Assembly (NCBI GenBank): GCA_964461025.1 | Contig: CAYWSE010000007.1 | Location: 1,260-65,259, forward strand | Length of the DNA stretch: 64,000 bases | Reading direction: 5' to 3' | From: an uncultured Sphaerobacteraceae bacterium | GTDB taxonomy: Bacteria > Chloroflexota > Chloroflexia > Thermomicrobiales > UBA6265 | Part shown: piece after piece, positions 1-64,000 of the stretch | Layout of the letters: each line of letters begins with the position of its first letter | Numbering within the stretch: the stretch's first letter is position 1 | Notes under the pieces: model-generated | The model's input: only the letters and a program-made list of their open reading frames with translations | Told to the model about the DNA's origin: nothing | Databases searched by the model: none | Position numbers and translations under genes: made by a program

Positions 1-1172
1 ATCGCATGCGTCGGTTCTGGGCCGGGGATGATTCCCTCCGACCGGGCAAAAGTGATCGCCGCTTCGAATGCAGCCCGTTGCTTTACCGCGCGGGCCTCGA
101 GTCCACCAAGCTCGTACAGGTGACTGATGAGCGGCGCCATACCGTGATACCGCAAACCTCCCGCGTGAATCCCCGCCGGCACGAAGGTATGTCCAAGCGT
201 GTGCATCTTGACCAGTGGCGTCATGCCAATCGTGTCGCCGAAGTCGTATGCGTAGGTGCCGCGCGTGAGCGACGGGCACGCCGCCGGTTCGGCGGCGATG
301 ATGCGTGTCGAACCGCCGTCGAGCTTCGCTTTCATGAACGGCAGCACCAGACCGGCAAAGTTCGAGCCGCCCCCTGCGCACCCCACGATCACATCCGGCG
401 CGACATCCGCCATCTCCAGTTGCTTCTGCGCTTCCAGGCCGATGACGGTCTGGTGCATCAGCACATGGTTCAACACCGAACCGAGCGAATACTTGGTGCC
501 GGGCGTCGTCGCCGCATCTTCGACCGCCTCAGAAATGGCGATTCCCAATGAACCGGTCGAGTCGGGTGATTGCTCCAGAATCGCTCGTCCCGCGTTCGTG
601 TCAGGGCTGGGGCTGGCCACGCATTCAGCGCCCCACGTCTGCATCATGATGCGCCGGTAGGGTTTCTGGTCGTAGCTGATGCGAACCATGTAGACCTTCA
701 GATCGAGCCCAAACGTCGCGCAGGCCATCGCCAGCGAGCTGCCCCATTGCCCGGCTCCCGTTTCGGTCGACAACCGGGTCACGCCTTCCTGCTTGTTGTA
801 GTACGCCTGCGGAACGGCGGTGTTCGGTTTGTGACTGCCGGACGGCGAAACGCCCTCGTACTTGTACAGAATCTTGATGTTGGCGGGGAGATCGAGCGCT
901 CGCTCCAGCGCATGCGCCCGGTAGAGGGGCGTCGGTCGCCAGAGACGGTAGATGTCGCGCACAGCCTCCGGAATCTCGACTTCCCGCTCCTGGCTGACCT
1001 CCTGCATGATGATCGCCATCGGAAAGAGCGGAGCGAGATCGTCGGGACCGACCGGTTGGTGCGTACCCGGATGCAGCACCGGAGGCAACGGCGACGGCAG
1101 GTCGGGCTGGATGTTGTACCAGGCTTTGGGAAGATCGTCTTCGGTCAGGACAAACTTGGTTTGCTCGCTCAC
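1..1172 (-). CDS. trpB2: TrpB2-type tryptophan synthase beta-like PLP enzyme (COG1350-like); C-terminal end runs off the window
   Basis: Absent from the ORF track because there is no stop in the window. My minus-strand translation from GTG 1172 (GAGGG 7 nt upstream; alternative GTG 1178) reads [26 protein letters not shown]...[25 protein letters not shown]...[13 protein letters not shown]...[12 protein letters not shown]...[24 protein letters not shown] and stays open to position 1. It carries the PLP-lysine motif SGSHKPN and the GGGSN phosphate loop. Confidence 0.85.
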
Positions 1173-1190
1173 ACTCACACCCTCTTCTTG

Positions 1191-1212
1191 GCGAAAAGCA
1201 ACACTCGTTGCT
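1191..1212 (-). terminator. Weak stem-loop plus U-run just upstream of the trpB2 RBS (candidate attenuator)
   Basis: The minus-sense RNA reads AGCAAC-GAGU-GUUGCU-UUUCGCC and is followed directly by AAGAAGAGGG and the GTG start. The stem is only 6 bp with 4 U. Confidence 0.25.
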
Positions 1213-1668
1213 CGATTGGCATGAGTGAAGCGTACGAAAAAGCTTGCCGCTGTGCAGCATTGTGTCAGGTGTCACCGGCTGACTGGCGCCTCGCCGATCA
1301 GGCCTGAGCCGCCATACGCGACGTAACGCACTGGTCAGACCCCGTTCGGACGCGATTCTTTCTCCGCGGCCAATCACACCAGGAAGTGATCCAGGTGTGG
1401 CGTTTCAGTGACCTTTTGACACGCGTTGTCAGCCCGGCGGAGATGTGCAAGAATCAGCCTCAGGTCCCCGCAGGATCGTCACCCTTCGAACGCTCGCGCT
1501 GAATGCAGGCATTTGGCGCTTGGGGTTTCGTGCGCCTTCCCGCATTGGCTGATCAGAGCGTCGCTTGAGCATCAGAGGTGGGAAGTGGGGCAGCAATTGG
1601 ATCGCGGCAGCGAACCATTCGGACCGGCAGTGCTGGCCGGCATCGGACTGGGACGACACAGTGGGGCG

Positions 1669-2772
1669 GTGGCGGAAGCCGAAATACCGGCCCCGGTGCA
1701 GAAAAAACTCAGCCTGCCCAGGCATCTGACCCGCCCTCTCGACGTCATCGACTTCGCGCACCCAACCGAGCAGGACCTCGCCCGCGTCTTTTCGTACTAT
1801 CGGGTGAGCTGGATCTACGAACCGACCACATTCCATCTCGAAGTCGACGAAGCGGGCCGACCCACCGAGCAGGTTTGCCCCGATTTCTACCTGCCCGACC
1901 ACGATCTCTACATCGAGCTGACCACGATGCGGCAGGCTCTGGTCACACGCAAGAATCGCAAGATTCGGCGTCTGAAAGAGGCATTTCCGTCGCTCCACAT
2001 CAAGCTCCTCTACCGCAAGGACTACGATCGGCTGATGGGATCGGTGTTTGGCTCGAATGGTCACGCCGTGACGCCATATCCCGGCAAGCCGATCGTCAGC
2101 GAACGGCAGCTGGAGCAACGGATTCGGGTGCTGGCGAGTGACATCGCCGCCGATCAGCAGAGCGAGCGACGGGAACCTCCCTGCTGGGGCCGCATGACGA
2201 GCAATGACTCGCAGCCGAATACACTTCAGCAGTCCCGCTTCTCCGAAGCATTCGATCCATGGGAAGCAGAGCACGATCGGGAAAGCGAGCTTTGTCTGAT
2301 CGGTCTCGGCAACGATTCGATTCCCTTCCTGACGAACCTGGAGTTCGAGCTGAAGCTGACCGGACTGATGCCACCGGTCGACATGATGACGCTGTCGCAG
2401 CCCGGACCATGCCCGGAAGGCGAAAAGGTCTGCATCGCCCGGAAGCCATCCGTGGCGGTCGAGGGACGGGACGTGGTGCTCGTCTCGGGGATCATCAGCA
2501 CCGGTTTGAATGTCGCCTTCGCGGCCGATTGGCTGCTCCGCCAGGGCGCCAGCAGCGTGCGTGTATGCACGCTCTTCGACCGGGCGGAAGCGCGCATTCT
2601 CGATGTGCCGATCTGCTGGTCGGGGTTTCAGGCGCCCCACGAGATCATCGTTGGGTTCGGTATCTCCTACCTGAATCAGTATCATGACCTTCCGGTCATC
2701 GCGCCGCTGAAAGCGCCGGCCCGTCCGAAGAACCGGGCGGTCAGAAGCGAGCAGCTGCACGAGCATCCGTGA
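1669..2772 (+). CDS. Fusion protein: PD-(D/E)xK-like N-terminal domain plus HPRT-like phosphoribosyltransferase domain with substituted catalytic residues
   Basis: ORF track 1426..2772. The first ~80 codons are Arg/Cys-rich and not protein-like, so I start at in-frame GTG 1669; the true start lies somewhere in 1426-1740. The N-terminal part, YEPTTFHLEVDEAGRPTEQVCPDFYLPDHDLYIELTT, resembles an E..PDF..IExK nuclease core with T in place of K. The C-terminal ~210 aa align by eye with E. coli Hpt (LCLIGLGNDSIPFL, DVVLVSGIISTGLNV, CTLFDRAE, GFQAPHEIIVGFGISYLNQYHDLPVIAPL). The catalytic positions differ: VEDIID->VSGIIS, LLDKP->LFDRA, IPDEF->APHEI, GIDY->GISY. Confidence 0.7.
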   Translation: MAEAEIPAPVQKKLSLPRHLTRPLDVIDFAHPTEQDLARVFSYYRVSWIYEPTTFHLEVDEAGRPTEQVCPDFYLPDHDLYIELTTMRQALVTRKNRKIRRLKEAFPSLHIKLLYRKDYDRLMGSVFGSNGHAVTPYPGKPIVSERQLEQRIRVLASDIAADQQSERREPPCWGRMTSNDSQPNTLQQSRFSEAFDPWEAEHDRESELCLIGLGNDSIPFLTNLEFELKLTGLMPPVDMMTLSQPGPCPEGEKVCIARKPSVAVEGRDVVLVSGIISTGLNVAFAADWLLRQGASSVRVCTLFDRAEARILDVPICWSGFQAPHEIIVGFGISYLNQYHDLPVIAPLKAPARPKNRAVRSEQLHEHP

Positions 2773-3461
2773 CGATCGGTCGATTCTCCGGCGGTCGCGA
2801 CACGCCATTCTTCTGGTGGGGAACCGAGCAACGCGCCGGACCACACCCCGATCTGGAAACGCTCATTCAGTCGCAGTTCATCACTGAAGTCGGCGCGACA
2901 CTCCTGCTCGATCTGATCGGGGCAGGACTTTCACTCGTCGTTGTCTCCGAAGCCAGCGGGGCAGGGAAGTCCTCACTCCTGGCGGCGCTGTTGGCCGAAG
3001 TGCAGACCGATCGACAGCGGATCTATCTGCGCGGCAACTACGAGACGTTCGAATTCCTCCGCACGACACCACCGAACGAGACCATGTTGATGGTCAATGA
3101 GATCAGCGCGCACTTGCCCGCCTATCTCTGGGGACCGCCGGTAACCGCGCTCTTCGAAGCGAAACGGACCGGCTATCAGGTGCTCGCGACCGCTCACGCC
3201 GCCAGTGCCGCTGCTCTCCTGCATATGCTGACAACCGCCCCCTTGCGCGTGCCCCAGTCACTGGTCAACATGCCGACGATCGTTGTCGTGCTCGCCTCCC
3301 CAACGAACCCCGATGATAAACGTCGCGGCTTCATGGCACTCACCGGCATCCGACCGGGTGCAACGCCCGAGTCGACCATGATCGAGCCAATCATCGGATT
3401 CGACGGCGAAGTCTCACGCGAAGCAGTCGCTCGAATGCTCGAAATTAATGGTGGAGGGTAG
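2769..3461 (+). CDS. Minimal VirB11/CpaF/PilT-type secretion-NTPase-like P-loop ATPase (230 aa)
   Basis: The GTG start overlaps the upstream stop (GTGA at 2769-2772). Motifs: Walker A SEASGAGKSSLLAALL, Walker-B-like TMLMVNEIS, His-box-like GYQVLATAHAASAAALLHML. Motif order matches the C-terminal ATPase core of type II/IV secretion NTPases, but there is no N-terminal domain. Confidence 0.7.
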   Translation: MTIGRFSGGRDTPFFWWGTEQRAGPHPDLETLIQSQFITEVGATLLLDLIGAGLSLVVVSEASGAGKSSLLAALLAEVQTDRQRIYLRGNYETFEFLRTTPPNETMLMVNEISAHLPAYLWGPPVTALFEAKRTGYQVLATAHAASAAALLHMLTTAPLRVPQSLVNMPTIVVVLASPTNPDDKRRGFMALTGIRPGATPESTMIEPIIGFDGEVSREAVARMLEINGGG

Positions 3462-3542
3462 ATGGTAGATAGTAGATGGTAGATGGCAGATGACCAACCA
3501 TGCTGCGATCTACCATCTACCATTCACTATCTACTATCAACT
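3457..3542. repeat. Inverted arrays of five 7-bp repeats, (GGTAGAT)5 - 16 nt - (ATCTACC)5, an imperfect 35-bp-arm palindrome
   Basis: Left arm 3457-3491: GGTAGAT GGTAGAT AGTAGAT GGTAGAT GGCAGAT. Spacer 3492-3507. Right arm 3508-3542: ATCTACC ATCTACC ATTCACT ATCTACT ATCAACT. The array starts inside the stop codon of the upstream ATPase gene and is AT-rich relative to the window. A further tandem CTACGAC CTACGAC lies at 3552-3565. Confidence 0.9.
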
Positions 3543-3661
3543 GCCCACGGTCTACGACCTACGACTTCCAACCCATCGCGTATCCTTCTTCGGCGGGGCT
3601 TTGCCGCCGCCATGCTTCCCCACAGAGACACGATCGCGGTCTCTCATCCTGAGGACACCAG

Positions 3662-5092
3662 ATGACCACCCCTTCACGCAAGAAAACCTCCGGTTCGACC
3701 GAACGACCCGCCACGCTCGGTGAATTGATTCAAAGTGGATACACCAGCCGCACCGTCCGCGAGGAGATGCGCTCGAACCTGATCGCCGCGCTGCGAAAAG
3801 GCGAGAGTCTCTTTCCGGGCGTCGTCGGCTACGAGCAGACCGTCATTCCAGCGATCGAGAACGCCATCCTCTCGGGCCAGGACATCATCTTTCTCGGCGA
3901 ACGCGGTCAGGCCAAGACCCGGCTGGCCCGCAGTATGACGGCGCTCCTCGATGAGTGGATACCGATTGTCGAAGGCTCGGAGATCAACGACGATCCGCTT
4001 GCGCCAGTCTCCCGATTCGCGCGCGACCTGATTGCCGAGCGCGGCGAAACGACGCCCGTCGACTGGGTGCATCGCGACCGGCGCTACGGGGAGAAACTGG
4101 CGACGCCGGACACGACGATCGCCGACCTGATCGGCGAAGTCGATCCGATCAAGGTCGCCGAGGGCCGCTATCTGAGCGATGAGCTGACGATTTCCTACGG
4201 TCTGATCCCTCGCACCAACCGGGGCGTTTTCACATTGAACGAGCTGCCCGATCTGGCCGAGCGGATTCAGGTCGGGTTGCTCAACATCATGGAAGAGCGT
4301 GACGTGCAAATCCGCGGCTACAAGATTCGGCTGCCGCTCGATGTTCTCGTCGTCGCGTCGGCGAACCCTGAGGACTACACCAACCGGGGCCGGATCATCA
4401 CGCCGCTCAAGGATCGCTACGGGTCACAGATTCGCACCCACTACCCGGAAACAATCGATCTCGAGATGGAGATCATGGACCAGGAGCGGACCCATTTCGG
4501 CACCGAGGGCATCACCGTCGAAACACCCGATTTCATGAAGGAAATCGTGGCTGAGGTCACCCATCAGGCGCGGCGCTCGCAGGATGTCTCGCAGCGATCG
4601 GGCGTGTCGGTGCGAATGAGTGTCGCCAACTACGAAAACCTGATTTCGAACGCGACCCGGCGCGCCATCCGGCTTGGCGAGAAGAGCGCGGCGCCGCGAG
4701 TTTCGGATCTCGACGCCGTCCATGCTTCGACCACGGGCAAGATCGAGTTGGAAACGCTCGGCGAGGTGCGCGAGGAGCAAGTTGTCGACCGGCTTATCGC
4801 CAACGCTATTCTGACGACCTTCAACCGGCACTTTTCGGTGCGCCAGTTCGATCAGCTGATTCAGGCATTCGAGAATGGACTGGCCGTCGAAGCATCTGAT
4901 TTCATGCCCGCCATGGACTACGTCCACCAGCTGAGCCACCTGGAGGGCATCCGCGACGCCGTCGATCACCTCGGCGTTGGCGGGAGTCCGGTCGCGGTGG
5001 CTTCAGCTGTCGAGTTCGTCCTGGAAGGACTCCATCTGAATCGCAAGCTCAACAAGGGTGGAGGCGCCGGTCCGGCCCGGTACTACCGGTAG
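3662..5092 (+). CDS. AAA+ ATPase, ChlI/BchI (Mg-chelatase subunit I)-like family
   Basis: GAGGA RBS before the ATG. Walker A is FLGERGQAKTRLARSM. The segment TNRGVFTLNELPDLAERIQVGLLNIMEERDVQIRGYKIRLPLDVLVVASANPEDY aligns by eye with the ChlI segment ANRGILYVDEVNLL...VLVGSGNPEEG. Walker B is LNE rather than VDE. Confidence 0.8.
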   Translation: MTTPSRKKTSGSTERPATLGELIQSGYTSRTVREEMRSNLIAALRKGESLFPGVVGYEQTVIPAIENAILSGQDIIFLGERGQAKTRLARSMTALLDEWIPIVEGSEINDDPLAPVSRFARDLIAERGETTPVDWVHRDRRYGEKLATPDTTIADLIGEVDPIKVAEGRYLSDELTISYGLIPRTNRGVFTLNELPDLAERIQVGLLNIMEERDVQIRGYKIRLPLDVLVVASANPEDYTNRGRIITPLKDRYGSQIRTHYPETIDLEMEIMDQERTHFGTEGITVETPDFMKEIVAEVTHQARRSQDVSQRSGVSVRMSVANYENLISNATRRAIRLGEKSAAPRVSDLDAVHASTTGKIELETLGEVREEQVVDRLIANAILTTFNRHFSVRQFDQLIQAFENGLAVEASDFMPAMDYVHQLSHLEGIRDAVDHLGVGGSPVAVASAVEFVLEGLHLNRKLNKGGGAGPARYYR

Positions 5093-5128
5093 TCCCAACA
5101 AGCGCCTCCGCCGTCAGGAAACCACGTC

Positions 5129-7168
5129 ATGTCCCGATTTGACCGCACTCGCTATACCCGCTGGGACGGCACCCAGCTTCTCAATCCGGTCGATGCGAAC
5201 GATCTGATGAACGCCATGTCGGAGGAATTGATCCGCGACGGCGATCTGATGAACGCATTGCGGAGGCTCTTCTGGGAGGGCGTCGAACGTCCGGACGGCG
5301 AGCGGATGCCCGGTCTGCGCGAGCTGATGAATCGTCTGCGGCAGGAACGTCAGCAGCAGCTCGGTCGCTACGATCTCGGCTCGATTCTCGACGACATCCG
5401 CGAGCAGATCAAAGAGATCGTCGAGACCGAACGAGCGGGAATCCAGCGCCGGTTGGATGAGGCTGGCAGCCGGCAGCAGGCAGAGACCGAGGACTCGGAC
5501 GATGCCCTCGACGAGGACTCGCTACGGCAGATACTCGAATCGATGGCGGCGAAGAAACGCGATCAGCTAGACGCGCTGCCCAGCGATCCAGCCGGGGCGA
5601 TTCGCGGGTTGCAGGAGTACGATTTTCTCGACCCCAATGCCCGGGCGAAGTTCGAGGAACTCGTTGCCCAGCTGCAACAACAGATCATGCAGCAGACCTT
5701 TCAAGGCATGCAGCAAGCGCTCTCCGAAATGACGCCCGAGCAGGTGGCGTCGATGCGCCAGATGATGCAGGACCTGAACGAGATGCTCGAAGCGCAGGCG
5801 CGCGGCGAGACGCCCCAGTTCAACGAGTTCATGCACAAATGGGGGCATTTCTTCGGACCCGATGTGCAAACGCTCGACGACCTGATCGAGCGGATGCGTC
5901 AGCAGAGCGCCGCCATGCAGCAGCTGATGGACAGCATGAGCCTCGATCAGAAGAACGAGTTGCAGTCGCTCATGCAATCGGTGATGCAGGACCCGGGCAT
6001 GCAGCAGGAAATGGCAAGGCTGCAGCAGAACCTCGGACAGATGATGCGACCGGACGACTGGCGCCGCGCCTATGACTTCTCCGGCAGCGAATCGCTGACG
6101 CTGCACGAAGCGATGCGCATGATGGATCGCCTCGACGATCTCGATTCGCTCGAACAGCAGCTGCGAGAAGTACGCGACTGGTCGGATTTCGCCAATCTCG
6201 ATCAGGAGAAGATCGAGGATTTGCTCGGCGAGGAGTACCGCGAGCAGCTCGATCAGCTCGGCCAGATGGCGAAAGTGCTGGAAGAGGCAGGACTGGTGCG
6301 CAAGACGCGGCGAGGCTACGAGCTGACGCCGCAGGGAGTCCGGAAAATTGGCGAAAAAGCGCTGAGCGACATCTTCGCCCAGTTGAGCCGCGACCGCATC
6401 GGCCAGCATGAAATCAGCCGCTCAGGCGGCGCCGGTGAGCGGATCGATGTCTCCAAGCCCTACGAGTTCGGCGATCCATTCCTGCTCGATCTCGAAGCGA
6501 CGGTGATGAACGCCGTGCAACGGGAAGGAGCAGGGGCGCCGGTCAAGCTCCTGCCGGGCGACTTCGAGGTCTACCGCACCGAGCACGTGACCCGCTCTTC
6601 GACCGTCCTGATGATCGACATGAGCCGCTCGATGTTCTATTCGGACAGCTTCACCGCGGCCAAACGGATCGCGCTGGCTCTCGACTCCCTGATTCGCAGC
6701 AAGTACCCGCGCGATTCACTCGACATCATCGGTTTTTCATACATGGCCGAAGTGCTCAAACCCGCAGATCTGCCGACGCTGACATGGAACGAGTTCCAGT
6801 ACGGAACGAACATGCAGCACGGTTTCCAGATGGCGCGTGAGCTGCTGGGTCGCCAGAAAGGGACGAACCGCCAGATCATCATGATCACCGATGGCGAACC
6901 GACCGCTCACATCGAGAACGGCGAATTCTTCTTTCACTGGCCGCCGATGCCGCAAACGTTTCAGGAGACGTTGCGCGAAGTGATCCGCTGCACGCGCGAC
7001 GGCATCAAGATCAACACTTTCATGCTGGAACGGTCGCCCTATATGATCCAGTTCGTCAACGACCTGATGCGGATCAACCATGGTCGCGTCTTCATGGCCC
7101 AACCCGACCAGCTCGGTGAATACATCCTCGTCGACTACGTGGCGAACAAGCGAAAGCTCGTCAATTGA
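5129..7168 (+). CDS. Large VWA (von Willebrand factor A) domain protein with a Met/Gln-rich coiled-coil middle
   Basis: C-terminal MIDAS-type VWA domain: VLMIDMSRSMFYSDSF...IIGFSYMA...IIMITDGEPTAH. The middle ~200 aa is rich in Q/M/E/L (QQQIMQQTFQGMQQALSEM...MQQLMDSMSLDQKNELQSLMQSVMQDPGMQQEMARLQQNLGQMM). It starts 37 nt downstream of the AAA+ gene. Confidence 0.85.
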   Translation: MSRFDRTRYTRWDGTQLLNPVDANDLMNAMSEELIRDGDLMNALRRLFWEGVERPDGERMPGLRELMNRLRQERQQQLGRYDLGSILDDIREQIKEIVETERAGIQRRLDEAGSRQQAETEDSDDALDEDSLRQILESMAAKKRDQLDALPSDPAGAIRGLQEYDFLDPNARAKFEELVAQLQQQIMQQTFQGMQQALSEMTPEQVASMRQMMQDLNEMLEAQARGETPQFNEFMHKWGHFFGPDVQTLDDLIERMRQQSAAMQQLMDSMSLDQKNELQSLMQSVMQDPGMQQEMARLQQNLGQMMRPDDWRRAYDFSGSESLTLHEAMRMMDRLDDLDSLEQQLREVRDWSDFANLDQEKIEDLLGEEYREQLDQLGQMAKVLEEAGLVRKTRRGYELTPQGVRKIGEKALSDIFAQLSRDRIGQHEISRSGGAGERIDVSKPYEFGDPFLLDLEATVMNAVQREGAGAPVKLLPGDFEVYRTEHVTRSSTVLMIDMSRSMFYSDSFTAAKRIALALDSLIRSKYPRDSLDIIGFSYMAEVLKPADLPTLTWNEFQYGTNMQHGFQMARELLGRQKGTNRQIIMITDGEPTAHIENGEFFFHWPPMPQTFQETLREVIRCTRDGIKINTFMLERSPYMIQFVNDLMRINHGRVFMAQPDQLGEYILVDYVANKRKLVN

Positions 7169-8072
7169 CCTGCCTGGCGCTGTTGTGCAAGCGACGCGAT
7201 GGCCACCGTGCCGGCGCCACCAACACGACCAGCCCGACGAAGAGAAGCGCCGCGCCCATCCACTGAAGGGGAGCCAGCTTCTCGTCCAGCCATGCAACGC
7301 CAAGGAGGGTGGCCGTCAGCGGCTCCATCAACGTGAGCGTTGCTGCCGTGGCGACTGGCACCAGCGTCAACCCGAGCCCGAAGAAGAAGTAGGGAAGCGC
7401 ATTCGTCCCCAGCCCGAGATAGAGCGCCACGGCCGCGCCTCGCGGTTCGAGAATCCACTCCCAGTCTCCTGCGAAAAAGAGGGGAAGGAGGATCAGCGCT
7501 GCGCCAGTGAACACCGCAGCCGTGACATCGACCGCGTCATGACCGAGACCGATCATCCGTTTGCTTGCCGTGACATACACCGCGTAGCCCGCGCCGCCCA
7601 GCACACCAAGCAGCAGGCCAGCCGGATTGCCTTCGACCGAATTCGACGTGCCGAGCACCATGAGCACCGCTCCGGCGATTGCCAGCAACGTCGCGATGAC
7701 CCAAATCCGGCCGGGGTGCTCGTGCAGGAACCTCGCTCCAAGTAATCCGGTGAACACGGGAGCCACGCCAATTGTCAGAACCGTGCTGACCGCGACTCCG
7801 GCATGCTCGATCGCGGTGAAGAACGCGAGCTGCCCGCCTGCCACGCCCATCGCACCGATAGCGATCAGCAACCATGGCGTGGAAAGGTGGCGTGGACCAT
7901 GGTTTCGGACGAGCGCGACGAACAGAAGTCCCAGCGCACCAAGAATCACCCGCACCGAGCCAATCGACAACGATGTTGCGGAATCGGGGGCGTACGTGCT
8001 AGCTGTGCCCGACGTTCCCCAGCAGATCGTGGCGAACAGCACCAGCGCAACTCCACGACCCATCCGTTGCAT
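7161..8072 (-). CDS. EamA/DMT-family transporter
   Basis: 303-aa polytopic membrane protein with two EamA-like halves (ATICWGTSGTAS..., LGVLGGAGYAVYVTASKR...). It converges on the VWA gene with an 8-nt overlap. Confidence 0.8.
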   Translation of the reverse strand: MQRMGRGVALVLFATICWGTSGTASTYAPDSATSLSIGSVRVILGALGLLFVALVRNHGPRHLSTPWLLIAIGAMGVAGGQLAFFTAIEHAGVAVSTVLTIGVAPVFTGLLGARFLHEHPGRIWVIATLLAIAGAVLMVLGTSNSVEGNPAGLLLGVLGGAGYAVYVTASKRMIGLGHDAVDVTAAVFTGAALILLPLFFAGDWEWILEPRGAAVALYLGLGTNALPYFFFGLGLTLVPVATAATLTLMEPLTATLLGVAWLDEKLAPLQWMGAALLFVGLVVLVAPARWPSRRLHNSARQVN

Positions 8073-8151
8073 TCCTCGGTCGTGGGAGAGCGCCCAGACA
8101 TAGCGAAATCAGATGGCGAATCCTACATCGCCATGCGGTCTGTCGCTGAAT

Positions 8152-9021
8152 CTAGTGGTGGTCATCCTGGTTGCGCCAGGACTGGTCTTCGAAGCTCCAG
8201 ATCTCGTCGGACGGCACCAGCACCGGCAGCCGTTCGACGTGAGTCGGACGGACCGAACTCGCTGACCGTGCGACGCGCATTTCACCACCGGCCAGTGTGC
8301 TGATTGTCAGAATCGTGCATTCATGCGGCGGTTCCACCAATGCAGCGAACGAGAGGTGCAGCACCGATTCGGTCACGGTTGTCGCGCGGACATGCAGGTG
8401 CCCGTGGAGAACGACTGCCGGTTCGATGAGCGTCTGCAGCTCGGATGTTCGCACGTCCAGATCGGTGAGGTCGCCGGCGTGTTTCATCCCAGCCAACTGC
8501 AGCGTTTCTGCGAGTGGCAGCAGTGGGAAGTGAGACATAATGATGTTCACAGTACCTTCACGTGTCGCGATGGGCGCACCGAGCGAACGAAGTTCATTCG
8601 TCTCAGCATCGCGCTCGACGCCCAGCAACTGGACGGATCTGCCATTGAGTGCAGTGAGCAGTGGCGGTGTGCAAGTCGCGGCATCGGCAAAGAAATGCTG
8701 AAACTCCGACGGTGAGCCAGGCTCGGCGGTGACGTCGTGATTGCCCGACAACAGAATGATCGGCTTTCCACTTGAACGCAGTTTCTGACGGACACGGCCC
8801 AGCGATTCTCGGTCGGCGAAATGCGAGAGGTCACCGAGCACGGCGATGGCATCGACGTCGTGCTCGGCGAATCGTCGCAGCGCTGCGTCGAGCAGGTCGA
8901 GTCCGAGATCGAAGCGCAATTCGTTGTGCCAGACCGCGTTCGGTTCGCCCGGCGGCGTGCAGTGAATCTCGGAAACGACGCCAATGATCAACTGTGAGGA
9001 TTCAGGTGCATTTGCAGTCAC
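8152..9021 (-). CDS. Calcineurin-like metallophosphoesterase
   Basis: Motifs VVSEIH, IAVLGDLSHF, ILLSGNHDV and VLHGHLH in the canonical order. Confidence 0.75.
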   Translation of the reverse strand: MTANAPESSQLIIGVVSEIHCTPPGEPNAVWHNELRFDLGLDLLDAALRRFAEHDVDAIAVLGDLSHFADRESLGRVRQKLRSSGKPIILLSGNHDVTAEPGSPSEFQHFFADAATCTPPLLTALNGRSVQLLGVERDAETNELRSLGAPIATREGTVNIIMSHFPLLPLAETLQLAGMKHAGDLTDLDVRTSELQTLIEPAVVLHGHLHVRATTVTESVLHLSFAALVEPPHECTILTISTLAGGEMRVARSASSVRPTHVERLPVLVPSDEIWSFEDQSWRNQDDHH

Positions 9022-9120
9022 GATGCAACTCCCGGCGCAATTCGACTCGGTGCAGGGATCATCGCAGACCGAATCCGCATGTCAAGCTTCGACAGGCACC
9101 CCAAGTTACCCGTACGGACT

Positions 9121-9150
9121 TTTTGCGGACAAGGCAGCTTATCCGCAAAA
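9121..9150. promoter_or_regulatory. 9-bp inverted repeat in a divergent intergenic region (operator candidate)
   Basis: TTTTGCGGA - 12 nt - TCCGCAAAA, located in the lower-GC 243-bp gap between divergent genes 8152..9021(-) and 9265..10122(+). Confidence 0.25.
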
Positions 9151-9264
9151 CATCGATCCGCTCAGGTCCGAGTCGTCTCGATATGCTATTGTGGTCGTGA
9201 AAAGGCATATGACGATAAATAATTCAGAGGCCACGCTATCCTCTGGGTCGAAAGGCGTCGAACG

Positions 9265-10122
9265 TTGCGCGCAGTCTGGATACACAAGGCCTCATCAATC
9301 GCTGCTCCCGGCGCATCTATCGATCGCTTGCGGCAATACGGCATGGACACGATCTTTCTGACCGTCTCGGCGGCAGGCGCCTCGATCGACGAAGACAGCC
9401 AGACAGATGAGGCGTCACCAGAGGAGAAGCCTCTCGATGTCGCGCGGTTTCTGACGATGGCCAACGCAAGCCGGATTGCCGTTCATATGATGGTGCTGGA
9501 AGATCCGGTATTCGCTTTACCCGAGTATCACACCGACGCCGTGAATCGCCTGAACCGCGTCCTCGCCTGGTGTGCTGCACAACAACGGGCCGGACGGCCG
9601 GTTGCGGGGTTGCATCTCGACACTGAACCACATGGACTCCCTGGCTGGGCTGGATGGTCCTGGCGGGAGCGCGAGCGAGTGATGTCCGGGTATCTTCAGC
9701 TTCTTGGCAAAGCGCGGCTGGCAATCGATACACACAATCGCTCGACGAATGCCACGTTGCGGCTCTCCGTAGCCACTGCCTGGTGGTGGAACGAACAGGC
9801 TGCCGAAGGCAATCTTCCCTCTGCCGACGCGTCGAAAGTCGCTCGCCACACACACTTCATTGTGCCGATGGTCTATGGCGATGAACCCAGGCCGGGAACC
9901 GATTTATCTTTTTTGGTCGCGCGGTCAGCTGATGAAGTTCGCAAGGCGGCCACCCTCGTCGGCATCGCAGCGTGGGATTTCCGGGGAAAAGCCGGGCTGG
10001 ATGCGATCCGACGGCAACTCGACGCACATCAGTGGCCGGTCGCTCGCAATTACCTGGGAACCTCCGTGTACTCGTTCGAGTCGCTTCAAATCGCAGACGA
10101 TCAGGAAACAGGCGGCGTCTGA
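9265..10122 (+). CDS. Hypothetical protein (possibly a TIM-barrel glycoside-hydrolase-like fold)
   Basis: TTG-start ORF with protein-like composition (RAVWIHKASS...GMDTIFLTV...GLHLDTEPH...IVPMVYGD). The fold call is a weak impression only. Confidence 0.5.
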   Translation: MRAVWIHKASSIAAPGASIDRLRQYGMDTIFLTVSAAGASIDEDSQTDEASPEEKPLDVARFLTMANASRIAVHMMVLEDPVFALPEYHTDAVNRLNRVLAWCAAQQRAGRPVAGLHLDTEPHGLPGWAGWSWRERERVMSGYLQLLGKARLAIDTHNRSTNATLRLSVATAWWWNEQAAEGNLPSADASKVARHTHFIVPMVYGDEPRPGTDLSFLVARSADEVRKAATLVGIAAWDFRGKAGLDAIRRQLDAHQWPVARNYLGTSVYSFESLQIADDQETGGV

Positions 10123-11282
10123 TACAGTGTTTTTCCTCCAACGCGAATTTCGACGTCGACCAGATACTTCTTCGCGCCCTGCAAATCGGGCTCGATGCCG
10201 ATTCCGGGTTCGTCATTGAGGAGAACCTGGCCGTCGCCGTTGCGTTCGAGGTGGTTCCTGGTGATTTCGACCGCGAGCGACTTCAGCTCGGCCGGGTACT
10301 CGCAGATCTCGTCGGTGGCTGATCCGGCGAACGGATGGAGCGATGCCGCCAACGCGAGGTGCGACGTGAAGGTGTGGTTGACGTAGATGATGCCGCGCTC
10401 CTGCGCATAGCGGGCGATGTCGTAGCTCGGCGTGATGCCCCCAATGCGTCCGGCGTCGATTTGCACGAAACCAATACCGGCATAGTCGATCATGTGCTGG
10501 GCCATGTGGACGTTATGCGACCCCTCACCACCCGCCAGCTTCACCGGCGCGGCTTCGCCGGCCAGCGTCGCGTAAGAATTCAGCGCCCCGGAAAGAAACG
10601 GCTCTTCCAGCCAAGTCGCGCCGAACTCCTTCAGCGCGGCCAATCGTGGACGCGCGAGCTCGATGTCGTCTTTCCAGACCGTTCCTGCATCGACGAGCAG
10701 GTGCGCGTCCGGACCAATCCCCTCACGCGCAGCGGCGATGTGTTCCGCATCGACTTCCGGTGTGCCCAGCCCGTAGGGTCCCCAGCCGAATTTCGCGGCG
10801 CGGTAACCCTCGGCGTTCGCCCGCTTCGCTTTGGCGAGCGTTTCCGCCGGCGTGTCACCAAAGAGCACTGACGCGTATGGAGTGCGCGGATACTGCCTCT
10901 CGTACCCAAGCAACCGATAGACCGGCTCGCTATGCATCTTGCCAAGCAGGTCCCACATCGCGATGTCGATGCCGGAAAGGGTGTGGTCGGTTTGCAGGAG
11001 GTCCATGCTGTTGGCGCGGACCAGATCGCCAATGCGGCGAATGTCGTCGACACTCTCCAGGCGCTGACCGAGAACCGAGTCGCGCACCGGTTTGCAGGCG
11101 CTGTGCGACATCGGCGCCACCCAGCTGGCAATGCTCACCAGCGGCGCCGCTTCACACTCACCCCAGCCGACCCATTCACCCGCCTGCAACCGGACGAGCA
11201 GCAGGTCCTGGCTGCCGTCGCCGATATCCAGCACCTCGGGCATGGAGCAATAGTAGAAATCGACCGCTTCGATCTTCGGCAT
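10101..11282 (-). CDS. Enolase-superfamily enzyme (mandelate racemase/muconate lactonizing enzyme family, sugar-acid dehydratase-like)
   Basis: N-terminal capping domain (LLLVRLQAGEWVGWGECE) and barrel motifs (SGIDIAMWDLLGK, YRAAKFGWGP, LLVDAGTVW, WLEEPF, LAGGE, FVQIDAGRIGGIT). Confidence 0.8.
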   Translation of the reverse strand: MPKIEAVDFYYCSMPEVLDIGDGSQDLLLVRLQAGEWVGWGECEAAPLVSIASWVAPMSHSACKPVRDSVLGQRLESVDDIRRIGDLVRANSMDLLQTDHTLSGIDIAMWDLLGKMHSEPVYRLLGYERQYPRTPYASVLFGDTPAETLAKAKRANAEGYRAAKFGWGPYGLGTPEVDAEHIAAAREGIGPDAHLLVDAGTVWKDDIELARPRLAALKEFGATWLEEPFLSGALNSYATLAGEAAPVKLAGGEGSHNVHMAQHMIDYAGIGFVQIDAGRIGGITPSYDIARYAQERGIIYVNHTFTSHLALAASLHPFAGSATDEICEYPAELKSLAVEITRNHLERNGDGQVLLNDEPGIGIEPDLQGAKKYLVDVEIRVGGKTLYQTPPVS

Positions 11283-11473
11283 GAGGTTTGTCGCCTTCCG
11301 ATAGGTTGCGTGACGTTGTTTGCCGGCCCATCGCCGGATCCGACTGCGTGATTCTGCCGATTGTCGAGCGAATTGTCATCCCGCTGCATCTGGCGACCTA
11401 GCCAAGTGGATTACCCTGCTCGTGGAGTTGTCCGCCGCGATCGCATCGCCGAGAATATTATGATCACCAATTC

Positions 11474-13495
11474 GTGCGCTGGCGCAGCATCCTCGCCAAT
11501 GCTCGAGATCACCCTCTTGAAAGGATTCCAACCAAGTCATTGAGCACGTTCTCGCCTTCATCTGGATCAAATGGCCTGCATGGCTCTACGAGCCGCGGCG
11601 GTCGCCCAGCTTCACCGCCCGATCCGGGCGGATCAACGCGACGCTGGTCTCTCAACTGGAAATCGATTCGCCAGGGCATTGGCCAGACCTGGAGCGCCAC
11701 CGTCCGCGTGTTTCAGCTCGTCTGGGAAACCAGTCCGCGTCTCACCCTGATGCTGGCGACGATGACGTTGTTGATGAGCGTCATCCCGGCCGCTCAGGTC
11801 TGGCTCGCCGGTCGTCTGATCGACGAAGTCGTTGCCGGCATCACCGGGGGCGGCGGCAATGAATACATCCGGCCAGTCATCATTCTGGCAATCATCCAAC
11901 TCGTTCTCTTTCTCGGCGCCAGCCTCTTTCAGACTTTGAGCAACATCAGCCAGCAGCTCCTGCAGGAGCGATTGGCGATTCACGTTCAAATGTCGATCAT
12001 GCGCCACGCCAACACCCTCGATCTCGCCGATTTCGAGAACGCCGCGTATTACGATCAGCTGCAACAAGCCCAGAGAGAATCGGCCAACCGGCCAGTGATG
12101 ATGGTCACCAGCGTGTTCGGCATGGCCAGGTCGGCTATTACGTTCGCAACAATGGTCGGGTTGTTGATCGGCCTGTCGCCCTGGATCGCAGTTGCAGCGC
12201 TCATTGCGCCGATTCCGGCGTTCATTTCTGGATCGCGGTATGGTTGGTGGGGGTATCAGCAGATGCGCCGGCTCTCCCCTACTCGCCGGCTCATGTCCTA
12301 TTTCACGACGCTGATGACCACCGATACTTTCAACAAGGAAATCAAGCTCTTCACCCTCGGCGATCACTTCATCGGCCGCTACGAAAAAATCTCTGCACAG
12401 TACTACGACGAAACTCGCGAGCTCCTGATCCGTCGCTATGTGGCGGGATTCGGCTGGGGCGCGTTGACGATCATCGCTTCCTCCGCCACGTTCCTCTACG
12501 TCGCGGTGCAGGCCGTGCGAGGGTTCATCACACTTGGTCAGTTGACTGTCTATGTGCAGGCGGCCCAACAAGTCCAGCAGTCGTTTCAGGGACTGCTTGG
12601 CGGTATCCAGAGCATTTACGAACACGGTCTCTATCTGTCGACGCTGCACGATTTGCTCGACCGTCAGCCTCAGATCGAGACTCCCGAGAACCCCAAGCCG
12701 TTGCAGATTCCGTTTCAGCAGGGAATCACTTTCGAGAATGTCTCGTTTCGATACCCTGGTCGCGAGGACTGGGCGCTGCGGAACGTCTCGTTCACCATCG
12801 ATCCCGGCGAGATGATTGCGCTGGTTGGGAAGAACGGCGCCGGCAAGACCTCCATTGTCAAACTTCTCGGCAGGCTCTATGACCCAACCGAGGGCCGCGT
12901 CCTCGTCGACGGTGTTGACATCCGAGAATATGATCCTCAGCAGCTGCGACAACACTTCGGCACGATGTTCCAGGACTATGTGACCTATCAGTTGACAGCA
13001 CGCGAGAACATCGGTGTCGGCAATCCGGAACGGATAGACGATTTCGCCGCCGTCCGGGCTGCCGCGGAACGTGGCGGCGCCGATCGGTTGATCGACACCT
13101 TCGACGACGGTTACGAAACGATGCTCGGCAAATGGTTTGAGGAAGGCAACCAGCTCTCGGGCGGCGAATGGCAGCGAATCGCACTCTCCCGCGCGTTCAT
13201 GCGTGACGCTCAGATTCTGATCCTCGACGAGCCAACGTCGGCGCTCGATGCTGAAGCGGAGCACGATCTTTTCACCCGCATCCGAGAACTTGCGGTCGGC
13301 AAGATGGCGATATTCATTTCGCATCGCTTCTCGACGACGCGTCAGGCCGATCGCATTCTCGTGCTGGAAGACGGTCAACTCGTCGAGCAAGGCACCCACG
13401 AGGAATTGATGCTGCAGGCCGGGCGCTACGCCCAGCTCTTCATGCTGCAAGCCGAGAGCTATTTCTGGAACAGTGAGGCGACCGCCCCCCTTTGA
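11474..13495 (+). CDS. ABC exporter, fused permease and ATPase (MsbA/type I exporter-like)
   Basis: Six-TM N-terminal half. Walker A LVGKNGAGKTS, signature LSGGEWQRIAL, Walker B ILILDEPTSALD. The first ~75 codons are not protein-like, so the true start may be an internal GTG near 11708. Confidence 0.8.
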   Translation: MRWRSILANARDHPLERIPTKSLSTFSPSSGSNGLHGSTSRGGRPASPPDPGGSTRRWSLNWKSIRQGIGQTWSATVRVFQLVWETSPRLTLMLATMTLLMSVIPAAQVWLAGRLIDEVVAGITGGGGNEYIRPVIILAIIQLVLFLGASLFQTLSNISQQLLQERLAIHVQMSIMRHANTLDLADFENAAYYDQLQQAQRESANRPVMMVTSVFGMARSAITFATMVGLLIGLSPWIAVAALIAPIPAFISGSRYGWWGYQQMRRLSPTRRLMSYFTTLMTTDTFNKEIKLFTLGDHFIGRYEKISAQYYDETRELLIRRYVAGFGWGALTIIASSATFLYVAVQAVRGFITLGQLTVYVQAAQQVQQSFQGLLGGIQSIYEHGLYLSTLHDLLDRQPQIETPENPKPLQIPFQQGITFENVSFRYPGREDWALRNVSFTIDPGEMIALVGKNGAGKTSIVKLLGRLYDPTEGRVLVDGVDIREYDPQQLRQHFGTMFQDYVTYQLTARENIGVGNPERIDDFAAVRAAAERGGADRLIDTFDDGYETMLGKWFEEGNQLSGGEWQRIALSRAFMRDAQILILDEPTSALDAEAEHDLFTRIRELAVGKMAIFISHRFSTTRQADRILVLEDGQLVEQGTHEELMLQAGRYAQLFMLQAESYFWNSEATAPL

Positions 13496-13522
13496 CCGGC
13501 TACTCGCCGTGGACGCGACATC

Positions 13523-14836
13523 TTAAGTACCGGTGGCAAATGCCAGAAACAAGAACGTGGCTGGTCGGTCGTCCCAGGCACGCAGCGTGACGATCGAACT
13601 GAGTTTGACAACGATTTCATCGCCTGGTAGGAGGTCAATGGTGTCCCGATCGAGCGTCGTGCGGCTCTGAGCGCTTCTCCAGCCGACTGGACCGGCATGG
13701 ACACCGATACGTAATCGCCCGTCGAGTGCGATGACGAGAGAGGGCCCGCTCAAAGACTGTATGTCGATCGCTGCGCCATGGTTGGCCTCGACCACCCACC
13801 CTTCCAATTGATAAACGCCCCGAGTCGGAACCGCCACGAGTTGCTTCATGTCGAAATGGACTGTGACATGTGCATCGTCGTGGAGGAGATCCGCAGTCGG
13901 AAGTCCGTTGAGCTGCGTCGACAGTGCGGGCTCCGCGACTGTCGCTAGGATCAGCACAAGCGGCAACGGCCCCTCCTGCCAAACGGAGAACGCCAATCCG
14001 CGGTGCACGCTGACCGGCGCGCCGGGCAGCACGTGAGTGTCCCTTGGGGTGTCGGATTGCCCGGAGCCGGCGCCATATGAAGCGCTGCCCTCAAGCCGGC
14101 CGGCCCCGGACTCGACCACTATCACGGCTTCGAGGTGCTGGTCCAGGGCGATCCGGCCTCCGGGAGCGATCTCGACCTTTGCCAGATGGACGAACGCGAG
14201 ATCGCCTGCGAGGGCTATATCATCAATCTGAAGTAACGCCTTTACCCTGCCCAGGGAGAGAGATTCGGCCCACCGCTGGATGACTTTTCCACCGCTGACT
14301 CGCACGAACTCGCGACTTGCCCTATTCGCGGACCTCTCCATCAGATGGTCGCCGAGCGTTATAGGGCTAATGCCGGCAACGGACGTCTCGACGACCAGGA
14401 ATTTCTCGGACGGTTCGACCGAGAGCACGTCGACTGAGGATCCCGGCGACACGTCACGCAGATCGAGCAACGAGTTGATGAACGCGTCGATGTTTTCACT
14501 GGTCGTGCGGCCGAAGTCATGGTTCGTGAAGTCGGCATGCGCAACGTCGAGCAGGGCGGAACCAGGGCCACCGGCGAGAACGGCATTAACCGTGTCATAG
14601 AAGCGGCGAACCGCGCGCTCATCCCGCTCGACGTCGTACGGGACAGCACGGGGCTGGTCCACGAGGACCTCGAGCTGTCCAATCGTCAGGCCGGTCAGCA
14701 CTGCCAGAAAAATCGCGATGCGATAACCACGAACAGCCATCGAGTCTTGGCCCCGAAATGCCTGGGACGATTGGCCCGCAGAGGCGCTCGCCGAAGAGCC
14801 CTGATCCATCGTGGCGTGACCTGCGCTGGCAGGCAT
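13523..14836 (-). CDS. Membrane-anchored hypothetical protein (one TM, SnoaL/NTF2-like region, then two cupin-like beta-barrel regions)
   Basis: TM segment YRIAIFLAVLTGLTIGQL. It is followed by RAVRRFYDTVNAVLAGGPGSALLDVAHADFTNHD (SnoaL-like) and repeated beta-rich segments. The domain calls are impressions. Confidence 0.55.
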   Translation of the reverse strand: MPASAGHATMDQGSSASASAGQSSQAFRGQDSMAVRGYRIAIFLAVLTGLTIGQLEVLVDQPRAVPYDVERDERAVRRFYDTVNAVLAGGPGSALLDVAHADFTNHDFGRTTSENIDAFINSLLDLRDVSPGSSVDVLSVEPSEKFLVVETSVAGISPITLGDHLMERSANRASREFVRVSGGKVIQRWAESLSLGRVKALLQIDDIALAGDLAFVHLAKVEIAPGGRIALDQHLEAVIVVESGAGRLEGSASYGAGSGQSDTPRDTHVLPGAPVSVHRGLAFSVWQEGPLPLVLILATVAEPALSTQLNGLPTADLLHDDAHVTVHFDMKQLVAVPTRGVYQLEGWVVEANHGAAIDIQSLSGPSLVIALDGRLRIGVHAGPVGWRSAQSRTTLDRDTIDLLPGDEIVVKLSSIVTLRAWDDRPATFLFLAFATGT

Positions 14837-14893
14837 GACGAGGATTCGCTATTTCGTGAGTTCGCGCAATCGAAGATCCGCCGCGCGTCCCCC

Positions 14894-17290
14894 TCAGGCG
14901 AGATCGTTTCGCGTCGCGTACGCAGCGGCAGCCGCGCGGGTTGGTAGCTCCAGCTTGGCAAGAATGCTGGAAACGTGGTTTGAAGCTGTGTACCGGCTGA
15001 CGAAAAGGAACTCGGCTATTTCTCTATCGGTTCGACCTTCGGCAACCAGCCTGAGCACCTCCAGCTCACGCCGCGTCAGTGCGCACGAGCCCCGATTTTT
15101 TGAGCTCTCGGAGGGCTCCTGAAATGCCGCAAGGGCATCCTCAGGAGACAACAGGCGGCTCTCACTCCAAAGCGCCTCGAATCGAACTTCACCAAGAGCG
15201 GTGCGAGCCTGTTCCATCGCGAACTGCTGATTGGCTTCCCCACCCCAGGTCATGCTGGCGCCGGCACGCTCGATGATGGTGAAGGCAGCACCTGCGAGCT
15301 TCGAAGCCGCAACGGCGTCCCCGCGTTGTATGGCGATCCGCGCGAGTCCAGAGAGCGCAATCGCCGCATTGCGCTGCTCCTTCTGCTGGATGGCAAGGTG
15401 CAATCCCTCCCGATAGAGTGTCTCGGCCCGTTCGCTCTCTCCGCGGGCCGCCATGGCATCCGCCAGCGACATCGCTCCAGCCGAATAGATGTAGGCAAGA
15501 CTAAAGCGGCCGGCGACGTTCTGACTTTCTTCGATCAGCTCGACGGCTTCCTCGACTCTCCCAGCCATCAGCAGAACCGTCCCGAGATTGTTCGCATCGC
15601 TCGCAATGTCAGCCGTTGAATCGTACTCTCGCGCAATCACCAGCGCCTGCTCGAACGAGGTGATTGCCTCCTCCGTCTTTCCCGCTAATCGGTACGCCCG
15701 CCCCTGTGCCGCCAGGGCCCTGTCCAGCAATGCAGGCTCTATCGTCTTGCGTGCGACATCGACCGCTTCGCCCGCGAAGGTGACGGCCCGATCGGTTTCT
15801 CCCGCAACGGTCGCCAGATCGGCCGCAACTTCCAGGGCCGTCGCTTTCAACGCTATCGAGACATCGCCCCGCAGCGCCAGCGCGCGTGTCAACCAATCGA
15901 GCCCCTCGTGAACTGGTCCACGCGCTCGCCACCATCGGTTCACTTCGACCGCGATCTCGATGGCCAGCTCTGCTCTCCCGGATGCGATAGCCCAGGTCAA
16001 GGCCGCGCGGATGTTCCCCAGCTCGAGTTCGGCGCGGTCGAGCCACAGCGCATAATCGGGACCGATCCATGCCTGCCGGATGTTGCTGCTGAAATCGCGG
16101 CAATAGATCGCATGTCTCTCGCGAGTGCCGTTTGCGTTCGGCGTACCAGCGAGCTGGCGAGCGCCGAATTCGCGGATCGTTTCGAGCATCTGGTAGCGGG
16201 TGAGGTCCTGCACGACAGTTTGCGTGACGAGACCGATATCGACAAGCGACGTAAGACCGTCGAGGACGCTCATGCCAACGAGGTCGCGGCTGCCGTGATC
16301 GCTGTCGTCCAGATCGGACACAACGCTGATCGCAGCATCGAGCGTGAAGCCGCCGACAAAAACCGAGAGCCGCCGAAAGATGCGCTGCTCGACCTCCGAC
16401 AGAAGGTCGTAGCTCCAGGCGATCGTTCCCACGACCGAACGCTGATGCGGGGGTACATCGCGCGGTCCTCCTGTCAGCAGGGCCAGAGCGGGACTCAGCC
16501 GTTCGTGCAGGTCATTCAGGCTCATCGCTCTCAGCCGCGCTGCCGCCAGCTCGATCGCCAGTGGCAGCCCGTCGAGCATCGCGCAAATCGACTCGACGAC
16601 GGCGGCGTTCTCGCCTGTGACGGAGAAGTCCGGACAGACGGCTCTGGCTCGCTCATCAAACAACCGTCCGGCAGGCGACAAGTCCACGGGGCCGATTGCT
16701 CCAGGAGACCCGTTGCCGCGGCGTCGCAGCGGCGCAACTGCGTATGTGATTTCCGCCATGAGGTTCAGCCGGCGGCGGCTGGTGACGAGCAACAGCAGAC
16801 GCGGGCAGGTGGCCACCAGTCTGGCGATGTCTGGCGCCGAGTCGACAACATGTTCGGCGTTGTCCAGAACGAGCAGAATCTTCTCCTCGCCGATCACGCC
16901 GGCAACGCGCTCGAACAGGTCTCCATGGCCTTCTTCACGGAGACCGAGAGTCCGGGCAATCGCCGAAAGCACCTGCCGATGATTGGTCAGCGCGACGAGC
17001 GACACAACGTACACACGATCGGCAATGTCGGGGGTGGTGCCCGCCGCGATTTCGAGCGCGAGGCGCGTTTTGCCGACGCCGCCCGGCCCGGTCATTGTCA
17101 TCAAGCGCACGGCCGGGTCGAGAAGCGCGGTCCGGATCTCGGCGAGTTCTCGTTCCCGGCCGATCAGCGGTGTGGGCGAGGCGACAGGACGATCAGAAAG
17201 CAAGGAAGGCAGTTCACCGACTGGCCTTGCGCATGCCAGGTCGCCTTGGATGGTTGTATTCGCGTCTTGCTGCGGCGTTGTGCTGTCCAT
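14894..17290 (-). CDS. LuxR-family transcriptional regulator with STAND/AAA ATPase and TPR-like middle (LAL/AfsR-like architecture)
   Basis: Walker A MTGPGGVGKTRLALE. Long helical repeat region. C-terminal LuxR HTH: LTRRELEVLRLVAEGRTDREIAEFLFVSRYTASNHVSSILAKLELPTRAAAAAYA. I chose the start at MDSTTPQQ (17290); the ORF extends to 17359. Confidence 0.8.
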   Translation of the reverse strand: MDSTTPQQDANTTIQGDLACARPVGELPSLLSDRPVASPTPLIGRERELAEIRTALLDPAVRLMTMTGPGGVGKTRLALEIAAGTTPDIADRVYVVSLVALTNHRQVLSAIARTLGLREEGHGDLFERVAGVIGEEKILLVLDNAEHVVDSAPDIARLVATCPRLLLLVTSRRRLNLMAEITYAVAPLRRRGNGSPGAIGPVDLSPAGRLFDERARAVCPDFSVTGENAAVVESICAMLDGLPLAIELAAARLRAMSLNDLHERLSPALALLTGGPRDVPPHQRSVVGTIAWSYDLLSEVEQRIFRRLSVFVGGFTLDAAISVVSDLDDSDHGSRDLVGMSVLDGLTSLVDIGLVTQTVVQDLTRYQMLETIREFGARQLAGTPNANGTRERHAIYCRDFSSNIRQAWIGPDYALWLDRAELELGNIRAALTWAIASGRAELAIEIAVEVNRWWRARGPVHEGLDWLTRALALRGDVSIALKATALEVAADLATVAGETDRAVTFAGEAVDVARKTIEPALLDRALAAQGRAYRLAGKTEEAITSFEQALVIAREYDSTADIASDANNLGTVLLMAGRVEEAVELIEESQNVAGRFSLAYIYSAGAMSLADAMAARGESERAETLYREGLHLAIQQKEQRNAAIALSGLARIAIQRGDAVAASKLAGAAFTIIERAGASMTWGGEANQQFAMEQARTALGEVRFEALWSESRLLSPEDALAAFQEPSESSKNRGSCALTRRELEVLRLVAEGRTDREIAEFLFVSRYTASNHVSSILAKLELPTRAAAAAYATRNDLA

Positions 17291-17367
17291 TGCCCCGGAA
17301 GGATCGTCGATTCGATGTCGCACAAGCAACGTTATTGAAAGTCCGCCTGGCGGCGCCAACCTCGCCC

Positions 17368-18117
17368 CTAGAAATGATCGAGCAGCTCGCTGAAGGCGGC
17401 GATCTGGAGGAAGCGCCGTCCGGATGGGAGCATCAGCTCCTGATGTTCCAGCGCCCAGGTGTTCGCGTAGGGAATGAAGACGGCGTTCAGCCCAGCCGCC
17501 AGCGCAGGGTTGATGTCGGAGCGGGGCGAATTGCCGATCATCCAGGTTGACTGTGGGTTCCAGCCGAAGCGGCGCACGACGTCGTCGTACGACTCCCTCG
17601 TTTTCTCACGAACGATGATTGTCTCGAGAAAATGCATATCGATGCCCGACTTCTCGATTTTCAAACGTTGCTCTTCCTCGCTACCCTTGGTGAACATGAC
17701 AAGCTCGTGCCGAGACGCGAGCTGTGGAAGCGTTTCGGCGACGCCGGGCATCAGATCGATCTCCTGCATCAGGATTTGCTCCGAGAATCCCATGATCGTG
17801 TTGATGTCCTCTTCCGCCACATGCCGCTCGCTGAGCTGCCGGTAGCAAAGCTGCAGACTTCGAGCGAACGCCGCCGACCCATAGCCATGGATCTCGAGGT
17901 TGGCCAGCTCGATTTCCTGCAGCACCAGGCGGACCCGGTCTGGATGCAACGTCGAATGGTCGAGGAAATCGATGAAGGCGTTGATCGCTTGCTCGAAATA
18001 GATGTTGTTCTGCCAGAGGGTGTCGTCGGCGTCGATCAGCAGTTGCTGTCCACCGGAAATGTCGTTCAGGGAATTGGACGACAGGGAGGCATTCCGCGGA
18101 GACGTGTCCATGCCCAT
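17368..18117 (-). CDS. HAD-superfamily hydrolase
   Basis: Motif I LLIDADDTLWQNN, with later FTKGSEEEQ and MIGNSPRSDI motifs. The track start at 18177 would overlap the divergent promoter, so I chose MGMDTSPRN (18117). Confidence 0.7.
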   Translation of the reverse strand: MGMDTSPRNASLSSNSLNDISGGQQLLIDADDTLWQNNIYFEQAINAFIDFLDHSTLHPDRVRLVLQEIELANLEIHGYGSAAFARSLQLCYRQLSERHVAEEDINTIMGFSEQILMQEIDLMPGVAETLPQLASRHELVMFTKGSEEEQRLKIEKSGIDMHFLETIIVREKTRESYDDVVRRFGWNPQSTWMIGNSPRSDINPALAAGLNAVFIPYANTWALEHQELMLPSGRRFLQIAAFSELLDHF

Positions 18118-18149
18118 GATTCTAGCGCAGGCGGTCACCGACGACCCTG

Positions 18150-18178
18150 TTGACACAGTTTCCGCGTCTCCATACAAT
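18150..18178 (+). promoter_or_regulatory. Consensus sigma-70-type promoter for the gntR-led operon
   Basis: TTGACA (18150-18155), 17 nt, TACAAT (18173-18178). Confidence 0.6.
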
Positions 18179-18181
18179 ACT

Positions 18182-18197
18182 TGTAAGACATCTTACA
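18182..18197 (+). promoter_or_regulatory. Palindromic GntR-type operator candidate
   Basis: TGTAAGA-CA-TCTTACA is a perfect 7-bp inverted repeat starting 4 nt after the -10. It fits the GT..AC half-site logic of GntR/FadR operators. Confidence 0.5.
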
Positions 18198-18212
18198 GGC
18201 GAGGACGCTGAC

Positions 18213-19001
18213 GTGGTTGCTGGCGCGAACCCCAACTCCACCAATGGGAACCAACGAGTCGAAGTGCTCGGGCCAATTCCAACGGTCTCGCTGGTGCCGG
18301 AAGTGCACAACCGGTTGCAGCAGTACATCGCCGAAAACCACCTGCAACCGGGCGATCGCCTGCCATCTGAGTCCGCTCTGGCAGAGGCGATGGGCGTGGG
18401 CCGTCCCCTGATACGCGAGGCGCTGCGAGGACTGGAAACGGTTGGACTGATCGAAACGCGCAAAGGCGTCGGCCGGTTCGTCCGTGCGTTCGATGTCGAG
18501 TCCTATCTCGGTCACTTCACGTCCGACGTGCTCGCTCATTCCTTTTCGGTCAACGATTTGGCCGAGGCGCGCTGTCTCCTCGAGATCGCATCGGTCAGCA
18601 ACGCGGTCGAGTTGCTCACCGACGACGATTGCCAGCAGATTGCCGCGTATATCGACACCATGCGGCGAAATGCAGAGGAAGGCATGAGAGACTCAGACAG
18701 CGACATCGGTATGCACCGGGTGATCATGAACCGCGCCGACAACCGGATCATTGCAGCGCTCCTCGATGCCGTCTACACCCTGGGAAATGTCGTTGATGCG
18801 GCGCAATCGCAAGAAATGCGCGAGCAGGATTTCAAAGAACACGAGAGAATTGCGGAAGCAGCCTATCAGCGAGATGGAGAAGCCGCGAGAGCGGCGCTCA
18901 TTGCGCATTTCGAGACCACCGCGTCGCGTGTCGGGTTCCGTCCACTCTGGCGGAATCTGAACAGAAAGGAGAGCGCCGGCTTTGCACCTGTCGCTGGGTA
19001 G
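18213..19001 (+). CDS. GntR/FadR-family transcriptional regulator
   Basis: Winged-helix segment LQQYIAENHLQPGDRLPSESALAEAMGVGRPLIREALRGLETVGLIETRKGVGRFV, then a helical FCD-like C-terminal domain. The start is GTG 18213 (GAGGA 8 nt upstream), because the track start at 18150 lies on the -35 box. Confidence 0.8.
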   Translation: MVAGANPNSTNGNQRVEVLGPIPTVSLVPEVHNRLQQYIAENHLQPGDRLPSESALAEAMGVGRPLIREALRGLETVGLIETRKGVGRFVRAFDVESYLGHFTSDVLAHSFSVNDLAEARCLLEIASVSNAVELLTDDDCQQIAAYIDTMRRNAEEGMRDSDSDIGMHRVIMNRADNRIIAALLDAVYTLGNVVDAAQSQEMREQDFKEHERIAEAAYQRDGEAARAALIAHFETTASRVGFRPLWRNLNRKESAGFAPVAG

Positions 19002-19071
19002 AGCAGCGACGCAACTCTTCAACCTTTGGCTCAAATGAGCGGCTGTATTCGTCGACAACGAGGAGAATGGC

Positions 19072-20751
19072 ATGGAAAAGGCAAGACTTGGAATCGACAC
19101 GCTCATTGCTGGCGCGGCATCAGGTGAGATGTCCCGTCGCGACATCATCAAGGGTGCGGCGGCGCTCGGCATGGGCGCCACGTTCGGCATCGCACTGGCG
19201 GGCGCTTCGGGCGTTGGCGCCCAGGAAGGCATGACGCTGACATTCGACGCCGGCGCGACGCAAGGCGGCGGCGGTCGCCCCAACACCGAGCACCCGGCGT
19301 ATAGCTTCATCATTAACGGCGGCAGCCAGTTCGAGATCAACCGGATGGTCGATGCACGATTAGTGACCCTCTCTGCCGACCTTCAGGAGTGGGTCGGCGA
19401 TCTCGCCGAAAGCTGGGAAGTCGTCGACGACGTCTACACGTTCAAGCTGCGTGAGAATGCCGTCTGGCACGATGGTACGCCGGTGACCGCAAAGGACGTC
19501 GTCTTCACGATCAATCTTCTCACCGATCCGGCGACGACCTCCCGCTGGGGATCGTCGTTCCGCAACGTTGTCGGGTATGCCGAGGCACAGGAAGCCGAGA
19601 CGCCGACGTCGCTGACCGGCGTCACCGCACCGGACGACTACACCGTGCAGATCGAACTGGCCCAGGCCGATTCCGGCATGCTGTCCGGTTTCATCTTCAT
19701 TAACATCCTGCCCGAGCACGTGCTGGGAACAGCCGACCGGGCCACGATCACCGAACTGCCCTACTGGACAACCTCTGAGCGCGTCGGCGCCGGGCCGTTC
19801 AAGTTCGTGCAGTTGGTGGAAGGCGAGCGCGTCGAGCTGGTGGCTCACGAGCAGTACCATCACGGCGCTCCGGCGGTCAAGAATCTGAATCTCCTCTTCT
19901 TCGCCAGTGCCGCGACCTCGCTTGCCGCGCTGCAGGAAGGGTCGAACCTCGTGGCGCCAATGTCGGTGGCCGAGCTGGAGCTTGTCGAGGGAACGGAAGG
20001 CGCTGAGGTTGTCGGCTTTCCCGCCGGGGTCGGCGTGATCTTCTACAACACATTGCAGCCCGAGCTCAATGACAAGCGTGTCCGTCAGGCGATGGCTTAT
20101 GCGATCGACAAGGTGACGATCTGCGAAACACTCTTCCAGGGTTACGCCAGTCCGGTATCGACTGAGATTCCGTACGTCACGTGGGCACAGCCAGACGATG
20201 CCAATCCATACGATTACGACCCAGAAAAAGCCAAGGAGCTCCTCGCGGAGGCTGGCTGGACTGGCGAGCGAACGCTTGGCTTCTGGTACTACTACACCGA
20301 CCCAATCACCGCGCTGGTGATGGAAGCAATGCAGCAGTATCTTGCCGCCGTCGGCATCAACACCGAGTTGAAGTTCGACGATGGCTCAGGCGTGCGCACG
20401 CAGGAGATCGCCGACAAGACGTGGGATATGACCTATGGCTCGTTCGGCGCGCAGCCATCACCGGCCAACCTGACGGCCGTCTGGGGTCCTCCTGGCGAGG
20501 TGACCTACGGTTGGCTGAACGACGACTTCAACGCCGAGATGGACGCCGCATTGCTCACCTACGACCGGGACGAGCAGGCCGTCCACTATCAGAATGCAAT
20601 CCGCATTCTGAACGAAGAGTCGCCCTCAGTCTGGCTGTACGACCGTCGGAATTTGATCGCCCTGAACTCAGCCAGACTGCAGAACTCGGTGTGGGGACCT
20701 GGGCACATCTACTGGGCCAACCGCGCATTCGAGTGGACAGTCGCCGAGTAA
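19072..20751 (+). CDS. ABC transporter substrate-binding protein, family 5 (peptide/opine/oligosaccharide type), Tat signal
   Basis: Twin-arginine leader SRRDIIKGAAALGMGATFGIALAGASGVGAQ. Family-5 core YTFKLRENAVWHDGTPVTAKDVVFT. Confidence 0.85.
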   Translation: MEKARLGIDTLIAGAASGEMSRRDIIKGAAALGMGATFGIALAGASGVGAQEGMTLTFDAGATQGGGGRPNTEHPAYSFIINGGSQFEINRMVDARLVTLSADLQEWVGDLAESWEVVDDVYTFKLRENAVWHDGTPVTAKDVVFTINLLTDPATTSRWGSSFRNVVGYAEAQEAETPTSLTGVTAPDDYTVQIELAQADSGMLSGFIFINILPEHVLGTADRATITELPYWTTSERVGAGPFKFVQLVEGERVELVAHEQYHHGAPAVKNLNLLFFASAATSLAALQEGSNLVAPMSVAELELVEGTEGAEVVGFPAGVGVIFYNTLQPELNDKRVRQAMAYAIDKVTICETLFQGYASPVSTEIPYVTWAQPDDANPYDYDPEKAKELLAEAGWTGERTLGFWYYYTDPITALVMEAMQQYLAAVGINTELKFDDGSGVRTQEIADKTWDMTYGSFGAQPSPANLTAVWGPPGEVTYGWLNDDFNAEMDAALLTYDRDEQAVHYQNAIRILNEESPSVWLYDRRNLIALNSARLQNSVWGPGHIYWANRAFEWTVAE

Positions 20752-20774
20752 AGGCGCACGCAACGTGAATCGCG

Positions 20775-20798
20775 GGGAGGAGAGTCGACTCTCCTCCC
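20775..20798 (+). terminator. Perfect 10-bp stem-loop between the binding-protein and permease genes (partial terminator or mRNA stabiliser)
   Basis: GGGAGGAGAG-TCGA-CTCTCCTCCC, 24 nt after the stop of 19072..20751. The downstream sequence is only moderately T-rich. Confidence 0.45.
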
Positions 20799-20886
20799 TG
20801 CTTCCACCGTCGTTTGCTCTTCCATTGATCTTTGCAAAGCACGACACCGACCGTCTCGCATGAACAGGGTGCCGGGAATCTGAGGC

Positions 20887-21843
20887 GTGACAACCTATCT
20901 CATCCATCGTTTGCTCCATGCCATCACGATCATGCTTGGCATCAGCATTCTCGTTTTCGCCTTCGTCGAGCTGGCCCCGGGCGATGCGATCGATGCGATG
21001 ATGCCTCCCGAAACCTTCGCGACTCCGGAGGCGAAAGAAGCAGCGCGCGAGCGGCTGGGGCTGAATGACCCAGCGCCACTGCGTTATGTGCAGTGGCTCG
21101 GCCGGGCTGTCACCGGCGATCTCGGCTACTCGCTGACTTCGCGGCAACCGGTCACCGACATCATCATGGTTCGGCTTCCGAAAACACTTCAGCTGGTCGG
21201 CACCGCAATGGTTTTCTCGATCATCGTGGGAGTGTCGACCGGAATCATCTCGGCACTTCGCCAATACACCTGGATCGACTACGCCGCGACCTTTTTCTCT
21301 TTCTTCTGGTTGTCCGTGCCGGGATTCTTTCTCGGGTTGATGATGATCTATCTATTTGCCGTGAAATTGAACTGGTTTCCTGTCTTCGGCGCATCGTCGC
21401 CGGGCGCCGACTACCCGATTCTCGACCGCCTGCATCATCTGGTCCTGCCTTCCGTCGTTATCGGGCTCGATTTGGCCGCGGCGCTGACGCGCTACACCCG
21501 CGCCAGTCTGTTGGAGGTCATGCGAGCCGACTACATGCGAACCGCCCGCGCCAAAGGTTTGAAAGAGCGCATCGTCATTGTCCGTCATGGATTGAAGAAC
21601 GCCTTGATCCCGATCATCACTGTCGTCGCCTTTCGCATGCCATACCTGATCAGCGGCGCGGTGGTCATTGAAACCGTTTTCCAGTGGCCCGGCCTGGGAT
21701 TGCTGACCCTCAACGCCGCCAACCAGAAAGACTATCCGCTGGTGCTGGCCCTTGCCCTGGCCGTGACCATCATCGTCGTCGTCAGCAGCTTTCTCGCCGA
21801 CATTGCCTACAGCATCGTCGATCCAAGGATTCGGATCGGATGA
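20887..21843 (+). CDS. ABC transporter permease (DppB/OppB-like)
   Basis: GTG start. Typical N-terminus YLIHRLLHAITIMLGISILVFAFVELAPGD and EAA-loop region YMRTARAKGLKERIVIVRHGLKNALIPI. Confidence 0.85.
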   Translation: MTTYLIHRLLHAITIMLGISILVFAFVELAPGDAIDAMMPPETFATPEAKEAARERLGLNDPAPLRYVQWLGRAVTGDLGYSLTSRQPVTDIIMVRLPKTLQLVGTAMVFSIIVGVSTGIISALRQYTWIDYAATFFSFFWLSVPGFFLGLMMIYLFAVKLNWFPVFGASSPGADYPILDRLHHLVLPSVVIGLDLAAALTRYTRASLLEVMRADYMRTARAKGLKERIVIVRHGLKNALIPIITVVAFRMPYLISGAVVIETVFQWPGLGLLTLNAANQKDYPLVLALALAVTIIVVVSSFLADIAYSIVDPRIRIG

Positions 21844-22739
21844 GCGCTCTCGCGTCGACCTCCGCGCTTACCTCGCCCGATACGGCGACGCTGACCCGCG
21901 TACGCCAGCGGGCGAGCTTCTGGAAGCGTCTGGCCAGACATCGCGTCGCGCTGGTGAGTCTTTTCTTCCTGGCGTTCATGGGTTTGGCTGCGCTGCTGAC
22001 GCCCTACGTCTCGCCATACGATCCCTATGCCATGAGTCTCGGGGAAGGGGGCAAAACGCCGAGTCTGGAGCACCCTCTTGGCACAGACAAACTCGGCCGG
22101 GACACGTTGACGCGCGTCTTTGTAGGCGGCAGGGTGTCGATTGCCGTCGCCCTGAGTGCCGTCGCCATCAGCTCTTCGCTCGGCACCGTGCTGGGGCTCA
22201 TCGCTGGTTTTCGCGGGGGATGGGTCGATGCCCTCATCATGCGTGTCACCGACGTGTTCATGGCATTCCCAATCTTCGTGCTGCTGATCGTCCTGGTGTC
22301 GATGCTCGGTTCCAGCGCGAAGAACATCGTGCTGATCATCGGCTTGCTTAGCTGGATGGGTGTTGCGCGGCTGGTGCGAGGGCAGGTGCTTTCGGTGATG
22401 AACGAGCCGTATATCGAATCGGCGACGTCGACCGGAGCCCGTTCGAGTCAGTTGCTTCTGAGGCATGTCCTGCCGAACAGCTACATCCCGATCGTCGTTG
22501 CCAGCACCCTTGGCGTGGCGAATGCCATGTTGCAGGAAGCAGCGTTGAGCTTCCTCGGTCTGGGCATTCAGCCGCCCACCCCGTCCTGGGGAAACATGCT
22601 GAACTCCGCTCAATCTCTTCAGGTGTTGGTGAATGAACCGTGGGTCTGGATTGGGCCCGGGCTCGCAATTGCCCTGACGGTGCTGGCGATCAACTTCCTT
22701 GGAGACGGTCTGCGCGACGCACTCGACCCGCACGCCTGA
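21840..22739 (+). CDS. ABC transporter permease (DppC/OppC-like)
   Basis: ATG 21840 overlaps the upstream stop (ATGA). Motifs HPLGTDKLGRDTLTRVFVGGR and YIESATSTGARSSQLLLRHVLPN. The track's 21684 start is an out-of-context Arg-rich extension. Confidence 0.85.
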   Translation: MSALASTSALTSPDTATLTRVRQRASFWKRLARHRVALVSLFFLAFMGLAALLTPYVSPYDPYAMSLGEGGKTPSLEHPLGTDKLGRDTLTRVFVGGRVSIAVALSAVAISSSLGTVLGLIAGFRGGWVDALIMRVTDVFMAFPIFVLLIVLVSMLGSSAKNIVLIIGLLSWMGVARLVRGQVLSVMNEPYIESATSTGARSSQLLLRHVLPNSYIPIVVASTLGVANAMLQEAALSFLGLGIQPPTPSWGNMLNSAQSLQVLVNEPWVWIGPGLAIALTVLAINFLGDGLRDALDPHA

Positions 22740-22775
22740 ACGGCGACGGCATTTGACTGACTGGAGTCACATCAC

Positions 22776-24353
22776 GTGTTCGATACAGTGATCAGGAACG
22801 GATCGATTGTCGATGGCTCTGGCGCGGTAGCCGCGTTCAGGGCCGACGTCGGGATTCGCGACGGTCAGATCGGCGCAATCGGGCAACTCGCGGAAGATGA
22901 GGCTCGTGAGATCATCGATGCGACCGGTTTGACGGTCGCACCGGGGTTCATCGACGTCCACATCCATTCGGAAATCGCGCTGCTCACCCCGGGCAACCCC
23001 GGCCGGTACGGTGCTTTGAAGCAAGGCGTGACGACGCAGCTTCTCGCTCCGGACGGTTTCGGTTGGGCGCATTTGAACGATGACGAACGCGCCGAAATGT
23101 GGGAGTACACGGCGTTCTCGACCGGCAAGGCCGATCTCGGCCCTCCCTGGCCGCATGCTGCCGACTATCTGGCGCTCTTCGATGGCAACACGCCGGCGAA
23201 TGTCGTTCCCCAAATTCCTCATCTGCCGATCCGTCAGGCGGTGATGGGTTGGGAGTCGCGCGCCGCGACGGAGGATGAAATTTCCGGTATGAAGGGGCTC
23301 GTCGAGGAGTGGCTCGACGCCGGCGCTGTCGCGTTCAATACCGGACTCGACTATCAACCCGTCGCCTACGCGGACACACATGAATTGGTCGAGCTCAGCA
23401 GGATGGCCGCGGAAGCGGGTGCGATCTACGCCGCGCACATTCGCTACGGCATTCTCGGTCGCGAGGGGGCGTGGCGAGAAACGTTCGCCATCTCCGAACA
23501 GGCCGGCATTCCGGTCCACTTTTCGCATGAAAACGTCGATGACGAGACCCGTCCCCTGCTCGAGGAAGCAGTGGGACGGGTCGATCTGAGCTTCGAGTCG
23601 TATTGCTACCCAGCGGGATGTACCCACCTGGCCCAGATGCTGCCGACCTGGGCGCAGGCCGGTGGTCCGGATGCGGTCGTTGAGCGATTGCAGGACCGGA
23701 ACGTTCGGGAAGCGCTGACTGCCTACCTCGAAGACCGGTTGACGATCGACGAAAGCCGGCCCGCCAAGCTCGTGATCGCCGCCAACCAGAGCGGTCAATA
23801 CATCGGACGTTCGCTCGCTGACGTCGCTTCCGAGAAGTCATTGCCGATCGGTGAAGCGGCCATCGAGATGCTGATCGACGAGCATCCGTATGCGCTGATG
23901 GTTTTTCACCGCCGCATGACGCCAGAGCAGAATCGCGAGCGGGTCCGCGAAACGATCGCCCATCCATTGATGATGGTGGCCAGCGACGGCATTTATCACG
24001 GCAGCTTCAGTCACCCGCGATCGAACGGCTGTTTCGCCCAGGCGCTCCGTTTGGGTTGGCGCGAGCTTGGCGCCGTCACCCTCGAACAGGCGGTTCACAA
24101 GATGAGTGGGTTCCCGGCGACGCGATTCAAGGTTGCCGGCCGCGGTTTCTGTCGGGACGGCTATGCCGCCGATCTCGTGATCTTCGACGCCGACACTGTT
24201 GCGGACGGCGCCACCTGGGAAGATCCGCTACGGGGACCGATCGGTGTCTCGCGAGTGATGGTGAATGGCCAGTGGGTTGTTGTCGACGGCGAGCCGACCG
24301 GAAATCTGCCGGGTCAGGTGCTGAGACGGCAGGACTGGGTGGCGCCGGCATGA
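22776..24353 (+). CDS. Amidohydrolase, N-acyl-D-amino-acid deacylase (D-aminoacylase)-like
   Basis: FDTVIRNGSIVDGSGAVAAFRADVGIRDGQIGAIG...APGFIDVHIHSE is the typical D-aminoacylase N-terminus with the HxH metal site. Also SDGIYHG and DLVIFD near the C-terminus. GGAG lies 9 nt upstream of the GTG. Confidence 0.75.
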   Translation: MFDTVIRNGSIVDGSGAVAAFRADVGIRDGQIGAIGQLAEDEAREIIDATGLTVAPGFIDVHIHSEIALLTPGNPGRYGALKQGVTTQLLAPDGFGWAHLNDDERAEMWEYTAFSTGKADLGPPWPHAADYLALFDGNTPANVVPQIPHLPIRQAVMGWESRAATEDEISGMKGLVEEWLDAGAVAFNTGLDYQPVAYADTHELVELSRMAAEAGAIYAAHIRYGILGREGAWRETFAISEQAGIPVHFSHENVDDETRPLLEEAVGRVDLSFESYCYPAGCTHLAQMLPTWAQAGGPDAVVERLQDRNVREALTAYLEDRLTIDESRPAKLVIAANQSGQYIGRSLADVASEKSLPIGEAAIEMLIDEHPYALMVFHRRMTPEQNRERVRETIAHPLMMVASDGIYHGSFSHPRSNGCFAQALRLGWRELGAVTLEQAVHKMSGFPATRFKVAGRGFCRDGYAADLVIFDADTVADGATWEDPLRGPIGVSRVMVNGQWVVVDGEPTGNLPGQVLRRQDWVAPA

Positions 24354-25441
24354 ACGCGAGACTGCGGACCGTCATTGTCGGCCTGAATCACTACCACGTC
24401 ACCGGCTGGGTCGAGTCTCTGGCCGCATTTCAGGATGCCATCGAGATCGTCGGTCGGTATGACCCCGATCCGGCACGTGAGTCGGCGGATGCGCCAGACT
24501 TCTCCGATCCGAATCTCTCCCAGGCCTTCCCAGCCTGGCTCTCGGAAGTGCCATTCTGGAGCGATCTCGACGCCATGATCGCCTCGGTCCGCCCCGAGCT
24601 GGCGCTCATCACGTTGCCGAATGTCGCCGTTCCGGATGCGGTTGCCCGGCTCGGCGCCACAGGAACGCACCTGCTCGTCGACAAGCCCGGCGGAGCGAAT
24701 GCCGTCGATGCGGCCGCGGCCATGAAGACTGCGCGCGATCATGGCGCGAAGGTCGCGGTGGCGTTCACACGACGGCACGGTCATCCCTGGCGGCAGGTCG
24801 CAAGGGAGATCGAGTCCGGACGCCTGGGCCGCGTCATGACGGTCGAAGCGGTGTTCACTACCTCGTCAGTCGTCGTTCGTAATCCCGACAATCACATCTT
24901 CGACAAGTCACTGATGGGCGGCGGCATTCTCAGCTGGCTCGGCGTCCATGACGTCGATTTGATCCACTGGCTGACCGGCGAACGGATGGACACTGTCCAG
25001 GCCATGACCGCCACAGCCACCTCCGCCGAAATCGACGTCGAGGACACGATTTCCATCGCATTCCGTCTCAAGGGCGGCGCGCTTGGCACGATGCACTTTG
25101 CGTATGCGCTGCCGCGACAGGGCGGCGAGGGCTATGTGGCGATACGTGGCACGAATGCGTCGGTGCGTATCGACGCCAGTGGCGCAACGACCTGGATCGG
25201 GGCGGGAACGGCGGTAGATCCTCTCCTCACGGAGAACATCACAAGTGAATCGATTCGACTGCCGGGCTACGGAACCGTCGGTTCTCTAATCGTTCGCGAC
25301 CTGCTCGACGCCATCGCCGAAGACCGGGATCCCAGGGCGACCGGCGAGGATGCCGTCGCGGCGCTGCAGGTGATCGATGCGGCATATGCCTCGGCGTCTC
25401 AATCCGGCAGGCGAGTGACCATCGATTGGGGGGAACTGTGA
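24350..25441 (+). CDS. Gfo/Idh/MocA-family oxidoreductase (atypical N-terminal dinucleotide motif)
   Basis: ATG 24350 overlaps the upstream stop (ATGA). It starts MNARLRTVIVGLNHYHVTGWVESLAAF. The C-terminal alpha/beta dimerisation domain is typical of the family. It is a paralog of 38169..39254. Confidence 0.75.
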   Translation: MNARLRTVIVGLNHYHVTGWVESLAAFQDAIEIVGRYDPDPARESADAPDFSDPNLSQAFPAWLSEVPFWSDLDAMIASVRPELALITLPNVAVPDAVARLGATGTHLLVDKPGGANAVDAAAAMKTARDHGAKVAVAFTRRHGHPWRQVAREIESGRLGRVMTVEAVFTTSSVVVRNPDNHIFDKSLMGGGILSWLGVHDVDLIHWLTGERMDTVQAMTATATSAEIDVEDTISIAFRLKGGALGTMHFAYALPRQGGEGYVAIRGTNASVRIDASGATTWIGAGTAVDPLLTENITSESIRLPGYGTVGSLIVRDLLDAIAEDRDPRATGEDAVAALQVIDAAYASASQSGRRVTIDWGEL

Positions 25442-26364
25442 CCGAAACACTGAAGGGTGTCTGGGTCGCAATGCCGACGCCATGGCAGTCCGATGGAACG
25501 GTCGATTCGGGTGTCGTCCGGGAGATCGTAGCGCGCTACGCCGCAGCTGGACTCGACGGCGCCTACACCACGGGCACCGACGGCGAGCTGCATGTTATGG
25601 AGCTCGACGAGCTCGCCCAGCTCGTGCCCCCATTTGCGGAGGCAGCGTCTGCAGCCGGACTGCCGGTGCAAGTAGGTTGCGGTTGGCAACACACCAAGGG
25701 CGTCATCGACCGCGGCCGGGTCGCGGCGGCAAACGGTGTGGGGATCATTCAGCTCACCCTCCCCTCCTGGATTCCACTCAACGACGACGAGCTGTTGCGC
25801 TTCTATGGCGCGATCCAGACCGCGCTACCGGAAACACTCCTGATTCATTACAACATCTTGCGAAGCGGCCGTATGTTGACAGGGCGGGATTATCTCCGTG
25901 TGCTCGAGGTGGCGCCGAATCTGGCCGGCAGCAAGCATACGGGCGGCAGCACAGCGGCACTCTCCGAAATCATCGACGCCACGCCCCATCTCGCCCACTT
26001 TGCCGTCGACGCCGATATCGTGACCGGGGCGATGGTCGGATCACCCGGCTATTACAGCTTCATCGCCAATCTCTCACCCGGCTTCGCGTTACAGATGATG
26101 GCCGCATGCGACAGGAAAGACTGGGACGAAGCAGCGAAGTACGGCGTCTACTGCCGCCGGTTTTTCCGCAGCTGGCTGGCGCTCTGTCCAGATATCAATT
26201 CGTCGTCCGCGCTCGGGAAGATCGCGACGCGAGCCGGGATCTGTCCAGACATGCCTCTGGCGATCAAGGAGCCCTACATCAGCGGCGCGGAACGACATGT
26301 CAACGAGCTGCGCGAACTGGTCGCGCGGGAGTTTCCTGAGCTGGCGGAGGGCCAGCTGCGGTAA
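25438..26364 (+). CDS. DHDPS/N-acetylneuraminate-lyase-family class I aldolase
   Basis: GTGA overlap with the upstream stop. Motifs YTTGTDGE (GTTGE-like), HYNI (Tyr) and LAGSKHTGGS (Schiff-base Lys). Confidence 0.75.
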   Translation: MTETLKGVWVAMPTPWQSDGTVDSGVVREIVARYAAAGLDGAYTTGTDGELHVMELDELAQLVPPFAEAASAAGLPVQVGCGWQHTKGVIDRGRVAAANGVGIIQLTLPSWIPLNDDELLRFYGAIQTALPETLLIHYNILRSGRMLTGRDYLRVLEVAPNLAGSKHTGGSTAALSEIIDATPHLAHFAVDADIVTGAMVGSPGYYSFIANLSPGFALQMMAACDRKDWDEAAKYGVYCRRFFRSWLALCPDINSSSALGKIATRAGICPDMPLAIKEPYISGAERHVNELRELVAREFPELAEGQLR

Positions 26365-26374
26365 GTCACGAGGG

Positions 26375-27424
26375 ATGGGAGCGCACGTGTACCGATTTGG
26401 CATCGTGGGATTGAGCTGGATCACATCCGACCCGTCAGGAGAAGCGACGCATCGGGTGCTCGGGACGGCCATGCCCGGCACACACCTTTCCGGCATGGCC
26501 AATCTACCGGAGGTTCAGGTCGTTGCCGGTTGCGACATCAGCGCCGACGCCCGGCAGCTTTTCGTCGAGCGCTGGGACGCCACCTGGCCCGGACTGGCAG
26601 TCTTCGATGACTACCACCGCATGCTGGACGAGCTCGATCTCGACATCGTTTGTGTGGCGACGCCCGACAATCTGCACGCCGAGGTCGTCATCGCAGCGGC
26701 AAACGCCGGCGTCAAGGGCATCTTCTGCGAGAAGCCGATGTCGACGCACACTGATGAGGTCGATGAGATGATCGCCGCCCTCGATGCAAACGGCGTCGTC
26801 TGCAGCGTCAATCACACACGACGCTGGATGCCGAACTATGTTGCGGCGCGCGAGGTCATCCGGTCGGGAGCGATAGGCAACGTCGCGACGGTGACGGGCA
26901 GACTGGGCGGCGAACGAGCGATGCTCTGGCGCAACCACAGTCATATGATCGATCTGCTCAATTACTTCGCCGAGGGCACGCCCGAGTGGGTCATTGGTGA
27001 GCTGGAAACCGGATTCGAGGACTACGGCCTGCGCTACCACGGCGACGGCGGACGCGACGCCGCGCTCGAACCCGGCGCGAACGCCTACATCGCCTGGGAC
27101 AACGGCGTCCGCGGCTTTCTGGTTGGAGAAAAGCGCGGACTCTCCGCGTTGAACGTCGAGATCAGCGGCGCAACGGGCCGGGTTGTTGTCAACGACCAAA
27201 CGGCGTTTCTCGATCAATTGACCGAGAGCGGGCTCAAATCGAGCCCAATCATTCCCAGGTACTCAATGGGTGGCATGCAGGCAGCGGTTGCCGATCTGAT
27301 CCATGCCGTTTCAACTGGAGAGACGCCGCAATCGCCGCCGTCGGAAGCGCGGAAAACCGTGGCGATCATCGACGGCATTCTGGCGTCGCAAGCGAACGGC
27401 AATGTGCGCGTGGCGGTTCCCTGA
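26375..27424 (+). CDS. Gfo/Idh/MocA-family oxidoreductase
   Basis: RFGIVGLSWI...VVAGCDI...VCVATPDNLHAEVVIAAANAGVKGIFCEKPM is the canonical family N-domain including EKP. The start is ATG 26375 or GTG 26387. Confidence 0.8.
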   Translation: MGAHVYRFGIVGLSWITSDPSGEATHRVLGTAMPGTHLSGMANLPEVQVVAGCDISADARQLFVERWDATWPGLAVFDDYHRMLDELDLDIVCVATPDNLHAEVVIAAANAGVKGIFCEKPMSTHTDEVDEMIAALDANGVVCSVNHTRRWMPNYVAAREVIRSGAIGNVATVTGRLGGERAMLWRNHSHMIDLLNYFAEGTPEWVIGELETGFEDYGLRYHGDGGRDAALEPGANAYIAWDNGVRGFLVGEKRGLSALNVEISGATGRVVVNDQTAFLDQLTESGLKSSPIIPRYSMGGMQAAVADLIHAVSTGETPQSPPSEARKTVAIIDGILASQANGNVRVAVP

Positions 27425-27425
27425 G

Positions 27426-28562
27426 ATGCTGACCGTGATCGATCGCGGAATCGTGTTCGATGCAACGACTGCTCCACTCGAGCAGCGCTCGAACGCGTTC
27501 ACGTCGCTCACGGCAACCAGCGAGGGGTATCTCTGTTCATTCCGCTCAGCATCTGGCCGTGACGATCCCGGCGGAAGGCTTCGCGTCATGTCGAGCGACG
27601 ACGGTAAGACCTGGTCGACACTTGACGAGGGCCTCATATACGAAATCGACGGCATTGTCGGCGACATGTATGCCGGGTATTTCACCGAGCTCGAACCTGG
27701 TTTGGTGACGGGCGCCTTCGTTTGGGTCGACCGCTCCAATCCAGATTTGTCGTTCGTCAACCCGGAAACCGCCGGCATTCTGCCGACCAGGAATCTGCTG
27801 GCGTCGTCGACAGACGGCGGGCGGAACTGGAAAGGCTGGCGTGAGGTCGATCTCGGCCCGGAGGAAGGCTGCACCTTGACAGGTCCGGTTTTCGAGTTTG
27901 CCGAGGGCGTCCTCGGACTGCCGTACGAAACGTGGAAGTCGTACAACGACACAAGCCCCGGTCACCACACCGCCTCGTTGCGGTTGTCTCGCGACGGCGG
28001 AGCTACCTGGAATGAACGTCAGGTTGTTGCAGCCGATCCGCACGGTGGAACGCTGTATTGGGATCAGCGGATCGCGGTGAATGGCGATTCCGGCGACGCC
28101 TGCGCGATGTTCTGGACGCACAATCGCCCTCTCGGCCGCGATATCGACAACACGATCGCCTGGTTGGCGTCTGGCCAGACTGAGTGGAGCGCGCCTGTAA
28201 GCTGCAACTGGCCAGGACAGCACTGCCAGCCACTCTGGCTGGGCGGCGATCGTCTGCTGGCAGTGCACGTTCAACGTGGTCCGCAGAGCGGCATCGTGGC
28301 TCGACTCAGTGAGGATTTTGGCCACACCTGGAACGCAGATCAAACGACGCAGATCTATCTCCACAACGCTTTTCATAGTGAGGATCAAGCGGAGAGCTTC
28401 GAAGCATTCTGGCTTGAAATGATGACCTGGGAATTCGGTCATCCACGGGCTGTGCAGATGAAGGATGGCGACGTGCTGGTGGTCTGGTACGCCGGTGACA
28501 GCAACGCCACCAGCGTCCACTGGGCACGGCTCTCTGTCCCACCGGCAGGAGAAGCATCATGA
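27426..28562 (+). CDS. BNR/Asp-box repeat beta-propeller protein (sialidase-fold-like), no signal peptide
   Basis: Four Asp-boxes: SSDDGKTWS, STDGGRNWK, SRDGGATWN, SEDFGHTWN. I saw no N-terminal hydrophobic leader and no FRIP motif. The ATG is 1 nt after the upstream stop. Confidence 0.7.
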   Translation: MLTVIDRGIVFDATTAPLEQRSNAFTSLTATSEGYLCSFRSASGRDDPGGRLRVMSSDDGKTWSTLDEGLIYEIDGIVGDMYAGYFTELEPGLVTGAFVWVDRSNPDLSFVNPETAGILPTRNLLASSTDGGRNWKGWREVDLGPEEGCTLTGPVFEFAEGVLGLPYETWKSYNDTSPGHHTASLRLSRDGGATWNERQVVAADPHGGTLYWDQRIAVNGDSGDACAMFWTHNRPLGRDIDNTIAWLASGQTEWSAPVSCNWPGQHCQPLWLGGDRLLAVHVQRGPQSGIVARLSEDFGHTWNADQTTQIYLHNAFHSEDQAESFEAFWLEMMTWEFGHPRAVQMKDGDVLVVWYAGDSNATSVHWARLSVPPAGEAS

Positions 28563-29815
28563 CTGCACCACGGGCGACCGATCTTGCCATCAACGGCGGT
28601 TTGCCAGTGCGAACATCGCCGTTGCCCGGCCATAGTCGCGCAATGGGCGACGAGGAGCTCGAGGAGCTCGCCGAAGTCGTGCGTTCAGGTCAGCTTGGAC
28701 GTCACCAGGGCACGAAGGTCAAAGCGCTCGAGAAGACGTTCGCTGAGCTCTACGGTGTCCGGCATGCCATCGCGGTGTCGTCTGGTTCCGCCGCGGTTCA
28801 TACTGCAATCGCCGCCATCGATCCCGAACCGGGTGATGAGATCATCACGACGCCGTGCAGCGATTTCGGCACGGTCATGGGGATTCTCTTCCAGAACGCC
28901 ATACCGGTCTTCGCCGATCTCGATCCCCAGACATTCTGCATCGATCCCGCCAGCGTCGAGTCGCTGATTACCCCGCGCACCCGGGCGATCATGCCGGTTC
29001 ATCTCTTCGGCGGTCCGGCGGACATCGATGCATTGGTCGATATCGGTCACCGTCATGGCATTCCCGTCATCGAGGATTGCGCGCAGGCACAGCTGACCGA
29101 GGTGAGTGGACGCCTGGCTGGCACGATTGGCGATATCGGTTGTTTCAGCTTCAACAATACCAAGCATCTCAATTGCGGCGAGGGCGGCATCGTTGTCACG
29201 AATGACGATGATCTCGCCCGCCGCATGCGGCTCTTCGCAGACAAAGCCTGGCCGCGCGAGGAAGCGGGCCGGTTCAGTCTCTTTCTGGGCCAGAACTACC
29301 GGCTGAACGAGCTGGAGGGAGCGGTCGCCCTGGTCGGCCTGCGCCGTTTGAAAGAGAACGTCGCGGCGCGACGGCACGCGATCGGAGCGATCCTCGCGGC
29401 AATCGAAGGGATGCCGGGAGTGGAGATTCCCACCTATCCGGCTGGCGCCGAATCGAGCTACTGGATTTTGCATCTTTTCGTCGATCAGCAGTTGGATGCG
29501 GACGAAGTCGCGGCGGCGCTGCAGGCGGAAGGCATTCCCTTCACCGCGAAGTATGTGACACCGCTCTACACCTGGCCCGTTTTGCGCGATGCCCAAACGT
29601 ACGGCAAGTCACGATTCCCGTTCGATTCTCCGTACACCGACCGTCCTTTCGACTACGCGCCTGGGCTCTGTCCAGTTTTCGAAGCGCGGCGGGAAAAGCT
29701 CATTCTCCTCTCAGTCGATGAACAGTGGACAGACGAGGACGCTGCAGACATCGCCAACGCGCTGCGCAAGGTCCTTCCGGCGTTCATGAACGCGGAGAAC
29801 ATCGATGCTGATTGA
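28559..29815 (+). CDS. DegT/DnrJ/EryC1/StrS-family PLP aminotransferase
   Basis: ATGA overlap with the upstream gene. Family motifs: HAIAVSSGSAAVHTAIAAI, PGDEIITTP, IPVIEDCAQA, FSFNNTKHLNCGEGG (PLP-Lys region). Confidence 0.8.
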   Translation: MTAPRATDLAINGGLPVRTSPLPGHSRAMGDEELEELAEVVRSGQLGRHQGTKVKALEKTFAELYGVRHAIAVSSGSAAVHTAIAAIDPEPGDEIITTPCSDFGTVMGILFQNAIPVFADLDPQTFCIDPASVESLITPRTRAIMPVHLFGGPADIDALVDIGHRHGIPVIEDCAQAQLTEVSGRLAGTIGDIGCFSFNNTKHLNCGEGGIVVTNDDDLARRMRLFADKAWPREEAGRFSLFLGQNYRLNELEGAVALVGLRRLKENVAARRHAIGAILAAIEGMPGVEIPTYPAGAESSYWILHLFVDQQLDADEVAAALQAEGIPFTAKYVTPLYTWPVLRDAQTYGKSRFPFDSPYTDRPFDYAPGLCPVFEARREKLILLSVDEQWTDEDAADIANALRKVLPAFMNAENIDAD

Positions 29816-31430
29816 CGTCAACGCCTCGTTCGGAGGTCGCGAGTCGATTCAGCGGTATGGAGTCGATACCCTGGAGCGTGAGCTCGACGCCACTCCGTAC
29901 GCTCTGGCGTTCGTCAGCGCGAACGAAGGCGTGTTCGATCAGCAAACGGCGAACGATCACGTCTTCGCGTTGTGCGAAGCCAATGAGCGCTGGTTGCCAG
30001 CGGCGACGCTCCATCCCGGCGACACCTTCTCCTGGCGGGAAGAACTCACTCGCAGTCTCGAGGCCGGGGTCAGGCTCTTTCGCATCAACCCGGTGAAGAG
30101 CGGATGGGCGGTCGATTCGATTCTGCTGTCTCTGCTCATCGACAGGCTGGCAGGTACCGGCGCGGCGCTCCTGGTCGAGTCTGCGCCCGCCGGGCTCCCG
30201 TCCGCTGTCGTGGTTCGAACGTCGCAAGCCGGCGTACCGGTGATTTTCTCGGAAGCGCGGTATTTCCCGCTTACGGAGCTGATCCCGCTCTCGCAGCATT
30301 ATCAGGATGTCTTCATCGAAACGAGCCGTTTGACGAGTCCCGGCGGGATCGCACTCTGTGTGCGAGAGATTGGCTCGCATCGCCTCCTCTACGGTTCCGG
30401 CGCGAACCGGTATCCGGCGAACGTTGCCTGGCAGCTGCTCTGCCGAGCCGATATCGCGCCAGCCGAGCGCGAAGCGATCGCCTGGCGTAATGCAGCAACG
30501 CTCTTCAATCTCGATCCCGCTCCCCTTTTCTTCACTCAAACCAACGCGGAGTCAAACGGGACCGGCCCTGCATCGCGAAAGCACAAGAACGCGACTGTGC
30601 AACACGCCATGTCGGAACTGCGCCAGGCCGATCCGATTGAACGTGAAACCAGCCAGTTTCCTCCCGCAATCGACATCCACCTGCACGACAAGTTCGCCGG
30701 CGCGCCCTTTCCGCGGTTCTCAGCCGAAGGATACGAAGCGGAATTGCGACGCAATCAGATCGTTGCCGGCGTGTCGTCGTCCGCAACAGCAATCTTCCAC
30801 GATCTGAAGCGAGGCAACGATGAAAATGAAGCGCTGCTTTCATCAGTGCCGGGGCTCAAGGGATATGTGGTCGTCGATCCCCGCTATCTCGATGACTCGA
30901 TTCAGGAACTCGAGCGGCTGCACACGTCTGATTTCTGGGTTGGTGTTAAGATCCACTGCGCTCACGCGAAAACGCTGACCGGATCGGCGGCAATGACAGA
31001 GCTCATGGCCGCCATCGCCGAGCAACGCAAGCCACTGCTCGTTCATCCGTTAGGAGCGGATTGGCCGGAAGCGCTCTGCATGCATGCGGCCCGGCACCCC
31101 GAGTTGCCGATCATCGCCGCCCACGCAGGCTACGGCGATGCACCGCATCCAACACACGATGCCGCGCTTCGCCTCTCGCAAGCGCCGAACATTGTCATCG
31201 AGTTCTGCAGCACCTATCTGGCGCCAGGAGCGATCCGGCGCGGCATCGAGGCGGTTGGGGTGGATCGCGTGCTGTTCGGCAGCGATTTCCCGCTCCTCTC
31301 GCTCGAGTACATGCGCGTCGCGTACGAGTCCGCCGAACTCTCGGCTGCCGAATTAGACGCAATCTACCTTCGGAATGCGGCCAGGCTCTTCCCGTCGTTG
31401 GGAGCCATCATCGAGGAGGTCGCCAGGTAA
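29805..31430 (+). CDS. Tandem amidohydrolase-2 (metal-dependent TIM-barrel hydrolase/decarboxylase) protein; the N-terminal copy lacks the HxH site
   Basis: N-half: MLIDVNASFG...LLYGSGANRYP...AWRNAATLFNL. C-half: AIDIHLHDKF...IIAAHAGYG...VLFGSDFPLL...IYLRNAARLF. It overlaps the upstream gene by 11 nt. Confidence 0.65.
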   Translation: MLIDVNASFGGRESIQRYGVDTLERELDATPYALAFVSANEGVFDQQTANDHVFALCEANERWLPAATLHPGDTFSWREELTRSLEAGVRLFRINPVKSGWAVDSILLSLLIDRLAGTGAALLVESAPAGLPSAVVVRTSQAGVPVIFSEARYFPLTELIPLSQHYQDVFIETSRLTSPGGIALCVREIGSHRLLYGSGANRYPANVAWQLLCRADIAPAEREAIAWRNAATLFNLDPAPLFFTQTNAESNGTGPASRKHKNATVQHAMSELRQADPIERETSQFPPAIDIHLHDKFAGAPFPRFSAEGYEAELRRNQIVAGVSSSATAIFHDLKRGNDENEALLSSVPGLKGYVVVDPRYLDDSIQELERLHTSDFWVGVKIHCAHAKTLTGSAAMTELMAAIAEQRKPLLVHPLGADWPEALCMHAARHPELPIIAAHAGYGDAPHPTHDAALRLSQAPNIVIEFCSTYLAPGAIRRGIEAVGVDRVLFGSDFPLLSLEYMRVAYESAELSAAELDAIYLRNAARLFPSLGAIIEEVAR

Positions 31431-31496
31431 ACGTAAGTGCAAAGACGAAATCGCGAAAACGTGTTTCGCGGCGAAGAACACTGTTGGAGGGAAGCG

Positions 31497-32255
31497 ATGA
31501 ACATCAAGAACACTGCCAAAGAACGCATGTTGAAGGGTGAACCGGCATTCGGCTGGGCGCTGGGTCTGGGGTCCGCCTTCGCCGGTGAGCGTCTCGCTGG
31601 AACCGGCATCGATTTCGTCATGATCGACGGTCAGCATGGTTCCTGGGGCGTGGACAGCACGTTTGCGGCGTTCCTGGCCATCGCCGCGGGCGGCGCGACG
31701 CCGATGGCGAGAGTGCCAAAGAACGACTATACGGTGATCGGCAAGTTTCTCGATGAAGGAGCCCTCGGCATCATCGTCCCGATGGTCCACACCGCTGACG
31801 ACGCCAAACACGCCGCCGACGCCTGCCGCTTTCCCCCAACTGGGGCACGCTCATGGGGATGGGGCCGGGCCGGAGCTTATGGCGACGACTACCCATTGGC
31901 CGTCAATGACGAGATCTTCCTGGCCGTGCAGATCGAGAGTGCCGACGCGGTGAAGAACGCGGAGGCGATTCTTGCCACCGAGGGCGTCGATGGATGCTGG
32001 ATCGGTCCGTCCGACCTGCAACTGTCATACGGCCACATGCCCTGGTCTGACGAAGGCGTCAAGGTTTTGAATGCGGCGCTCGAGCAAATCGAAGCCGCCG
32101 CCAAATCGACTGGCAAGATCCTTGGGTTCGCCACCAACGGTCCAGAGCACGCCCGATCGCTGGCCGATCGGGGGTATCGGTTCCTGACCGCCGGAAGCGA
32201 CATCGGATTCATGCTCTCAGGCGCCGCGGCGGGGCTGAAAGTCATGCGCGGCTAA
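31497..32255 (+). CDS. HpcH/HpaI-family 2-keto-3-deoxy-acid aldolase
   Basis: GGAGGG RBS. MNIKNTAKERMLKGEPAFGWALGLGSAFAGERLAGTGIDFVMIDGQHGS...VPMVHTADDAKHAADACRFPPTGARS...VQIES is typical of the family. Confidence 0.8.
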   Translation: MNIKNTAKERMLKGEPAFGWALGLGSAFAGERLAGTGIDFVMIDGQHGSWGVDSTFAAFLAIAAGGATPMARVPKNDYTVIGKFLDEGALGIIVPMVHTADDAKHAADACRFPPTGARSWGWGRAGAYGDDYPLAVNDEIFLAVQIESADAVKNAEAILATEGVDGCWIGPSDLQLSYGHMPWSDEGVKVLNAALEQIEAAAKSTGKILGFATNGPEHARSLADRGYRFLTAGSDIGFMLSGAAAGLKVMRG

Positions 32256-32517
32256 TGTGCGGAACATTGTCACGACCGGTTTGAAATCCGGTGAACAGGC
32301 GGGTACCATGGCATCGCAACAATGTGATTCTTGCCAATACGGAGGGCCGTTCGTGACAGCCGAATCAGGCTATCCGGTGGTGTGTTTGCACCGGAAGTCA
32401 ACTGGAGAGAGGAGGCCAAGCCGCGAATGACGGGAATGTGTTCTGCAATGTGAAAGAGCGTCTTTCCATTGTTACAGACACACCACGATTACTGGGCATA
32501 GACCAAAGGAGTGAACG

Positions 32518-34113
32518 TTGATCAAGCACAGCAGATTCCGAAAGCCATTGCTCTTCCTGGGCTTACTGGCGTTGGTGGCCTCGATTATGGCCCCCACCAT
32601 GGCCGTGGCGCAGGATTCCAGCGAGGGCGGTGGTGGCGTCCTGGTCGGCGCGTTCGACGTCGGACCGGGTGGCGCGCCGGAACAGTTCAATCCGCTCACG
32701 GCGGGTGCCGGATTTACATGGTTCGAGAAGTATTTCTCGAAACTCATGCTCTACAACACCGACTTTACCGAGATTCAGGGCGAGCTTGCAGAATCGTGGG
32801 AGATCAATGAGGACGCCACCCAGTACACGATTCATCTGCGCGACGGCATCACGTGGCACGACGGTGAGCCATTTACGTCCGCGGACGTAAAGTTCACCAT
32901 TGAGTTTGCCGCAAATCCAGATAGCGCCAGCTACATCGGCGCCAAGTTCACGTCCGTCGAGTCAATCGACACGCCGGACGATCTGACAGCGGTGCTCAAT
33001 CTGAGCAACCCAAATGCGACGCTGCTTGACGCCTTCACCTTCCTGGTGATGTTGCCGATGCACGTGCTTCAGGACATGGCGCCGGCCGACATGATCGAGT
33101 CCGACTGGTGGCGCACAAGTCCGATCGGCACTGGCCCCTTCAAATGGGTGAAGTACGAACCCGGCCAATATGTCGAGCTCGCGGCGTATGATGATTACTG
33201 GCGAGGACGCCCAGTGCTCGATGGCATCATCAATCGCTATTTTCCCGAAGCGGGAAGCTCGGTGATCGCCCTTCGCGCCGGTGATATTTCATTCACCTAC
33301 CTGACGACGGACGAGGCGCTCGATCTTCAGGGAGACGACGCATTCACGGTGCTCGAGGGTCCCTCGCTGGTGGTCAATGCGTTCGGCTTTGATTTGACCG
33401 ATGAACGATTCCAGGATGCTCGAGTACGTCAGGCATTTGCTTACGCTCTCGATCGCCAGATCATGATCGATCAGCTCTTCCAGGGAACGGCCACCGCGGT
33501 GCCCTGCGCCTACCTTCTGCCGCAATTCATTCCGGCGGAGGTGAACATGTACGAATACGATGTCGCGATGGCGCAATCGTTGCTTGCGGAAGCTGGCTTC
33601 GATGCCAGTCAGCCGATTGAGATCGTAACGTACTACTCGGATCAGCTCTCACAGGACGTGATGGTCACTGTCCAGCAGTTCCTGGCAGATGCCGGGGTCA
33701 CCGTTACGCTGCGCACGACCGACACGCCCGGCACCTACAACGAAGTTGTCGCCGATCCCGCCCAGTGGGACATCGCCTACTTCGGCGCTGCCAACGGACC
33801 TGACCCTGACGTGTTGTCGACGCACTTCGAGTCGAAGGCCGCGAATCCGGCCGTGATCAACCGCTCGGGCATCGCCAATGACGAGCTCGACGCACTCTTC
33901 GCCGAGGGCCGCACAACGGTCGATCCAGCGGCGCGTGCCGAGGTCTACCAGCAGATTTGCTCGATCATGAACCAGGAACTCTACTGGATTCCGATGTGGG
34001 TCACCACGCGGTTCGGTGGCGTCTCGGTCACTGTCGAGAACTTCGTCTGGACACCGGCTCCGGGTGGCGGCCGCTATTACGATGCAGCGCACCTTTGGAG
34101 TCTCGCATCCTGA
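32518..34113 (+). CDS. ABC transporter substrate-binding protein, family 5 (second copy), Sec-type signal
   Basis: AGGAG lies 6 nt before TTG 32518. Leader MIKHSRFRKPLLFLGLLALVASIMAPTMAVAQD. Core YTIHLRDGITWHDGEPFTSADVKFT. Confidence 0.85.
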   Translation: MIKHSRFRKPLLFLGLLALVASIMAPTMAVAQDSSEGGGGVLVGAFDVGPGGAPEQFNPLTAGAGFTWFEKYFSKLMLYNTDFTEIQGELAESWEINEDATQYTIHLRDGITWHDGEPFTSADVKFTIEFAANPDSASYIGAKFTSVESIDTPDDLTAVLNLSNPNATLLDAFTFLVMLPMHVLQDMAPADMIESDWWRTSPIGTGPFKWVKYEPGQYVELAAYDDYWRGRPVLDGIINRYFPEAGSSVIALRAGDISFTYLTTDEALDLQGDDAFTVLEGPSLVVNAFGFDLTDERFQDARVRQAFAYALDRQIMIDQLFQGTATAVPCAYLLPQFIPAEVNMYEYDVAMAQSLLAEAGFDASQPIEIVTYYSDQLSQDVMVTVQQFLADAGVTVTLRTTDTPGTYNEVVADPAQWDIAYFGAANGPDPDVLSTHFESKAANPAVINRSGIANDELDALFAEGRTTVDPAARAEVYQQICSIMNQELYWIPMWVTTRFGGVSVTVENFVWTPAPGGGRYYDAAHLWSLAS

Positions 34114-34124
34114 ACTGAGCGCTT

Positions 34125-34152
34125 TTCGGGCCGGCCTGCGGGCCGGCCCGAA
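34125..34152 (+). terminator. 12-bp GC-rich stem-loop after the second binding-protein gene
   Basis: TTCGGGCCGGCC-TGCG-GGCCGGCCCGAA, 12 nt after the stop. It sits in the same position as the hairpin at 20775. Confidence 0.45.
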
Positions 34153-34213
34153 GCTCTTCCACAAAGCGGTCACTCTCCTGGCAAATGACGATCTGAAGGA
34201 TCTTTAGTCGCAA

Positions 34214-35170
34214 ATGGGCCAATACATTATTCGACGGCTGATTATTACGATTCCGCTGCTCATCGCGATCTCCTTTTTCGTGTTCGCTCTCCTCCAGTTC
34301 ACGCCCGGCGATCCGGTCGACTCCTATCTGCCGCCTGATGCGATGGTCTCACCCGAGCAACGCGAGCAGATTCGGCACCAGATGGGGCTCGACCGGCCAT
34401 TTCTGGTCCGGTACGGCTACTGGCTGAAAGAAACAGCGACCGGCAACCTGGGTTTCCGGTTGATCGCCAAGGAACCTGTCGCTGATGCGATTCGAAACCG
34501 CATTCCAGCGACCCTGTTGCTCATGGGCACCGCGATGGCGATTGGCATCACACTCGGAGTCTTCTTCGGGGTGATCTCCGCAGTTAAGCAATACTCTGTC
34601 CTGGATGGTCTCCTGACAGTCTTTGCGCTCCTGGGGCTCTCGCTACCGGTCTATCTGGCCGGTCTTCTAGGGCTTTATTTCTTTTCGCTGAAGTTCGATC
34701 TCTTTCCCGCTGGCGGGTACTCGACACCTGGGCAGCCGTTTTCGTTGACCGACCGCTTGCACCATCTGATTCTTCCTGCCTCGATTATCGCAATCAATTA
34801 CATCGCCTCGACCATGCGCTACACGCGTTCGGCGATGCTCGAAGTACTCGGTCAGGACTACGTGCGCACCGCGCGTTCGAAAGGTCTCTCCGAAGTCGTC
34901 GTGATCGGCAAGCACGCGTTTCGCAATGCGCTGATTCCAGTCGTCACGATCGTGGGCACCTACGTCCCCTTCTTGCTCGGCGGGGCAGTGTTCATCGAAT
35001 CGATCTTTGGATGGCCGGGTCTCGGCCGTCTCTTCCTGGAAGGGGTTGGTCAGCGCGACTATCCGTTGATTATGGGCCTGACGCTGATACTGGCCGTGAT
35101 GATTTTGATCGTCAATTTGCTGATCGACGTCATCTACGCCTTCGTCGATCCCCGGATTCGATATGACTGA
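34214..35170 (+). CDS. ABC transporter permease (DppB-like, second copy)
   Basis: MGQYIIRRLIITIPLLIAISFFVFALLQFTPGD...YVRTARSKGLSEVVVIGKHAFRNALIPV. It is a paralog of 20887..21843. Confidence 0.85.
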   Translation: MGQYIIRRLIITIPLLIAISFFVFALLQFTPGDPVDSYLPPDAMVSPEQREQIRHQMGLDRPFLVRYGYWLKETATGNLGFRLIAKEPVADAIRNRIPATLLLMGTAMAIGITLGVFFGVISAVKQYSVLDGLLTVFALLGLSLPVYLAGLLGLYFFSLKFDLFPAGGYSTPGQPFSLTDRLHHLILPASIIAINYIASTMRYTRSAMLEVLGQDYVRTARSKGLSEVVVIGKHAFRNALIPVVTIVGTYVPFLLGGAVFIESIFGWPGLGRLFLEGVGQRDYPLIMGLTLILAVMILIVNLLIDVIYAFVDPRIRYD

Positions 35171-36083
35171 TCATGCCGCCGCATTGCCGCCGGCCGGCGG
35201 TCATGTCTCCGACACATTCGGCCGGGAAACGATAATCGACACTCCGGTCCGGCAAGTCGTGCGCCGCTTTTCACGACACAAACTGGCGATGTCCGGGTTG
35301 GCGATCTTTCTGGTCATCGTGGTGCTTTGCGTGTTCGCACCGATGATCGGACGGTACGATCCAGATACCGTCGATTTGATGGCTCGCAACCAGGGGCCAT
35401 CGCGCGAGCATTTCTTTGGCACTGACCGAACCGGGCGCGATACGTTCACGCGGGTTCTTTACGCTGGGCGGGTCTCCCTGGCCGTCGGCGTCGTTGCCGT
35501 TGCGATTTCAGTTGCCATCGGACTCGTGCTTGGTTCGACCGCAGGTTACTTCGGCGGCAGAGTGGACAATCTGATCATGCGGATGACCGACGTGATGATG
35601 ACCTTTCCCCCTGTCGTCCTCATCCTCACCGTTTCGGCTATCGCCGGACCAGGCGTCCGCAACACGATGCTGGTCATTGGGCTTCTCAATTGGCCTGTTC
35701 CCTGCCGGTTGGTGCGTGCCCGGTTTCTCCAGGTGCGAGAGATGGAGTATGTAACGGCCGCGCGGTCGCTCGGAGTTCCCTCTCGCCGGATCATAGGTCG
35801 GCATGCTCTCCCGAATGTCATCGATGTGATGATTGTTTATGTCACTCTGGGCGTCGCAAATGCCATCTTGCTCGAAGCTGGCATGAGCTTCCTGGGCGTC
35901 GGTGTGCAGCCCCCTACTCCCAGTTGGGGCAATATGTTGAACGTCGCTCGCAACATCAGCGTGCTGGAAGGCGATCCATGGCAATGGATGCCTGCCGGAA
36001 CGGCAATCGTGCTGACAGTTCTCGCGGTCAACCTGATCGGCGACGGCCTGCGCGACGCGCTCGACCCCCGCACACGAATCTAG
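35163..36083 (+). CDS. ABC transporter permease (DppC-like, second copy)
   Basis: 8-nt overlap with the upstream gene. Motifs HFFGTDRTGRDTFTRVLYAGR and YVTAARSLGVPSRRIIGRHALPN. Confidence 0.85.
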   Translation: MTDHAAALPPAGGHVSDTFGRETIIDTPVRQVVRRFSRHKLAMSGLAIFLVIVVLCVFAPMIGRYDPDTVDLMARNQGPSREHFFGTDRTGRDTFTRVLYAGRVSLAVGVVAVAISVAIGLVLGSTAGYFGGRVDNLIMRMTDVMMTFPPVVLILTVSAIAGPGVRNTMLVIGLLNWPVPCRLVRARFLQVREMEYVTAARSLGVPSRRIIGRHALPNVIDVMIVYVTLGVANAILLEAGMSFLGVGVQPPTPSWGNMLNVARNISVLEGDPWQWMPAGTAIVLTVLAVNLIGDGLRDALDPRTRI

Positions 36084-36101
36084 CAAGACACTGTCATTCC
36101 A

Positions 36102-36458
36102 CTACTCTGTTCGCTTCTTCCGCGACTGTGACTTCGCCGCGATCATCAGATAGCTCTCCTCGATCAGGTTTGCCGCTCCTTCCCAATCGGTCGAGTCATC
36201 CAGTCTGATGCCGATCCAGCCCTTGTGCCCGACATACGGAGGAGAAAAGTAGTGACCGGGATCCGAGCCGATCAACGCGTCTCGAAGCTCGAATTCCGAC
36301 TTGCACCACACCGAGGCGGCACCATCATTCGTGCCGAACATCGCGAAAATGCGGTCGCGTACGCGAAAGGTCGGGTCACCCCAGGCGATTTTCTCGGTCG
36401 CATCCGGCAGTGCCAGGCAGATCGAGCGTACGCGGCCCTCGATATCTTCAGGCATCAT
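36102..36458 (-). CDS. MmcQ/YjbR-family protein
   Basis: MPEDIEGRVRSICLALPDATEKIAWGDPTFRVRDRIFAMF...GWIGIRLDD. I trimmed the start to the MM at 36458, because the longer ORF overlaps the upstream gene. Confidence 0.7.
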   Translation of the reverse strand: MMPEDIEGRVRSICLALPDATEKIAWGDPTFRVRDRIFAMFGTNDGAASVWCKSEFELRDALIGSDPGHYFSPPYVGHKGWIGIRLDDSTDWEGAANLIEESYLMIAAKSQSRKKRTE

Positions 36459-37119
36459 TTCCACCCGGGAGCCCGGCGATGATTGCTCTCGCCGCTTCGA
36501 GCTCGTCCCGGTTGATCGTGTGTCCCATGCTAGGATAAATGCGGAGATCGACGTTCGCCCCGAGTTTCTGCAGCACATCCCCTGTTTCCAGGACGCGGGA
36601 CTCCGGAATGTGGGCATCGACATTGCTGCACCCGATGAACACCGGCGTCCCGTCGAGCGATCCTGTGTAGTCGCGAGGCGTGCCCTCCGGACCGATCAAC
36701 CCGCCCGAGAAAACCAGCAATCCCCCATAGCGACGGGCATTTCTTGCCGCGAATTCACTGGCGAGACAAGCCCCCTGTGAAAAACCGCCAAGCACGATGC
36801 GCTCGGCCGGTATGCCGGCGGCGATGACATGGTCAACAAGAGCGCCGACCGTGGCCAGAGCCGACGAAAGGAACGGTTCATTCTGCTGGAGTGGCATCAG
36901 AAAACTGAACGGATACCAGGTGTGGTTGGCAGCCTGCGGCGCCAGACATGCCACGTGATCGGCGCCGATCTCCGTGGCCAGCGGCAGAATGTCCTGCGCG
37001 CTGGCGCCCCTGCCATGGATCAGAATGAGCGCTCCGGATGCCTCTTCGAGCGGCACGCCCGCGGATAACACGGGCTGTCCCGCGTGCGGATCAGCTGGGA
37101 GTTCAGAGATGGCCTGCAT
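36448..37119 (-). CDS. Alpha/beta hydrolase, phospholipase/carboxylesterase family
   Basis: LILIHGRGASAQD, nucleophile elbow GGFSQGA, and late D/H region GCSNVDAHIP. Confidence 0.75.
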   Translation of the reverse strand: MQAISELPADPHAGQPVLSAGVPLEEASGALILIHGRGASAQDILPLATEIGADHVACLAPQAANHTWYPFSFLMPLQQNEPFLSSALATVGALVDHVIAAGIPAERIVLGGFSQGACLASEFAARNARRYGGLLVFSGGLIGPEGTPRDYTGSLDGTPVFIGCSNVDAHIPESRVLETGDVLQKLGANVDLRIYPSMGHTINRDELEAARAIIAGLPGGNDA

Positions 37120-37229
37120 GGTTGAATCACCGCTCCTCTCATCGTTACTGAAACGAGTGTACAGGAGCGTAAACGGGCAACGGCGTGGGCAGCTGCCTGC
37201 TCACGCCGTCGAACGAACCAGCAGTGCGG

Positions 37230-38147
37230 CTACTTGACCGGATTCTCCAGCACACCGAGTTTCTCGATTTCGGCGCGGACGATGTCGCCTGACTTGAGAT
37301 AAGTCGCCGTGGTCGCGCCGACGCCGCCGGGTGTGCCCATGCAGAGAAGGTCGCCTGGCCGAAGGGTCACAAACCGCGACAGAAAGGCGATCGATTCTGG
37401 AATGGAGAAGATCATCTCGCCGGCGTCGGAGTGCTGCCTCAGCTCGCCGTTCACTTTGAGGGCCATCTCCAGTGTGCCCGGATCGCCCGTTTCGTCCTTC
37501 GTCACCAGATAGGGTCCGACTGCCGCGAAGGTGTCGGCCCACTTACCGAGCAGCCAGTCGAAAAAGCCGTCGCCCGAGCGCTCGGGACGTCCTTCGGCGA
37601 ACTTCAATGACCGGGCCGACACATCGTTGAAGACGGTGTAACCAACCACATGATCGTAGGCGTCCTCGACAGCGATCTGTTTGCCGGTTTTGCCGATGAC
37701 GGCGGCTATCTCGATCTCGTAATCAAGCGTGTCGGAATCGAGCGGGATCTCGATCGAGTCGTTCGGACCGATGATCGCCGTGCCAGGTTTGATAAATGGG
37801 CGCGGATTGATCTTGTCCTTCTCGACCGGCGGCGCGCCACCTTCGGTGATGTGCGACTGATAGTTGCCCGCCAGCAGGAAGATCGTCGGGGGCGTCTGCA
37901 CGGCGGCGCCAAGCACGACTGACTCCTCGGGAGTCGTGACGATCGAGCCATCTGCGGCGCCACTGGCGACCTTCGCCGCGACTCCCAGACCTGCATCACC
38001 CAGGGCGATGATCTCGACGACATTCTCCGGTAGCGACTCGCCAAGCGTTGCCGCGCCCTCCGCGAGGTCGACGACTTTGCCGTCGATCGAAAGTCCGGCC
38101 CGGAACGGACCACCATCAACTGAATAACTGACGAACTTCACGCTCAA
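37230..38147 (-). CDS. Fumarylacetoacetate hydrolase (FAH)-family protein
   Basis: LDYEIEIAAVIGKTGK...VVGYTVFNDVSARS...GDLLCMGTPGGVG. Confidence 0.8.
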   Translation of the reverse strand: MSVKFVSYSVDGGPFRAGLSIDGKVVDLAEGAATLGESLPENVVEIIALGDAGLGVAAKVASGAADGSIVTTPEESVVLGAAVQTPPTIFLLAGNYQSHITEGGAPPVEKDKINPRPFIKPGTAIIGPNDSIEIPLDSDTLDYEIEIAAVIGKTGKQIAVEDAYDHVVGYTVFNDVSARSLKFAEGRPERSGDGFFDWLLGKWADTFAAVGPYLVTKDETGDPGTLEMALKVNGELRQHSDAGEMIFSIPESIAFLSRFVTLRPGDLLCMGTPGGVGATTATYLKSGDIVRAEIEKLGVLENPVK

Positions 38148-38168
38148 TCCTCTCTTGTTGCCCGGTCG

Positions 38169-39254
38169 CTACGACCAGGCGACTGCTACCCGCTCCCCTG
38201 ACTTGGCGGCTTCGTAAACTGCGTCGATGACGCGTAATGCGTCGATCAGGCCATCGGCGTTGGCTACCGGATCCCGCTCTTCGTCGATCGCGGCGAGCAG
38301 ATCGGCGATCACGAGCGGGGCCATCGAGCCATACCCCGGCATTTTCGCCGAAGTTGTGGAAATGGTCTCGTCGCGAAGCGGATCCGTCCTGTCTCCGGGG
38401 CCGATCCAGTGGACCGTTCCGTCATTGTGGATCGAGAGCGATCCCTTTTCACCCCGTAGGGCCAGATAGCCTTGCGACAGCGTCCTCGGCAGTACGTAGG
38501 CGTAGTGGATCGTTCCCAGAGCGCCACTCTCGAACCGGAATGCAACGGAAATCGCATCCTCGACACCGATATCCGCGCCGCCCACCGTTGCCGACATCGC
38601 CTGAACTTCGACAATGCGCTCGCCGGTCAGCCAGAGAAGCTGGTCGATATCGTGCACGCCGAGCCAGATCAAAATGCCGCCGCCCTGCAACTTGCGCGAG
38701 AAGAGATGATTGGCGGGATCTCGGACAAGCGGCGACGAGGTGTTGAATACCGCCTCGCTCGAGAGCAGGCGGCCCAGTCGCCCTTGTGAAGTCATGTCAC
38801 GTGCCGCCTGCCAACCACGACCGTACCGCCGAATCAGCCCCGTGGCGACGCGGACATTGTTGTTGCGCGCTACATCAGACCAGGAAAGCGCCTCTGCTGC
38901 TGTCCGAGCGGCCGCTTTATCGACGAGCATATGGACGCCGGCCCCCGCCAGCTTCGTGATGGCCGCTGGCGCATCCCGGTTTGGCAGCGTGACCAATGCA
39001 ATATCTGGCTCGTGGTGCGCGATCAGTGCATCCAGGTCATCAGTCGACGGGATCGCCCGATACGTGTCCTTCAGTCTTGCGCTGAGATGAGGATCGTAGT
39101 ATCGGGGGGCAAGTGTCGCACGCACCTCGGAGTCAGGTTCATAGATCGCCACGATTTCCAGCTGGTCGTCGAAGAGCTCGAGGCTCTCCACCCAACCGGT
39201 GGTGTGATAGTGGTCGAGACCGACGATCGCGACGCGTTTCCGGCCGCGTGTCAC
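38169..39254 (-). CDS. Gfo/Idh/MocA-family oxidoreductase (paralog of 24350..25441)
   Basis: GTG 39254 overlaps the upstream stop (GTGA). RVAIVGLDHYHTTGWVESLELF shares the unusual GL(N/D)HYH(V/T)TGWVESL N-terminus. Confidence 0.75.
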   Translation of the reverse strand: MTRGRKRVAIVGLDHYHTTGWVESLELFDDQLEIVAIYEPDSEVRATLAPRYYDPHLSARLKDTYRAIPSTDDLDALIAHHEPDIALVTLPNRDAPAAITKLAGAGVHMLVDKAAARTAAEALSWSDVARNNNVRVATGLIRRYGRGWQAARDMTSQGRLGRLLSSEAVFNTSSPLVRDPANHLFSRKLQGGGILIWLGVHDIDQLLWLTGERIVEVQAMSATVGGADIGVEDAISVAFRFESGALGTIHYAYVLPRTLSQGYLALRGEKGSLSIHNDGTVHWIGPGDRTDPLRDETISTTSAKMPGYGSMAPLVIADLLAAIDEERDPVANADGLIDALRVIDAVYEAAKSGERVAVAWS

Positions 39255-40291
39255 GACTCGCGATCCCAGCAAAAGACCGCCCCGATCATCGACCGGTCCC
39301 CATCAGCGAACCTCGTCAGCACCGCTTCAACCTCGGAGGGGGCAAAACGATCGGTCACGAGCTTGGACAGATCGATCTTCCCTCTCCCGGCCTGTTCGAG
39401 CAGATACCGGTAGTTGCCTTCACGCGTGAAGGTGTTTTGCGCTCCCGGCAACGCGGTTTCGGGGTCGTACCCGCAGCCGATCAAGTCGATCTTCTTGTAA
39501 TGGAGTTTGCTCGGAAATCCGTACAGCATCTGATGCATGCGAATCGCCTGATCGGCCGACGGGAGGCGCCGGTACAACCCCATGAGGGCGATGCGTGTGT
39601 AGTCGCGGGCAATCGCGAATGCCTGCTCGAAGCCGCTCCAGGCGCCGCTCGTTTCCAGCACCAGATCGATGCCTCGCTCTCCGGCAAACTCGGCGATCGT
39701 ATCGTTGGCGCTGGCCCCCGACCCGTCAACCACCGCGCCCAGTCCGAATCTCTGGGCGTACGCGATCCGCTCGGGTGCGACGTCGATGCCGACCACGCGC
39801 GCGCCCATCATATCGGCGACGAGCGCCGTCGATGCACCAACCAGTCCCAGACCGACGACGGCGATATTCTCTCCTGCAGCGTACCGCCCCAGGTGCAGCG
39901 CGCTCACCGCCCAGCCTGCCAGGTACGAAAGACTCGCTTCCTCAGCACCCACGCCATCCGGCAGCCGGTGCACACGCGATGCGCTGGTGACCGCGTACTC
40001 CTGATGACCAATGCCACCAATGGACACCGCATCGCCGACTTCGAGCCCCGTGACGCCACTGCCGAGCGCGGAAACGACGCCCGCCCCCATATAGATGCAT
40101 TCCTGCGGTTTGCCTTCCCATTCGCCGGTGTAGGACCCGGTCTGGAAGATATAGACGTTGCTGCCTGGGCTCACTGCTGTATGCGTGACCCGAACCTGAA
40201 CCTCCCCGTCCCCGGGGAGTGGGATGGGTTCCTCGATTGCGCCGATCTTGCCAGGTGCAACGACGTAGTAGTGTTTCATCGTCTTTGTCAC
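39251..40291 (-). CDS. Medium-chain dehydrogenase/reductase (MDR, alcohol/polyol dehydrogenase-like)
   Basis: GroES-like N-domain (GEVQVRVTHTAVSPGSNVY, GHQEYAV) and Rossmann VVGLGLVGAS. The usual catalytic-zinc Cys position appears substituted. Confidence 0.7.
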   Translation of the reverse strand: MTKTMKHYYVVAPGKIGAIEEPIPLPGDGEVQVRVTHTAVSPGSNVYIFQTGSYTGEWEGKPQECIYMGAGVVSALGSGVTGLEVGDAVSIGGIGHQEYAVTSASRVHRLPDGVGAEEASLSYLAGWAVSALHLGRYAAGENIAVVGLGLVGASTALVADMMGARVVGIDVAPERIAYAQRFGLGAVVDGSGASANDTIAEFAGERGIDLVLETSGAWSGFEQAFAIARDYTRIALMGLYRRLPSADQAIRMHQMLYGFPSKLHYKKIDLIGCGYDPETALPGAQNTFTREGNYRYLLEQAGRGKIDLSKLVTDRFAPSEVEAVLTRFADGDRSMIGAVFCWDRES

Positions 40292-40295
40292 GGCA

Positions 40296-41930
40296 TCACC
40301 AGGCCAGGGCGTAGCCGTCGCGGCGGGGATCAGCGCCGGCCGCGAAGCTGCCCGTATCGGGGTCGATCATGATGCCCTGTCCTCCGCCAACGAGATGCGA
40401 CCAATCACCCAGATGCTCCAGATTGTGTCCACGCTGAGCGAGACCGTCGAGCGTATCGGCGAGTACACGCGTTTCGATCTGCAGGGTCGTCCCATCGGTC
40501 GCTTTGATGCGCGGCGCTTCGATTGCCGCCTGGATCGAGTACTCGTGATCGACCAGATTGCTGATCATTTGCGGTGTTGTCTGCAGAATGCCGAACGATC
40601 CCGGCGTGCCGATCACGCCAAAGAGCGTGTCGTCGCGCAAAATCGCCGCAGGAGCCATGCACATCTCGATATTCCGGTTCGGTCCGATCACATTCGGGCT
40701 GGCGGGATCGAAGTCGAACCAATAGCCGAAGTTGTTCAACATCAGTCCGGTTTCCCCAGCCATCACGCCACTGCCAAACCCGTCGCCCAGCGACTGCGTG
40801 ACGGTCACAGCGTTGCCCTCTGAGTCAACGACGTCGAAATGCGTCGTGCATTCCTTCAGCGCGAACGCCGGATCAGCGGGTGGCACCGCATCGACCGGGC
40901 GAATACCGCGATAACGCTCACCTTCCACTCTCGCCGCTTGATCCGGATCGATCATCGCCTGTCGTTCGGCGGTGTAGTCATCGGAAAGCATCGCAACGAG
41001 ATCGAGGCATGGATTGGTCGTATAAGCGATGCGATCGGCCACCGCCAGCTTGAACGCCTCCGCCAGGGTATGCAGATGCTCGGTAGAGCTATGCACCATA
41101 TCGGCAATATCGAATCCCTGCAAAATGCCAAATGCCTGCAGGTATTGCCAGCCACTGCAGTTCGGCGGTGGACACGCAATCGTATAGCCGCGATAGGCTC
41201 GCGTCAGCGGCTCTTTCCATTGCGGCTGATAGCTGGACATGTCCTCGGCGTCGATCAGACCGCCTTGCGACTGAATCGACTCGACGATCTCAGCCGCCAG
41301 CTCACCCCGGTAGAACGATTCGAGCCCGCCTTTGACGACGCGCTCGAACGTTCTTGCCAGCTTCGGTTGCCGAATCACTTCCCCCGCTTTTGGCGCCCGT
41401 CCTTCCGGCATGAACACAGCCTTGGTCATGGCGGTCAGATTGCCGGCATTGAACATGGCGTCGTAGAACCAGGCGTTTTTGACCGTCAACGGCACACCGA
41501 CAGTCGCGTACTCGATGGCCGGCGCGAAGATCGTCGACAAATCGAGTTTTCCGTAGTCGCGATGAGCGGTGAGCCACCCGGCCGCTGCGGTAGGCACGAG
41601 TGGCGCCTTCGCTCCGTAGTTCTTTTCGGCTTCGGTCGCGAATGCATCGAGCGAGGCGTTGCGCGAGCTCGGTCCGACATAGTCCAGCACGCGCAGCACG
41701 CGCTCTCTGGCCGTATAGACCATCATGTAGCCGCTGCCGCCGATACCTGACATGTAAGGCTCGGCGACATTCAGCGCGGCCGCTGTGGCCACCGCGGCAT
41801 CGACAGCATTGCCTCCCGCCTGCAGCGTGCGCATGCCGGCAAGCGTGGCGAGTGGATGCGCCGACGCCACCGCGCCACGCGTGCCCATCGCCACCGGACG
41901 GTGCGCCAGCCCCTTGTTTGCCCAGGCCAT
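40296..41930 (-). CDS. ggt: Gamma-glutamyltransferase
   Basis: GAVASAHPLATLAGMRTLQAGGNAVDAAVA...GIGGSGYMMVY. Autoprocessing/catalytic Thr in CTTHFDVVD. GFGSGVM...GLMLNN. The start is ATG 41930 with a GGGGGAAG RBS. Confidence 0.85.
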   Translation of the reverse strand: MAWANKGLAHRPVAMGTRGAVASAHPLATLAGMRTLQAGGNAVDAAVATAAALNVAEPYMSGIGGSGYMMVYTARERVLRVLDYVGPSSRNASLDAFATEAEKNYGAKAPLVPTAAAGWLTAHRDYGKLDLSTIFAPAIEYATVGVPLTVKNAWFYDAMFNAGNLTAMTKAVFMPEGRAPKAGEVIRQPKLARTFERVVKGGLESFYRGELAAEIVESIQSQGGLIDAEDMSSYQPQWKEPLTRAYRGYTIACPPPNCSGWQYLQAFGILQGFDIADMVHSSTEHLHTLAEAFKLAVADRIAYTTNPCLDLVAMLSDDYTAERQAMIDPDQAARVEGERYRGIRPVDAVPPADPAFALKECTTHFDVVDSEGNAVTVTQSLGDGFGSGVMAGETGLMLNNFGYWFDFDPASPNVIGPNRNIEMCMAPAAILRDDTLFGVIGTPGSFGILQTTPQMISNLVDHEYSIQAAIEAPRIKATDGTTLQIETRVLADTLDGLAQRGHNLEHLGDWSHLVGGGQGIMIDPDTGSFAAGADPRRDGYALAW

Positions 41931-42028
41931 CTGTTCTTCCCCCTGAACGAAAATATGAAACAAGCTGGGCGATATTGTGTCACAGCCCAGCTTGTCGTGT
42001 TGTCGATGTGGTTGCCGGCGGGCGCGGT

Positions 42029-43924
42029 CTACCGCGCCGCAGCCATTTGCGCCTTCTTGCGCTCCTTCGCCCGGTCGTCCTGCGAGAGCAATCGCTTACG
42101 CAACCGGAAGGCACTTGGCGTGATCTCCAGCAGCTCGTCGTCGGCCAGAAAGTCGAGCGCCTGCTCGAGACTGAGCACGACCGGCGGGGTCAGCTTGACG
42201 GCGATGTCGGATGTACTGGAGCGAATATTCGTCAGCTTCTTGGCCCGGCAGACGTTGACCACCAGATCGTCCTGGCGTGGCTGCTGCCCGACGATCATGC
42301 CCATGTAGACCTCGGCTTGCGGCTCGATGAAGGTCACGCCCCGCTCCTGGGCATTGGCAATGCCGTGGGCCAGTGCCACGCCCGTTTCGGAAGCGATCAA
42401 CGCGCCTGTCCGGTTCGAGGCGATCGGTCCGAGCCAGGCTTCGAACCCTATCAATCGCGATGCCAGCACGCCATTGCCGCGCGTCGCAGTCAGAAACGCA
42501 TTCCGCAAACCAATCAATCCACGAGTCGGAATCGCGAATTCCAGACGGATGCTGCCTCGACCATCGTTGACCATATCCAACATACGAGCCCGCCGGCCAC
42601 CAACAAGCTCCGTAACGACACCCACGAACTCTTCCGTCGTGTCGATCACCAGATGCTCGACTGGTTCGTGAACCTCCCCATCGACGACGCGGGTGATCGC
42701 TTCCGGTCGCGACACCTGAAACTCGTAGCCCTCACGGCGCATCGTTTCGATCAGAATGGAAAGATGCAGCTCGCCACGACCTGATACGGAAAAGACATCC
42801 GGTTGATCGGTCGCTTCCACCCGCAAAGAGAGATTCGTCTCGAGCTCGCGGAAAAGCCGCTCGCGCAGTTGGCGCGACGTTGAGAACTTGGCGTCGCGAC
42901 CAGCGAACGGCGACGTATTGACGCCAAACGAGAGCTTCAGCGTCGGTTCTTCGATGTCGATGGCGTCGAGCGCGTGCGGGGCATCGGGATTGGCAAGCGT
43001 TGCTCCAATCCTCGCATCGGCGAAACCGGCGATGGCCACGATGTCGCCGGCGACAACGCTCTCCGCGTCACGTCGTCGAAGACCATCAAAGGTCGACAGT
43101 GACGACACGCGCTGGCGCGCTTCCAGTCCGTCCGGCCCCACCTGAATCATCACATCACCCAAGGCAATTTGCCCGCTGTGCACACGGCCAATGGCGATGC
43201 GACCAAGATGATTGTCGTAGTCGAGCGACGCGATCAGCAGGCGCGACGGGGCCGACCGGTCGGTCACCGGCGCCGGGATGTACTGCAGAATCGCATCGAG
43301 CAGCGGACGCAGATCGTCCTGCAATGCGTCGGGGGCGTCCCCAGCCACACCATCGCGGGCGATCGCATAGAGAACCGGGAAATCGAGCTGCTCGGCATCG
43401 GTCGCCAGGTCGAGAAAGAGGTCCTGGGTCATGGCCACTACGTCGTCCGGTCGCGACGACGGCCGGTCGACCTTGTTGACGACGACGATCGGCTTCAAGC
43501 CGAGCGCCAGCGCACGCTGCAATACCGTTCTCGTTTGCGGCATTGGCCCTTCGACAGCGTCGACAAGAAGCAGACAGCCGTCTGCCATGTTGAGAACGCG
43601 CTCGACCTCTCCCCCGAAATCGGCATGACCCGGCGTGTCGATGATGTTGATCTTGACGTCTTTGTAGAAAATCGCCGTGTTCTTGGCCAGAATCGTGATG
43701 CCGCGTTCTCGTTCGAGATCGTTGCTGTCCATGATCAAATCACCCACCGCATCAGGATCGCGGAAGACGTTCGATTGCTTGAGCAAGCCATCGACCAACG
43801 TCGTTTTGCCATGATCGACATGGGCGATGATGGCAACATTGCGCAGCGAATGATCGGGAGAGGCGCCCTCGGCGGCGACATGCCCGCTTCCGTTTGCAGA
43901 AGCAGGCGATAGGAACTCGGTCAT
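42029..43924 (-). CDS. typA: Translational GTPase TypA/BipA
   Basis: LRNVAIIAHVDHGKTTLVDGLLKQS, DTPGHADFGGEV, NKVDR, and EF-G-like domains. The start is ATG 43924. Confidence 0.9.
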   Translation of the reverse strand: MTEFLSPASANGSGHVAAEGASPDHSLRNVAIIAHVDHGKTTLVDGLLKQSNVFRDPDAVGDLIMDSNDLERERGITILAKNTAIFYKDVKINIIDTPGHADFGGEVERVLNMADGCLLLVDAVEGPMPQTRTVLQRALALGLKPIVVVNKVDRPSSRPDDVVAMTQDLFLDLATDAEQLDFPVLYAIARDGVAGDAPDALQDDLRPLLDAILQYIPAPVTDRSAPSRLLIASLDYDNHLGRIAIGRVHSGQIALGDVMIQVGPDGLEARQRVSSLSTFDGLRRRDAESVVAGDIVAIAGFADARIGATLANPDAPHALDAIDIEEPTLKLSFGVNTSPFAGRDAKFSTSRQLRERLFRELETNLSLRVEATDQPDVFSVSGRGELHLSILIETMRREGYEFQVSRPEAITRVVDGEVHEPVEHLVIDTTEEFVGVVTELVGGRRARMLDMVNDGRGSIRLEFAIPTRGLIGLRNAFLTATRGNGVLASRLIGFEAWLGPIASNRTGALIASETGVALAHGIANAQERGVTFIEPQAEVYMGMIVGQQPRQDDLVVNVCRAKKLTNIRSSTSDIAVKLTPPVVLSLEQALDFLADDELLEITPSAFRLRKRLLSQDDRAKERKKAQMAAAR

Positions 43925-44191
43925 CGGGAAGGTATTCCTGGACGTAGACTGGAAAGACAACGGTGTCGGGTCTTGTCCGGTCATTCGCCAGACAACCGGT
44001 CAATTGTGCACGGCGGCAGGCATTTTCGCCAGTTTTCAAGCTAGCCGCCACGGCGGTAACATCGAATGGCTCGCCTCATCAGACGTGATGCCTCTCCCAA
44101 ACCGATCGCGAGGTTGAGAGTTGCCGCCTGGGCATGCACTATTCGGTTCGGGTGACCTCTAAGTGCCAGGTCTGGGGGTTTGAACGCAAAT

Positions 44192-45286
44192 ATGACGCAC
44201 AGTGCAGAACCGCAGTTCTGGTCGGTGATCCCGGCCGGTGGCTCAGGCAGCCGGCTCTGGCCGCTGAGTCGCGCCAACCGGCCAAAATACCTGTTGCCAC
44301 TGCTGGGGGAGATGTCCCTCCTGCAACAGACATACGATCGACTGCTGCCGCTCTCTCCACCCGAGCGAATTCTCGTGGTGGCCGGCGCTGCACATGCGAT
44401 GGAAATCGCCCGGCAGCTTCCCGATCTCCCACCCGAAAACATCATCATCGAACCCTCACCAAAAGGAACCGGCCCAGCGATCGGCCTCGCCGCCCGGCTG
44501 GTTGCCGAGCGCGATCCCGCCGCGATCATGGGCAGTTTTGCCGCCGACCATGTTGTCAGAGATAGCGACGCCTTTCTGGCCGCGATTCGTTCTGCGATTG
44601 CCGTTGCGCGGGAAGAATGGCTCACCACAATTGGCATCGAACCGATCCGACCGGAAATCGGCTACGGATATGTCGAGCGAACCGACACTTCGATCGGCGA
44701 CGATGACCCCGTTGCAGCCTGGATCGCGGCTGGATTCACTGAAAAGCCTGATTACGAACGAGCCGTCGAATTTGTCGCTTCCGGTCGCTTTCTCTGGAAC
44801 GCCAGCATGTTCATCTGGCGGGTTGACACCTTTCTGGCTGAACTGGAACGCTGTTTGCCGCAGGTGCGCAGGCGTATCGAGCGGATCGTTGATGTGTGGG
44901 ATACCGAAGACGCCGAATCGGTTGTGCCCGCGGAGTGGGGCAAGCTGAAAAGCGTGACTATCGATGACGGCGTCATGGAGCAAAGCGAACGCATAGCCGT
45001 CGTGCCGGCGGAAATCGGATGGTCCGATGTGGGAGACTGGCACGGTCTCGGAGAACTCGTGCAGCACGGTGAGGACGACAACGCCTTTCGCGGTGACGTT
45101 CTGCAGCATGGTTCGACCGATACGCTTGTCTGGTCGACGTCAAACCGCCTGGTCGCTCTCGTCGGCGTCGACGACCTTGCGGTTATCGATACGCCAGACG
45201 CACTGCTGATTGTCAACCGGTACCGGGCGCAGGAAGTCCGAGCGATCGTCGACAAACTTCGCGACGGGTATCCGGAACTGATCTGA
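44192..45286 (+). CDS. manC: Mannose-1-phosphate guanylyltransferase
   Basis: FWSVIPAGGSGSRLWPLSR...PKYLL, EPSPKGTGPAI, GYGYVE, WNASMFIW. Confidence 0.8.
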   Translation: MTHSAEPQFWSVIPAGGSGSRLWPLSRANRPKYLLPLLGEMSLLQQTYDRLLPLSPPERILVVAGAAHAMEIARQLPDLPPENIIIEPSPKGTGPAIGLAARLVAERDPAAIMGSFAADHVVRDSDAFLAAIRSAIAVAREEWLTTIGIEPIRPEIGYGYVERTDTSIGDDDPVAAWIAAGFTEKPDYERAVEFVASGRFLWNASMFIWRVDTFLAELERCLPQVRRRIERIVDVWDTEDAESVVPAEWGKLKSVTIDDGVMEQSERIAVVPAEIGWSDVGDWHGLGELVQHGEDDNAFRGDVLQHGSTDTLVWSTSNRLVALVGVDDLAVIDTPDALLIVNRYRAQEVRAIVDKLRDGYPELI

Positions 45287-47811
45287 TGCAAAAAGAGAAA
45301 TCCGCAATGGTCGAGGAACGGAAGAGTTCGGATCATGAAGACTTTCCGGTTGGGCTCGCCGAGATTCGAGCTGCTCAGCGGTTGCTTGGTGGATCGGCCG
45401 GCGATCTGCCCGCCGGGCCCGTCGCCATTCGCACACCGCTCGTCTTCAGTGAGCCGCTGACCCATCAGCTTGGCTGCCGGGTCTGGTTGAAGCTGGAGAA
45501 CCTGCAAAGAACCGGCTCGTACAAGGTTCGGGGCGCTTTCAACAACATTGCGAATCTCTCGCCTGAAACTCGGTCCAGAGGCCTGATTACCGCGTCGGCT
45601 GGTAATCACGCTCAAGGCGTCGCCGCAGCGGCGGCGGCATTCGGCGTTGCCGATAAGACCACCATCTTTGTGCCCGTTGGCACGCCAAAGGTCAAACAGG
45701 ACAACACCCGCGGTTTCGGCGTCGAAGTTCGCGAAACAGGCGACACGTTCGATCAGGCGCGCGAAGCAGCCTATCTGGAAGCCGCGCAATCAGAACGTGC
45801 ATTCATCGAACCCTTCGACGACTGGAACACGATCGCCGGTCAGGGCACAATCGGATTGGAGATCGCCGAGGACCTGCCGAGTTGCAGAGCCATCATTTCG
45901 CCAGTCGGCGGCGGTGGACTGATCTCTGGCATCGCCCTTGCCATCCGGGAACTTCTGCCCGACGTGACGATTGCCGGCGCTCAGGCAGCTGGCAGTGCAG
46001 CGATGCAACTCTCACTCGAGACCGGCGAACCGACCGCACTACCTGCCCCGCCGGCGACCCAGATTGCGGACGGCATCAAGGTCCGCAAACCGGGCGAACG
46101 GCCGTTTGCCGTCGTTCGATCGTTACTCGGTCGCGACGCGATCGTACCGGTGCCCGACATCGAAACGGTCGCCGCCGCTGCCGACCTGATGGTCTACGCC
46201 AAGCTCATCGCCGAAGGCGCCGGCGCCATCAGTCTTGCCGCTCTGCGCGAGATTCAGATGCGCCGTGCACCGTCGCACAACCCGTTTGGACCAGACGACG
46301 ATGTAGTGGTCATTGTCAGTGGCGGGAATATAGATCCCAGTTTCTCCTGGCGCATTCTTTACGAACAGACTGTCCCCAATCTGATCACACTGCGAGTGGC
46401 GATGCCCGATCGGCCAGGCGAGCTGCTGAGGATGCTTCTGCCGATCGCCAGGCAAAACGTCAACATCATCGACGTCGATGTGAACCGTCTCGACTCACGA
46501 CCACGCATCGGAGAGCGCATCGTCGAAGTTTGCGTGGCGATCGCGCACCAGGCTCAGGCAGATCAGCTCATCGCCTCACTCAATGAATCCGGCTACAGGG
46601 TGCTCGTCAGCCGGTGGCATGATCCGAAGTCCCAGACGGCTGGATACACGGTTCCGTCCGCCTACGCTGAAGTGCGGACCACCATCGAGCGGGCTATTCA
46701 GCCGGCTACGCAGACTGTGACTCCCGCCGCATCGGCTCCCTTCGTCGACCTCAGTATCGAGCACTTTCAACTGACCGACGCCCAGGGCCGGAGTCGCCCG
46801 GGGAACACCTTCTTGCCAGGTGAAGCGGTGTATGTTGGATTCAATCTGCGCAATGCGGGCCGGCACGGCGCACCAGCAGGTTTGAGGACCGGAGTCTACG
46901 CCAACGCCTCATCCGGAGGGATACCCGATCTGCGGATCGCTCCCGATTTGGCAATTCGGCACGGACCATTTACTCCCAGGCGAGCGCCATACCTCTATGG
47001 TTCATGGCCGGGAGGCCCCAAGAGCTCCCGATTTGCCGACCGGAAGACGTTCATCGCACAAGACGAACCTGGAACATACCTGGCCCTCGCGTGTGTGGAT
47101 CTCGATGGCGTGCTGGGTCCGGCGAACAACCGGCGGATGGCGAGCGTCGAGTATCAGATCGTCCAGGATCTGCCCACCGCTGAGGATCCAACCTACGAGG
47201 ATGATCTTGGCGCAGCGTCGCTAGTTGTGAACAAGAAGCGCCCACTTCCCCGCGATTACGTGCCCTCCGCACTTCGCCTGCCGAACGTGCCTCGCGACGA
47301 CAACCATGAAGTCCGTCCCGAGGTAGCGACGGCGGTGGAAGGTCTTTTTGCGGCGGCATTGCAGAAGGGCATCCGCCTTCGGCTTCTTTCCGGCTATCGA
47401 TCGTGGGCGCGGCAGAAAACGCTGCATGAGGAGATGGCGGGTTCATCTGGATTGACTAGAGCGTTGCGTCTCGTGGCCCGGCCGGGTTACAGCGAGCACC
47501 AATCCGGACTGGCGATCGATCTTGGTGATTCCGACAATACCGGCCTTGATTTTCACAACACTTTTGCCGATTCGCCCGCTGGTAAGTGGCTCGCCGCGAA
47601 CGCCGCAGATTTTGGGTTCCACGTGCGCTATCCACGGGATCGCGAAGCAATCACCGGATTCGCCTGGGAGTCGTGGCACTTCCGCTTTGTCGGAAGGACG
47701 CTGGCCAGGGAGCTGCAATCGACCGGAGTTACGCTCGAGGAGTACTTTGGAGTCGAAGGTGGCGATTACTTCGATAAGCCCGCCGAGCCAGGGATCTTTG
47801 CTGATGAGTGA
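45286..47811 (+). CDS. Three-part fusion: threonine/serine dehydratase-like fold-type-II PLP enzyme with ACT domain, then a CARDB-like beta-sandwich region, then a VanY/M15B D-Ala-D-Ala carboxypeptidase domain
   Basis: Single uninterrupted 841-codon ORF. ATG 45286 overlaps the manC stop (TGATG). PLP part: NLQRTGSYKVRGAFN, SAGNHAQGVA, PVGGGGLISG. ACT-like: LRVAMPDRPGELLRML. Middle: LPGEAVYVGFNLRNAGRHGAP. M15B motifs: SGYRSWARQ, GYSEHQSGLAIDL, WESWHFRFVG. I saw no hydrophobic TM or signal segment. Confidence 0.75.
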   Translation: MQKEKSAMVEERKSSDHEDFPVGLAEIRAAQRLLGGSAGDLPAGPVAIRTPLVFSEPLTHQLGCRVWLKLENLQRTGSYKVRGAFNNIANLSPETRSRGLITASAGNHAQGVAAAAAAFGVADKTTIFVPVGTPKVKQDNTRGFGVEVRETGDTFDQAREAAYLEAAQSERAFIEPFDDWNTIAGQGTIGLEIAEDLPSCRAIISPVGGGGLISGIALAIRELLPDVTIAGAQAAGSAAMQLSLETGEPTALPAPPATQIADGIKVRKPGERPFAVVRSLLGRDAIVPVPDIETVAAAADLMVYAKLIAEGAGAISLAALREIQMRRAPSHNPFGPDDDVVVIVSGGNIDPSFSWRILYEQTVPNLITLRVAMPDRPGELLRMLLPIARQNVNIIDVDVNRLDSRPRIGERIVEVCVAIAHQAQADQLIASLNESGYRVLVSRWHDPKSQTAGYTVPSAYAEVRTTIERAIQPATQTVTPAASAPFVDLSIEHFQLTDAQGRSRPGNTFLPGEAVYVGFNLRNAGRHGAPAGLRTGVYANASSGGIPDLRIAPDLAIRHGPFTPRRAPYLYGSWPGGPKSSRFADRKTFIAQDEPGTYLALACVDLDGVLGPANNRRMASVEYQIVQDLPTAEDPTYEDDLGAASLVVNKKRPLPRDYVPSALRLPNVPRDDNHEVRPEVATAVEGLFAAALQKGIRLRLLSGYRSWARQKTLHEEMAGSSGLTRALRLVARPGYSEHQSGLAIDLGDSDNTGLDFHNTFADSPAGKWLAANAADFGFHVRYPRDREAITGFAWESWHFRFVGRTLARELQSTGVTLEEYFGVEGGDYFDKPAEPGIFADE

Positions 47812-48007
47812 CGCCGCAGATCGCAAGCCAGAACACTCGCCCGACGACCCGTTGGCCGAACCATTCGCGCTGCGTGATGTTTCGGAACGACTACCCAACG
47901 AGTCACTCCGCTCGGAGCTCGAAAAAATGTCAGAGGACGAACGGGAAGCCTACCTTCAGCACCTCGAGGAACTCTCGCGCCAATACCTCGGGCCGGGTGG
48001 TCCCTGA
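47804..48007 (+). CDS. Small acidic hypothetical protein (67 aa)
   Basis: ATG 47804 overlaps the end of the fusion gene by 8 nt. MSDAADRKPEHSPDDPLAEPFALRDVSERLPNESLRSELEKMSEDEREAYLQHLEELSRQYLGPGGP. Its stop abuts the stop of the convergent gene. Confidence 0.4.
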   Translation: MSDAADRKPEHSPDDPLAEPFALRDVSERLPNESLRSELEKMSEDEREAYLQHLEELSRQYLGPGGP

Positions 48008-49033
48008 TCAGGTCCAGGCGACATTCCACTCTCGCGCCGCTTCCATCAGGCTTTCCCAAATCGGACCGGCCACATCGATGCCGTCGTGCTCGCGACGAGC
48101 CCGCTCGATGACTTCCGGTTCTCCGGGCAGCAGGACCACCTCGAAACCTTCAGCAGGGGCCGCGTTGTGCACGTCCTCGACCTGTGCCTCAACCGCGCCG
48201 AGGAAGTCTTCCAGCGGCGCAAGGCGAGAGACATCGATCGCGATGATGACCGGTCCATTTGAACCTCGATGAGCGGAGAGCCGCTCCGGAACCATCCCGG
48301 CCAACCCACGTCCCATCAACTGGGCGAACAGGGAAACGCCGGACCCTTTGTGAGCACCGAATGCGACAAGCGCGCCGCCGTCGTAGAAATCGTTCGGATC
48401 GATGGATGGTAGCCCGTCGATGTTCACGACGGCGCCCGGCGGCGCGGGTAACCCCTTGACCCGAGCGACCCGCAATTTTCCTTCCGCGATGAACGCGGTC
48501 GCCACATCGAGCGTCACCGGAGGCTGATCGTTGGCACGAGGCACCGACCAGGCGAACGGGTTGGTTCCCATCACGCGGCTTCGTCCGCCATACGGAGCCA
48601 CGGCTGGTCCGGCGTTCGCCATCGCCATACCGACCATCTGTCTGGAGGCGACGAACTCGACGTAGGGCGCCACACGACCGATGTGATAGCAGCGCTCGAC
48701 CGTGCCAAGACCGATGCCGAATTCCGTCGCGCCGCGGATCGCCTCCTCTGTCGCGAGCTGCATCGCGGTTTGCCCCCAACCCCAATGTCCGTCGACCAGC
48801 GTCATGGCGCCGGTTGTCTTTGTCACGGTCGCTCTGGCCGCCGGGTCGAGCGCGCCCGATTGAACCTGCTCCAGATAGGCCAACATCCGGATGACGCCGT
48901 GAGAGTCATGTCCGGCGAGATTGGCATCGACAAGCGCATTGCCGACGAAGCTGGCGATGTCCTCCGGCGTACCGGCGGCCTCCAGCAAGGCGCGCATCAG
49001 TTCGCGGAGCTCGTCGGGGCGTCGAAGTGCCAT
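48008..49033 (-). CDS. Ldh_2-family (malate/L-lactate/ureidoglycolate dehydrogenase type 2) oxidoreductase
   Basis: LVDANLAGHDSHGVIRMLAYLEQVQSG...GTNPFAW...AFGAHKGSG. Confidence 0.8.
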   Translation of the reverse strand: MALRRPDELRELMRALLEAAGTPEDIASFVGNALVDANLAGHDSHGVIRMLAYLEQVQSGALDPAARATVTKTTGAMTLVDGHWGWGQTAMQLATEEAIRGATEFGIGLGTVERCYHIGRVAPYVEFVASRQMVGMAMANAGPAVAPYGGRSRVMGTNPFAWSVPRANDQPPVTLDVATAFIAEGKLRVARVKGLPAPPGAVVNIDGLPSIDPNDFYDGGALVAFGAHKGSGVSLFAQLMGRGLAGMVPERLSAHRGSNGPVIIAIDVSRLAPLEDFLGAVEAQVEDVHNAAPAEGFEVVLLPGEPEVIERARREHDGIDVAGPIWESLMEAAREWNVAWT

Positions 49034-49146
49034 TGATCCCTCGCTTGCGTTACGCTCTGACTTGTTCTCAGAGCAATTGAGACCATCGTCGCGGCATTAT
49101 CCGCGATTCGCTGTCGGTCTCGAAGAGCCGGGAAAGGAAACCATCC

Positions 49147-49506
49147 ATGAAGCACTATCGACCAGACGAGATCGAGGCAATTCCCGACAGATCACCGATA
49201 TTCATCGGCGTAGTCTCTCGCCAGTCGCTCGTCACGGACGACAACCCGGATCGCCTGCGCGCCAACATCGTCACATTTCATCAGGGCGCACGCAATAAGC
49301 TCCATCACCACGGCGCCGACCAGCTGCTGGTTGTCACGGCTGGACAGGGAATTGTCGCGACGGAGCATGAGTCGGTCGAGGTCTCAGCGGGGGATGTCAT
49401 CCACATTCCGGCAGGTGAACGCCATTGGCATGGCGCGCAACCGGGTCACGATTTTGCCCACATCTCGATCCTCACACCAGGAGAGATGGTGATCGACGAG
49501 GAATGA
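49147..49506 (+). CDS. Cupin-domain protein
   Basis: GARNKLHHHGADQLLVVTAGQG...GDVIHIPAGERHWHG carries both cupin motifs. Confidence 0.75.
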   Translation: MKHYRPDEIEAIPDRSPIFIGVVSRQSLVTDDNPDRLRANIVTFHQGARNKLHHHGADQLLVVTAGQGIVATEHESVEVSAGDVIHIPAGERHWHGAQPGHDFAHISILTPGEMVIDEE

Positions 49507-49509
49507 CAG

Positions 49510-49725
49510 TTAACCCTCGAAGCCGCGCACGACGCCTTGCAGGAGCTGCCCCGACTCGGCCATGACAAAACGCAATCCGTCGAGATGCACGAGCACTTCC
49601 AGCAGATCCTGTCCCTGAAAGTGCTCGACTCCGTCCGCCAGCTCGCAGCATTCAAGTAGTGCGCTGACGAGATTCTCACGCGCTTGTGCCGCTCGTGCCG
49701 CTGTTTGTCTCTTGTATTCGTCCAC
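49510..49725 (-). CDS. Small hypothetical protein downstream of the amidase (71 aa)
   Basis: GTG-start ORF 37 nt after the amidase stop, with a helical-looking sequence (ENLVSALLECCELADGVEHFQGQDLLEVLVHLDGL). I recognised no motif. Confidence 0.3.
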   Translation of the reverse strand: MDEYKRQTAARAAQARENLVSALLECCELADGVEHFQGQDLLEVLVHLDGLRFVMAESGQLLQGVVRGFEG

Positions 49726-49761
49726 GATCTGCCTCTTGCTGTTGTTGCCGTCAGGTTTGAT

Positions 49762-51144
49762 TCAAACCAGAGGGAATTCCCTTGGAATCGCGAGCGCATC
49801 CTCGACCCGCCGCCCGATTGCGAGCAAATGCTCATCTGCATACGGACGGCCAGCAAGCTGCAATCCGACAGGAAGGCCCTCGCCATCGAACCCGCACGGA
49901 ATCGATAGCGCCGGTTGCCCAGTCACGTTGAATGGCATCGACAACCGGGTATAGGCAAGACTGACATGCTCGCACGTGCCGTCCTCGTACGACACGACCG
50001 GGTCGTCGGCTGGTGCGGACACACCCGGAGTCGCCGGCGTCAGCATTGCATCGAGCTCGTACGCTTCGAACACCCTCCGGCATGAATCGGCAATGATCCG
50101 GCGTGCTTGCATCGCCCGCACATAGGCATTCGCGGGCACAAGAGCGCCCGATTCAATGCGCAGCCTCAGCTCCTCCCCGTAGCCGCCCCACTTTTCCGGC
50201 AAATCCGCAATGTGCACAGCCGAAGATTCGACCCGGTTGATGATGAAACTGCTTGCCCTGGCGATTCCCGCCTCAGGCCACGGAGATTCGATGATGGTGA
50301 TTCCGGCGGCGCGAAGCGCCCCAATTGCTGAATCGATCGCCGCAGCGACTCCAGGCTGCAACCGCTCGAAGAAATGGGGACGTGCTATACCGATCCGGCA
50401 GGTCGCCGGTCGGGACGGCGATGTCAGCCGGCGACCGCTGGACTGCATCACCCGGTAGAGCAGAGTCGCGTCGTCGATCGTTCTTGCCAGCGGACCAACC
50501 GTGTCGAGCGACCAGGAAAGAGGATACACGCCGTAAGTGTCGAGCACGCCGAATGTTGGCTTGAACCCGACCACTCCACAAACCGAAGCCGGGATGCGAA
50601 TGCTGCCGCCAGTATCTGAACCCATACCGGCCAGAGCTGAACCGGCGGCAATCGACGCCGCTGTTCCGCCAGACGATCCTCCGGGAATGCGATCCGGATT
50701 CCACGGATTCCGGGCTGGAGGACTGATCACCCCAGCTGCGAATTCCTGTGTCACGGTCTTGCCAAGGATGATCGCTCCTGATTCGCGGAGCAGGCGCACA
50801 ACTGCCGCATCCTCTGACGCGCGTTCGGCCTGGTCCCGCGACCGCGATCCGCATTTCGTCGGAGCCCCTTCGACGTCGAATATGTCCTTGATGCCGATGG
50901 GTATGCCATGCAACGGTCCGCGTGTTTCGCCTTTGGCAAGCTCCTCATCGCACAATCGAGCTTCCGTGCGCGCACCATCGTCATCGATCGATACCCAGGC
51001 GTGGACTGAAGGTTCTGTCTGCTCGGCACGCGCCAGGACAGACTCAACGAGCTCCGTCGCCGAAAGCGCGCGGCTCCGCATCAGCGATGCCGCCTCGAGG
51101 ATCGTCAGTGCCCAGGGATCCGATGCAGTCGCCGGCCCGTTCAC
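49762..51144 (-). CDS. Amidase-signature (GatA/AtzE-like) amidohydrolase
   Basis: GIPIGIKD...GGSSGGTAASIAAGSALAGMGSDTGGSIRIPASVCGVVGFKPTFG is the complete AS signature with the Ser-cisSer-Lys context. Confidence 0.85.
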   Translation of the reverse strand: MNGPATASDPWALTILEAASLMRSRALSATELVESVLARAEQTEPSVHAWVSIDDDGARTEARLCDEELAKGETRGPLHGIPIGIKDIFDVEGAPTKCGSRSRDQAERASEDAAVVRLLRESGAIILGKTVTQEFAAGVISPPARNPWNPDRIPGGSSGGTAASIAAGSALAGMGSDTGGSIRIPASVCGVVGFKPTFGVLDTYGVYPLSWSLDTVGPLARTIDDATLLYRVMQSSGRRLTSPSRPATCRIGIARPHFFERLQPGVAAAIDSAIGALRAAGITIIESPWPEAGIARASSFIINRVESSAVHIADLPEKWGGYGEELRLRIESGALVPANAYVRAMQARRIIADSCRRVFEAYELDAMLTPATPGVSAPADDPVVSYEDGTCEHVSLAYTRLSMPFNVTGQPALSIPCGFDGEGLPVGLQLAGRPYADEHLLAIGRRVEDALAIPREFPLV

Positions 51145-51362
51145 CGGCGATCCCAGGATGGATCGAACGTCGACGCGGGCGCGTGTGTCCCGATGTCCAG
51201 AGCTTCGAGTTGCTCGAGAAAACCGAGCAATTCTTCCAGTCGTATCTGGGCGCCCTCTACTCGCTCAGGGGGGATCACATATCCTCTGAGCGCTGATCCC
51301 TCGCGGTCGCGAATTGGTTCTGACCTGGGTATTTGAGCCGTCACTCCCAATCCCTCCGCCAT
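51141..51362 (-). CDS. GatC/AtzG-like small subunit candidate (73 aa)
   Basis: Its stop overlaps the amidase start by 4 nt. IPPERVEGAQIRLEELLGFLEQLEALDIGTHAPASTFDPSW resembles the GatC / DUF4089 (AtzG-like) C-terminal pattern. Confidence 0.5.
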   Translation of the reverse strand: MAEGLGVTAQIPRSEPIRDREGSALRGYVIPPERVEGAQIRLEELLGFLEQLEALDIGTHAPASTFDPSWDRR

Positions 51363-51441
51363 TCAGGCATTGCAGGGGCGACCATTCAACATTTCGTCAA
51401 ATATGGCGTCCATAATACCCGCCCCGCGCAACGTTCACTTT

Positions 51442-52518
51442 TCAGTCTTGCCCAGCCGGAGGTGTGGTCAGGAACGCCTCCAGCAAATCGACACAGGCGA
51501 CGACATCTCGCTCATCGACCATTTCGATTGGTGAATGGGTATAGCGGGTTGGATACGTGATCAGGGCTATCTCCGTTCCGCGTTTCAACAGCGCGGCGGC
51601 ATCACTGCCGTAGTTCTGATAGATCGCCCGTTGCACAGGAATCCCGTGTTCTGCCGCTACGGCGACAAGCCGCTCACACAAACGCCACGAGTAATGCGCC
51701 GAACTGTCGTGATAGACGATCGCCGGACCGCCGCCCATCACATTGGGATAGTCCCGCTTGTCTGGACCTGGAATATCTCCCACCAGGCCAACATCGAGAT
51801 TGAGACAAAGATCGACATCGATTTCGTCGGCAATGCTGCTGGCTCCCTGCAAACCCGCTTCTTCCTGCACGGTTGAAACAAGCCAGACTTCGTAGGCGAG
51901 ATCATCCCGGCCGGCGAGTCGCTCGGCGGCCATCGTGGCGATCGCCAGAGCGGCGCGGTCGTCCATCGCCTTCCCGGAAATGCGATGCTCGCCGATGCGA
52001 CGTGTCGGCGGATTCCATATCACCCGGCAACCAGCGTGAACGCCCATCGCTTCGGCTTCAGAACGCGTGGAGACGCCGAGATCGATAAACCAGTCGTTCC
52101 ACTCCCAGCCGTCCTTGTTCCGCTCCTTGCTCCCGACGACATGCCCGCTGGCCGTCGCGAAAACCCCCTGAACGGTCCCTGTCGGCGTCACGACAAGCGC
52201 GGGCTGGTTGAGAGGCATCACCCACTTCGGAGGTCGCCCACGCGCGTCGGTTGAATAAGGCCAGATGTGCAGAAAGCCGTCTTCATGGATGCTTTTCACC
52301 ATGAAGCAGATCTCGTCGGCATGCGCCATCAACGCCAGCCTCGGGCCGTTTCCGCCGAGCTTGCCGATGACGTTGTTGACCCTTGTGCGGCGCACTTCCG
52401 CGATACCCGTCCAGCGATCGGCGATCCAGTCCTGGACGACATCTTCCATGCCGGTTGGTCCGGGAAGCTCGGTCAGTGTCTTGATCAGGTCGAAGGTCGA
52501 TTCGTTTTTCGTAGCCAC
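51442..52518 (-). CDS. M42-family metallo-aminopeptidase (FrvX/YsdC-like)
   Basis: FDLIKTLTELPGPTGMEDVV...LMAHADEICFMV...GKAMDDRAA...STVQEEAGLQGA. Confidence 0.8.
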   Translation of the reverse strand: MATKNESTFDLIKTLTELPGPTGMEDVVQDWIADRWTGIAEVRRTRVNNVIGKLGGNGPRLALMAHADEICFMVKSIHEDGFLHIWPYSTDARGRPPKWVMPLNQPALVVTPTGTVQGVFATASGHVVGSKERNKDGWEWNDWFIDLGVSTRSEAEAMGVHAGCRVIWNPPTRRIGEHRISGKAMDDRAALAIATMAAERLAGRDDLAYEVWLVSTVQEEAGLQGASSIADEIDVDLCLNLDVGLVGDIPGPDKRDYPNVMGGGPAIVYHDSSAHYSWRLCERLVAVAAEHGIPVQRAIYQNYGSDAAALLKRGTEIALITYPTRYTHSPIEMVDERDVVACVDLLEAFLTTPPAGQD

Positions 52519-52721
52519 CCGTTCCTCCCGTTGCTCAAAACGACGACTCGGCGGAGCGTATCCGCCAGCGAATCAGCGGTCAACGACCGCCGGTGATGAT
52601 GAATGGCCCGGCTATACTTCAACAGCGATAGAAGAGCCTGGGTGCCTGCGCCGGCATCCCTGGCGACGCCCGGATCACCGCATACGCAGGCTGATCCAGA
52701 CCAGGAGGACCCTGACTCACA

Positions 52722-54146
52722 ATGACAGACGTATCGACCGCTACTCATGAATTCGACCTGGTGCTTCTGGGCGGAGGAACCGGTGGCTACGTTGCCGCTA
52801 TTCGCGCCACACAGCTTGGACTCAAAGTTGCTGTGGTCGAGGAGCTCATTCTGGGCGGCACGTGTCTTCACCGCGGTTGCATCCCCGCAAAGGCCTTTCT
52901 GAAGTCTGCCGACGTTTACGATGAAGTCAAGAACGCCAAAGAGTTCGGCGTCGACATCTCCGGGGAGTTGTCCTTCAACTATGACGCAGCCCTGCAGCGC
53001 TCATTGAAGGTCGTCGAGGGGCAATATAAGGGGTTGCTCTACCTCTTCGAGAAGAAACACAAGATTCCGGTCTTCATGGGTCGGGGCAGGTTGCTCGACG
53101 CCAACACTGTCGGCGTGACGCCAAACGACGGCAGTACTCCATTTAGTCTGCGCGCGCCGAACATCATCATCAATACCGGTTCGCGGCCTCGTCCAATCAA
53201 GGACCTCCCCTACGATGGCGTTCGCGTCATCAATTCCGATCATGCCGTTGTCCTCGACCACCTTCCCAAAAGCTTCATCGTCCGCGGCGGCGGCGCGACC
53301 GGCGTCGAATGGTCATCCGCCTATCACCGGTACGGTTCGAAAACGACGCTTGTCGGCAACGTCGTACCGCAGGAAGACCACGAGATCTCCCAGGCGCTCG
53401 CGCGGGCGTTACAGCGACAGAAGATGGATGTCATCCAGGGCGCCAGGCCGACTGCTGCCGATATCGACCTCGGCAAAAAGGGCGTCACGATGAAAGTGAC
53501 CGACGAGAAGGGGAAAGAGAAGGTTCTCGAGGCCGAAGCCCTCCTCGTCGCGATCGGCCGGCAGGGCAACATCGAAGATATTGGGCTGGAAACCGTTGGT
53601 ATTCAGACTAAAGACGACATCATTCCGGTCGATGCCATGCAGCGAACCAATATCCCGAACATCTACGCGATCGGCGATGTGAACGGCAAGCAGATGCTCG
53701 CCCACACCGCCATGCATCACGGCATCATCGCCGTCGAGAACATCATGGGCCTGAACCCCTATCCGCTCGACGAGGAAATGAACTCTCCCAGCTGTACCTA
53801 CTGCGAACCAGAGATCGGCAGCATTGGTTTGTCCGAGAAGAAGGCGCAGGACAAGGGCTTCAACGTCAAGATTGGCAAATTCCCGATGAAGCCGAATGCC
53901 AAAGCGACCATCGCCGGCCACACCGACGGCTTCACAAAGATCGTCGCTGATGCTGATTCCAAAGATCTGCTTGGACTACACATCATCGGCCCCAACGCGA
54001 CTGAGTTGATCGCTGGTGGAGCAGTGGCGCGTCTGCTCGACAGCAGTCCGGAAGAGCTTGCAATCACCGTCTTTCCGCATCCGACGATTTCCGAGGTTAT
54101 CGGCGAGGCCGCCCACGACTGGCTGGGCCACGCGATCCACATTTAG
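52722..54146 (+). CDS. lpdA: Dihydrolipoyl dehydrogenase
   Basis: FDLVLLGGGTGGYVAAIRA, redox disulfide GGTCLHRGCIPAK, and C-terminal HPTISEV. No E1/E2 genes lie adjacent in the window. Confidence 0.85.
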   Translation: MTDVSTATHEFDLVLLGGGTGGYVAAIRATQLGLKVAVVEELILGGTCLHRGCIPAKAFLKSADVYDEVKNAKEFGVDISGELSFNYDAALQRSLKVVEGQYKGLLYLFEKKHKIPVFMGRGRLLDANTVGVTPNDGSTPFSLRAPNIIINTGSRPRPIKDLPYDGVRVINSDHAVVLDHLPKSFIVRGGGATGVEWSSAYHRYGSKTTLVGNVVPQEDHEISQALARALQRQKMDVIQGARPTAADIDLGKKGVTMKVTDEKGKEKVLEAEALLVAIGRQGNIEDIGLETVGIQTKDDIIPVDAMQRTNIPNIYAIGDVNGKQMLAHTAMHHGIIAVENIMGLNPYPLDEEMNSPSCTYCEPEIGSIGLSEKKAQDKGFNVKIGKFPMKPNAKATIAGHTDGFTKIVADADSKDLLGLHIIGPNATELIAGGAVARLLDSSPEELAITVFPHPTISEVIGEAAHDWLGHAIHI

Positions 54147-54181
54147 CCGTCAATTGGCAGATCGCGAGCAACGCAGGCGTT

Positions 54182-54266
54182 GCCGCTACACGTTTACAGG
54201 GCCACTGTAGCGGCGAAGCCCGCCTCGCTCGTCACCGCGCAGGTGTAGCGGCGAGGCCCGCCTCGC
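54182..54266. repeat. REP-like short repeats with internal GC hairpins
   Basis: TGTAGCGGCGA(A/G)GCCCGCCTCGC occurs twice in direct orientation (54206-54228, 54244-54266). In the second copy GGCGAGG-CCCG-CCTCGCC forms a perfect 7-bp hairpin. In the first copy the arms are GGCGAAG and CCTCGCT, so pairing is imperfect. An inverted 9-mer GCCGCTACA at 54182-54190 can pair with the first copy. The element lies just 3' of lpdA. Confidence 0.7.
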
Positions 54267-54350
54267 CCGTGTCTGGTACGCTACCGGGCAGACTGTGAAC
54301 CGGCGGTTTGCGCCGTCATTGGTGTGTTTGTCGAAGGGGAATGAACAAGA

Positions 54351-55238
54351 ATGAAACTGCTGACATACAGAAGCGGCGACGGCCTCAAGCTGGGCATTCG
54401 CACAGATGATGGCGTCGTCGATGTCGCCGCTGCCGCCGCCGAGTTGGGCATCGCAGCGCCCGATTCGCTGGGCGCGGTTCTCTCGGGTGGAGATGCCGCT
54501 GTCACGTCATTGAAAGCACTAGTCGATGCGCTGCCCGGCTCCGGCGCCGGATCGTCATGGTTGCTCGACGAAATGGCCGTCCAGTACGGACCGGCGGTCG
54601 ACAATCCCGGCAAGATCATCTGCATCGGACTGAACTATGCCCGACATGCCAAGGAATCGGGTATGCCGGTGCCGGCATACCCGATTCTCTTTTCCAAATT
54701 CGGCAACACGATCTGTGGAGCTGGAGATGCTGTGTCAGTTCCTTCAGGCATTGCGACGGAGTACGATTACGAGGTCGAGCTCGGCGTGATCATCGGCAAA
54801 ACCGCGAAGAATGTCAGCGAAGATGAGGCGCTGGACTACGTCTTCGGCTATGCCACGGCCAACGACATCAGCGTTCGCGATCTTCAGATGCGCACCGGGC
54901 AGTGGCTCCTCGGCAAGACACTCGACAACTTCCTTCCGGTTGGTCCCTATCTGGTGACAGCGGACGAAGTCGGTGACCCTCAGGCGCTGCGTATTCGATG
55001 CTGGGTGAACGACGAGCTGCGCCAGGATTCGAGCACCGGCGACATGATCTTCGGCGTTGCGGAAACGGTCAGCTATATCAGCCGCTATTTCCCGCTCGAG
55101 CCGGGCGACCTCATCGTCACCGGCACGCCGGAAGGCGTGGCCATGGGAATGGCCAACAAGCCGTGGCTCAAACCAGGCGACATCGTCACGGTCGAAGTCG
55201 AGCGCTTGGGCAAGCTGACAAATGAGATGGTTGCCTGA
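54351..55238 (+). CDS. Fumarylacetoacetate hydrolase (FAH)-family protein (second copy)
   Basis: KIICIGLNYARHAKE...YDYEVELGVIIGKTAK...FGYATANDISVRD...GDLIVTGTPEGV. Confidence 0.8.
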   Translation: MKLLTYRSGDGLKLGIRTDDGVVDVAAAAAELGIAAPDSLGAVLSGGDAAVTSLKALVDALPGSGAGSSWLLDEMAVQYGPAVDNPGKIICIGLNYARHAKESGMPVPAYPILFSKFGNTICGAGDAVSVPSGIATEYDYEVELGVIIGKTAKNVSEDEALDYVFGYATANDISVRDLQMRTGQWLLGKTLDNFLPVGPYLVTADEVGDPQALRIRCWVNDELRQDSSTGDMIFGVAETVSYISRYFPLEPGDLIVTGTPEGVAMGMANKPWLKPGDIVTVEVERLGKLTNEMVA

Positions 55239-55293
55239 TCCGAACTGCCTATCGACACGACGAAGCGAGCGGAGAGCAATCTCCGCTCGTTTG

Positions 55294-56271
55294 CTATGCG
55301 GGTCGCGTAACCAGAAAGGTGGCGAAAGGATTGCCCTCGATCTTGCAGGTCTCGGAAGCCGCAGGTATCAACAGCGTCCCATATGGCTCCAGCCGGTAAT
55401 CAGCGTTCGCACATGTCACGCTCAAGGACCCATCGACGACCGTCAGGATGAAAAAGACCTCGCCGCCGGGTTCGAGCGTCACCGTCCGATTCTCGACAAA
55501 GCCCTTGCTCAGCACAAATGGCTCGAGCGACACCAGGTCCCGCAGTTCACCATCATCGACGGCACCGGAACCCTTCGGCTTCGGGGAGAGTTCCGGATTC
55601 GCCGCACGGACAGACTCCTCGAAGTGAAGCGACCGTCCAGCAGTCGCCGGACGGTTCCAGTCGAACACCCGATAGGTCAGATCAGAGCTCTGCTGGATTT
55701 CGTAGAGGAAGATTCCGGGACCGAGCGCATGCACGGTCCCGGCAGGCAGACCAAGCACATCGCCAGTGGTGATCGGGGCACGCTCGACGAGCGACTCGAT
55801 CGAGCCATCTCGAATCGCAGATGCCAGTTCGGATTGAGTTGTGCCCGGGTGTACCCCTGAGATGACTTCCGCGCCAGATTCAGCATCAACCACGTACCAG
55901 GCTTCGGTCTTGCCGCGGAACCCTTCACCTTCCAGCTCCGCCGCCAACGCATCGTCTGGATGGACCTGAATGGAAAGCCAATCCTGAGCATCAATCAGCT
56001 TGAGCAGAAGTGGGAATCGTCGCTCGCCGCCCTGCCAGAGACGTTCCCCGAGCATTGATATCCCAGCCTGGCGGGTCATTTCGGCGAGCGTGAGGGCGGC
56101 AGCATCGCCGCAGGAAATCACATTGTCCTCGTGGACCAGCCAGACCTCGCCGACTGGTCCGGCTTCCGACTCGAACCGGTTTCCGCCCCAGATTCGCTCA
56201 ACGAAGCGCGGTTCGATTCGCAATGGCGACGTCGCCGATGCCTGAGGAGTACCTGCGCCCGAAACAGGCAT
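55294..56271 (-). CDS. manA: Mannose-6-phosphate isomerase, type I
   Basis: VERIWGG...[20 protein letters not shown]...GKTEAWYV...[12 protein letters not shown] 56271 shares one nucleotide with the upstream stop (TGATG). Confidence 0.75.
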
Positions 56272-57938
56272 CAGCAGAGGTCGTCTTCTGCGGAGCATTG
56301 TTGGACGAGGGGTTGTACGGTTGCCCGCGAATGTTCGTTCGTCGGTGAGAAATGCCACCAATAGAGCAGGGCAGCGGCCACGAAGGCTCCGGCGAAGTCG
56401 GAAATGATGTCATACGTCGTGTCCTCAGCGCCGTCGTGCCGCCCGGTGCCGAAGAGGCGATCGCCGTAGTATTCGTACACTTCCCAGCCCAGCGCCAGCG
56501 TCATCGCAATGGCGATCGCCGTGAGCAAGATGATGACCGGCGACCAGCTGATCGACCCTCGCCGATGCAGGGCCAGGAGAACATCCCCGGCGGCGGAGGC
56601 GATCGCCAGCGTGCCCAAAAAATGAGTGATCTTGTCATACGCGACAAATCGGGAGTACATGTGACCTGCAGTGCCCAGCGTGTCGGCATACGTTGTCACC
56701 ACAATGATGCCGTGCGTGACCGCCGACAATCCGCCTTCCTGCGAGAGTTTGACACTGACGATCATGATCGCTATCAGCGAGAGGACGATCTGAGCAACCA
56801 TGTATCCCCAGTAGTTGGTAAACCCGGGGTCTACGAACTGCCGGACGATCATGTACGTCAGCAGCAAGCCGAGGGAATACATCGTGAATCGAAATCGGGG
56901 TGCGATGGACATCTCTCTGGAAACAGCGGCTACTGCCTGTCCGAGTCCAGTCTCTGCGAACGTGATACGCCCGTCCGGAGCTTTGGCCACGGCGGCCCGC
57001 CACGTCAGGAGCAGGAACGGGATCACGCCAATCGCCGAACCAACCACTCCGTCGACAAAATAGTGGTGACCGGTGGCCATGACCGTGAAGCCCATCACGA
57101 ACGTCGGCACGATCAGCCAGAACCACCGCATCCAGTGCCGGACCCCAGTGAAGAGCGCCACGCCGCTCAATGCCACCCATCCCACATGCAAACTGGGCAT
57201 TGCCGCGAACTGATTGACAAAGCTATGGGAACCGCCGCGCATCGCATGCGTGCCGATCAGCTCGCTGCCGGGAGCCATACGCGGCGGAGCAAGCGGATAG
57301 ACCCAGATGATCAGCAGTGCGAACGCGCTGGCGATCGCCAATGACGTGCGGAATCGGCGAAAAACCGGATCATCCACAATGAAGAGCCAGAAGAGCGCGC
57401 CGGCAACCACAGGCAGAAAGAACCACGAATAGGAATCGTTGATGATTCCGACCATCGAATCGTTGCGGAGCAGGAACTGCTGGACTGCGCGTTCCTGATC
57501 GAGGTGCAAGAGATCTTCGAACCGCATGAGCGCGGCAGCATTGGCAAAGGCGTCTTCCCATGAACCCTTGACGAGGTGCCGACCGATCTCATAGAGGATG
57601 AATACCGCCGAGCAGATCGCGGCTTCGCGCAAGACTCTTTGACCTGATCTGGGAAACTCCGTGCGCCCACGCCACCGCCAGGCGATGAATCCAGCCATCG
57701 CCACAGCAAATGGGATATAGATCACCGAATCGAAGAGATACGCGGCAAATGCGGCGAAGGCCATGAAAACCGCCGTCCACTTGCTCGAAGCAAGCGTGCC
57801 AAAAAGCCCGATCGCGGCAAACACGACGGCGAAAATGACCCACTCTTGCACAGAGGACGGGAGGTATGGAGAGCGACCAAAGACCTCGATCCGCAAGGCC
57901 AGGCTCCTTTGCGGGTGCAGCCTGCACGAACGACGCAC
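56271..57938 (-). CDS. Polytopic membrane protein with a PAP2 / IPC-synthase-like lipid phosphotransferase domain and extra C-terminal TM segments
   Basis: More than 12 hydrophobic segments. PAP2 C2/C3-like motifs PSLHVGW and GHHYFVDGVVG (HYxxD as in sphingomyelin/IPC synthases). The start is uncertain. Confidence 0.65.
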   Translation of the reverse strand: MRRSCRLHPQRSLALRIEVFGRSPYLPSSVQEWVIFAVVFAAIGLFGTLASSKWTAVFMAFAAFAAYLFDSVIYIPFAVAMAGFIAWRWRGRTEFPRSGQRVLREAAICSAVFILYEIGRHLVKGSWEDAFANAAALMRFEDLLHLDQERAVQQFLLRNDSMVGIINDSYSWFFLPVVAGALFWLFIVDDPVFRRFRTSLAIASAFALLIIWVYPLAPPRMAPGSELIGTHAMRGGSHSFVNQFAAMPSLHVGWVALSGVALFTGVRHWMRWFWLIVPTFVMGFTVMATGHHYFVDGVVGSAIGVIPFLLLTWRAAVAKAPDGRITFAETGLGQAVAAVSREMSIAPRFRFTMYSLGLLLTYMIVRQFVDPGFTNYWGYMVAQIVLSLIAIMIVSVKLSQEGGLSAVTHGIIVVTTYADTLGTAGHMYSRFVAYDKITHFLGTLAIASAAGDVLLALHRRGSISWSPVIILLTAIAIAMTLALGWEVYEYYGDRLFGTGRHDGAEDTTYDIISDFAGAFVAAALLYWWHFSPTNEHSRATVQPLVQQCSAEDDLC

Positions 57939-58043
57939 TGGTACGAAATCGCGTGACTCGGTGTCCAGTGCGCGTCCTGATTATGGCACAGGATTCTCTT
58001 AATCGGACGATCCACCAGTTGTGGTTCGCCACGACCGCCCGGT

Positions 58044-60614
58044 TCAGGCGGCTCGAACTGGCGTGAATTGTTTCGCTACCGTTGCTGATCCGCCAGAACT
58101 GGTCATGTTCCTGGAGGATCCGCCAAAACCGCGTAATCGCAACGAGTTCGTGACAACGCTGACACTCGAGAGCGCCATTGCCGCGGCCGCCAGACCCGGA
58201 TTGAGCAAATGACCCGTGAACGGATACAGCACGCCCATCGCCACCGGTATCAGCACGACATTGTACGCAAACGCCCAGAAGAGATTCTGGCGGATGGTCC
58301 GCATTGTCGTTTCCGAGAGGGTGAAGGCATTCGGCACACCGCGAAGATCAGAGCCGACAAGCGTCACGTCGCTTGCCTCCTTGGCGACATCAGATCCGGT
58401 GCCGATGGCGATGCCGAGATCGGCGGTGGCAAGCGCCGGCGCGTCGTTCACGCCATCGCCGACCATCGCCACAACACGCCCCTCCGCTTGAAATCGCTCG
58501 ACCACCCCGGCCTTTTCGGAAGGAAGCACATCGGAAATGACATGATCGCTCGCGATTCCGACCTGAGCGGCAATGGCGGCAGCTGTGGCCCGGTTGTCTC
58601 CTGTCAGCATCCACACATCGCGTTTGGATGCCTGCAGCGACGCGATGGCTTGCGTTGATTCCGGTTTGATTGTGTCTGCAACAGCAATGATGCCGGCGAA
58701 CCGGTCGCCAATCGCAACATACATCGGCGTCTGGCCCTTCGCTGCCACGGCGTATCCGTCGTTGGCCAGCTCTTCGACCGATATCCCCTTGCTTGCCAGG
58801 AACGCTGGATTGCCGACCAGAACCAGTTGCGCGTCCACTCGTGCCGAAACGCCAAATCCGGGCACGGACTGAAACGCCTCGACACCGGCGAGCGGCATTC
58901 CGTCGTCTTGTGCCCGGCGAACGATAGCCTGACCCAATGGGTGCTCGGATGCCACCTCGACGGCGGCTGCAGTCTGCATGAGATTGGTGCTATCAAAACC
59001 GGATGCTGGAATGATGGCGACCACCGTCGGCCGGCCACGAGTCACGGTGCCGGTTTTGTCCAGCACCACCGTGTCGACCTTGTGCGCCCGCTCCAGCGCG
59101 GCTCCTCCCTTGATCAGGATGCCCATTTCGGCGCCGCGACCCGTTCCCACCATTACCGCGGTTGGCGTCGCCAGTCCCATCGCGCAAGGGCAGGCGATGA
59201 TGAGCACGGCAATCGCCGCCTGCAGTGCGTTCTCAAAAGCCGGGCCGGGTCCCGCCAGATACCACACGGCAAATGTCAGCGCACTCAATGCCAGGACGAT
59301 CGGCACGAAGTACGAGGAGATCGTGTCGGCCAGCCGCTGGATCGGCGCCTTCGACCCCTGAGCATCGCTGACGAGACGAATGATCTGCGAAAGAGCCGTG
59401 TCCTGCCCGACGCTCGTCGCCCGGAAGACGAAGGTTCCGGTGGTATTGACCGTCGCGCCGATCACGTCATCGCCAGCTGATTTGTCAACTGGCAGACTCT
59501 CGCCGGTCAGCATGCTCTCGTCGATTGCCGATTGACCGTGAACAACGACACCATCGACCGGAACCCGCTCACCCGGCCGAACGCGGACCAGGTCACCAAC
59601 CGCGACCTCACCAATCGCCACTTCGACCTCGACATCATTGCGAAGTATCTTCGCGGTCTGCGGAGAAAGATCCATCAGTGAGGCAATGGCGGAAGACGTT
59701 TTGATGCGGGCTCGCGCTTCCAGCCAGCGCCCAGTCAGGATCAGCCCGATGATCACTGTGGCAGTTTCGTAGTAGACCTCCGGCATCGGGTGCGGACCAA
59801 GTATTTGTTCGGGAAAGAACGTGACCGCGGCTGAATAGAAATAGGCCGCCGACGTTCCAATCGCCACCAGCGTATTCATGTTTGTCTGTCCATGGCGCGC
59901 CGCGGCAAAGGCCTGTCGGTAGAACTGCCCTCCCGCCCAGAACTGGATCGGCGTGGCCAGGACGAACATGATGATGAACAAGGTGTTCATCGACTCGATC
60001 GGCTGACCACCGAGCAGCCAGTCTGGCCAGTACATCAGCAACATGAGTACAGCGGAGACACCGAGTGCCGCGACGGCCTTGATCTGTATCGCTCGAAGCT
60101 CTTTCACACGCTTGGCGGTTAATTCATCGTAGGCGTCGTCGGTTGACCCTGCGCTTCGTTCGCCAATGGAGTAGCCAGCGCCGATCACCGCCTCTTCGAT
60201 CGCAGATCGGGAGAGCGAACCGGTGATGCCGCTGATCGTTGCGGACTCGGTCGCCAGATTGACGGCGACGCTTTGTACGCCCTCGACCTTCTCGATCGCC
60301 TTCTCAACGCGGCGCACACAACTCGCGCACGTCATCCCCTCGACTGGCAGCGTGATCGTAGTCGAAGGCACATCGTATCCGGCGTCCTTGATGACATGAA
60401 TGAGCTGATCGGCATCAGTGACGGCAGAATTGAATTCAACCGTGGCCTGCTCGGTCGCCAGATTGACCGCCGCGATGCGAACTCCAGGCGTCGCCTCCAG
60501 CGCTTTTTCGACCCGCCGCACGCAGCTGGCGCAGGTCATCCCGAGAACGGGAATCCGAAGTTCCTCAGTTGCGAATGCTTCGGGCGAAATCGTGATGTTG
60601 TCTATGCTGCTCAT
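58044..60614 (-). CDS. copA: Copper-translocating P1B-type ATPase
   Basis: Two N-terminal HMA domains ([14 protein letters not shown] twice), the CPC motif in [18 protein letters not shown], and [10 protein letters not shown]. Confidence 0.9.
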
Positions 60615-60653
60615 ATGGATTCTGTGTTGCGGAGGGCTCGAATGACTGCCTTT

Positions 60654-60682
60654 AGTATACCCCCATAGGGTATATGAGTCAA
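60654..60682 (-). promoter_or_regulatory. copA promoter with an embedded CsoR-type operator
   Basis: The minus strand reads TTGACT-17 nt-TATACT. The spacer and -10 contain ATACCCTATGGGGGTAT (TATACCC-5 nt-GGGTATA, 60656-60674). As I recall it, this differs by one base from the B. subtilis copZA CsoR operator core ATACCCTACGGGGGTAT. Confidence 0.65.
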
Positions 60683-61023
60683 CGCCCCCTGTCAGGATTG
60701 CTCAACGGCGGCAAGGAGCAGAGAAGCGTACACCCAGGCCCGATGCCGTTGAGCAACCTCTTCTTTGCCAGGGCCGCCGTTGCTGGCGACCGTGATGTGC
60801 CGAAGATGTTGCCCCGCACGACAACACGACTCCAACTCCTCAGTTCACGACCGAAACGAGGACCAGAAGGGCAGTTCGAGGAGGTTCACCTGTCGTATTG
60901 ACTGTCGGGATGGATGGGGTACCGGAACCGCAGGGACTTGCACGGTGCGTGCGTTGCCGCTGCAAACTATCCTCTCCGGCGCAAGACCCAGTCTAGCATA
61001 GACGGGGCCACATTGGACTGGAA

Positions 61024-61704
61024 TTATTCCAGTCTATCTCCCATGCGTTCGAGCAGCCATGCCTTGGCGTCGTTCAGCGCCCGCACGCGCACCGTCGGCT
61101 CGACGAGAAACGGCGGCATCTCGGTTCGTCCATTCTGCACGGCGATCACCCTCATCTCCGCCGCGATCGCTGCTTCGACGCCTAGCGGCGAGTCCTCCAG
61201 AACAACGATTCCACAAGGAGACACACCGAGGCGTTCCGCTGCCAACAGGAAGAGATCTGGTGCAGGTTTGCCACGCCTCACGTCATCTCCTGTAACCTCG
61301 ACATCGAACAAACCGCTCAATCTCGTTTCAGTCAGTGAGATGTCGGCGTGTGAGCGCATACCGGAGGTCGCCAGGGCAACCGGCAATCCTGCCGAGCGGA
61401 CGGCGCGAAGAATGTCACCGGCGCCAGGCATAGGCTGCACGGAACCACGCAGTGCGGCCATTCGGGCCTCGCTGTACTGTTTGGAGAGCACGTCGAGCGG
61501 TGCATCGATCGCGTAGCTATCACGAGCGATTGCAATGGCTTCACTCAGTCGCCTGCCGAGCATGCGAGCCTGGATGACAGGATCGACCTCGATTCCGTAG
61601 GACGCCAGAAACACGGCCATGGCGTTCGCGGCGAGAGGCTCTGAGTCGACCAGCAAGCCGTCGAGATCGAAGATCACTGCATTCACGTTGTGTTCCTCAA
61701 TCAT
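61024..61704 (-). CDS. HAD-superfamily phosphatase (beta-phosphoglucomutase-like subfamily IA)
   Basis: VIFDLDGLLVDSE, ALATSG, LEDSPLGVEAA. Confidence 0.8.
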   Translation of the reverse strand: MIEEHNVNAVIFDLDGLLVDSEPLAANAMAVFLASYGIEVDPVIQARMLGRRLSEAIAIARDSYAIDAPLDVLSKQYSEARMAALRGSVQPMPGAGDILRAVRSAGLPVALATSGMRSHADISLTETRLSGLFDVEVTGDDVRRGKPAPDLFLLAAERLGVSPCGIVVLEDSPLGVEAAIAAEMRVIAVQNGRTEMPPFLVEPTVRVRALNDAKAWLLERMGDRLE

Positions 61705-61716
61705 CAGTGGCTGCCT

Positions 61717-62385
61717 TCACGATGCGCCTTTGAGAGTCAATACTGCTGCAGGATTGTCAATCAGCACTGCGCGGACGTCCATTGCGCTCAGTCCGGCGTC
61801 CATCAGTGCAAGTGGAATCTTGTGGAGCGCGGACGTGAGCGTGAGCGGAGCGCCTGAGGTTCCGCGCCCGGTCGTTCCCGCCAGCAGGAGCACACTCGCG
61901 CCGACCACCCGAGCAATCGATGTCGGATCGTCTGCCGCGACTCCGGGTAATGCAATGACATATGCCGGTTCGTCACCTGCGTCGTACCGAGCCCCGGTGG
62001 CGGATGTGCCGAGCCACGACAGATTTGGCATCGATGCACCAGAGTTCGAAGGCACAAGCAAATGAACTGGACTCCTTCCGGCAATCCATCGCAGCATCGA
62101 CTCCGAGCCAACTGGCGTTTCTTCGACCAGGACCAGCGCTCGCAACCCGATCAGGTGCGCGGCCTCGAGCTCTTCAAGGATCGCGGCCTCGTCGATTTCC
62201 TCTGCGCCTGTGACGGCCAGAATCGAAGGGACAAACAGCGTGAGTCCTAACGCACCCGGGTCTATTGGCCCGAGCATCGTCAGGACATGAGGCAACGACA
62301 GATCGAATGTCTCTTCGATCTCGTCCGGAACGAATGACTCCCCGGCCTCCAGACCGAAGTCTTCCTCCCACATTTGAGATTTCAT
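61717..62385 (-). CDS. Hypothetical protein, phosphotriesterase/amidohydrolase-like but lacking the HxH metal site
   Basis: LGPIDPGALGLTLFVPSIL occupies the place of the PTE-family G.i....LG.TL.HEHL. The C-terminus IPLALMDAGLSAMDVRAVLIDNPAAVL is PTE-like. It is only 222 aa. Confidence 0.45.
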   Translation of the reverse strand: MKSQMWEEDFGLEAGESFVPDEIEETFDLSLPHVLTMLGPIDPGALGLTLFVPSILAVTGAEEIDEAAILEELEAAHLIGLRALVLVEETPVGSESMLRWIAGRSPVHLLVPSNSGASMPNLSWLGTSATGARYDAGDEPAYVIALPGVAADDPTSIARVVGASVLLLAGTTGRGTSGAPLTLTSALHKIPLALMDAGLSAMDVRAVLIDNPAAVLTLKGAS

Positions 62386-62540
62386 ATTGGCGCCTGGTCC
62401 GTTCGCTCAGGAGTCGTTCAATAGCCGAGATGGTATCGGGCCGTCCCTGCCACAACAACCATCACCTGTGGATGTGTCGTCTTCGCCGCATGGTATCGTG
62501 AGCGCTCTGTGATCGATACAGAACGTGGAGATGAAGAGCA

Positions 62541-64000
62541 GTGACGACGAATGAGACGGAGAATTCGCCAGCTTCCGAGAAAACGGAATCGAAAGGTCTG
62601 GAGCGCCCGGCGGATCCAGTGATCACATCGCACAAGATCGCCATAGAAGGCACGACGCTCCCCTGGGAGACCGATTTCGGTCTGATGCCGATCGAGAATG
62701 ACAAAGGCGAAATCGACGCGACGCTCTCCTATACCTACTACCGCCGGCCGGGCGAAGTCGAAGCCGGCAGACCACTGACCATTCTCTTCAACGGCGGCCC
62801 CGGTTCTTCCTCCGTCTGGTTGCATATGGGCGGTATCGGACCTCGCCGGGTTCGCCTGCTCGACGATGGGGCGATGCCGCCGCCGCCATTCGAGGTCATC
62901 GACAACCCTTACACCTGGCTGACGTTCAGCGATCTGGTGTTCATCGATCCGGTCGATACCGGCTTCAGCAAGGCAAAGGACGAAGAGACCAGCAAACGAT
63001 TTCGATCTGTCGATGGGGACCTCGAGCTCGTCGGCGAGTTCATTCGGCGTTTTCTGACCAGGTACCGGCGATGGCATTCCCCCCTTTTCCTCTCCGGAGA
63101 AAGCTACGGCACCTTCCGCGCCGCTGGTCTGGCCGGAACGTTGGCCGACCGCGGCATCATTTTCAACGGAATCATCCTGATCTCCAGCGTGCTCGAGCTG
63201 GGCACACTGCTGTTCGAATCCGGCGACGATCTGCCGTACGTCGTCTACGTACCCACCTATGCCGCGACTGCGTGGCATCACGGACAGTTGGGCGACGAGC
63301 TGCAGAACGGGTCGATCGAGTCGCTGCTGGAAGAGGTTCGGGAATGGTCGCTGACGACCTATACCGTTGCCCTGGCCCGGGGAGCGGACCTGGACACCGA
63401 AGAGCGAAGCCGGGTTGCGGCCGAGCTGTCTCGCTTTATCGGCATCGATCGGCAGTTGTTGGAGCGCTGGAATTTGCGTGTCACCGGTTCACGTTTCTGT
63501 AATGAGCTGCTGCGCTCTGAAGGAAAGATCGTCGGACGACTCGACGCCAGATTCACCGGATTCGACCCCGCGGGATTAACGGACGACAGTGAGTTCGACC
63601 CCAGTATGAGTGCGATCCGGGCCCCCTTCACTGCAGCATTCAACAGCTATGTCAGTCACGAGCTAGGATTCGAATCCGACGCCGAATATCACATCCTGCG
63701 CGGACTCGAATGGGGTTGGGGAGAATCGCACGACGGTACTCCGCGCACGAACACGCTCCTCGAGAAAGCGTTTGCGCACAATCCCTACCTCAATCTGATG
63801 GTGCTCTCCGGATACTATGATCTGGCGACGCCATTCTTCGCGACGGAGTACACACTGAACCGCCTTCGCATCGACCCAGCGATCAGGAACCAGATCGTCA
63901 GAGCCGACTACGCCGGCGGGCACATGATGTATGTCGCGGAGCAAATTCTGAAAGAAATGCAGGGAGACGTAGCGGCCTTCGTCCAGAACGCAATCAGCGT
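62541..64000 (+). CDS. Serine carboxypeptidase, S10 family; C-terminal end runs off the window
   Basis: Absent from the ORF track (no stop in the window). My translation from GTG 62541 (GGAG 10 nt upstream) reads LTILFNGGPGSSSVWLHMGGIGP...FIDPVDTGFS...LFLSGESYGTFRAAG...ADYAGGHMMYV and stays open to 64000. Confidence 0.8.
   Translation, partial: MTTNETENSPASEKTESKGLERPADPVITSHKIAIEGTTLPWETDFGLMPIENDKGEIDATLSYTYYRRPGEVEAGRPLTILFNGGPGSSSVWLHMGGIGPRRVRLLDDGAMPPPPFEVIDNPYTWLTFSDLVFIDPVDTGFSKAKDEETSKRFRSVDGDLELVGEFIRRFLTRYRRWHSPLFLSGESYGTFRAAGLAGTLADRGIIFNGIILISSVLELGTLLFESGDDLPYVVYVPTYAATAWHHGQLGDELQNGSIESLLEEVREWSLTTYTVALARGADLDTEERSRVAAELSRFIGIDRQLLERWNLRVTGSRFCNELLRSEGKIVGRLDARFTGFDPAGLTDDSEFDPSMSAIRAPFTAAFNSYVSHELGFESDAEYHILRGLEWGWGESHDGTPRTNTLLEKAFAHNPYLNLMVLSGYYDLATPFFATEYTLNRLRIDPAIRNQIVRADYAGGHMMYVAEQILKEMQGDVAAFVQNAIS

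Follow-up and report, generated by a model that had tools for sequence, protein, structure and literature searches.

HPRT is a central enzyme of purine salvage and a major target of (p)ppGpp. T7 endonuclease I, a phage junction-cleaving nuclease, also helps break host DNA down for nucleotide supply. The two proteins are the closest described relatives of the two halves of the protein discussed here. PRT folds may serve as sensors joined to nucleic-acid binding. PyrR is both a UPRTase and an RNA-binding attenuator, PurR of B. subtilis joins a PRT-like PRPP sensor to a DNA-binding domain, and in B. subtilis HPRT enters a DNA-binding complex with TilS, the product of the gene directly upstream (PMC8152036). 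Endonuclease I of T7 (gp3; PF05367; structures 1m0d, 2pfj and 3cae) is a PD-(D/E)xK enzyme. Mutating K67 or the acidic residues cuts its cleavage at least 100-fold, and its C-terminal tail is needed for junction affinity (PMC11833611).

The window analysed in this work is a stretch of 64,000 nucleotides from an uncultured Sphaerobacteraceae bacterium of the Thermomicrobiales. Four genes on the same strand, the first of which encodes a fusion of an endonuclease-I-like domain (N-domain) to an HPRT-like half, and the sequence elements near them are as follows:

1426..1454, + strand: promoter-like site TTGTCA-17 nt-AAGAAT with TG upstream; overlaps TTG 1426
1585..2772, + strand: fusion gene, 395 aa; disordered N-terminal tail, endonuclease-I-like domain, degenerate HPRT domain
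1747..2049, + strand: endonuclease-I-like PD-(D/E)xK domain, aa 55-155; E62, D100 and E111 kept, T113 at the position of T7 K67, basic helix LVTRKNRKIRRL after it
2077..2718, + strand: HPRT-fold domain, aa 165-378; in human HGPRT numbering E133S, D134G, D137S, K165R, F186I, D193S
2161..2289, + strand: disordered insertion, aa 193-235, lineage-variable, between HPRT helix 1 and strand 1
2769..3461, + strand: minimal secretion-superfamily ATPase (ORF2), 230 aa; C-terminal RecA-like domain only, conserved N-terminal PFFWWG peptide
3450..3542, + strand: long hairpin made of GGTAGAT heptamer repeats and their reverse complement, directly at the ATPase stop codon
3662..5092, + strand: AAA+ ATPase, Mg-chelatase/MoxR-like, Rv0958-like by domain matches, 476 aa
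5129..7168, + strand: VWA-domain protein, Rv0959-like, partner of the AAA+ ATPase, 679 aa, with a VWA_2 match

The frame of the fusion gene (ORF1) is open from 1426 to 2772, as reported in the initial annotation. TTG 1426, which had been taken as the start, lies inside the promoter-like site, and GTG 1585 is the likelier start. The latter is preceded by a GAGGTGG Shine-Dalgarno sequence, and is favoured both by the family alignment and by a database gene call (P0001, 395 aa) identical to the fusion protein over its full length. Residues are numbered here on the 395-aa protein; the earlier numbering is higher by 53. The AlphaFold2 model of the fusion has a mean pLDDT of 79.6 and a pTM of 0.77. 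The TTGTCA-17-AAGAAT site is the sole one of its kind in the interval 1000-7600, in which shuffled sequence averages 1.1; as a candidate promoter it is by itself weak evidence. The 5' leader (1460-1600) is no better structured as RNA than shuffled sequences (z = +0.89), and an inverted repeat of the anti-Shine-Dalgarno type at 1536-1585 is weak, with a complementarity of only 70%. Rfam returned no match at gathering score in the whole window and, at E up to 1 in positions 1-8000, nothing but a chance miRNA match on the hairpin. Control by a riboswitch or by the leader was rejected on these grounds. A shared operator was rejected as well: of the 6-mer palindromes (gaps 0-12) in the 330-nt regions preceding 107 N-domain genes, none is common to more than close relatives, and the most widely shared occurs in 3 loci, versus 2 in shuffles.

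The N-terminal region had been described as nuclease-like because of the layout YEP...CPDFYLPDHDLYIELTT, in which T occupies the place expected for the catalytic K. The motif is present, and the doubt that profile searches might find no nuclease fold has been dispelled, as searches of different kinds converge on relatives of endonuclease I. A profile built on 26 N-domains matches T7 endonuclease I in the PDB (3cae, E=1.3e-4; also 2pfj and 1m0d), and places the T7 residues E20/D55/E65/K67 opposite to E/D/E/T. PHROG families of Holliday-junction resolvases and endonucleases match all 26 N-domains (best 2.7e-8), and Pfam PF05367 matches 9 of them (best 1.8e-4), under the gathering score of 29.1 bits. 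When the N-domain was compared by Foldseek with viral structures, Endonuclease I was retrieved (E=1.2e-5), along with DUF559, TnsA and resolvases; with the whole protein as query against the PDB, the best 50 matches are all HPRTs. The AlphaFold2 model has the order alpha-beta-beta-beta-beta-alpha-beta-alpha, at block-mean pLDDT values mostly about 90, and model and Foldseek matches together reveal the alpha-beta-beta-beta-alpha-beta core of PD-(D/E)xK nucleases.

Neither the two Glu nor the Asp varies in the alignment of 26 domains, and the FAHPxE-type motif of helix 1, which holds the first Glu, was found in 296 sequences. The Thr of the E-L-T motif, the conservation of which the initial annotation had proposed to check, occurs at the catalytic Lys position in 292/292 family sequences. 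The catalytic set E...D...E-x-K is hence incomplete, E62, D100 and E111 being accompanied by Thr113 in place of Lys. The N-domain represents a distant, cellular relative of the T7 phage enzyme, with Thr invariably in place of the catalytic Lys. It aligns with residues about 15-102 of the T7 enzyme, and the two share the PD-(D/E)xK core, the TPDF(L/Y)LP and (V/I)E strands, the equivalents of E20/D55/E65, and a RKK...(I/L)RE.(H/Y)PE...I(R/K)I stretch past the catalytic strand. In contrast to T7 endonuclease I, the N-domain carries an invariant Thr for Lys67, lacks the C-terminal 45 or so residues, junction-affinity tail included, is cellular rather than phage-borne, and is always tied to HPRT. 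An origin from phages recognizable by close similarity was rejected, as nothing was matched at E up to 0.01 when 50,697 phage records were searched with the N-domain by tblastn. Pfam and NCBIfam have no model for the domain, and its genes are currently annotated as hypothetical or, wrongly, as HPRT.

The second half of the protein has the type I PRT fold of the HPRT subtype. It matches solved HPRTs by phmmer at E about 1e-20 and by Foldseek against the PDB at 1e-17, with target-normalised TM-scores of 0.73-0.94, and shares with bacterial HPRT (Hpt/HprT; TIGR01203) the 5'-phosphate loop and the order of motifs. The score against TIGR01203 (69.7 bits) is nevertheless below half the cut-off of 150, and that against PF00156 is barely over threshold (27.1 vs 26.3). 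The loss of the catalytic signature reported earlier is confirmed throughout by the alignment to solved HPRTs and by key-column counts: VEDIID is changed to VSGIIS, DKP to DRA, IPDEF to APHEI, GIDY to GISY. At the positions E133-D134, D137, K165, F186 and D193 the window has S, G, S, R, I and S, and unlike bacterial HPRT the fusion has thus replaced the acid pair, the general-base Asp, the base-stacking Phe and the Mg-binding Asp. Next to the N-terminal nuclease-like domain, the insertion of about 40 aa is a further difference; it was correctly singled out, being gapped in most relatives and predicted at pLDDT below 50 (residues 205-223). The S-G replacement of the acidic pair is a feature of the window, but is rare in the clade (2/161 N-domain-PRT proteins). 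In the same set D134 is kept in 131 proteins, D137 is Ser in 139, and the [ST]G of the 5'-phosphate loop is kept in all 161.

Fusions fall into three classes according to the HPRT half. Of the 84 fusions compared (83 loci and the window), the Dehalococcoidia type accounts for 17, all fully canonical; the Dormibacterota type for 32, near-canonical with the string EDNRYD (D137N); and the Thermomicrobiales type for 35, which have D137S and a variable set of further losses. Median pairwise identities of N-domain and HPRT half are 68 vs 39% in Thermomicrobiales, 72 vs 64% in the Dehalococcoidia type, and 90 vs 85% in the Dormibacterota type. Within Thermomicrobiales the catalytic strings vary even among close relatives (ADSRVS, QESRAS, EDSRLD, SGSRIS). 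The HPRT half is intact in 35/35 Thermomicrobiales-type sequences and in 120 clusters listed at 90% identity. Invariant in the clade are S305, G307, W316, C328, D332, R333, A336, R337, G347, F348, A350, P351, G357 and G359, and the model exceeds a pLDDT of 90 across most of the domain. It had been anticipated that orthologs with canonical residues would reduce the case to an hpt decayed in one lineage, and this largely proved true. Dehalococcoidia fusions are canonical, those of the Dormibacterota type near-canonical, and separate neighbouring hpt genes canonical; the HPRT half of the window is therefore a product of lineage-specific decay. As far as sequences tell, the half is decayed in the Thermomicrobiales lineage only, yet intact and conserved, and is no pseudogene. 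No second hpt was found in the 64-kb window or, in the fetched loci, on the flanks of the fusion out to about 8 kb.

The association of the two domains extends well beyond the fusion. The fusion is present in at least 592 species genomes. When grouped at 90% identity, the N-domain family comprises at least 7,999 clusters, many of them representing stand-alone proteins 110-220 aa long. In 7 of 8 look-ups, made on entries labelled Coriobacteriia, Actinobacteria, Armatimonadota and Bacteroidota and on several metagenome contigs, the N-domain gene is directly followed by a canonical hpt (VEDI[IV]DTG); six of these N-domain genes are stand-alone, and one has an N-terminal kinase-like domain. In the two-gene form the endonuclease-like gene comes first and often overlaps hpt, as does tilS, directly upstream of hpt in B. 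subtilis (PMC8152036). N-domain and HPRT are fused in Dehalococcoidia and Thermomicrobiales, both Chloroflexota, and in Dormibacterota. Neighbours of N-domain genes relate to salvage (hpt, apt, a nucleoside transporter, a PNP-family nucleoside phosphorylase (PF01048), ndk). In one locus the N-domain/hpt pair heads a nucleoside ABC-transporter operon (L149), in another the fusion lies downstream of nrdR-nrdJ (L060). In other architectures the N-domain is preceded by GAF, by a cytidylate-kinase-like domain in which GSGG replaces the P-loop Lys, or by PC4, a single-stranded-DNA-binding domain. The endonuclease-I-like domain and HPRT form a conserved partnership, old, widespread and unstudied; a literature search found no paper on the N-domain/HPRT architecture.

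The protein encoded downstream was described as a minimal ATPase of the secretion type, and both motifs and structural matches agree with this view. Its GTG start (2769-2771) overlaps the TGA of the fusion (2770-2772) as GTGA, as stated before, and its N-terminus, TIGRFS, is the conserved one of the ORF2 family. Like GspE, PilB/PilT, FlaI, CpaF/TadA, VirB11 and DotB, ORF2 has a RecA-like C-terminal domain of the PF00437 superfamily, with Walker A (GAGKS), a Walker-B-like stretch holding the Glu (LMVNEIS) and a His box (TAHA). G66, K67, N110, E111, H115, T141, A142 and H143 are, among others, invariant in 18 relatives. The closest structures are those of archaeal GspE (2oap, 2.8e-10) and FlaI, and the model matches only the C-terminal ATPase domain of these proteins and of CpaF, PilT and DotB. 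TM-scores of about 0.6 (query-normalised) and 0.3 (target-normalised) fit such partial coverage of larger targets, and sequence matches also span only the C-terminal part of the profiles. Unlike secretion ATPases, ORF2, at 230 aa, lacks the N-terminal (N2/PAS-like) domain that provides the interface of the canonical hexamer, and stays under the Pfam threshold (18.8 vs 24.9 bits). No platform, pilin or secretion genes were found near it in the annotated loci. It is coupled instead to an Rv0958-like AAA+ protein and an Rv0959-like VWA protein, components of a type of module that is uncharacterised. The AAA+ gene is 77-92% identical across ATPase-bearing Thermomicrobiales loci and co-occurs with the VWA gene, the ortholog of which in one locus (L001) matches Mb0984_helical, Rv0959_3rd and VWA_2. 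The hairpin at the ATPase stop codon folds as RNA at -50.1 kcal/mol (z = -7.65); the GGTAGAT repeat was found nowhere else in the window and in 0/153 fetched loci.

A plausible, if tentative, view of these data is that the fusion combines a nucleic-acid-binding module with a ligand sensor derived from HPRT, and that the ATPase stays outside this module. The endonuclease-I-like domain would probably dimerize, as T7 endonuclease I does. Its acidic metal site is intact and one of its helices is very basic, and it would probably engage nucleic acid. The HPRT domain may sense PRPP, IMP/GMP or (p)ppGpp, so that the protein would couple the purine-nucleotide status to an output at the nucleic-acid level, most likely gene regulation. 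PyrR, PurR and the TilS-HprT complex of B. subtilis may serve as models for the coupling. The likeness is one of design only: where PyrR and PurR use a winged helix or the PRT surface as nucleic-acid module, the fusion has a nuclease fold. In Thermomicrobiales, loss of the general-base Asp from the HPRT half was followed by losses of the other catalytic residues that differ among sub-lineages, and in this lineage the half would have ended as a pure sensor. It evolves much faster than the N-domain, and retains fold, 5'-phosphate loop and invariant residues of its own. Some observations do not favour the regulator. The invariant acidic triad hints at a working metal site, more to be expected of an enzyme than of a protein that only binds DNA. 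The T7 junction-affinity tail is missing from the N-domain, and neither the leader, which folds no better than shuffled sequence, nor the searches of Rfam and for a shared operator at 107 loci lend support.

That the N-domain is instead an active metal-dependent nuclease or phosphodiesterase, in which the role of the missing Lys falls to some other residue (for instance Thr113, or K/R116, Q117, K123 or K126, which are conserved), seems somewhat unlikely. Such an enzyme would function in nucleic-acid turnover or repair tied to purine salvage, and the HPRT half would be a catalytic partner where canonical and allosteric here. Residues E62, D100 and E111 invariant across phyla, and a Thr113 that never varies, speak for a functional site rather than a relic, and the neighbours are all salvage-related. 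No PD-(D/E)xK enzyme that carries Thr in place of the catalytic Lys is known to us. At the head of a salvage operon, a nuclease made constitutively in the cytoplasm would be a hazard, GAF and degenerate kinase-like N-terminal domains suit a regulator equally well, and the fall in cleavage, at least 100-fold, of T7 K67 or acidic-residue mutants argues against activity (PMC11833611). Alternatively, the HPRT half may be merely a decaying scaffold or spacer sensing no ligand, catalysis being left to a separate canonical hpt, and only the endonuclease-like domain may be functional. The strings that differ among close relatives, the identity of 39% versus 68% for the N-domain and the variable disordered insertion are compatible with this. 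We hold it improbable, in view of a half that is intact in all 35 Thermomicrobiales-type sequences and the 120 clusters, many clade-invariant positions from S305 to G359, a confident model, and a 5'-phosphate loop kept in 161/161 proteins. It is very unlikely that the half retains phosphoribosyltransferase activity towards a different substrate. A Ser preceding the TG loop is frequent among type I PRTases other than HPRT, and D134, one of the two acidic residues of the PRPP motif, survives in most of the clade; but the window protein lacks both (S-G), and the Asp that binds Mg and the aromatic residue that stacks on the base have been lost and vary among close relatives, unlike what is expected of a newly fixed specificity.

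In the initial annotation the fusion and the ATPase were seen as a coupled unit, possibly extended to the AAA+/VWA pair and perhaps acting, for example, as one conflict/defence or DNA-handling system. Chance is excluded for both genes, as relatives number in the hundreds for the fusion and in the dozens for the ATPase. The four genes have the same orientation, and a scan of 1000-7600 found no terminator-like site on the + strand. The ATPase lies downstream of the fusion in 21/30 informative Thermomicrobiales loci, and the 4-nt overlap, found in the window and in one further locus (L005), suggests that the two are co-expressed in this sub-lineage. A single system is nonetheless scarcely credible, since the two genes are not constant neighbours. 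The fusion occurs without the ATPase in the remaining 9/30 Thermomicrobiales loci and in 30/30 informative loci with canonical or near-canonical HPRT halves (Dehalococcoidia/Dormibacterota-type), an MFS transporter gene intervenes between the two in several loci, and only in 12/23 loci is the fusion upstream of the ATPase. The latter tracks the AAA+ gene, which follows it in 16/19 informative metagenomic loci, also where the fusion is absent. The AAA+/VWA pair hence does join the ATPase, but does not form a set with the fusion. ATPase-AAA+-VWA clusters devoid of the fusion were found in L110, L112, L117, L119, L123 and L129, and in a divergent clade with this arrangement the ATPase stop overlaps the AAA+ start. 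The ATPase gene heads an ATPase-AAA+-VWA cluster of its own, outside the N-domain/HPRT module; the cluster probably lies downstream of the fusion in Thermomicrobiales by happenstance, and is probably co-transcribed with it here. Here a stop/start overlap seen in one genome was no guide to a conserved functional pair.

The initial annotation knew of no characterised system with this pairing. No known defence family matches. PADLOC, run on the four proteins, gave best E-values of 0.006 and 0.019, due to a short PD-DExK motif only, and 0.037 for the ATPase, with no significant match to known anti-phage models, PRTase-effector retrons included. A role in conflict was dismissed because these values are at chance level, and the fusion family is broadly inherited, with a very conserved domain, unlike patchy defence genes. 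Nor is there a family-level match to the ComF/ComFC competence proteins: TIGR00201 gives 20.9 bits (cut-off 233.55), and the alignment spans just 40 residues at the PRPP loop.

We offer as a reasonable, not a firm, proposal that the Lys-to-Thr endonuclease-I-like domain is an unrecognised, dedicated partner of HPRT in many phyla, either a purine-sensing nucleic-acid-binding regulator or a purine-controlled nuclease, that the HPRT half of Thermomicrobiales is a pseudoenzyme sensor, and that the minimal ATPase is a new accessory of the Rv0958/Rv0959-type AAA+/VWA module. If true, this would add a new layer to purine salvage, and Thermomicrobiales would represent a natural experiment in which HPRT turned into a pseudoenzyme sensor. 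A conserved partner of HPRT in thousands of bacterial lineages would be a missing piece of the biology of purine salvage, pertaining to regulation or to nucleic-acid turnover. The series formed by separate genes, fusions with an active HPRT and fusions with a decayed HPRT may be useful to study how an enzyme becomes a sensor.

Two open frames were read from the window sequence in the region of interest:

1426-2772, + strand, open frame of ORF1, which encodes the fusion of an N-terminal domain (N-domain) to an HPRT-fold half
2769-3461, + strand, ORF2, which encodes the small ATPase

The ORF1 stop codon (TGA, 2770-2772) shares bases with the ORF2 start (GTG, 2769-2771), as noted in the initial annotation. 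GTG 1585 is more likely than position 1426 to be the true start of ORF1, because the public gene call that agrees exactly with the window protein (P0001, used here for residue numbers) is 395 aa long, relatives are alignable only from about GTG 1585 onward, a GAGGTGG Shine-Dalgarno sequence lies a few bases upstream of this codon, and TTG 1426 falls within a promoter-like TTGTCA-17-AAGAAT site. A 471-aa ORF (1429-2844, - strand) runs antisense across the entire fusion gene. It was rejected as a gene because of the strong homology on the + strand, and is a shadow ORF typical of DNA with a 61% G+C content.

The N-domain matches no model in either Pfam or NCBIfam. A profile built from 26 N-domains matches, over about 90 residues, three distinct T7 endonuclease I sequences in PDB (3cae at E=1.3e-4, followed by 2pfj and 1m0d). 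In the profile alignment, residues E20, D55, E65 and K67 of T7 endonuclease I correspond to the invariant Glu of the FAHPxE motif (E62), D100 (TPDF), E111 and T113, respectively. PHROG families of Holliday-junction resolvases and endonucleases are matched by all 26 N-domains (best 2.7e-8), and Pfam Phage_endo_I by 9 of the 26. The AlphaFold2 model of the fusion has an overall pLDDT of 79.6, with block means mostly around 90 in the N-domain, which shows the alpha-beta-beta-beta-beta-alpha-beta-alpha order expected for the fold; compared to viral structures, the N-domain retrieves Endonuclease I (1.2e-5), and also DUF559, TnsA and resolvases. The PD-(D/E)xK fold suspected from the sequence is thus confirmed, and its family can be named, on the basis of the profile, PHROG/Pfam and structure matches. 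The replacement of the catalytic Lys by Thr, singled out from the start, is a family trait found in 292 of 292 motif-carrying sequences. In T7 endonuclease I, mutations of P54, D55, E65, K67 or E20 reduce cleavage at least 100-fold, and removal of the C-terminal tail weakens the affinity for junctions (PMC11833611); the N-domain, unlike the phage enzyme, has no such tail. The acidic site is intact, the Thr invariant, and a conserved helix is strongly basic (LVTRKNRKIRRL); judging from these features, the endonuclease-I-like domain probably engages nucleic acid.

The family is large. Searching 1.84 billion representatives with a single sequence retrieved 1,129 N-domain representatives at 50% identity, and searching with the profile yielded no fewer than 7,999 clusters at 90% identity. 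Source labels, which derive from metagenome bins and need caution, include Coriobacteriia, Actinobacteria, Armatimonadota, Bacteroidota, Anaerolineae, Acidobacteria and Firmicutes.

Domain architectures among the best 150 N-domain representatives
N-domain alone (some are fragments): 92
N-domain-PRT: 40
Cytidylate_kin2-N-domain: 16
GAF-N-domain-PRT: 2

Eight N-domain genes from long contigs were inspected for their neighbors; seven of them stand alone, and the other encodes a kinase-like domain in front of the N-domain. Seven of the eight are directly followed by a gene for a PRT protein of about 160-195 aa; the remaining one has no adjoining PRT gene, and is close to genes for a PNP-family nucleoside phosphorylase (PF01048), FTHFS, FolD and ThyX. 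N-domain and PRT genes usually overlap or are less than 20 nt apart; the exceptions are L144 and L145, where the gap is about 450 nt and, in L145, contains a predicted small ORF. A canonical VEDI[IV]DTG loop is present in each of the seven adjoining PRT proteins, and the LLDKxxRR and PDxF..GYGLDY motifs in most of them. HPRT is hence a partner of the N-domain in both fused and split form, a pattern indicating that the two very probably work together.

Other features of these loci can be reported. The N-domain-hpt pair is first in a nucleoside ABC-transporter (Bmp) operon in locus L149, and the fusion lies immediately 3' of nrdR-nrdJ in L060. In four Coriobacteriia/Actinobacteria-like contigs (L142, L143, L151, L152) a stand-alone N-domain-hpt pair resides just 3' of a conserved RsiG-FHA-MerR (Rv1828_C) run; a TrkA-type channel gene and apt often come after the pair. 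Only L142 and L143 also have gcvH and lplA, at a greater distance upstream. In L148 a kinase-like-N-domain gene (6001-7221) precedes hpt, and the surrounding genes include ndk, FTHFS and one resembling adenosine kinase. In proteins P0169, P0205 and P0180 the cytidylate-kinase-like PF13189 domain preceding the N-domain shows GSGG where P-loop kinases have GK[ST], and from this motif it may bind nucleotides without catalysis. P0462, a 221-aa protein from a 1.7-kb contig, carries the single-stranded-DNA-binding PC4 domain before the N-domain; it is the only example found and, though encoded by one short contig, its domain composition would support a DNA-directed role.

The HPRT half of the window fusion gives no more than a borderline Pribosyltran match in Pfam (27.1 bits), and its NCBIfam HGPRTase score is 69.7 bits where the cut-off is 150. 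When aligned to solved HPRTs (E ~1e-20), it shows all the substitutions initially listed (VEDIID to VSGIIS, DKP to DRA, IPDEF to APHEI, GIDY to GISY). The insertion of about 40 aa (residues 193-235) is likewise real, being gapped in most relatives and disordered in the model. The fusion occurs in at least 592 genomes when each species is represented by a single genome, and catalytic columns (human HGPRT E133, D134, D137, K165, F186, D193) were typed in 83 fetched loci plus the window.

Types of HPRT half by catalytic columns
Dehalococcoidia (n=17): EDD[KR]FD, fully canonical
Dormibacterota / "CF" Chloroflexi (n=32): EDNRYD, near-canonical
Thermomicrobiales (n=35): D137 to S (three with N), other key residues variably lost

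Thermomicrobiales patterns include EDSRLD, ADSRVS and QESRAS, the window being SGSRIS. Canonical and near-canonical HPRT halves are 48-58% identical to an actinobacterial hpt, Thermomicrobiales halves mostly 27-36% over alignments of comparable length. Median pairwise identities of the N-domain and the HPRT half are 68% and 39% in Thermomicrobiales, 72% and 64% in Dehalococcoidia, 90% and 85% in Dormibacterota. Column patterns and identities together indicate that in Thermomicrobiales the HPRT half has been freed from catalytic constraint. Since Dehalococcoidia orthologs are canonical and Dormibacterota orthologs near-canonical, catalytic residues are largely retained elsewhere, which is for the most part the result named at the outset as one that would refute the initial view, and degeneracy is confined to one lineage. 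The Ser-Gly replacement of the acidic pair is rare even within the clade (2/161); the [ST]G phosphate loop is present in 161/161. The Thermomicrobiales HPRT half is intact, confidently folded in the model and rich in clade-invariant residues, and is a conserved pseudoenzyme-like domain rather than a dying gene. In the Dormibacterota / CF Chloroflexi type (L029-L083, as L058, ~8001-8900) D137N, K165R and F186Y changes occur on an otherwise canonical HPRT half, and the EDNRYD pattern may denote altered base specificity, not loss of function.

The ORF2 product carries Walker A, a Walker-B-like NE and a TAHA His box, all kept in its 18 relatives. Its model (pLDDT 87) aligns with archaeal GspE (2.8e-10), FlaI, CpaF/TadA, PilT and DotB, in each case through their C-terminal ATPase domain alone; the N-terminal domain present in GspE/FlaI/CpaF-type ATPases is missing. 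The description as a minimal secretion-type ATPase therefore holds, and no secretion genes were seen near ORF2. The view that fusion and ATPase form a coupled pair is not supported. Among loci fetched via the fusion, the ATPase gene lies 3' of it in 21 of 30 informative Thermomicrobiales loci, at distances from 0 to ~3,300 nt; four loci have AAA+ directly after the fusion, five neither gene, and the ATPase is missing in all 30 informative loci with canonical-type fusions. Among loci fetched via the ATPase, AAA+ is the next gene in 16 of 19 informative cases (gaps of 200-630 nt), and no more than 12 of 23 loci have the fusion on the 5' side. The fusion/ATPase overlap is common only to the window and its closest relatives: L005 has the identical 4-nt overlap, in L004 the two matches abut at the contig end, in L084 the gap is already ~30 nt. 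A divergent clade (AAA+ ~63-65% identical) has ATPase-AAA+-VWA and no fusion within up to 8 kb, and there the overlap is between the stop of the ATPase gene and the start of the AAA+ gene (L110, 8825-8828; L129, 7455-7462). The ATPase belongs to the downstream AAA+/VWA cluster, genes which travel with it.

The AAA+ protein is 77-92% identical across ATPase-bearing Thermomicrobiales loci, and AAA+ and VWA correspond to the Rv0958/Rv0959 type (Pfam Mb0984_helical, Rv0959_3rd). The set of proteins chosen for DNA-association testing in M. smegmatis included MSMEG_5512, the Rv0958 orthologue (PMC7092591). The three-gene cluster is conserved in the window (2769-7168), L110 (7935-12407) and L129 (6536-11040). 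An MFS_3-type transporter gene (~445-520 aa) is found directly 3' of the fusion, between fusion and ATPase, in five Thermomicrobiales loci (L009, L010, L011, L015, L018), and also 3' of the fusion in L003 and L034. Directly 3' of the ATPase stop codon the window has a long hairpin (3450-3542, + strand), in which an arm of about five GGTAGAT heptamers in tandem faces an arm of reverse complement (RNA fold -50.1 kcal/mol, z = -7.65). It is single-copy in the window, absent from 153 of 153 fetched loci, and lacks a T-run at its 3' side; it could be a stem for processing or stabilization, act like a terminator, or be a small insertion.

We tentatively lean towards a regulator or sensor, in which the N-domain would contact nucleic acid, and the HPRT half would catalyze where canonical and, in Thermomicrobiales, sense a ligand such as PRPP, IMP/GMP or (p)ppGpp. 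In favor of regulation, the N-domain gene is first in its operon, and sensor-type (GAF, or kinase-like with GSGG for the P-loop Lys) or single-stranded-DNA-binding (PC4) domains may precede the N-domain. PRT-fold regulators have precedents in PyrR and PurR. In B. subtilis, DNA is bound by a TilS-HprT complex (PMC8152036). However, strict invariance of the acidic triad and the Thr is a pattern favoring an enzyme, and an active nuclease or phosphodiesterase is conceivable, though less probable than a regulator. A functionless HPRT half would fit the lost catalytic residues, but is unlikely for a folded domain rich in clade-invariant positions. That the Thermomicrobiales HPRT half is a PRTase of altered specificity is quite improbable, and the single-system or defense role initially envisaged, given the loose association of fusion and ATPase, is the least probable reading.

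No description of the N-domain-HPRT architecture was found in the searchable literature, and no curated model covers the N-domain family, though the component folds are already known. What is apparently new is a conserved HPRT-associated family of endonuclease-I-like proteins with a Lys-to-Thr change, the pseudo-HPRT variant of the fusion in Thermomicrobiales, and a minimal ATPase as accessory of the Rv0958/Rv0959-type pair.

Follow-up and report, generated by a model that had tools for sequence, protein, structure and literature searches.

A composite gene unit with a Schiff-base lyase in its core from a soil Thermomicrobiales genome, tentatively assigned to the catabolism of a sugar acid or amino sugar

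The whole stretch of DNA analysed here, a window of 64,000 nt from the genome of a soil Chloroflexi bacterium (Thermomicrobiales), harbours a cluster of 12 genes on the plus strand (18213-32255). A preliminary description had listed twelve overlapping reading frames, all of which were found, with boundaries identical or differing by a few codons, and their Pfam domains and key catalytic residues agree with the families named there. The 4-nt overlaps at 21840, 24350 and 28559 (ATGA) and at 25438 (GTGA) are present, as is the 11-nt overlap at 29805. The gaps of 1-10 nt proposed for the remaining junctions hold in front of the second oxidoreductase (10 nt) and the propeller gene (1 nt), while three gaps are larger, namely those between regulator and binding protein (70 nt), binding protein and permease (135 nt), and permease and deacylase (36 nt). 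The G+C content is uniform between cluster and flanks. Given these overlaps and short gaps, and a promoter upstream of the first gene, the 12 genes most likely form one transcription unit expressed from a single regulated promoter. None of them reaches a curated NCBIfam equivalog cut-off, so that the route, evidently catabolic, can be regarded as uncharacterised; likewise, literature searches retrieved no described pathway.

The sigma-70-type promoter (TTGACA-17 nt-TACAAT, 18150..18178, plus strand) agrees with the consensus at 11 of 12 positions. Directly 3' of its -10 box lies an operator-like 16-bp palindrome, TGTAAGACATCTTACA (18182..18197), a putative GntR/FCD site and the sole perfect one in the window. 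The 14-mer GTAAGACATCTTAC occurs exactly, and once each, in the related loci L001, L004-L006, L009, L011, L083 and L084, in each case a short way upstream of GntR, and with one mismatch in L003 and L085; all relatives compared in this study are metagenome-assembled or metagenomic sequences. In nine related loci the -35 box TTGACA is invariant and in the same place, within surrounding DNA that is not conserved. As nothing in the promoter region except the -35 box and the palindrome is invariant among these nine loci, the product of the first gene, a GntR-family regulator with an FCD effector domain (18213..19001, plus strand; Pfam GntR 2.5e-18, FCD 2.4e-15), probably auto-represses the unit via the palindrome. 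Its top NCBIfam model is NanR (115 bits, below the 260-bit cut-off), and it is 26% identical to NanR of E. coli. The closest FCD regulator models (NanR, LldR, PdhR, ExuR and UxuR) count towards a carboxylate substrate.

Three transport genes follow: a family-5 solute-binding protein (SBP; 19072..20751, plus strand; SBP_bac_5 2.4e-79), a DppB-like ABC permease (20887..21843, plus strand; BPD_transp_1 3.3e-40) and, joined to it by the ATGA overlap, a DppC-like permease (21840..22739, plus strand; BPD_transp_1 1.6e-37, OppC_N). The Tat export suggested for the SBP fits a twin-arginine-like signal (SRRDIIKG) that narrowly misses the cut-off of the TAT_signal model (22.0 against 22.7 bits). Its ligand is not assignable because PDB relatives with ligands as different as peptides, haem/glutathione, agrocinopine and sialic acid score alike, between 1e-24 and 1e-32. 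Two points count against a sugar-acid reading: an importer-type ABC ATPase gene was not found within the window, and family-5 binding proteins with Dpp-type permeases are mostly peptide systems.

The next gene encodes a D-aminoacylase-like amidohydrolase of a distinct subfamily with an Asp-His-His site (22776..24353, plus strand; Pfam Amidohydro_3). Its top PDB sequence match is D-aminoacylase 1m7j (5.5e-59; PpOngB 1.7e-41), and it scores 204 bits against true D-aminoacylases versus 146 bits against the sugar-acid deacetylase OngB. Aligned to 1m7j, it keeps the HxH motif and the equivalents of His220, His250, Asp366, Tyr283 and Arg377; the zinc-binding Cys96 is replaced by Asp93, a residue shared by every orthologue with 48% identity or more, and the carboxylate-binding Lys252 by Asn. 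The equivalents of Tyr283 and Arg377 bind the alpha-carboxylate in OngB and D-aminoacylases (PMC12017989), and their retention likewise counts towards a carboxylate substrate.

Two oxidoreductases of the GFO/IDH/MocA family belong to the unit. GFOa (24350..25441, plus strand; Pfam) is atypical, as had been proposed, with VGLNHYH in place of GxGxxG; its top PDB matches are 3q2k and 3q2i (about 1e-18), followed by glucose-fructose oxidoreductase. GFOb (26375..27424, plus strand) had been called canonical, which fits its Rossmann domain (GFO_IDH_MocA 1.7e-20) but not its motif, VGLSWIT, which departs from the textbook form. A NanOx-type role was not substantiated, neither protein being specifically NanOx-like: GFOb matches the Gfo/Idh/MocA oxidoreductase 6z3b/6z3c, which we take to be NanOx of R. 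gnavus, over the Rossmann part only (1e-11).

Between the two GFO genes lies a class-I (Schiff-base) lyase of the DHDPS/NanA family (25438..26364, plus strand; DHDPS 5.5e-21). The catalytic residues reported for it are intact: K166, Y138 and GTDGE (G46/G49/E50) align with Lys165, Tyr137 and GxxGE of E. coli NanA and with their DapA equivalents, a further point towards a carboxylate substrate. The lyase is equidistant from DapA, NanA and the hydratase-aldolases (about 1e-12 to 1e-14) and scores 46-57 bits against NanA models with cut-offs of 281-382.

GFOb is always directly upstream of a gene for a cytoplasmic six-bladed BNR propeller (27426..28562, plus strand; Pfam BNR_2), in all the arrangements described below that contain a deacylase or ADH/FAH. 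The start at 27426 gives a 378-aa protein identical to database entry P0001; the four Asp-boxes (SxDxGxxW at residues 55, 127, 187 and 294) and the missing signal peptide were confirmed, the N-terminus being the first propeller strand. The AF2 model (pLDDT 91.8) has the sialidase fold with a non-canonical active site. Its top Foldseek match is 5hx0, a protein of unknown function, followed by GH33 sialidases (TM about 0.65, 15% identity). Asp45 aligns with the acid/base Asp, and a near-invariant Ala23 occupies the position of the RIP arginine; because this arginine is missing, a sialidase-like role is doubtful and the analogy with sialic-acid use is weakened. The family, with 636 clusters at 50% identity, is a small one, and its gene context is one of sugar acids: in 21 of 68 distant loci the neighbours include an HpcH aldolase, and a GFO, a UxuA-like dehydratase and an enolase-type dehydratase are each found next to the propeller in 10.

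The unit ends with three tail genes. A DegT/DnrJ/EryC1-family PLP aminotransferase (28559..29815, plus strand; Pfam 2.5e-91) carries its PLP lysine within the motif FSFNNTK, has sugar and inosose aminotransferases among its PDB relatives (about 1e-50 to 1e-55) and reaches no NCBIfam equivalog cut-off. It overlaps a tandem double amidohydrolase-2 (29805..31430, plus strand; Pfam Amidohydro_2 in two stretches), whose reported duplication is evident from two halves that share 29% identity across 142 aa (E 4e-6) and from the two barrels of its AF2 model. The N-terminal half is degenerate (IDVNAS, GSG), and IDIHLHD, H414, H440 and GSD494, all invariant, mark the C-terminal half as the probable catalytic one; Foldseek matches to ACMSD-type decarboxylases and LigI-like hydrolases do not separate lactonase from decarboxylase. 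Finally, an HpcH/HpaI class-II 2-keto-3-deoxy-acid aldolase (31437..32255, plus strand; Pfam HpcH_HpaI 5.3e-34) more likely starts at ATG 31497 than at GTG 31437: this start has a GGAGGG ribosome-binding site and gives 252 aa, compared with 253 aa for the homologue in L002. The aldolase contains the motifs GARSWG, QIES and GPSD and scores 126-152 bits against the NCBIfam HpaI, GarL and RhmA models, below their cut-offs.

Downstream, a 262-nt gap contains a second promoter (TTGAAA-17 nt-TACCAT, 32281..32309, plus strand; promoter scan), and alignment of the upstream DNA shows it to be conserved in L003, L006 and L090. It precedes a paralogous set of SBP5 and two permeases (32518..36083, plus strand; Pfam), comprising SBPb (32518-34113; 31% identity with its counterpart in the 12-gene unit) and permeases at 34214-35170 and 35163-36083 (44-49% identity between the sets). 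The SBPb promoter of L004 and of L001 carries a copy of the operator with one mismatch, which links the core and SBPb units by regulation. A convergent group on the minus strand (36448..41963; Pfam) encodes an alpha/beta hydrolase (36448-37119), a FAH protein (37230-38147), GFOc (38169-39272; a paralogue of GFOa, 49% identity), a Zn-ADH (39251-40291) and a GGT (40296-41963). The top model of FAH is 2,4-didehydro-3-deoxy-L-rhamnonate hydrolase (175 bits, below the 500-bit cut-off); HpcH and FAH, as 2-keto-acid enzymes, also count towards a carboxylate substrate. A VanY-containing fusion protein is encoded at 45286-47811.

Comparison with related loci demonstrates that the unit is an evolutionary composite of separable modules. 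The expectation of one conserved 12-gene pathway is not borne out: relatives keep the genes from GntR through BNR and the tail varies, with amidohydrolase-2 and HpcH but no DegT in L003 and L090, and with DegT as the only tail gene in L004, L006 and L008. The core itself (regulator, SBP5, two permeases and DHDPS-like lyase) is also found alone, in L085. Related lineages extend it with two GFOs, BNR and either a deacylase, the arrangement of the window's own lineage, or Zn-ADH and FAH, which replace the deacylase in L011, L083 and L084. In these three loci, homologues of the convergent ADH, FAH and GFOa/c-type genes lie inside the operon. Since the ADH/FAH arrangement has no deacylase or aminotransferase, N-acylation is no trait of the core that is conserved. 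Only in one distant locus (L115) does a D-Ser-dehydratase-like gene adjoin the deacylase.

Among known systems, nan clusters share with the window an FCD-type GntR with NanR as top model, a Schiff-base lyase of class I that keeps the Lys, Tyr and GxxGE of NanA, a propeller with the sialidase fold, oxidoreductases of the GFO family and a family-5 SBP; that SBP family includes 5z99, 5yyb and 5za4 ('putative ABC transporter periplasmic binding protein'), presumably SatA, which binds sialic acid in Haemophilus ducreyi. However, every window component is remote, the RIP arginine is replaced, NanK, NanE, NagA and NagB are missing, and the downstream chemistry is oxidative and non-phosphorylative. 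A WlbA-type enzyme and a DegT partner form a keto-sugar/amino-sugar interconversion pair, and the top matches of GFOa, 3q2k and 3q2i, are by our assumption WlbA enzymes, while DegT matches WbpE at 7e-44. Yet the known WlbA/WbpB and WbpE pair is biosynthetic and acts on UDP-sugars, whereas the window has a catabolic context with an importer, the GFOa similarity is slight, and DegT is no constant partner of GFOa.

The oxidised-chitin (ong) pathway provides, in the OngB/OngC N-acetyl-glucosaminate route, a deacylase-first precedent (PMC9537276): OngB deacetylase, OngC deaminase and KdgK act in a route that has been likened to D-amino-acid catabolism and has a 2-keto-3-deoxy acid as its end point (PMC9537276, PMC12017989). 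In OngB the D-aminoacylase fold is used on an N-acyl amino-sugar acid, and the window deacylase retains both the Tyr and Arg that bind the carboxylate and the Asp and His residues needed for catalysis; it differs in its Cys-to-Asp and Lys-to-Asn exchanges and its greater closeness to genuine D-aminoacylases. Moreover, the operon has no OngC-type deaminase, RidA or KDG kinase, and transport is of ABC type instead of by an SSS symporter. With the Weimberg/Dahms, L-rhamnose LRA1-6 and L-fucose pathways (enzyme families reviewed in PMC9795676) it shares GFO sugar dehydrogenases, amidohydrolase-2 lactonases, DHDPS- and FAH-family 2-keto-3-deoxy-acid enzymes and pyruvate-yielding HpcH-type aldolases. 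Unlike these pathways, it lacks a semialdehyde dehydrogenase and any aldonate dehydratase of the IlvD, enolase or UxuA type and has in addition a deacylase, an aminotransferase and a protein with the sialidase fold; its scores are all below the equivalog cut-offs. As sugar-acid dehydratase, kinase and aldehyde dehydrogenase are missing from the operon, a complete route of known type cannot be written.

From the genes present, their catalytic residues, the patterns of synteny and the conservation of promoter and operator, all directly observed, we infer co-transcription, the class of substrate and, for every chemical step, its nature and its place in the sequence. The sugar-acid or amino-sugar theme proposed earlier is the best fit, and our tentative preference, held at somewhat less than even confidence, is the uptake of a carboxylate-bearing sugar derivative, its Schiff-base cleavage to pyruvate and subsequent non-phosphorylative oxidative processing. 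Transcription would start at the sigma-70-type promoter and be repressed by the GntR/FCD protein at the palindrome, which would overlap the transcription start. A 3-deoxy-2-ulosonic acid or N-acyl amino-sugar acid would be imported and split by the lyase into pyruvate and an (amino)sugar fragment. The latter could be oxidised by GFO enzymes without phosphorylation, the propeller may hydrolyse a lactone or glycoside, an N-acyl group adjoining the carboxylate might be removed and the freed amine transaminated, and a second aldol or FAH-type C-C cleavage would again yield pyruvate.

Alternatively, though rather unlikely in our view, two or three independent catabolic systems lie side by side, with GntR to BNR serving one substrate, DegT, amidohydrolase-2 and HpcH together with SBPb another, and the tight BNR/DegT junction being a local fusion without pathway meaning. 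The independent variation of the tail genes is consistent with this, as are their position, where present, directly upstream of SBPb in L001, L003, L004, L006 and L090, the relatives with DNA reaching there, and the separate conserved promoter in front of SBPb. Furthermore, the DegT/amidohydrolase-2 pair keeps its 11-nt overlap both in L169, where a GntR of its own, another SBP5 transporter and an M24 peptidase accompany it, and in L168, where it stands by itself, and the double amidohydrolase-2 without DegT follows yet another, complete ABC transporter in L170; because of these separate transporters the pair may serve another substrate. Against independence stand the 4-nt BNR/DegT overlap, the same BNR-DegT-amidohydrolase-2 order after the FAH-type core of L089, the co-occurrence of BNR, DegT, double amidohydrolase-2 and GFO in an island of a different phylum (L043, Latescibacterota), and the operator shared by the SBPb promoter in L004 and L001.

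It is less probable still that the unit serves to recover material that resembles peptides or comes from the cell wall (N-acyl-D-amino acids, gamma-glutamyl or D-amino-acid peptides, muropeptide fragments), with the 'sugar' enzymes taking the carbon skeletons. The Dpp/Opp-type transporter, the higher D-aminoacylase score of the deacylase, the GGT of the convergent operon, the VanY-containing protein, the M24 peptidase of L169, and the L,D-transpeptidase and S11 DD-carboxypeptidase flanking a transporter and BNR locus (L010) would all fit. Nevertheless, three GFOs, a sialidase-fold propeller, two types of pyruvate aldolase and a FAH close to a diketo-deoxy-rhamnonate hydrolase model are not peptide-catabolic, the propeller family has sugar-acid enzymes as its neighbours, and the ADH/FAH and minimal arrangements contain no deacylase or peptidase. 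Degradation of an aminocyclitol, inosamine or opine-like compound is very improbable: all three GFOs have inositol 2-dehydrogenase as top NCBIfam model (far below cut-off), DegT matches the scyllo-inositol and 2-deoxy-scyllo-inosose aminotransferases 7b0d and 5w70, and the SBP the opine-binding proteins AccA and AgaA (about 1e-26), which would make them inositol-type dehydrogenases, an inosose aminotransferase and an opine-type binder, but Pfam detects no Moc oxygenase and none of the ring-opening Iol enzymes (IolE, IolD, IolB, IolC) in the operon and its neighbours, DegT is dispensable in close relatives, and the two pyruvate aldolases, FAH and the carboxylate-type FCD regulator are left unexplained. 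To name an inosamine or a nonulosonic acid as substrate is speculation; pseudaminic and legionaminic acid are neither contradicted nor specifically supported.

What is conserved in this family is thus not one fixed pathway. Module 1 consists of the regulator, the Tat-type SBP, two permeases and the Schiff-base lyase, extended here by the deacylase, two GFOs and the non-canonical sialidase-fold propeller, and Module 2 of the translationally coupled DegT/double amidohydrolase-2 pair with the HpcH aldolase. The lyase appears to be central to the system, as it is the sole enzyme retained in the minimal operon L085, next to the orthologous regulator, operator and transporter.

The preliminary description had read the twelve plus-strand genes at 18213-32255 as one operon for the use of an N-acylated amino sugar, sugar acid or aminocyclitol. 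The ORF listing and Pfam searches bear out the twelve consecutive genes, which encode, in order, a GntR regulator with an FCD domain (18213-19001), an SBP_bac_5 binding protein with an SRRDIIKG twin-arginine motif (19072-20751), two Dpp-type permeases (20887-21843 and 21840-22739), an Amidohydro_3 deacylase (22776-24353), the GFO/IDH/MocA protein GFOa (24350-25441), a DHDPS-family protein, hereafter the lyase (25438-26364), a second GFO/IDH/MocA protein, GFOb (26375-27424), a BNR_2 propeller (27426-28562), a DegT aminotransferase (28559-29815), a double Amidohydro_2 protein (29805-31430) and an HpcH/HpaI aldolase that starts at 31437, or more likely at 31497, and ends at 32255. The close packing that had been claimed holds for four 4-nt overlaps, one 11-nt overlap and gaps of 10 and 1 nt, while three gaps thought to be equally short measure 70, 135 and 36 nt. 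As expected of a single transcription unit, which they probably form, the genes share one strand with short or overlapping junctions (non-overlapping gaps of 1-135 nt) and follow a single conserved promoter and operator, with no conserved internal promoter before the HpcH gene. The next conserved promoter (TTGAAA-17-TACCAT, 32281-32309) lies beyond that gene, in a gap of about 260 nt before SBPb, a second SBP5 gene.

The G+C content is uniform across the window at about 60-62%, and a horizontally transferred island was set aside because the cluster and its flanks do not differ in this respect. The propeller, the lyase and the amidohydrolase-2 protein have their closest relatives in MAGs of Thermomicrobiales and other Chloroflexota and in soil metagenomes. 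Directly upstream of the operon and divergent from it lie genes for an 821-aa STAND/MalT-like LuxR regulator with AAA, TPR and GerE domains (14894-17359, minus strand) and for a HAD-family hydrolase (17368-18177, minus strand), the latter adjoining the cluster in the relative locus L003 too. On the other side, a gene at 45286-47811 (plus strand), the start of which overlaps the end of an NTP-transferase gene (44180-45286), encodes an 841-aa protein in which a fold-type-II PLP enzyme (PALP, residues 48-346) is fused to a VanY D-Ala-D-Ala carboxypeptidase domain (674-803).

The promoter region of the regulator gene consists of a promoter-like site (TTGACA-17-TACAAT, 18150-18178) followed by the perfect palindrome TGTAAGACATCTTACA at 18182-18197. 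When the upstream regions of orthologous regulator genes were aligned (nine loci, representing three operon arrangements), the only invariant blocks were the -35 hexamer and GT.AGACATCTT.CA. Eight relative loci (L001, L004, L005, L006, L009, L011, L083 and L084) each have a single exact copy of the 14-mer of this predicted operator, in every case shortly ahead of the regulator gene, and it is present with one mismatch in L003 and L085. The protein combines winged helix-turn-helix and FCD domains with a palindromic GT...AC predicted operator at its own promoter, as do repressors of the GntR/FadR subfamily, and we regard the conserved -35/palindrome arrangement as the phylogenetic footprint of an auto-repressed promoter of this type, to which the regulator is predicted to bind. 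Its best NCBIfam model is NanR, below the cut-off (26% identity to E. coli NanR), followed by those of the carboxylate sensors LldR, PdhR, ExuR and UxuR. No riboswitch or leader emerged from an Rfam scan of 17000-42500 (E up to 0.1). A one-mismatch operator, GTCAGACATCTTAC (minus strand), overlaps the -10 region of the SBPb promoter at 12439-12452 in L004 and at 18054-18067 in L001/L005; such a copy is absent from this promoter in the window, L003, L006 and L090. The window has a single operator, and when up to three mismatches were allowed, neither the SBPb promoter nor the convergent operon proved to have a second one nearby. In some relatives, therefore, SBPb and its permeases are part of the regulon of the core genes, a link that is not detectable in the window.

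Comparison of the window proteins with 167 fetched loci by tblastn, complemented by gene calls with Pfam, revealed four recurring arrangements. Type A, with the deacylase, comprises the window, L003, L004, L006, L009, L001/L005 and L090 (57-89% protein identity) and has the order regulator-SBP-permease-permease-deacylase-GFOa-DHDPS-GFOb-BNR. What follows the propeller gene in these loci is variable: amidohydrolase-2 and HpcH without DegT in L003 and L090, DegT only in L004, L006 and L008, and in L001 a foreign GntR/M24/SBP5 block that precedes DegT; all three tail genes occur together only in the window. The SBPb set, a paralogous SBP5-permease-permease unit, comes next after about 260 nt in L001, L003, L004, L006 and L090, the relatives with DNA reaching that far. 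Type B (L011, L083 and L084) reads regulator-SBP-permease-permease-ZnADH-GFOa-FAH-DHDPS-GFOb-BNR and is devoid of deacylase, DegT, amidohydrolase-2 and HpcH genes; the lyase of L083 is found on at least 23 recorded contigs. The same ADH-GFO-FAH trio is also present in the window, on the opposite strand at 37230-41963 and preceded by a GGT gene, and the closest NCBIfam model of the FAH protein is 2,4-didehydro-3-deoxy-L-rhamnonate hydrolase (175 bits against a 500-bit cut-off). L089 is a hybrid with the order FAH-DHDPS-GFOb-BNR-DegT-amidohydrolase-2. Type C, the minimal form seen in L085, retains the same operator with the regulator (49% identity), SBP (64%), permeases (72-76%) and DHDPS-like lyase (55%), and nothing else. 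In Type D (L096, L010, L013, L091 and L092), a different SBP5 transporter is directly followed by a propeller homologue, and L010 (766-12367) and L096 (6302-11128) have this as a compact SBP5-permease-permease-BNR operon. The L010 operon is flanked by an L,D-transpeptidase (YkuD) and an S11 DD-carboxypeptidase, with an Asp-type deacylase homologue (52% identity) on the opposite strand. In the long-contig MAG locus L001/L005 (5320-8405), gene calling merges the deacylase and GFOa into a single protein of 893 aa and leaves a truncated DHDPS gene of 134 aa, most likely through assembly frameshift errors rather than real fusions.

Given this variability, the "12-gene operon" resolves into a conserved core and a mobile tail, and to take the full combination as one pathway was an over-reading. 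The deacylase and the aminotransferase are additions specific to certain lineages. The transport genes are incomplete: a Dpp/Opp-type ABC importer consists of an SBP5 protein, two permeases and two ATPases, and only the first two components are encoded here. Neither SBP5/permease set of the window (19072-22739 and 32518-36083) is accompanied by ATPase genes, and neither the 64-kb window nor the operons of L083-L085 yielded a gene for an importer-type ABC ATPase, so that these Dpp-type importers must be powered in trans by shared ATPases that are encoded elsewhere.

Alignments upheld what had been described at the residue level, namely the catalytic motif of the DHDPS protein, the BNR boxes, the duplication of the amidohydrolase-2 protein and the atypical motif of GFOa. 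The propeller carries four SxDxGxxW boxes and no signal peptide. Its AF2 model (pLDDT 91.8) is predicted to be a six-bladed propeller with Asp-boxes, as in GH33, and Foldseek places it closest to 5hx0, of unknown function (TM 0.73), and then to GH33 sialidases (TM ~0.65, E ~1e-11, 15% identity). In a profile alignment, the invariant Asp45 corresponds to Asp92, the acid/base of the M. viridifaciens sialidase. The first arginine of the sialidase triad, that of the RIP motif, is lacking: when the HMM alignment is extended without gaps, the RIP motif of that sialidase falls opposite A23-F24-T25, with Ala23 conserved to at least 90%, and the wider family alignment has xFPSL and no conserved Arg at this position, R283 being the sole family-wide invariant arginine. 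The C-terminal half, relevant to the Tyr/Glu nucleophile pair and the second and third arginines of sialidases, lies outside the HMMER alignment and has a GHP motif (H338) where 5hx0 has GYP.

The propeller family is small, with 636 clusters at 50% identity among 1.84 billion representatives, and it sits in a sugar-acid neighbourhood: within 4.5 kb at 68 distant loci, its neighbours are HpcH aldolases (21), a second BNR paralogue (15), GFO proteins (10), UxuA-like dehydratases (10), enolase-type dehydratases (10), PhyH dioxygenases (8) and DHDPS proteins (5). Locus L043, from a member of the Latescibacterota, has the order PhyH-PhyH-DegT-Amidohydro_2-GHL10-BNR-UxuA-double Amidohydro_2-GFO-DegT-PhyH-PhyH. 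This island (4149-20188), with its four PhyH-type dioxygenases and, among others, a GHL10-like protein and a DUF6785/6784 membrane protein, is possibly a large locus for the catabolism of amino sugars.

The best PDB relatives of the deacylase are true D-aminoacylases (1m7j, 5.5e-59, 204 bits), and the match to PpOngB, a deacetylase of sugar acids, is weaker (1.7e-41, 146 bits). In the alignment to 1m7j, equivalents of the HxH pair (H62/H64), His220, His250, Asp366, Tyr283 and Arg377 are retained, the zinc ligand Cys96 is replaced by Asp93 and Lys252 by Asn at a variable position, and no alignment is possible across the insertion domain (residues 288-383). Asp93 is kept in all deacylase orthologues of at least 48% identity, distant Chloroflexota included. 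The protein thus possesses HxH, the catalytic Asp and the Tyr/Arg pair and lacks the Cys-His-His beta-site ligands that define the subtype-V site (PMC12017989), and it is predicted to form a new subfamily. Tyr and Arg, with Lys, bind the alpha-carboxylate of N-acyl-D-amino acids and of N-acetyl-glucosaminate (PMC12017989); since the first two are kept, the deacylase probably still needs an N-acyl-amine beside a carboxylate. In distant soil Chloroflexota (L115 6092-19559; also L038, L118 and L120), a D-Ser-dehydratase-like PLP enzyme comes next after an Asp-type deacylase, an order that resembles OngB-OngC, and then an FMN-dependent dehydrogenase; this group adjoins propeller, GGT, double amidohydrolase-2, enolase-superfamily and PALP genes.

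K166, Y138 and G46-T-D-G49-E50 of the lyase line up with the Schiff-base Lys, the Tyr and the GxxGE motif of E. coli NanA and DapA, as in class-I aldolases, and the predicted type of chemistry, a Schiff base on a 2-keto acid, is clear. The protein is equidistant from DapA, NanA and hydratase-aldolases (~1e-12 to 1e-14) and falls far below the NanA equivalog cut-offs of NCBIfam (56.8 against 281 and 46.5 against 382 bits); DapA, KdgD and HpaI-like models score it about as the NanA models do. In GFOa and its paralogue GFOc (38169-39272, minus strand), 49% identical, VGL(N/D)HYH(V/T)TGWVESL stands where Rossmann domains have GxGxxG. Their best PDB relatives are WlbA and glucose-fructose oxidoreductase, which we take to be GFO enzymes with a tightly bound cofactor, an analogy that hints at redox-neutral chemistry. 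The structures 6z3b and 6z3c, presumably NanOx, match GFOb over residues 79-173 only (1.3e-11, about ninth in rank) and are not among the PDB matches of GFOa; anhydro-sialic-acid conversion of the NanOx type was set aside as the similarity is at the Rossmann level only.

Among the tail enzymes, the DegT protein belongs to the DegT/DnrJ/EryC1 family by its fold-type-I domain (Pfam, 307 bits) and PLP lysine (motif FSFNNTK) and reaches no specific equivalog cut-off in NCBIfam; in the PDB it is related to sugar and inosose aminotransferases and to Kdo-8-aminotransferases, at ~1e-50 to 1e-55 in each case. The amidohydrolase-2 protein is an internal duplication, with halves 29% identical over 142 aa that are modelled as two barrels joined by a disordered linker (residues 243-282). 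The PF04909 ligands of the C-terminal half (D290, H292, H294, H414, H440 and D494) are all invariant, and the N-terminal half is without HxH and Asp (IDVNAS, GSG), hence degenerate. Foldseek matches the model to ACMSD-type decarboxylases and LigI-like hydrolases at 12-22% identity, which fits lactonase and decarboxylase chemistry alike. The HpcH protein is a class-II aldolase (Pfam, 118 bits; motifs GARSWG, QIES and GPSD) below the HpaI, GarL and RhmA equivalog cut-offs. The 11-nt overlap between the DegT and amidohydrolase-2 genes is kept in three genomic contexts (L168 191-2990, L169 8749-11551 and window 28559-31430), which suggests an obligatory, translationally coupled enzyme pair. In L168 no related gene lies near the pair, on a contig that stops a short way upstream of it; in L169 the pair follows a divergent GntR gene (minus strand) and M24-SBP5-permease-permease; and in L170 the double amidohydrolase-2 gene follows a complete ABC transporter.

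In an NCBIfam scan, no cluster enzyme reached a curated cut-off and the double amidohydrolase-2 protein had no match at all, and PDB sequence searches with the latter and with the propeller likewise returned none; the cluster is therefore genuinely uncharacterised. It is not described in the literature searched on nonulosonic-acid catabolism, Thermomicrobiales sialidase, 5HX0/Dfer_1899, the best DegT PDB matches and the enzyme-family combination. It works like a hybrid of a nan-type cluster, the OngB/OngC route and non-phosphorylative sugar-acid pathways, and is a member of none of them. With nan-type clusters it shares the regulator, the lyase, the sialidase fold and a GFO protein. OngB/OngC constitute a "D-amino-acid-like" route for N-acetyl-glucosaminate (PMC9537276), from which the operon differs in that PpOngB ranks below the D-aminoacylases and homologues of OngC, RidA and KdgK are lacking; an OngB-type pathway for oxidised chitin was set aside for want of OngC and KdgK and because of the exchange of Cys for Asp. 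Similarly, Weimberg/Dahms pentose routes were set aside as there is neither a dehydratase nor an aldehyde dehydrogenase.

As judged from its sequence, the cluster is real and conserved and is a probable substrate-specific catabolic ABC operon, which combines a well-defined predicted operator with three enzyme subfamilies whose active sites are atypical. Tentatively, and with somewhat less than even confidence, we propose a carboxylated sugar derivative as its substrate, because of the FCD regulator, the carboxylate-binding residues of the deacylase, three kinds of enzyme for the C-C cleavage of 2-keto acids (class-I lyase, HpcH and FAH), the GFO dehydrogenases and the neighbourhoods of the propeller family. 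Since the minimal operon consists of the transporter and the lyase alone, the imported compound, or a close relative, is inferred to be the lyase substrate: it would be a 4-hydroxy-2-keto or ulosonic acid. The remaining enzymes would process the other cleavage product by steps that need no phosphorylation, N-acylated or aminated variants would be handled by the deacylase and DegT, and the propeller may open a lactone or cleave a glycoside.

That the tail serves a different substrate and belongs with the SBPb transporter is rather unlikely, though the most credible of the alternatives; the tail genes come and go among relatives. Peptide, D-amino-acid or cell-wall salvage, which rests on the Dpp-type transporter, the D-aminoacylase affinity of the deacylase, GGT, VanY and the neighbours in L010, is improbable beside the sugar-acid setting of the propeller family. 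A shade less probable still is that soil- and sponge-associated Chloroflexota and their neighbours use bacterial ulosonic or nonulosonic acids (pseudaminic, legionaminic, KDN- or Kdo-type) by a non-phosphorylative route not yet described. Here the NanA-like lyase would free pyruvate, the (di)N-acyl-amino-deoxyhexose would be oxidised and then opened by the propeller without RIP arginine, a new catalytic class of the sialidase fold, and later the Asp-His-His relative of D-aminoacylases would deacylate, a catabolic DegT transaminate, and HpcH or FAH split again. The pseudaminic/legionaminic acid idea of the preliminary description fits the enzyme inventory and gains no specific support, and we give it a similarly slim chance. 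Aminocyclitol or opine use is very improbable; inositol or rhizopine catabolism was set aside as no Iol or Moc ring-opening genes are present.

The modular analysis is a warning against reading tightly packed operons of single genomes as fixed pathways. Three subfamilies depart from their characterised relatives in the active site, i.e. a propeller without RIP arginine, a relative of D-aminoacylases in which Asp takes the place of the zinc-binding Cys, and a double amidohydrolase-2 of which one half is dead. As experimental handles, the binding protein lends itself to ligand screens and the repressor, with its defined 16-bp predicted operator, to effector screens. If the proposal of a carboxylated sugar derivative holds, the cluster would represent a way of catabolising an acidic (amino)sugar for which current annotation has no name, in a soil lineage that is abundant but uncultured.

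Follow-up and report, generated by a model that had tools for sequence, protein, structure and literature searches.

A genuine and conserved gene, in which a threonine/serine deaminase is joined to the zinc peptidase module of a cell-wall enzyme, occupies positions 45286-47811 (forward strand) of the window, i.e., the whole stretch of 64,000 nucleotides that was analysed. No published description of a deaminase-M15B fusion architecture was found, and among 1.84 billion representative proteins searched, both halves occurred together in this clade only, in keeping with the preliminary description, which knew of no such protein. The reading preferred here (probability of roughly 60%) is that a single polypeptide in the cytoplasm carries two independent activities, the peptidase probably removing D-Ala from stem peptides that are being recycled.

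Open reading frame, neighbouring genes and topology

The gene is one uninterrupted ORF of 841 codons plus a stop, as originally read; the chance of such a stop-free run is ~3e-12 (calculated from the window GC content of 60.8%). An alternative start lies at Met8 (45307), where the public gene call (P0001, 834 aa) begins the fusion instead of at 45286. The parts follow each other in the order PLP fold-type-II Thr/Ser dehydratase, ACT-like domain, CARDB-like beta-sandwich and M15B zinc peptidase (VanY/LdcB). All diagnostic motifs (K80 in SYKVRGAF, SAGNHAQG, GGGGLISG, SGYRS, SEHQSGLAID and ESWH) are found in the protein and, in the alignment, each is invariant across all orthologues carrying the respective domain.

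Upstream, a manC-like nucleotidyltransferase gene (44180-45286, forward strand; Pfam NTP_transferase and ManC_GMP_beta-helix) overlaps the fusion by exactly the TGATG described earlier (TGA 45284-45286, ATG 45286-45288). The link to envelope metabolism that had been drawn from this overlap is not supported, as ManC-IlvA adjacency and overlap are also present in unfused orthologues (with ManC cut off in one of the unfused loci), and the manC-ilvA linkage is therefore older than the fusion. Downstream, the fusion stop overlaps by 8 nt (ATGAGTGA, 47804-47811) the ATG of a conserved acidic 67-aa ORF (47804-48007, forward strand; C-terminal YLGPGGP; 64% mean column identity at 6 loci), which has only a sub-threshold Pfam match to DUF7167 and sits behind fused and unfused orthologues alike.

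Kyte-Doolittle hydropathy (19-residue windows) revealed no transmembrane or signal-like segment in the 841-aa protein, the top window (1.82) being the GGGGLISG phosphate loop, which agrees with the absence of an export signal noted previously. The two halves are separated by a clade-specific tail and linker (residues 446-485, SRWHDP...; 46621-46740, forward strand), identified by alignment and predicted to be disordered (pLDDT 40-51). Its first ~25 residues also form the C-terminus of unfused orthologues, and it contains no Shine-Dalgarno/start, promoter or terminator motif beyond chance expectation.

Conservation and history of the fusion

Six distinct orthologues (54-76% identical) were recovered from at least 11 independent contigs, with a single ORF throughout; PF00291 and PF02557 lie in one ORF in P0002 (76%), P0003 (59%), P0006 (54%), P0004 and P0005. 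These contigs stem from independent ENA, Logan, JGI and NCBI assemblies with the same synteny, the conserved locus order being BipA / ManC / X / 67-aa ORF / Ldh_2 / cupin. The host clade is a subclade of uncultured Thermomicrobiales. Orthologous loci encode either the single ORF or the PLP part without a peptidase gene, and separate genes for the two halves, which had been named as a possible outcome, were not encountered.

All domains are, judging from substitution ratios, under purifying selection: dN/dS against the L002 orthologue is 0.04-0.20 across all segments, and values over the PALP, ACT, middle and VanY segments span 0.04-0.24, with the lowest (0.04) in the ACT-like domain, the best-conserved region of all (97% identical to P0002), 0.12 in the linker, 0.20 in the middle domain (the highest among the folded parts) and 0.10-0.24 in the VanY domain at divergences down to 48% identity, although these figures are rough, dS being close to saturation. 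GC content by codon position is even across the segments.

It had been cautioned that an indel might have removed a stop, or that an internal start might yield separate PLP and peptidase proteins. Apart from the rarity of the architecture and the common tail at which unfused orthologues end, this reading has no positive support; it is extremely improbable and close to refuted, given that the ORF is continuous, with no frameshift or stop in any of the contigs, in six diverged orthologues assembled by different pipelines, that the linker is in frame and under selection without any start or terminator signal, and that codon-position GC is uniform between segments. The product of an internal start would, moreover, still be without a signal peptide, none having been found in the hydropathy scan.

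In trees of the six fused proteins, the topologies of the N-terminal part and of the VanY domain agree, which points to one old fusion event; the fused VanY domains are monophyletic (100% bootstrap) relative to stand-alone and exported relatives. Comparison of the shorter orthologues suggests that the beta-sandwich was later deleted, giving forms of 682-693 aa, and that the whole C-terminal module was lost to give forms of 461-476 aa. Unfused forms are the commoner ones (seven of the eight metagenome loci; 20 members in cluster P0246). Such losses, together with the comparatively high ratio of the middle domain, would fit a passenger module, joined to ilvA by an accidental deletion that reached a downstream exported wall-enzyme gene, and now mislocalised and eroding with little or no function. 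This is very unlikely, as the VanY domain stays constrained over long divergences, five of five catalytic/zinc residues are invariant in the six orthologues, the contigs are free of disruptions and the domain is modelled at pLDDT ~95.

Exported ancestry of the C-terminal module

The spacer between the two enzymes (~residues 486-632; 46741-47181, forward strand), described beforehand as beta-sandwich-like, is a CARDB-like Ig-type beta-sandwich according to AF2, Foldseek and BLASTP. The AF2 model places an all-beta domain at ~residues 489-625 (pLDDT >90), with Foldseek matches to Ig-like folds (CARDB 3idu, RhoGDI and Wzt CBD). By BLASTP, it matches the exported protein P0253 at both of its repeats (E 8e-20 and 2e-18); these repeats pass Pfam CARDB, and the window segment by itself has no Pfam match. 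P0253, P0254 and P0260 match window residues 449-828, and the beta-sandwich and peptidase are thus homologous as a unit to exported CARDB-VanY proteins. Lipoprotein or transmembrane N-termini also characterise the nearest stand-alone VanY relatives among those with sequence inspected.

The PLP half and its relation to the peptidase

Residues 48-346 (45427-46323, forward strand) form a PLP fold-type-II catalytic domain of the Thr/Ser ammonia-lyase type (Pfam PALP, E 1.8e-72), with TdcB and IlvA as the top PDB sequence matches and serine racemases at lower scores. In the alignment to TdcB (2gn0), the Schiff-base lysine K80 falls on K58, and SAGNHAQG, GGGGLI and SGGNID are kept. An ACT-like regulatory domain follows (~residues 351-445; 46336-46620, forward strand), recognised from the coverage of TIGR01127 (ilvA_1Cterm; residues 50-440 against model positions 1-379 of 380) and a weak Pfam ACT match (residues 368-422, E 1e-3), so that the completeness earlier ascribed to this enzyme is borne out. 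The half scores below the NCBI equivalog cut-offs (TIGR01127 328.5 vs 378.75) and PGAP labels its relatives only 'pyridoxal-phosphate dependent enzyme', for which reasons its substrate could differ from L-Thr. With K80, SAGNH, GGGG and SGGN invariant, fused and unfused orthologues do not differ in their active site, and the PLP domain is the orthologue of the stand-alone enzymes at the same locus.

A coupling of cleavage to deamination or racemisation had been proposed for the fusion. In such a model, the peptidase would free C-terminal D-Ser, D-Thr or D-Ala and the PLP domain would process the freed residue, as in a cytoplasmic precursor-editing or salvage enzyme with a logic akin to VanT plus VanXY. 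A common substrate for the two halves is unsupported, as is this coupled pathway, which is regarded as quite unlikely. Enzyme fusions often reflect a functional link and the present one is old and selected, but no retooling since the fusion is apparent from the motifs, which fused and unfused orthologues share unchanged. Likewise, fold-type-II enzymes include serine racemases and the equivalog scores are low, but the PLP half has SAGNH and not the racemase-type SSGNH, with Ala where fold-type-II racemases (serine racemase) have their second catalytic Ser. D-Ala is without a beta leaving group, which makes beta-elimination impossible, and sister lineages lost the C-terminal module while keeping the PLP gene. 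An independent association of PLP dehydratase-like and VanX-like genes exists in the hypothetical 'pdx operon' of Micromonosporales, where PALP dehydratase-like, Ddl-like and VanX-like genes lie beside a vanRS-like pair (PMC8698665). However, the Micromonospora protein nearest to the PLP half is encoded at an ordinary locus outside that operon, and the 6-kb flanks of 80 other ilvA loci contained no VanY gene. Neither a Ddl-like ligase nor VanRS was found in the window or the syntenic loci, and ddl, mur, alr and ilv genes were not found within the window.

Specificity of the peptidase

The C-terminal domain (~residues 645-830; 47218-47775, forward strand) is an M15B zinc peptidase of the LdcB/VanY type (Pfam VanY PF02557, residues 674-803, E 2.6e-39) that retains the full set of zinc and catalytic motifs reported at the outset. 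Active-site roles are predicted for R (SGYRS), H and D (SEHQSGLAID) and E and H (ESWH) from alignment to SpLdcB, whose residue roles have been described (PMC4087270). The initial label of a VanY-type D,D-carboxypeptidase is not supported, since among characterised enzymes both sequence and fold come closest to LdcB, the LD-carboxypeptidase of B. subtilis and B. anthracis. The domain can be aligned over its whole length with BsLdcB (4ox3) and BaLdcB (4mph), including the EEYFGVEGGDY tail, with Foldseek TM (target) values to LdcB of 0.76-0.89; VanXYc, SpLdcB and VanY-B rank behind these two. The region beta4-alpha5 is of equal length in the window domain and BsLdcB, and the VanXY selectivity loop is missing from LdcB (PMC4087270). 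These features suggest LD rather than DD specificity, with VanXYc structurally nearly as close (TM target 0.82-0.87, 36% identity).

All characterised M15B enzymes release D-Ala. Characterised LdcB enzymes are extracytoplasmic and have polymeric or soluble muropeptides as substrates, a point against the preferred reading.

With the same architecture, the peptidase could instead be of the VanXY/VanY kind, a DD-peptidase that cleaves D-Ala-D-Ala and/or UDP-MurNAc-pentapeptide in the cytoplasm; the pool of precursors ending in D-Ala-D-Ala would then be smaller, with altered cross-linking or glycopeptide susceptibility. This is an unlikely reading, although VanXYc is a cytoplasmic enzyme, Pfam assigns the domain to VanY and the NCBIfam scores are near each other (LdcB 122.5, with a cut-off of 275, vs vanXY 107.6; vanY is also below LdcB). 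All M15B enzymes have the zinc ligands in common, together with Arg and Glu (PMC4087270). The LdcB matches, the ancestry in exported wall enzymes with CARDB repeats and the absence of a van-type ligase, dehydrogenase or regulator from the window and syntenic loci argue against it. In addition, a DD-carboxypeptidase in the cytoplasm would destroy UDP-MurNAc-pentapeptide, and constitutive destruction of this kind, by a domain translated together with a housekeeping enzyme, would presumably be costly.

Proposed function

In the preferred reading of two independent activities, residues 1-445 are the short-form threonine/serine ammonia-lyase of the lineage and most likely still do the same job, i.e., they would deaminate L-Thr to 2-oxobutyrate or L-Ser to pyruvate by PLP-dependent beta-elimination, releasing ammonia, and the ACT-like domain would provide amino-acid control. 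The C-terminal 350 residues (CARDB-like domain and LdcB-type M15B peptidase) would have been captured together from an exported wall enzyme; as the captured module lost its signal peptide, the peptidase would now be in the cytoplasm on a disordered tether of ~40 residues. It most likely cuts the C-terminal D-Ala off D-Ala-terminated peptides, preferring recycled tetrapeptide stems (LD-carboxypeptidase) to the biosynthetic pentapeptide. From the literature on E. coli LdcA, a constitutive LD-carboxypeptidase in the cytoplasm is harmless to precursor synthesis and useful in recycling. No recycling genes (ampG, mpl or nagZ-type) were seen near the fusion gene. Both active sites would be independent, and the benefit of the fusion would be co-expression without channelling. 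The long selection of the fusion suggests a benefit of linkage beyond this model; the C-terminal module is missing from the larger unfused sister group, and its lineage-specific loss could equally well reflect a marginal role.

Comparison with known systems

Co-occurrence of a PLP enzyme with an M15 D-Ala-specific peptidase is known from VanXY(C/G) and VanT of VanC-type glycopeptide resistance and from the pdx operon, and VanXY, itself an M15B enzyme of the cytoplasm, is structurally close to the window peptidase. VanT, however, is a fold-type-III racemase, and in both systems the genes are separate and share their cassette with those for a ligase and a two-component regulator, neither of which was found at the window locus. 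The cytoplasmic LD-carboxypeptidase LdcA (peptidase family S66), which serves murein recycling in E. coli, resembles the window peptidase by functional analogy only, in the proposed removal of terminal D-Ala from recycled tetrapeptide; its fold and serine peptidase mechanism are unrelated.

The LdcB enzymes (MEROPS M15B; DacB/YodJ; 4ox3, 4mph, 4ox5) of B. subtilis, B. anthracis and Streptococcus pneumoniae (Hoyland et al., 2014; PMC4087270) share ~40% identity and a TM (target) of up to 0.89 with residues 645-830, along with the His/Asp/His zinc ligands, Arg, Glu and the C-terminal tail EEY(F/Y)G.EGGDY. They are small (about 180-270 aa) and extracytoplasmic with a signal or anchor, whereas the window domain, of predicted specificity and below NCBI's LdcB cut-off, ends an 841-aa protein without export signal.

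Short-form IlvA (TIGR01127), the biosynthetic threonine deaminase with one ACT-like domain termed 'BTD1' (Yu et al., 2013; PMC3851459), aligns over the full model length with residues 48-445 and shares the single C-terminal ACT-like domain and, as with TdcB (2gn0), the Schiff-base Lys, SAGNHAQG loop, GGGGL phosphate loop and SGGN motif. In contrast, the window protein falls below the equivalog cut-off, adds a clade-specific tail of ~25 residues after the ACT-like domain and then 350 residues, and its gene lies outside any ilv operon. Finally, the metagenomic CARDB-VanY proteins P0253, P0254 and P0260 are homologous to the C-terminus as a unit (~37% identity over 380 residues); they carry an N-terminal signal or anchor, 2-4 CARDB repeats with Thr/Pro linkers and VanY without a PLP enzyme, whereas the window protein has a single repeat and an IlvA-type N-terminus.

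Architecture and conservation of the fusion

The ORF at window 45286-47811 (+) runs for 841 codons in a single frame, a stop-free length expected by chance at ~3e-12 (our own arithmetic from the composition, 60.8% GC), while the opposite strand carries stops throughout and codon-position GC is even along the whole ORF. An alternative start is given by the public gene call, P0001, which begins at Met8. Every motif cited in the preliminary description is present in the ORF, and the overlap of the manC-like stop with the fusion ATG reads TGATG, as stated there. The reported lack of a transmembrane or signal-like segment likewise agrees with hydropathy over the 841 residues, which peaks at the GGGGLISG loop.

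Among 5.8 billion proteins searched, five more were recovered that carry both Pfam domains, on contigs from ENA, Logan, JGI and NCBI sources. The domain order is thereby found in other genomes: P0002 (842 aa, 76% identical), P0003 (846 aa, 59% identical) and P0006 (820 aa, 54% identical, on a 929-kb contig) keep it, and P0004 (693 aa) and P0005 (682 aa) have it without the middle domain. One further fused locus (L089) came from a GenBank metagenome, and a 684-aa member, MEZ4498966.1, stands in NCBI as 'MAG: pyridoxal-phosphate dependent enzyme [Thermomicrobiales bacterium]'. Public annotation of the proteins is generic only ('threonine dehydratase' or 'pyridoxal-phosphate dependent enzyme'), and Thermomicrobiales is the name on the records of close relatives. 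All fused loci share the order BipA (-), ManC (+), fusion (+), small ORF (+), Ldh_2 (-), cupin (+), 71-aa ORF (-) and amidase (-).

Codon-level comparison with the syntenic locus L002 gave dN/dS values, rough because dS is near saturation, of 0.08 for the PALP domain, 0.04 for ACT, 0.12 for the linker, 0.20 for the middle domain and 0.10 for VanY. No Shine-Dalgarno/start motif was seen when the linker DNA was read for an internal start, promoter and terminator matches in a scan of the linker were at or below chance level, and Rfam returned zero matches over the whole window. Diverged orthologues, dN/dS and the linker scan together allow an assembly error and two hidden genes to be set aside, and the single-ORF fusion first described on sequence grounds is upheld. 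Sequence comparison thus establishes a conserved, selected fusion of single origin, in which an IlvA-type enzyme is joined to a formerly exported CARDB-LdcB module devoid of export signals.

In an exhaustive search of 1.84 billion representatives, no other PALP-VanY protein was present among the top 150; since another such fusion, of independent origin and with halves ~40% identical, would rank near the top, this negative is informative. A word-indexed search with the C-terminal half returned stand-alone VanY proteins, without fused orthologues or beta-sandwich matches; it omitted P0002-P0006 despite 48-75% identity there, and negatives from that search are therefore read with caution. A contig scan with the orthologue alignment (generic patterns WLKLENLQ and AGNHAQGV) gave, among the matches listed, only ~40%-identical ilvA loci and no close relative, and literature searches on the fusion and on Thermomicrobiales peptidoglycan found no description of it among the papers listed. 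Across the sequence records covered, the domain architecture is new, assembled from known families and confined to a small uncultured clade.

The pyridoxal-phosphate-dependent half

The N-terminal half matches Pfam PALP over residues 48-346 (E 1.8e-72) and, weakly, ACT over residues 368-422 (E 1e-3), with recorded ACT or ACT_4 matches in relatives. TIGR01127 (threonine ammonia-lyase, one C-terminal domain) aligns residues 50-440 with positions 1-379 of its 380; both this model (328.5 bits vs a cut-off of 378.75) and NF005600 (309 vs 496) fall short, and PGAP names the relatives 'pyridoxal-phosphate dependent enzyme'. On the threonine deaminase TdcB (2gn0), K80 falls on the Schiff-base lysine, and SAGNHAQG, GGGGLI and SGGNID are identical. 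The elements expected of a threonine ammonia-lyase, from the Schiff-base lysine, the Asn loop and the Gly-rich phosphate loop to the Ser at the pyridine N1, are thus all present. Invariance of K80, SAGNHAQG, GGGGLISG and SGGNID in 11 fused and unfused orthologues indicates an active site unaltered by the fusion. The N-terminal half would keep Thr/Ser ammonia-lyase activity.

Conservation is highest in the ACT-like domain (46336-46620, residues 351-445), which has 97% identity to P0002 (vs 83% for the catalytic domain) and 78-79% to P0006 and the unfused P0011; its dN/dS denotes a constraint unusually strong for a regulatory domain. Another unusual threonine-deaminase fusion is P0292 (710 aa), where ~320 residues of another sort extend the IlvA-type enzyme at its N-terminus.

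The preliminary description had proposed a coupled pathway, in which the D-amino acid released by the peptidase is deaminated or racemised by the PLP enzyme. In fold-type-II racemases, a Ser at the Ala position of the Asn loop acts as the second base opposite the Lys. The loop reads S-A-G-N-H in the window and in all orthologues, not the racemase S-S-G-N-H, and in the PDB comparison racemases score below dehydratases. Furthermore, the PLP site is unchanged in unfused orthologues, and VanY or CARDB was found near ilvA in none of 80 diverse one-ACT ilvA loci among the matches listed (tblastn, 6-kb flanks), for which the loci from the contig scan served as a negative control. With several counterpoints and no positive support, such a coupled D-amino-acid pathway appears improbable.

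Structure and family of the peptidase

Pfam VanY (PF02557) covers residues 674-803 (E 2.6e-39; 134.4 bits vs 25 gathering). The best NCBIfam M15B model is that of LdcB (NF041194; 122.5 bits vs a cut-off of 275), followed by vanXY (107.6 vs 250) and the vanY models (74-84 vs 400-425). Residues 441-841 were modelled with AF2 (30 aligned sequences, mean pLDDT 85); the model places a disordered stretch at residues 441-485, an all-beta domain at ~489-625 (pLDDT >90), a short flexible hinge at 633-640 and an alpha/beta peptidase domain at ~642-821 (pLDDT ~95). Foldseek against the PDB ranked BaLdcB (4jid, 4mph) and BsLdcB (4ox3) at the top (39-40% identity, TM target 0.76-0.89), followed by VanXYc, SpLdcB, VanY-B and VanXYg, the TM scores being similar for VanXYc. 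The beta domain matched Ig-like folds, among them CARDB 3idu (TM target 0.71), RhoGDI, NBR1 and the Wzt carbohydrate-binding domain.

The peptidase aligns end to end with BsLdcB and BaLdcB, the gaps being one of 5 residues and one of 1, and its tail is similar to the EEYYGFEGGDYVD of SpLdcB. In SpLdcB, the zinc ligands are His153, Asp160 and His207, the catalytic Glu is Glu204 and the Arg for the substrate carboxylate is Arg120 (Hoyland et al., PMC4087270); SEHQSGLAID and ESWH align with H153/D160/H207 and E204, and SGYRS with R120. The zinc motif H-x(6)-D...H, the Glu and the Arg are invariant in the six fused proteins, and of the SpLdcB S1' residues Tyr191 is retained and Phe or Tyr takes the place of Tyr201, on our own reading of the alignment. 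LdcB enzymes are without the beta4-alpha5 selectivity loop of VanXY (PMC4087270), and in the alignment with the LdcB enzymes the fusion peptidase is as long as BsLdcB/BaLdcB in the stretch that follows the zinc Asp (1-residue gap). The initial assignment to VanY-type D,D-carboxypeptidases therefore stands for the M15B/VanY domain and its catalytic motifs; the DD type is not sustained, as LdcB is closest by sequence and fold.

Origin and descent of the C-terminal module

In the 1.84-billion search, residues ~449-828 of the fusion protein, a stretch that takes in linker, middle domain and peptidase, are matched by P0253 (555 aa), P0260 (577 aa) and P0254 (784 aa). These proteins carry an N-terminal hydrophobic signal or anchor and 2-4 copies of the middle domain with Thr/Pro-rich linkers between them, and terminate in VanY, with the same EEYF.VPGG.Y tail. 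The window middle domain by itself has no Pfam match; it aligns with both repeats of P0253 (E 8e-20 and 2e-18), which pass Pfam CARDB (PF07705; 34.8 and 23.6 bits vs 22.7 gathering). The nearest stand-alone VanY relatives (45-52% identity, 230-320 aa) are 'M15 family metallopeptidases' of Arthrobacter, Paenibacillus and others, and those whose sequence was read have lipoprotein or transmembrane N-termini. Together with the exported CARDB-VanY proteins, they point to a C-terminal module that was once an exported wall enzyme and lost its export signal on fusion. The beta-sandwich was probably a wall-binding part of the exported ancestor; in the cytoplasm it looks dispensable, given its highest dN/dS and its deletion in the short forms.

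P0126 (443 aa) was rejected as a middle-domain relative, its high score being due to two tandem VanY domains. It is membrane-anchored, and in its first VanY domain Gly-Tyr-Val-Ser replaces SG(Y/F)RS; it may be a pair of pseudo-enzyme and enzyme.

The unfused orthologues (P0007-P0011 and P0246; 461-476 aa) are 64-69% identical over the N-terminal half, and 7/8 clade loci in a JGI metagenome scan are of this unfused kind. They end in a ~25-residue tail, SRWQDPxVDRxGN..., which is the same as the linker start in the fused proteins. On the readable contigs (P0008 and P0011), the gene occupies the same syntenic slot, and the small ORF and Ldh_2 come immediately after it, the peptidase gene being absent.

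A neighbour-joining tree of the N-terminal half (441 aligned columns) yielded clade A (96% bootstrap), in which the long P0003 branches before the long (window, P0002) and the short (P0004, P0005) pairs, and clade B (100%), with the unfused proteins and the long P0006. In the VanY-domain tree, the six fused proteins group together (100%), separate from 26 stand-alone or exported relatives, and their order, P0006, then P0003, then ((window, P0002), (P0004, P0005)), matches that of the N-terminal tree. The congruence argues that the halves were fused once, prior to the A/B split, and were inherited vertically thereafter. By this sequence-based reconstruction, the short forms are the product of a later in-frame deletion of the middle domain and most of clade B that of a later loss of the whole C-terminal module. 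Internal support in clade B is poor (19-43%), which leaves the count of losses uncertain, and an old transfer of the C-terminal module, instead of one fusion with losses, may underlie the distribution. Under a single fusion, intermediate and reverted forms survive in sister lineages.

Genomic neighbourhood

ManC lies upstream of the unfused gene too and overlaps it in L003, so the manC coupling is older than the fusion and uninformative on the peptidase; the overlap recorded in the preliminary description is exact, and the envelope link drawn from it is not borne out. Pfam searches of 41 of the 48 picked window ORFs and of a 67-aa ORF revealed no ilv, ddl, mur, alr or van-type genes. The window content is peptide-catabolic, with two Opp/Dpp-type peptide ABC systems (19072-22739 and 32518-36083, both +), a gamma-glutamyltranspeptidase (40296-41963, -), an amidase-signature enzyme (49762-51144, -) and an M42 aminopeptidase (51442-52518, -), all assigned by Pfam. 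The gamma-glutamyltranspeptidase, amidase and M42 genes keep their synteny in relatives whether or not these have the fusion, and a neighbourhood common to unfused relatives reflects common descent, not a link to the peptidase.

The only published association of a PLP dehydratase with M15 found was the Micromonosporales 'pdx operon', where PALP dehydratase-like, Ddl-like and VanX-like genes lie beside a vanRS-like pair (PMC8698665). A link to this operon was rejected: the closest Micromonospora PLP homologue lies in an ordinary locus (L009) with cystathionine-type PLP, amidase and PIG-L neighbours and no Ddl or VanX. The pdx operon is an analogy only.

An acidic ORF of 66-78 aa (window 47804-48007, +, where it overlaps the stop of the IlvA-type gene by 8 nt) follows the IlvA-type gene and was present in this position in every fused and unfused locus read (L001 10466-10678, L002 7456-7659, L003 4864-5100, L004 10090-10290 and L006 3526-3744). 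Across 6 loci, 30 columns of its sequence (...RDVSERLPNE.LRSELE.MSEEEREAYL.HLEELSRQYLGPGGP) are invariant, and the 67-aa ORF gave only DUF7167 in Pfam, below threshold. It looks like a real small protein, co-translated with the deaminase. Between the cupin and amidase genes, a 71-aa ORF (window 49510-49725, -; L001 13550-13765, L002 9165-9380, L003 6632-6847, L004 11784-11999 and L006 5249-5464) displays extreme conservation (87% mean column identity, ...LDGLRFVMAESGQLLQGVVRGFEG). In the syntenic loci, another ORF of 64-75 aa lies close upstream of the amidase gene.

Functional implications and comparison with known systems

The C-terminal half would be an active zinc carboxypeptidase releasing D-Ala in the cytoplasm. 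A constitutive cytoplasmic DD-peptidase would destroy pentapeptide precursors; since, in addition, LdcB is the closest relative, the favoured activity, resting on that relative and on general knowledge, is that of an LD-carboxypeptidase, which would act on recycled tetrapeptides. No Ddl-type ligase or two-component pair was encountered in the scanned window ORFs or the syntenic loci. The 'VanY' annotation here does not imply glycopeptide resistance, and the fusion is not evidence of such resistance or of a new pathway.

A functional linkage of the two halves is unlikely; it could take the form of the tethered LdcB-like domain supplying the PLP site with a Ser/Thr-type residue taken from stem peptides or from dipeptides, or of a muropeptide-bound peptidase module modulating the ACT-regulated deaminase. 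If true, the former would constitute a single-protein route of peptide salvage or editing and the latter would couple branched-chain amino-acid synthesis with turnover of the cell wall; either would connect peptidoglycan recycling with amino-acid metabolism in a new way.

The enzyme families of the two halves are well known, and the interest, which is moderate, lies in relocation by fusion and in a possible cytoplasmic M15B recycling enzyme. The fusion is a clear-cut case from nature in which the module of an exported wall hydrolase was moved to the cytoplasm via fusion to a housekeeping enzyme. LdcB enzymes are extracytoplasmic, by means of a signal peptide, lipobox or anchor, whereas the fusion peptidase has no hydrophobic segment and follows a cytoplasmic enzyme. 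If it is a cytoplasmic LD-carboxypeptidase, it would parallel LdcA-type murein recycling with an M15B enzyme, and this in a phylum with poorly known envelope biology.
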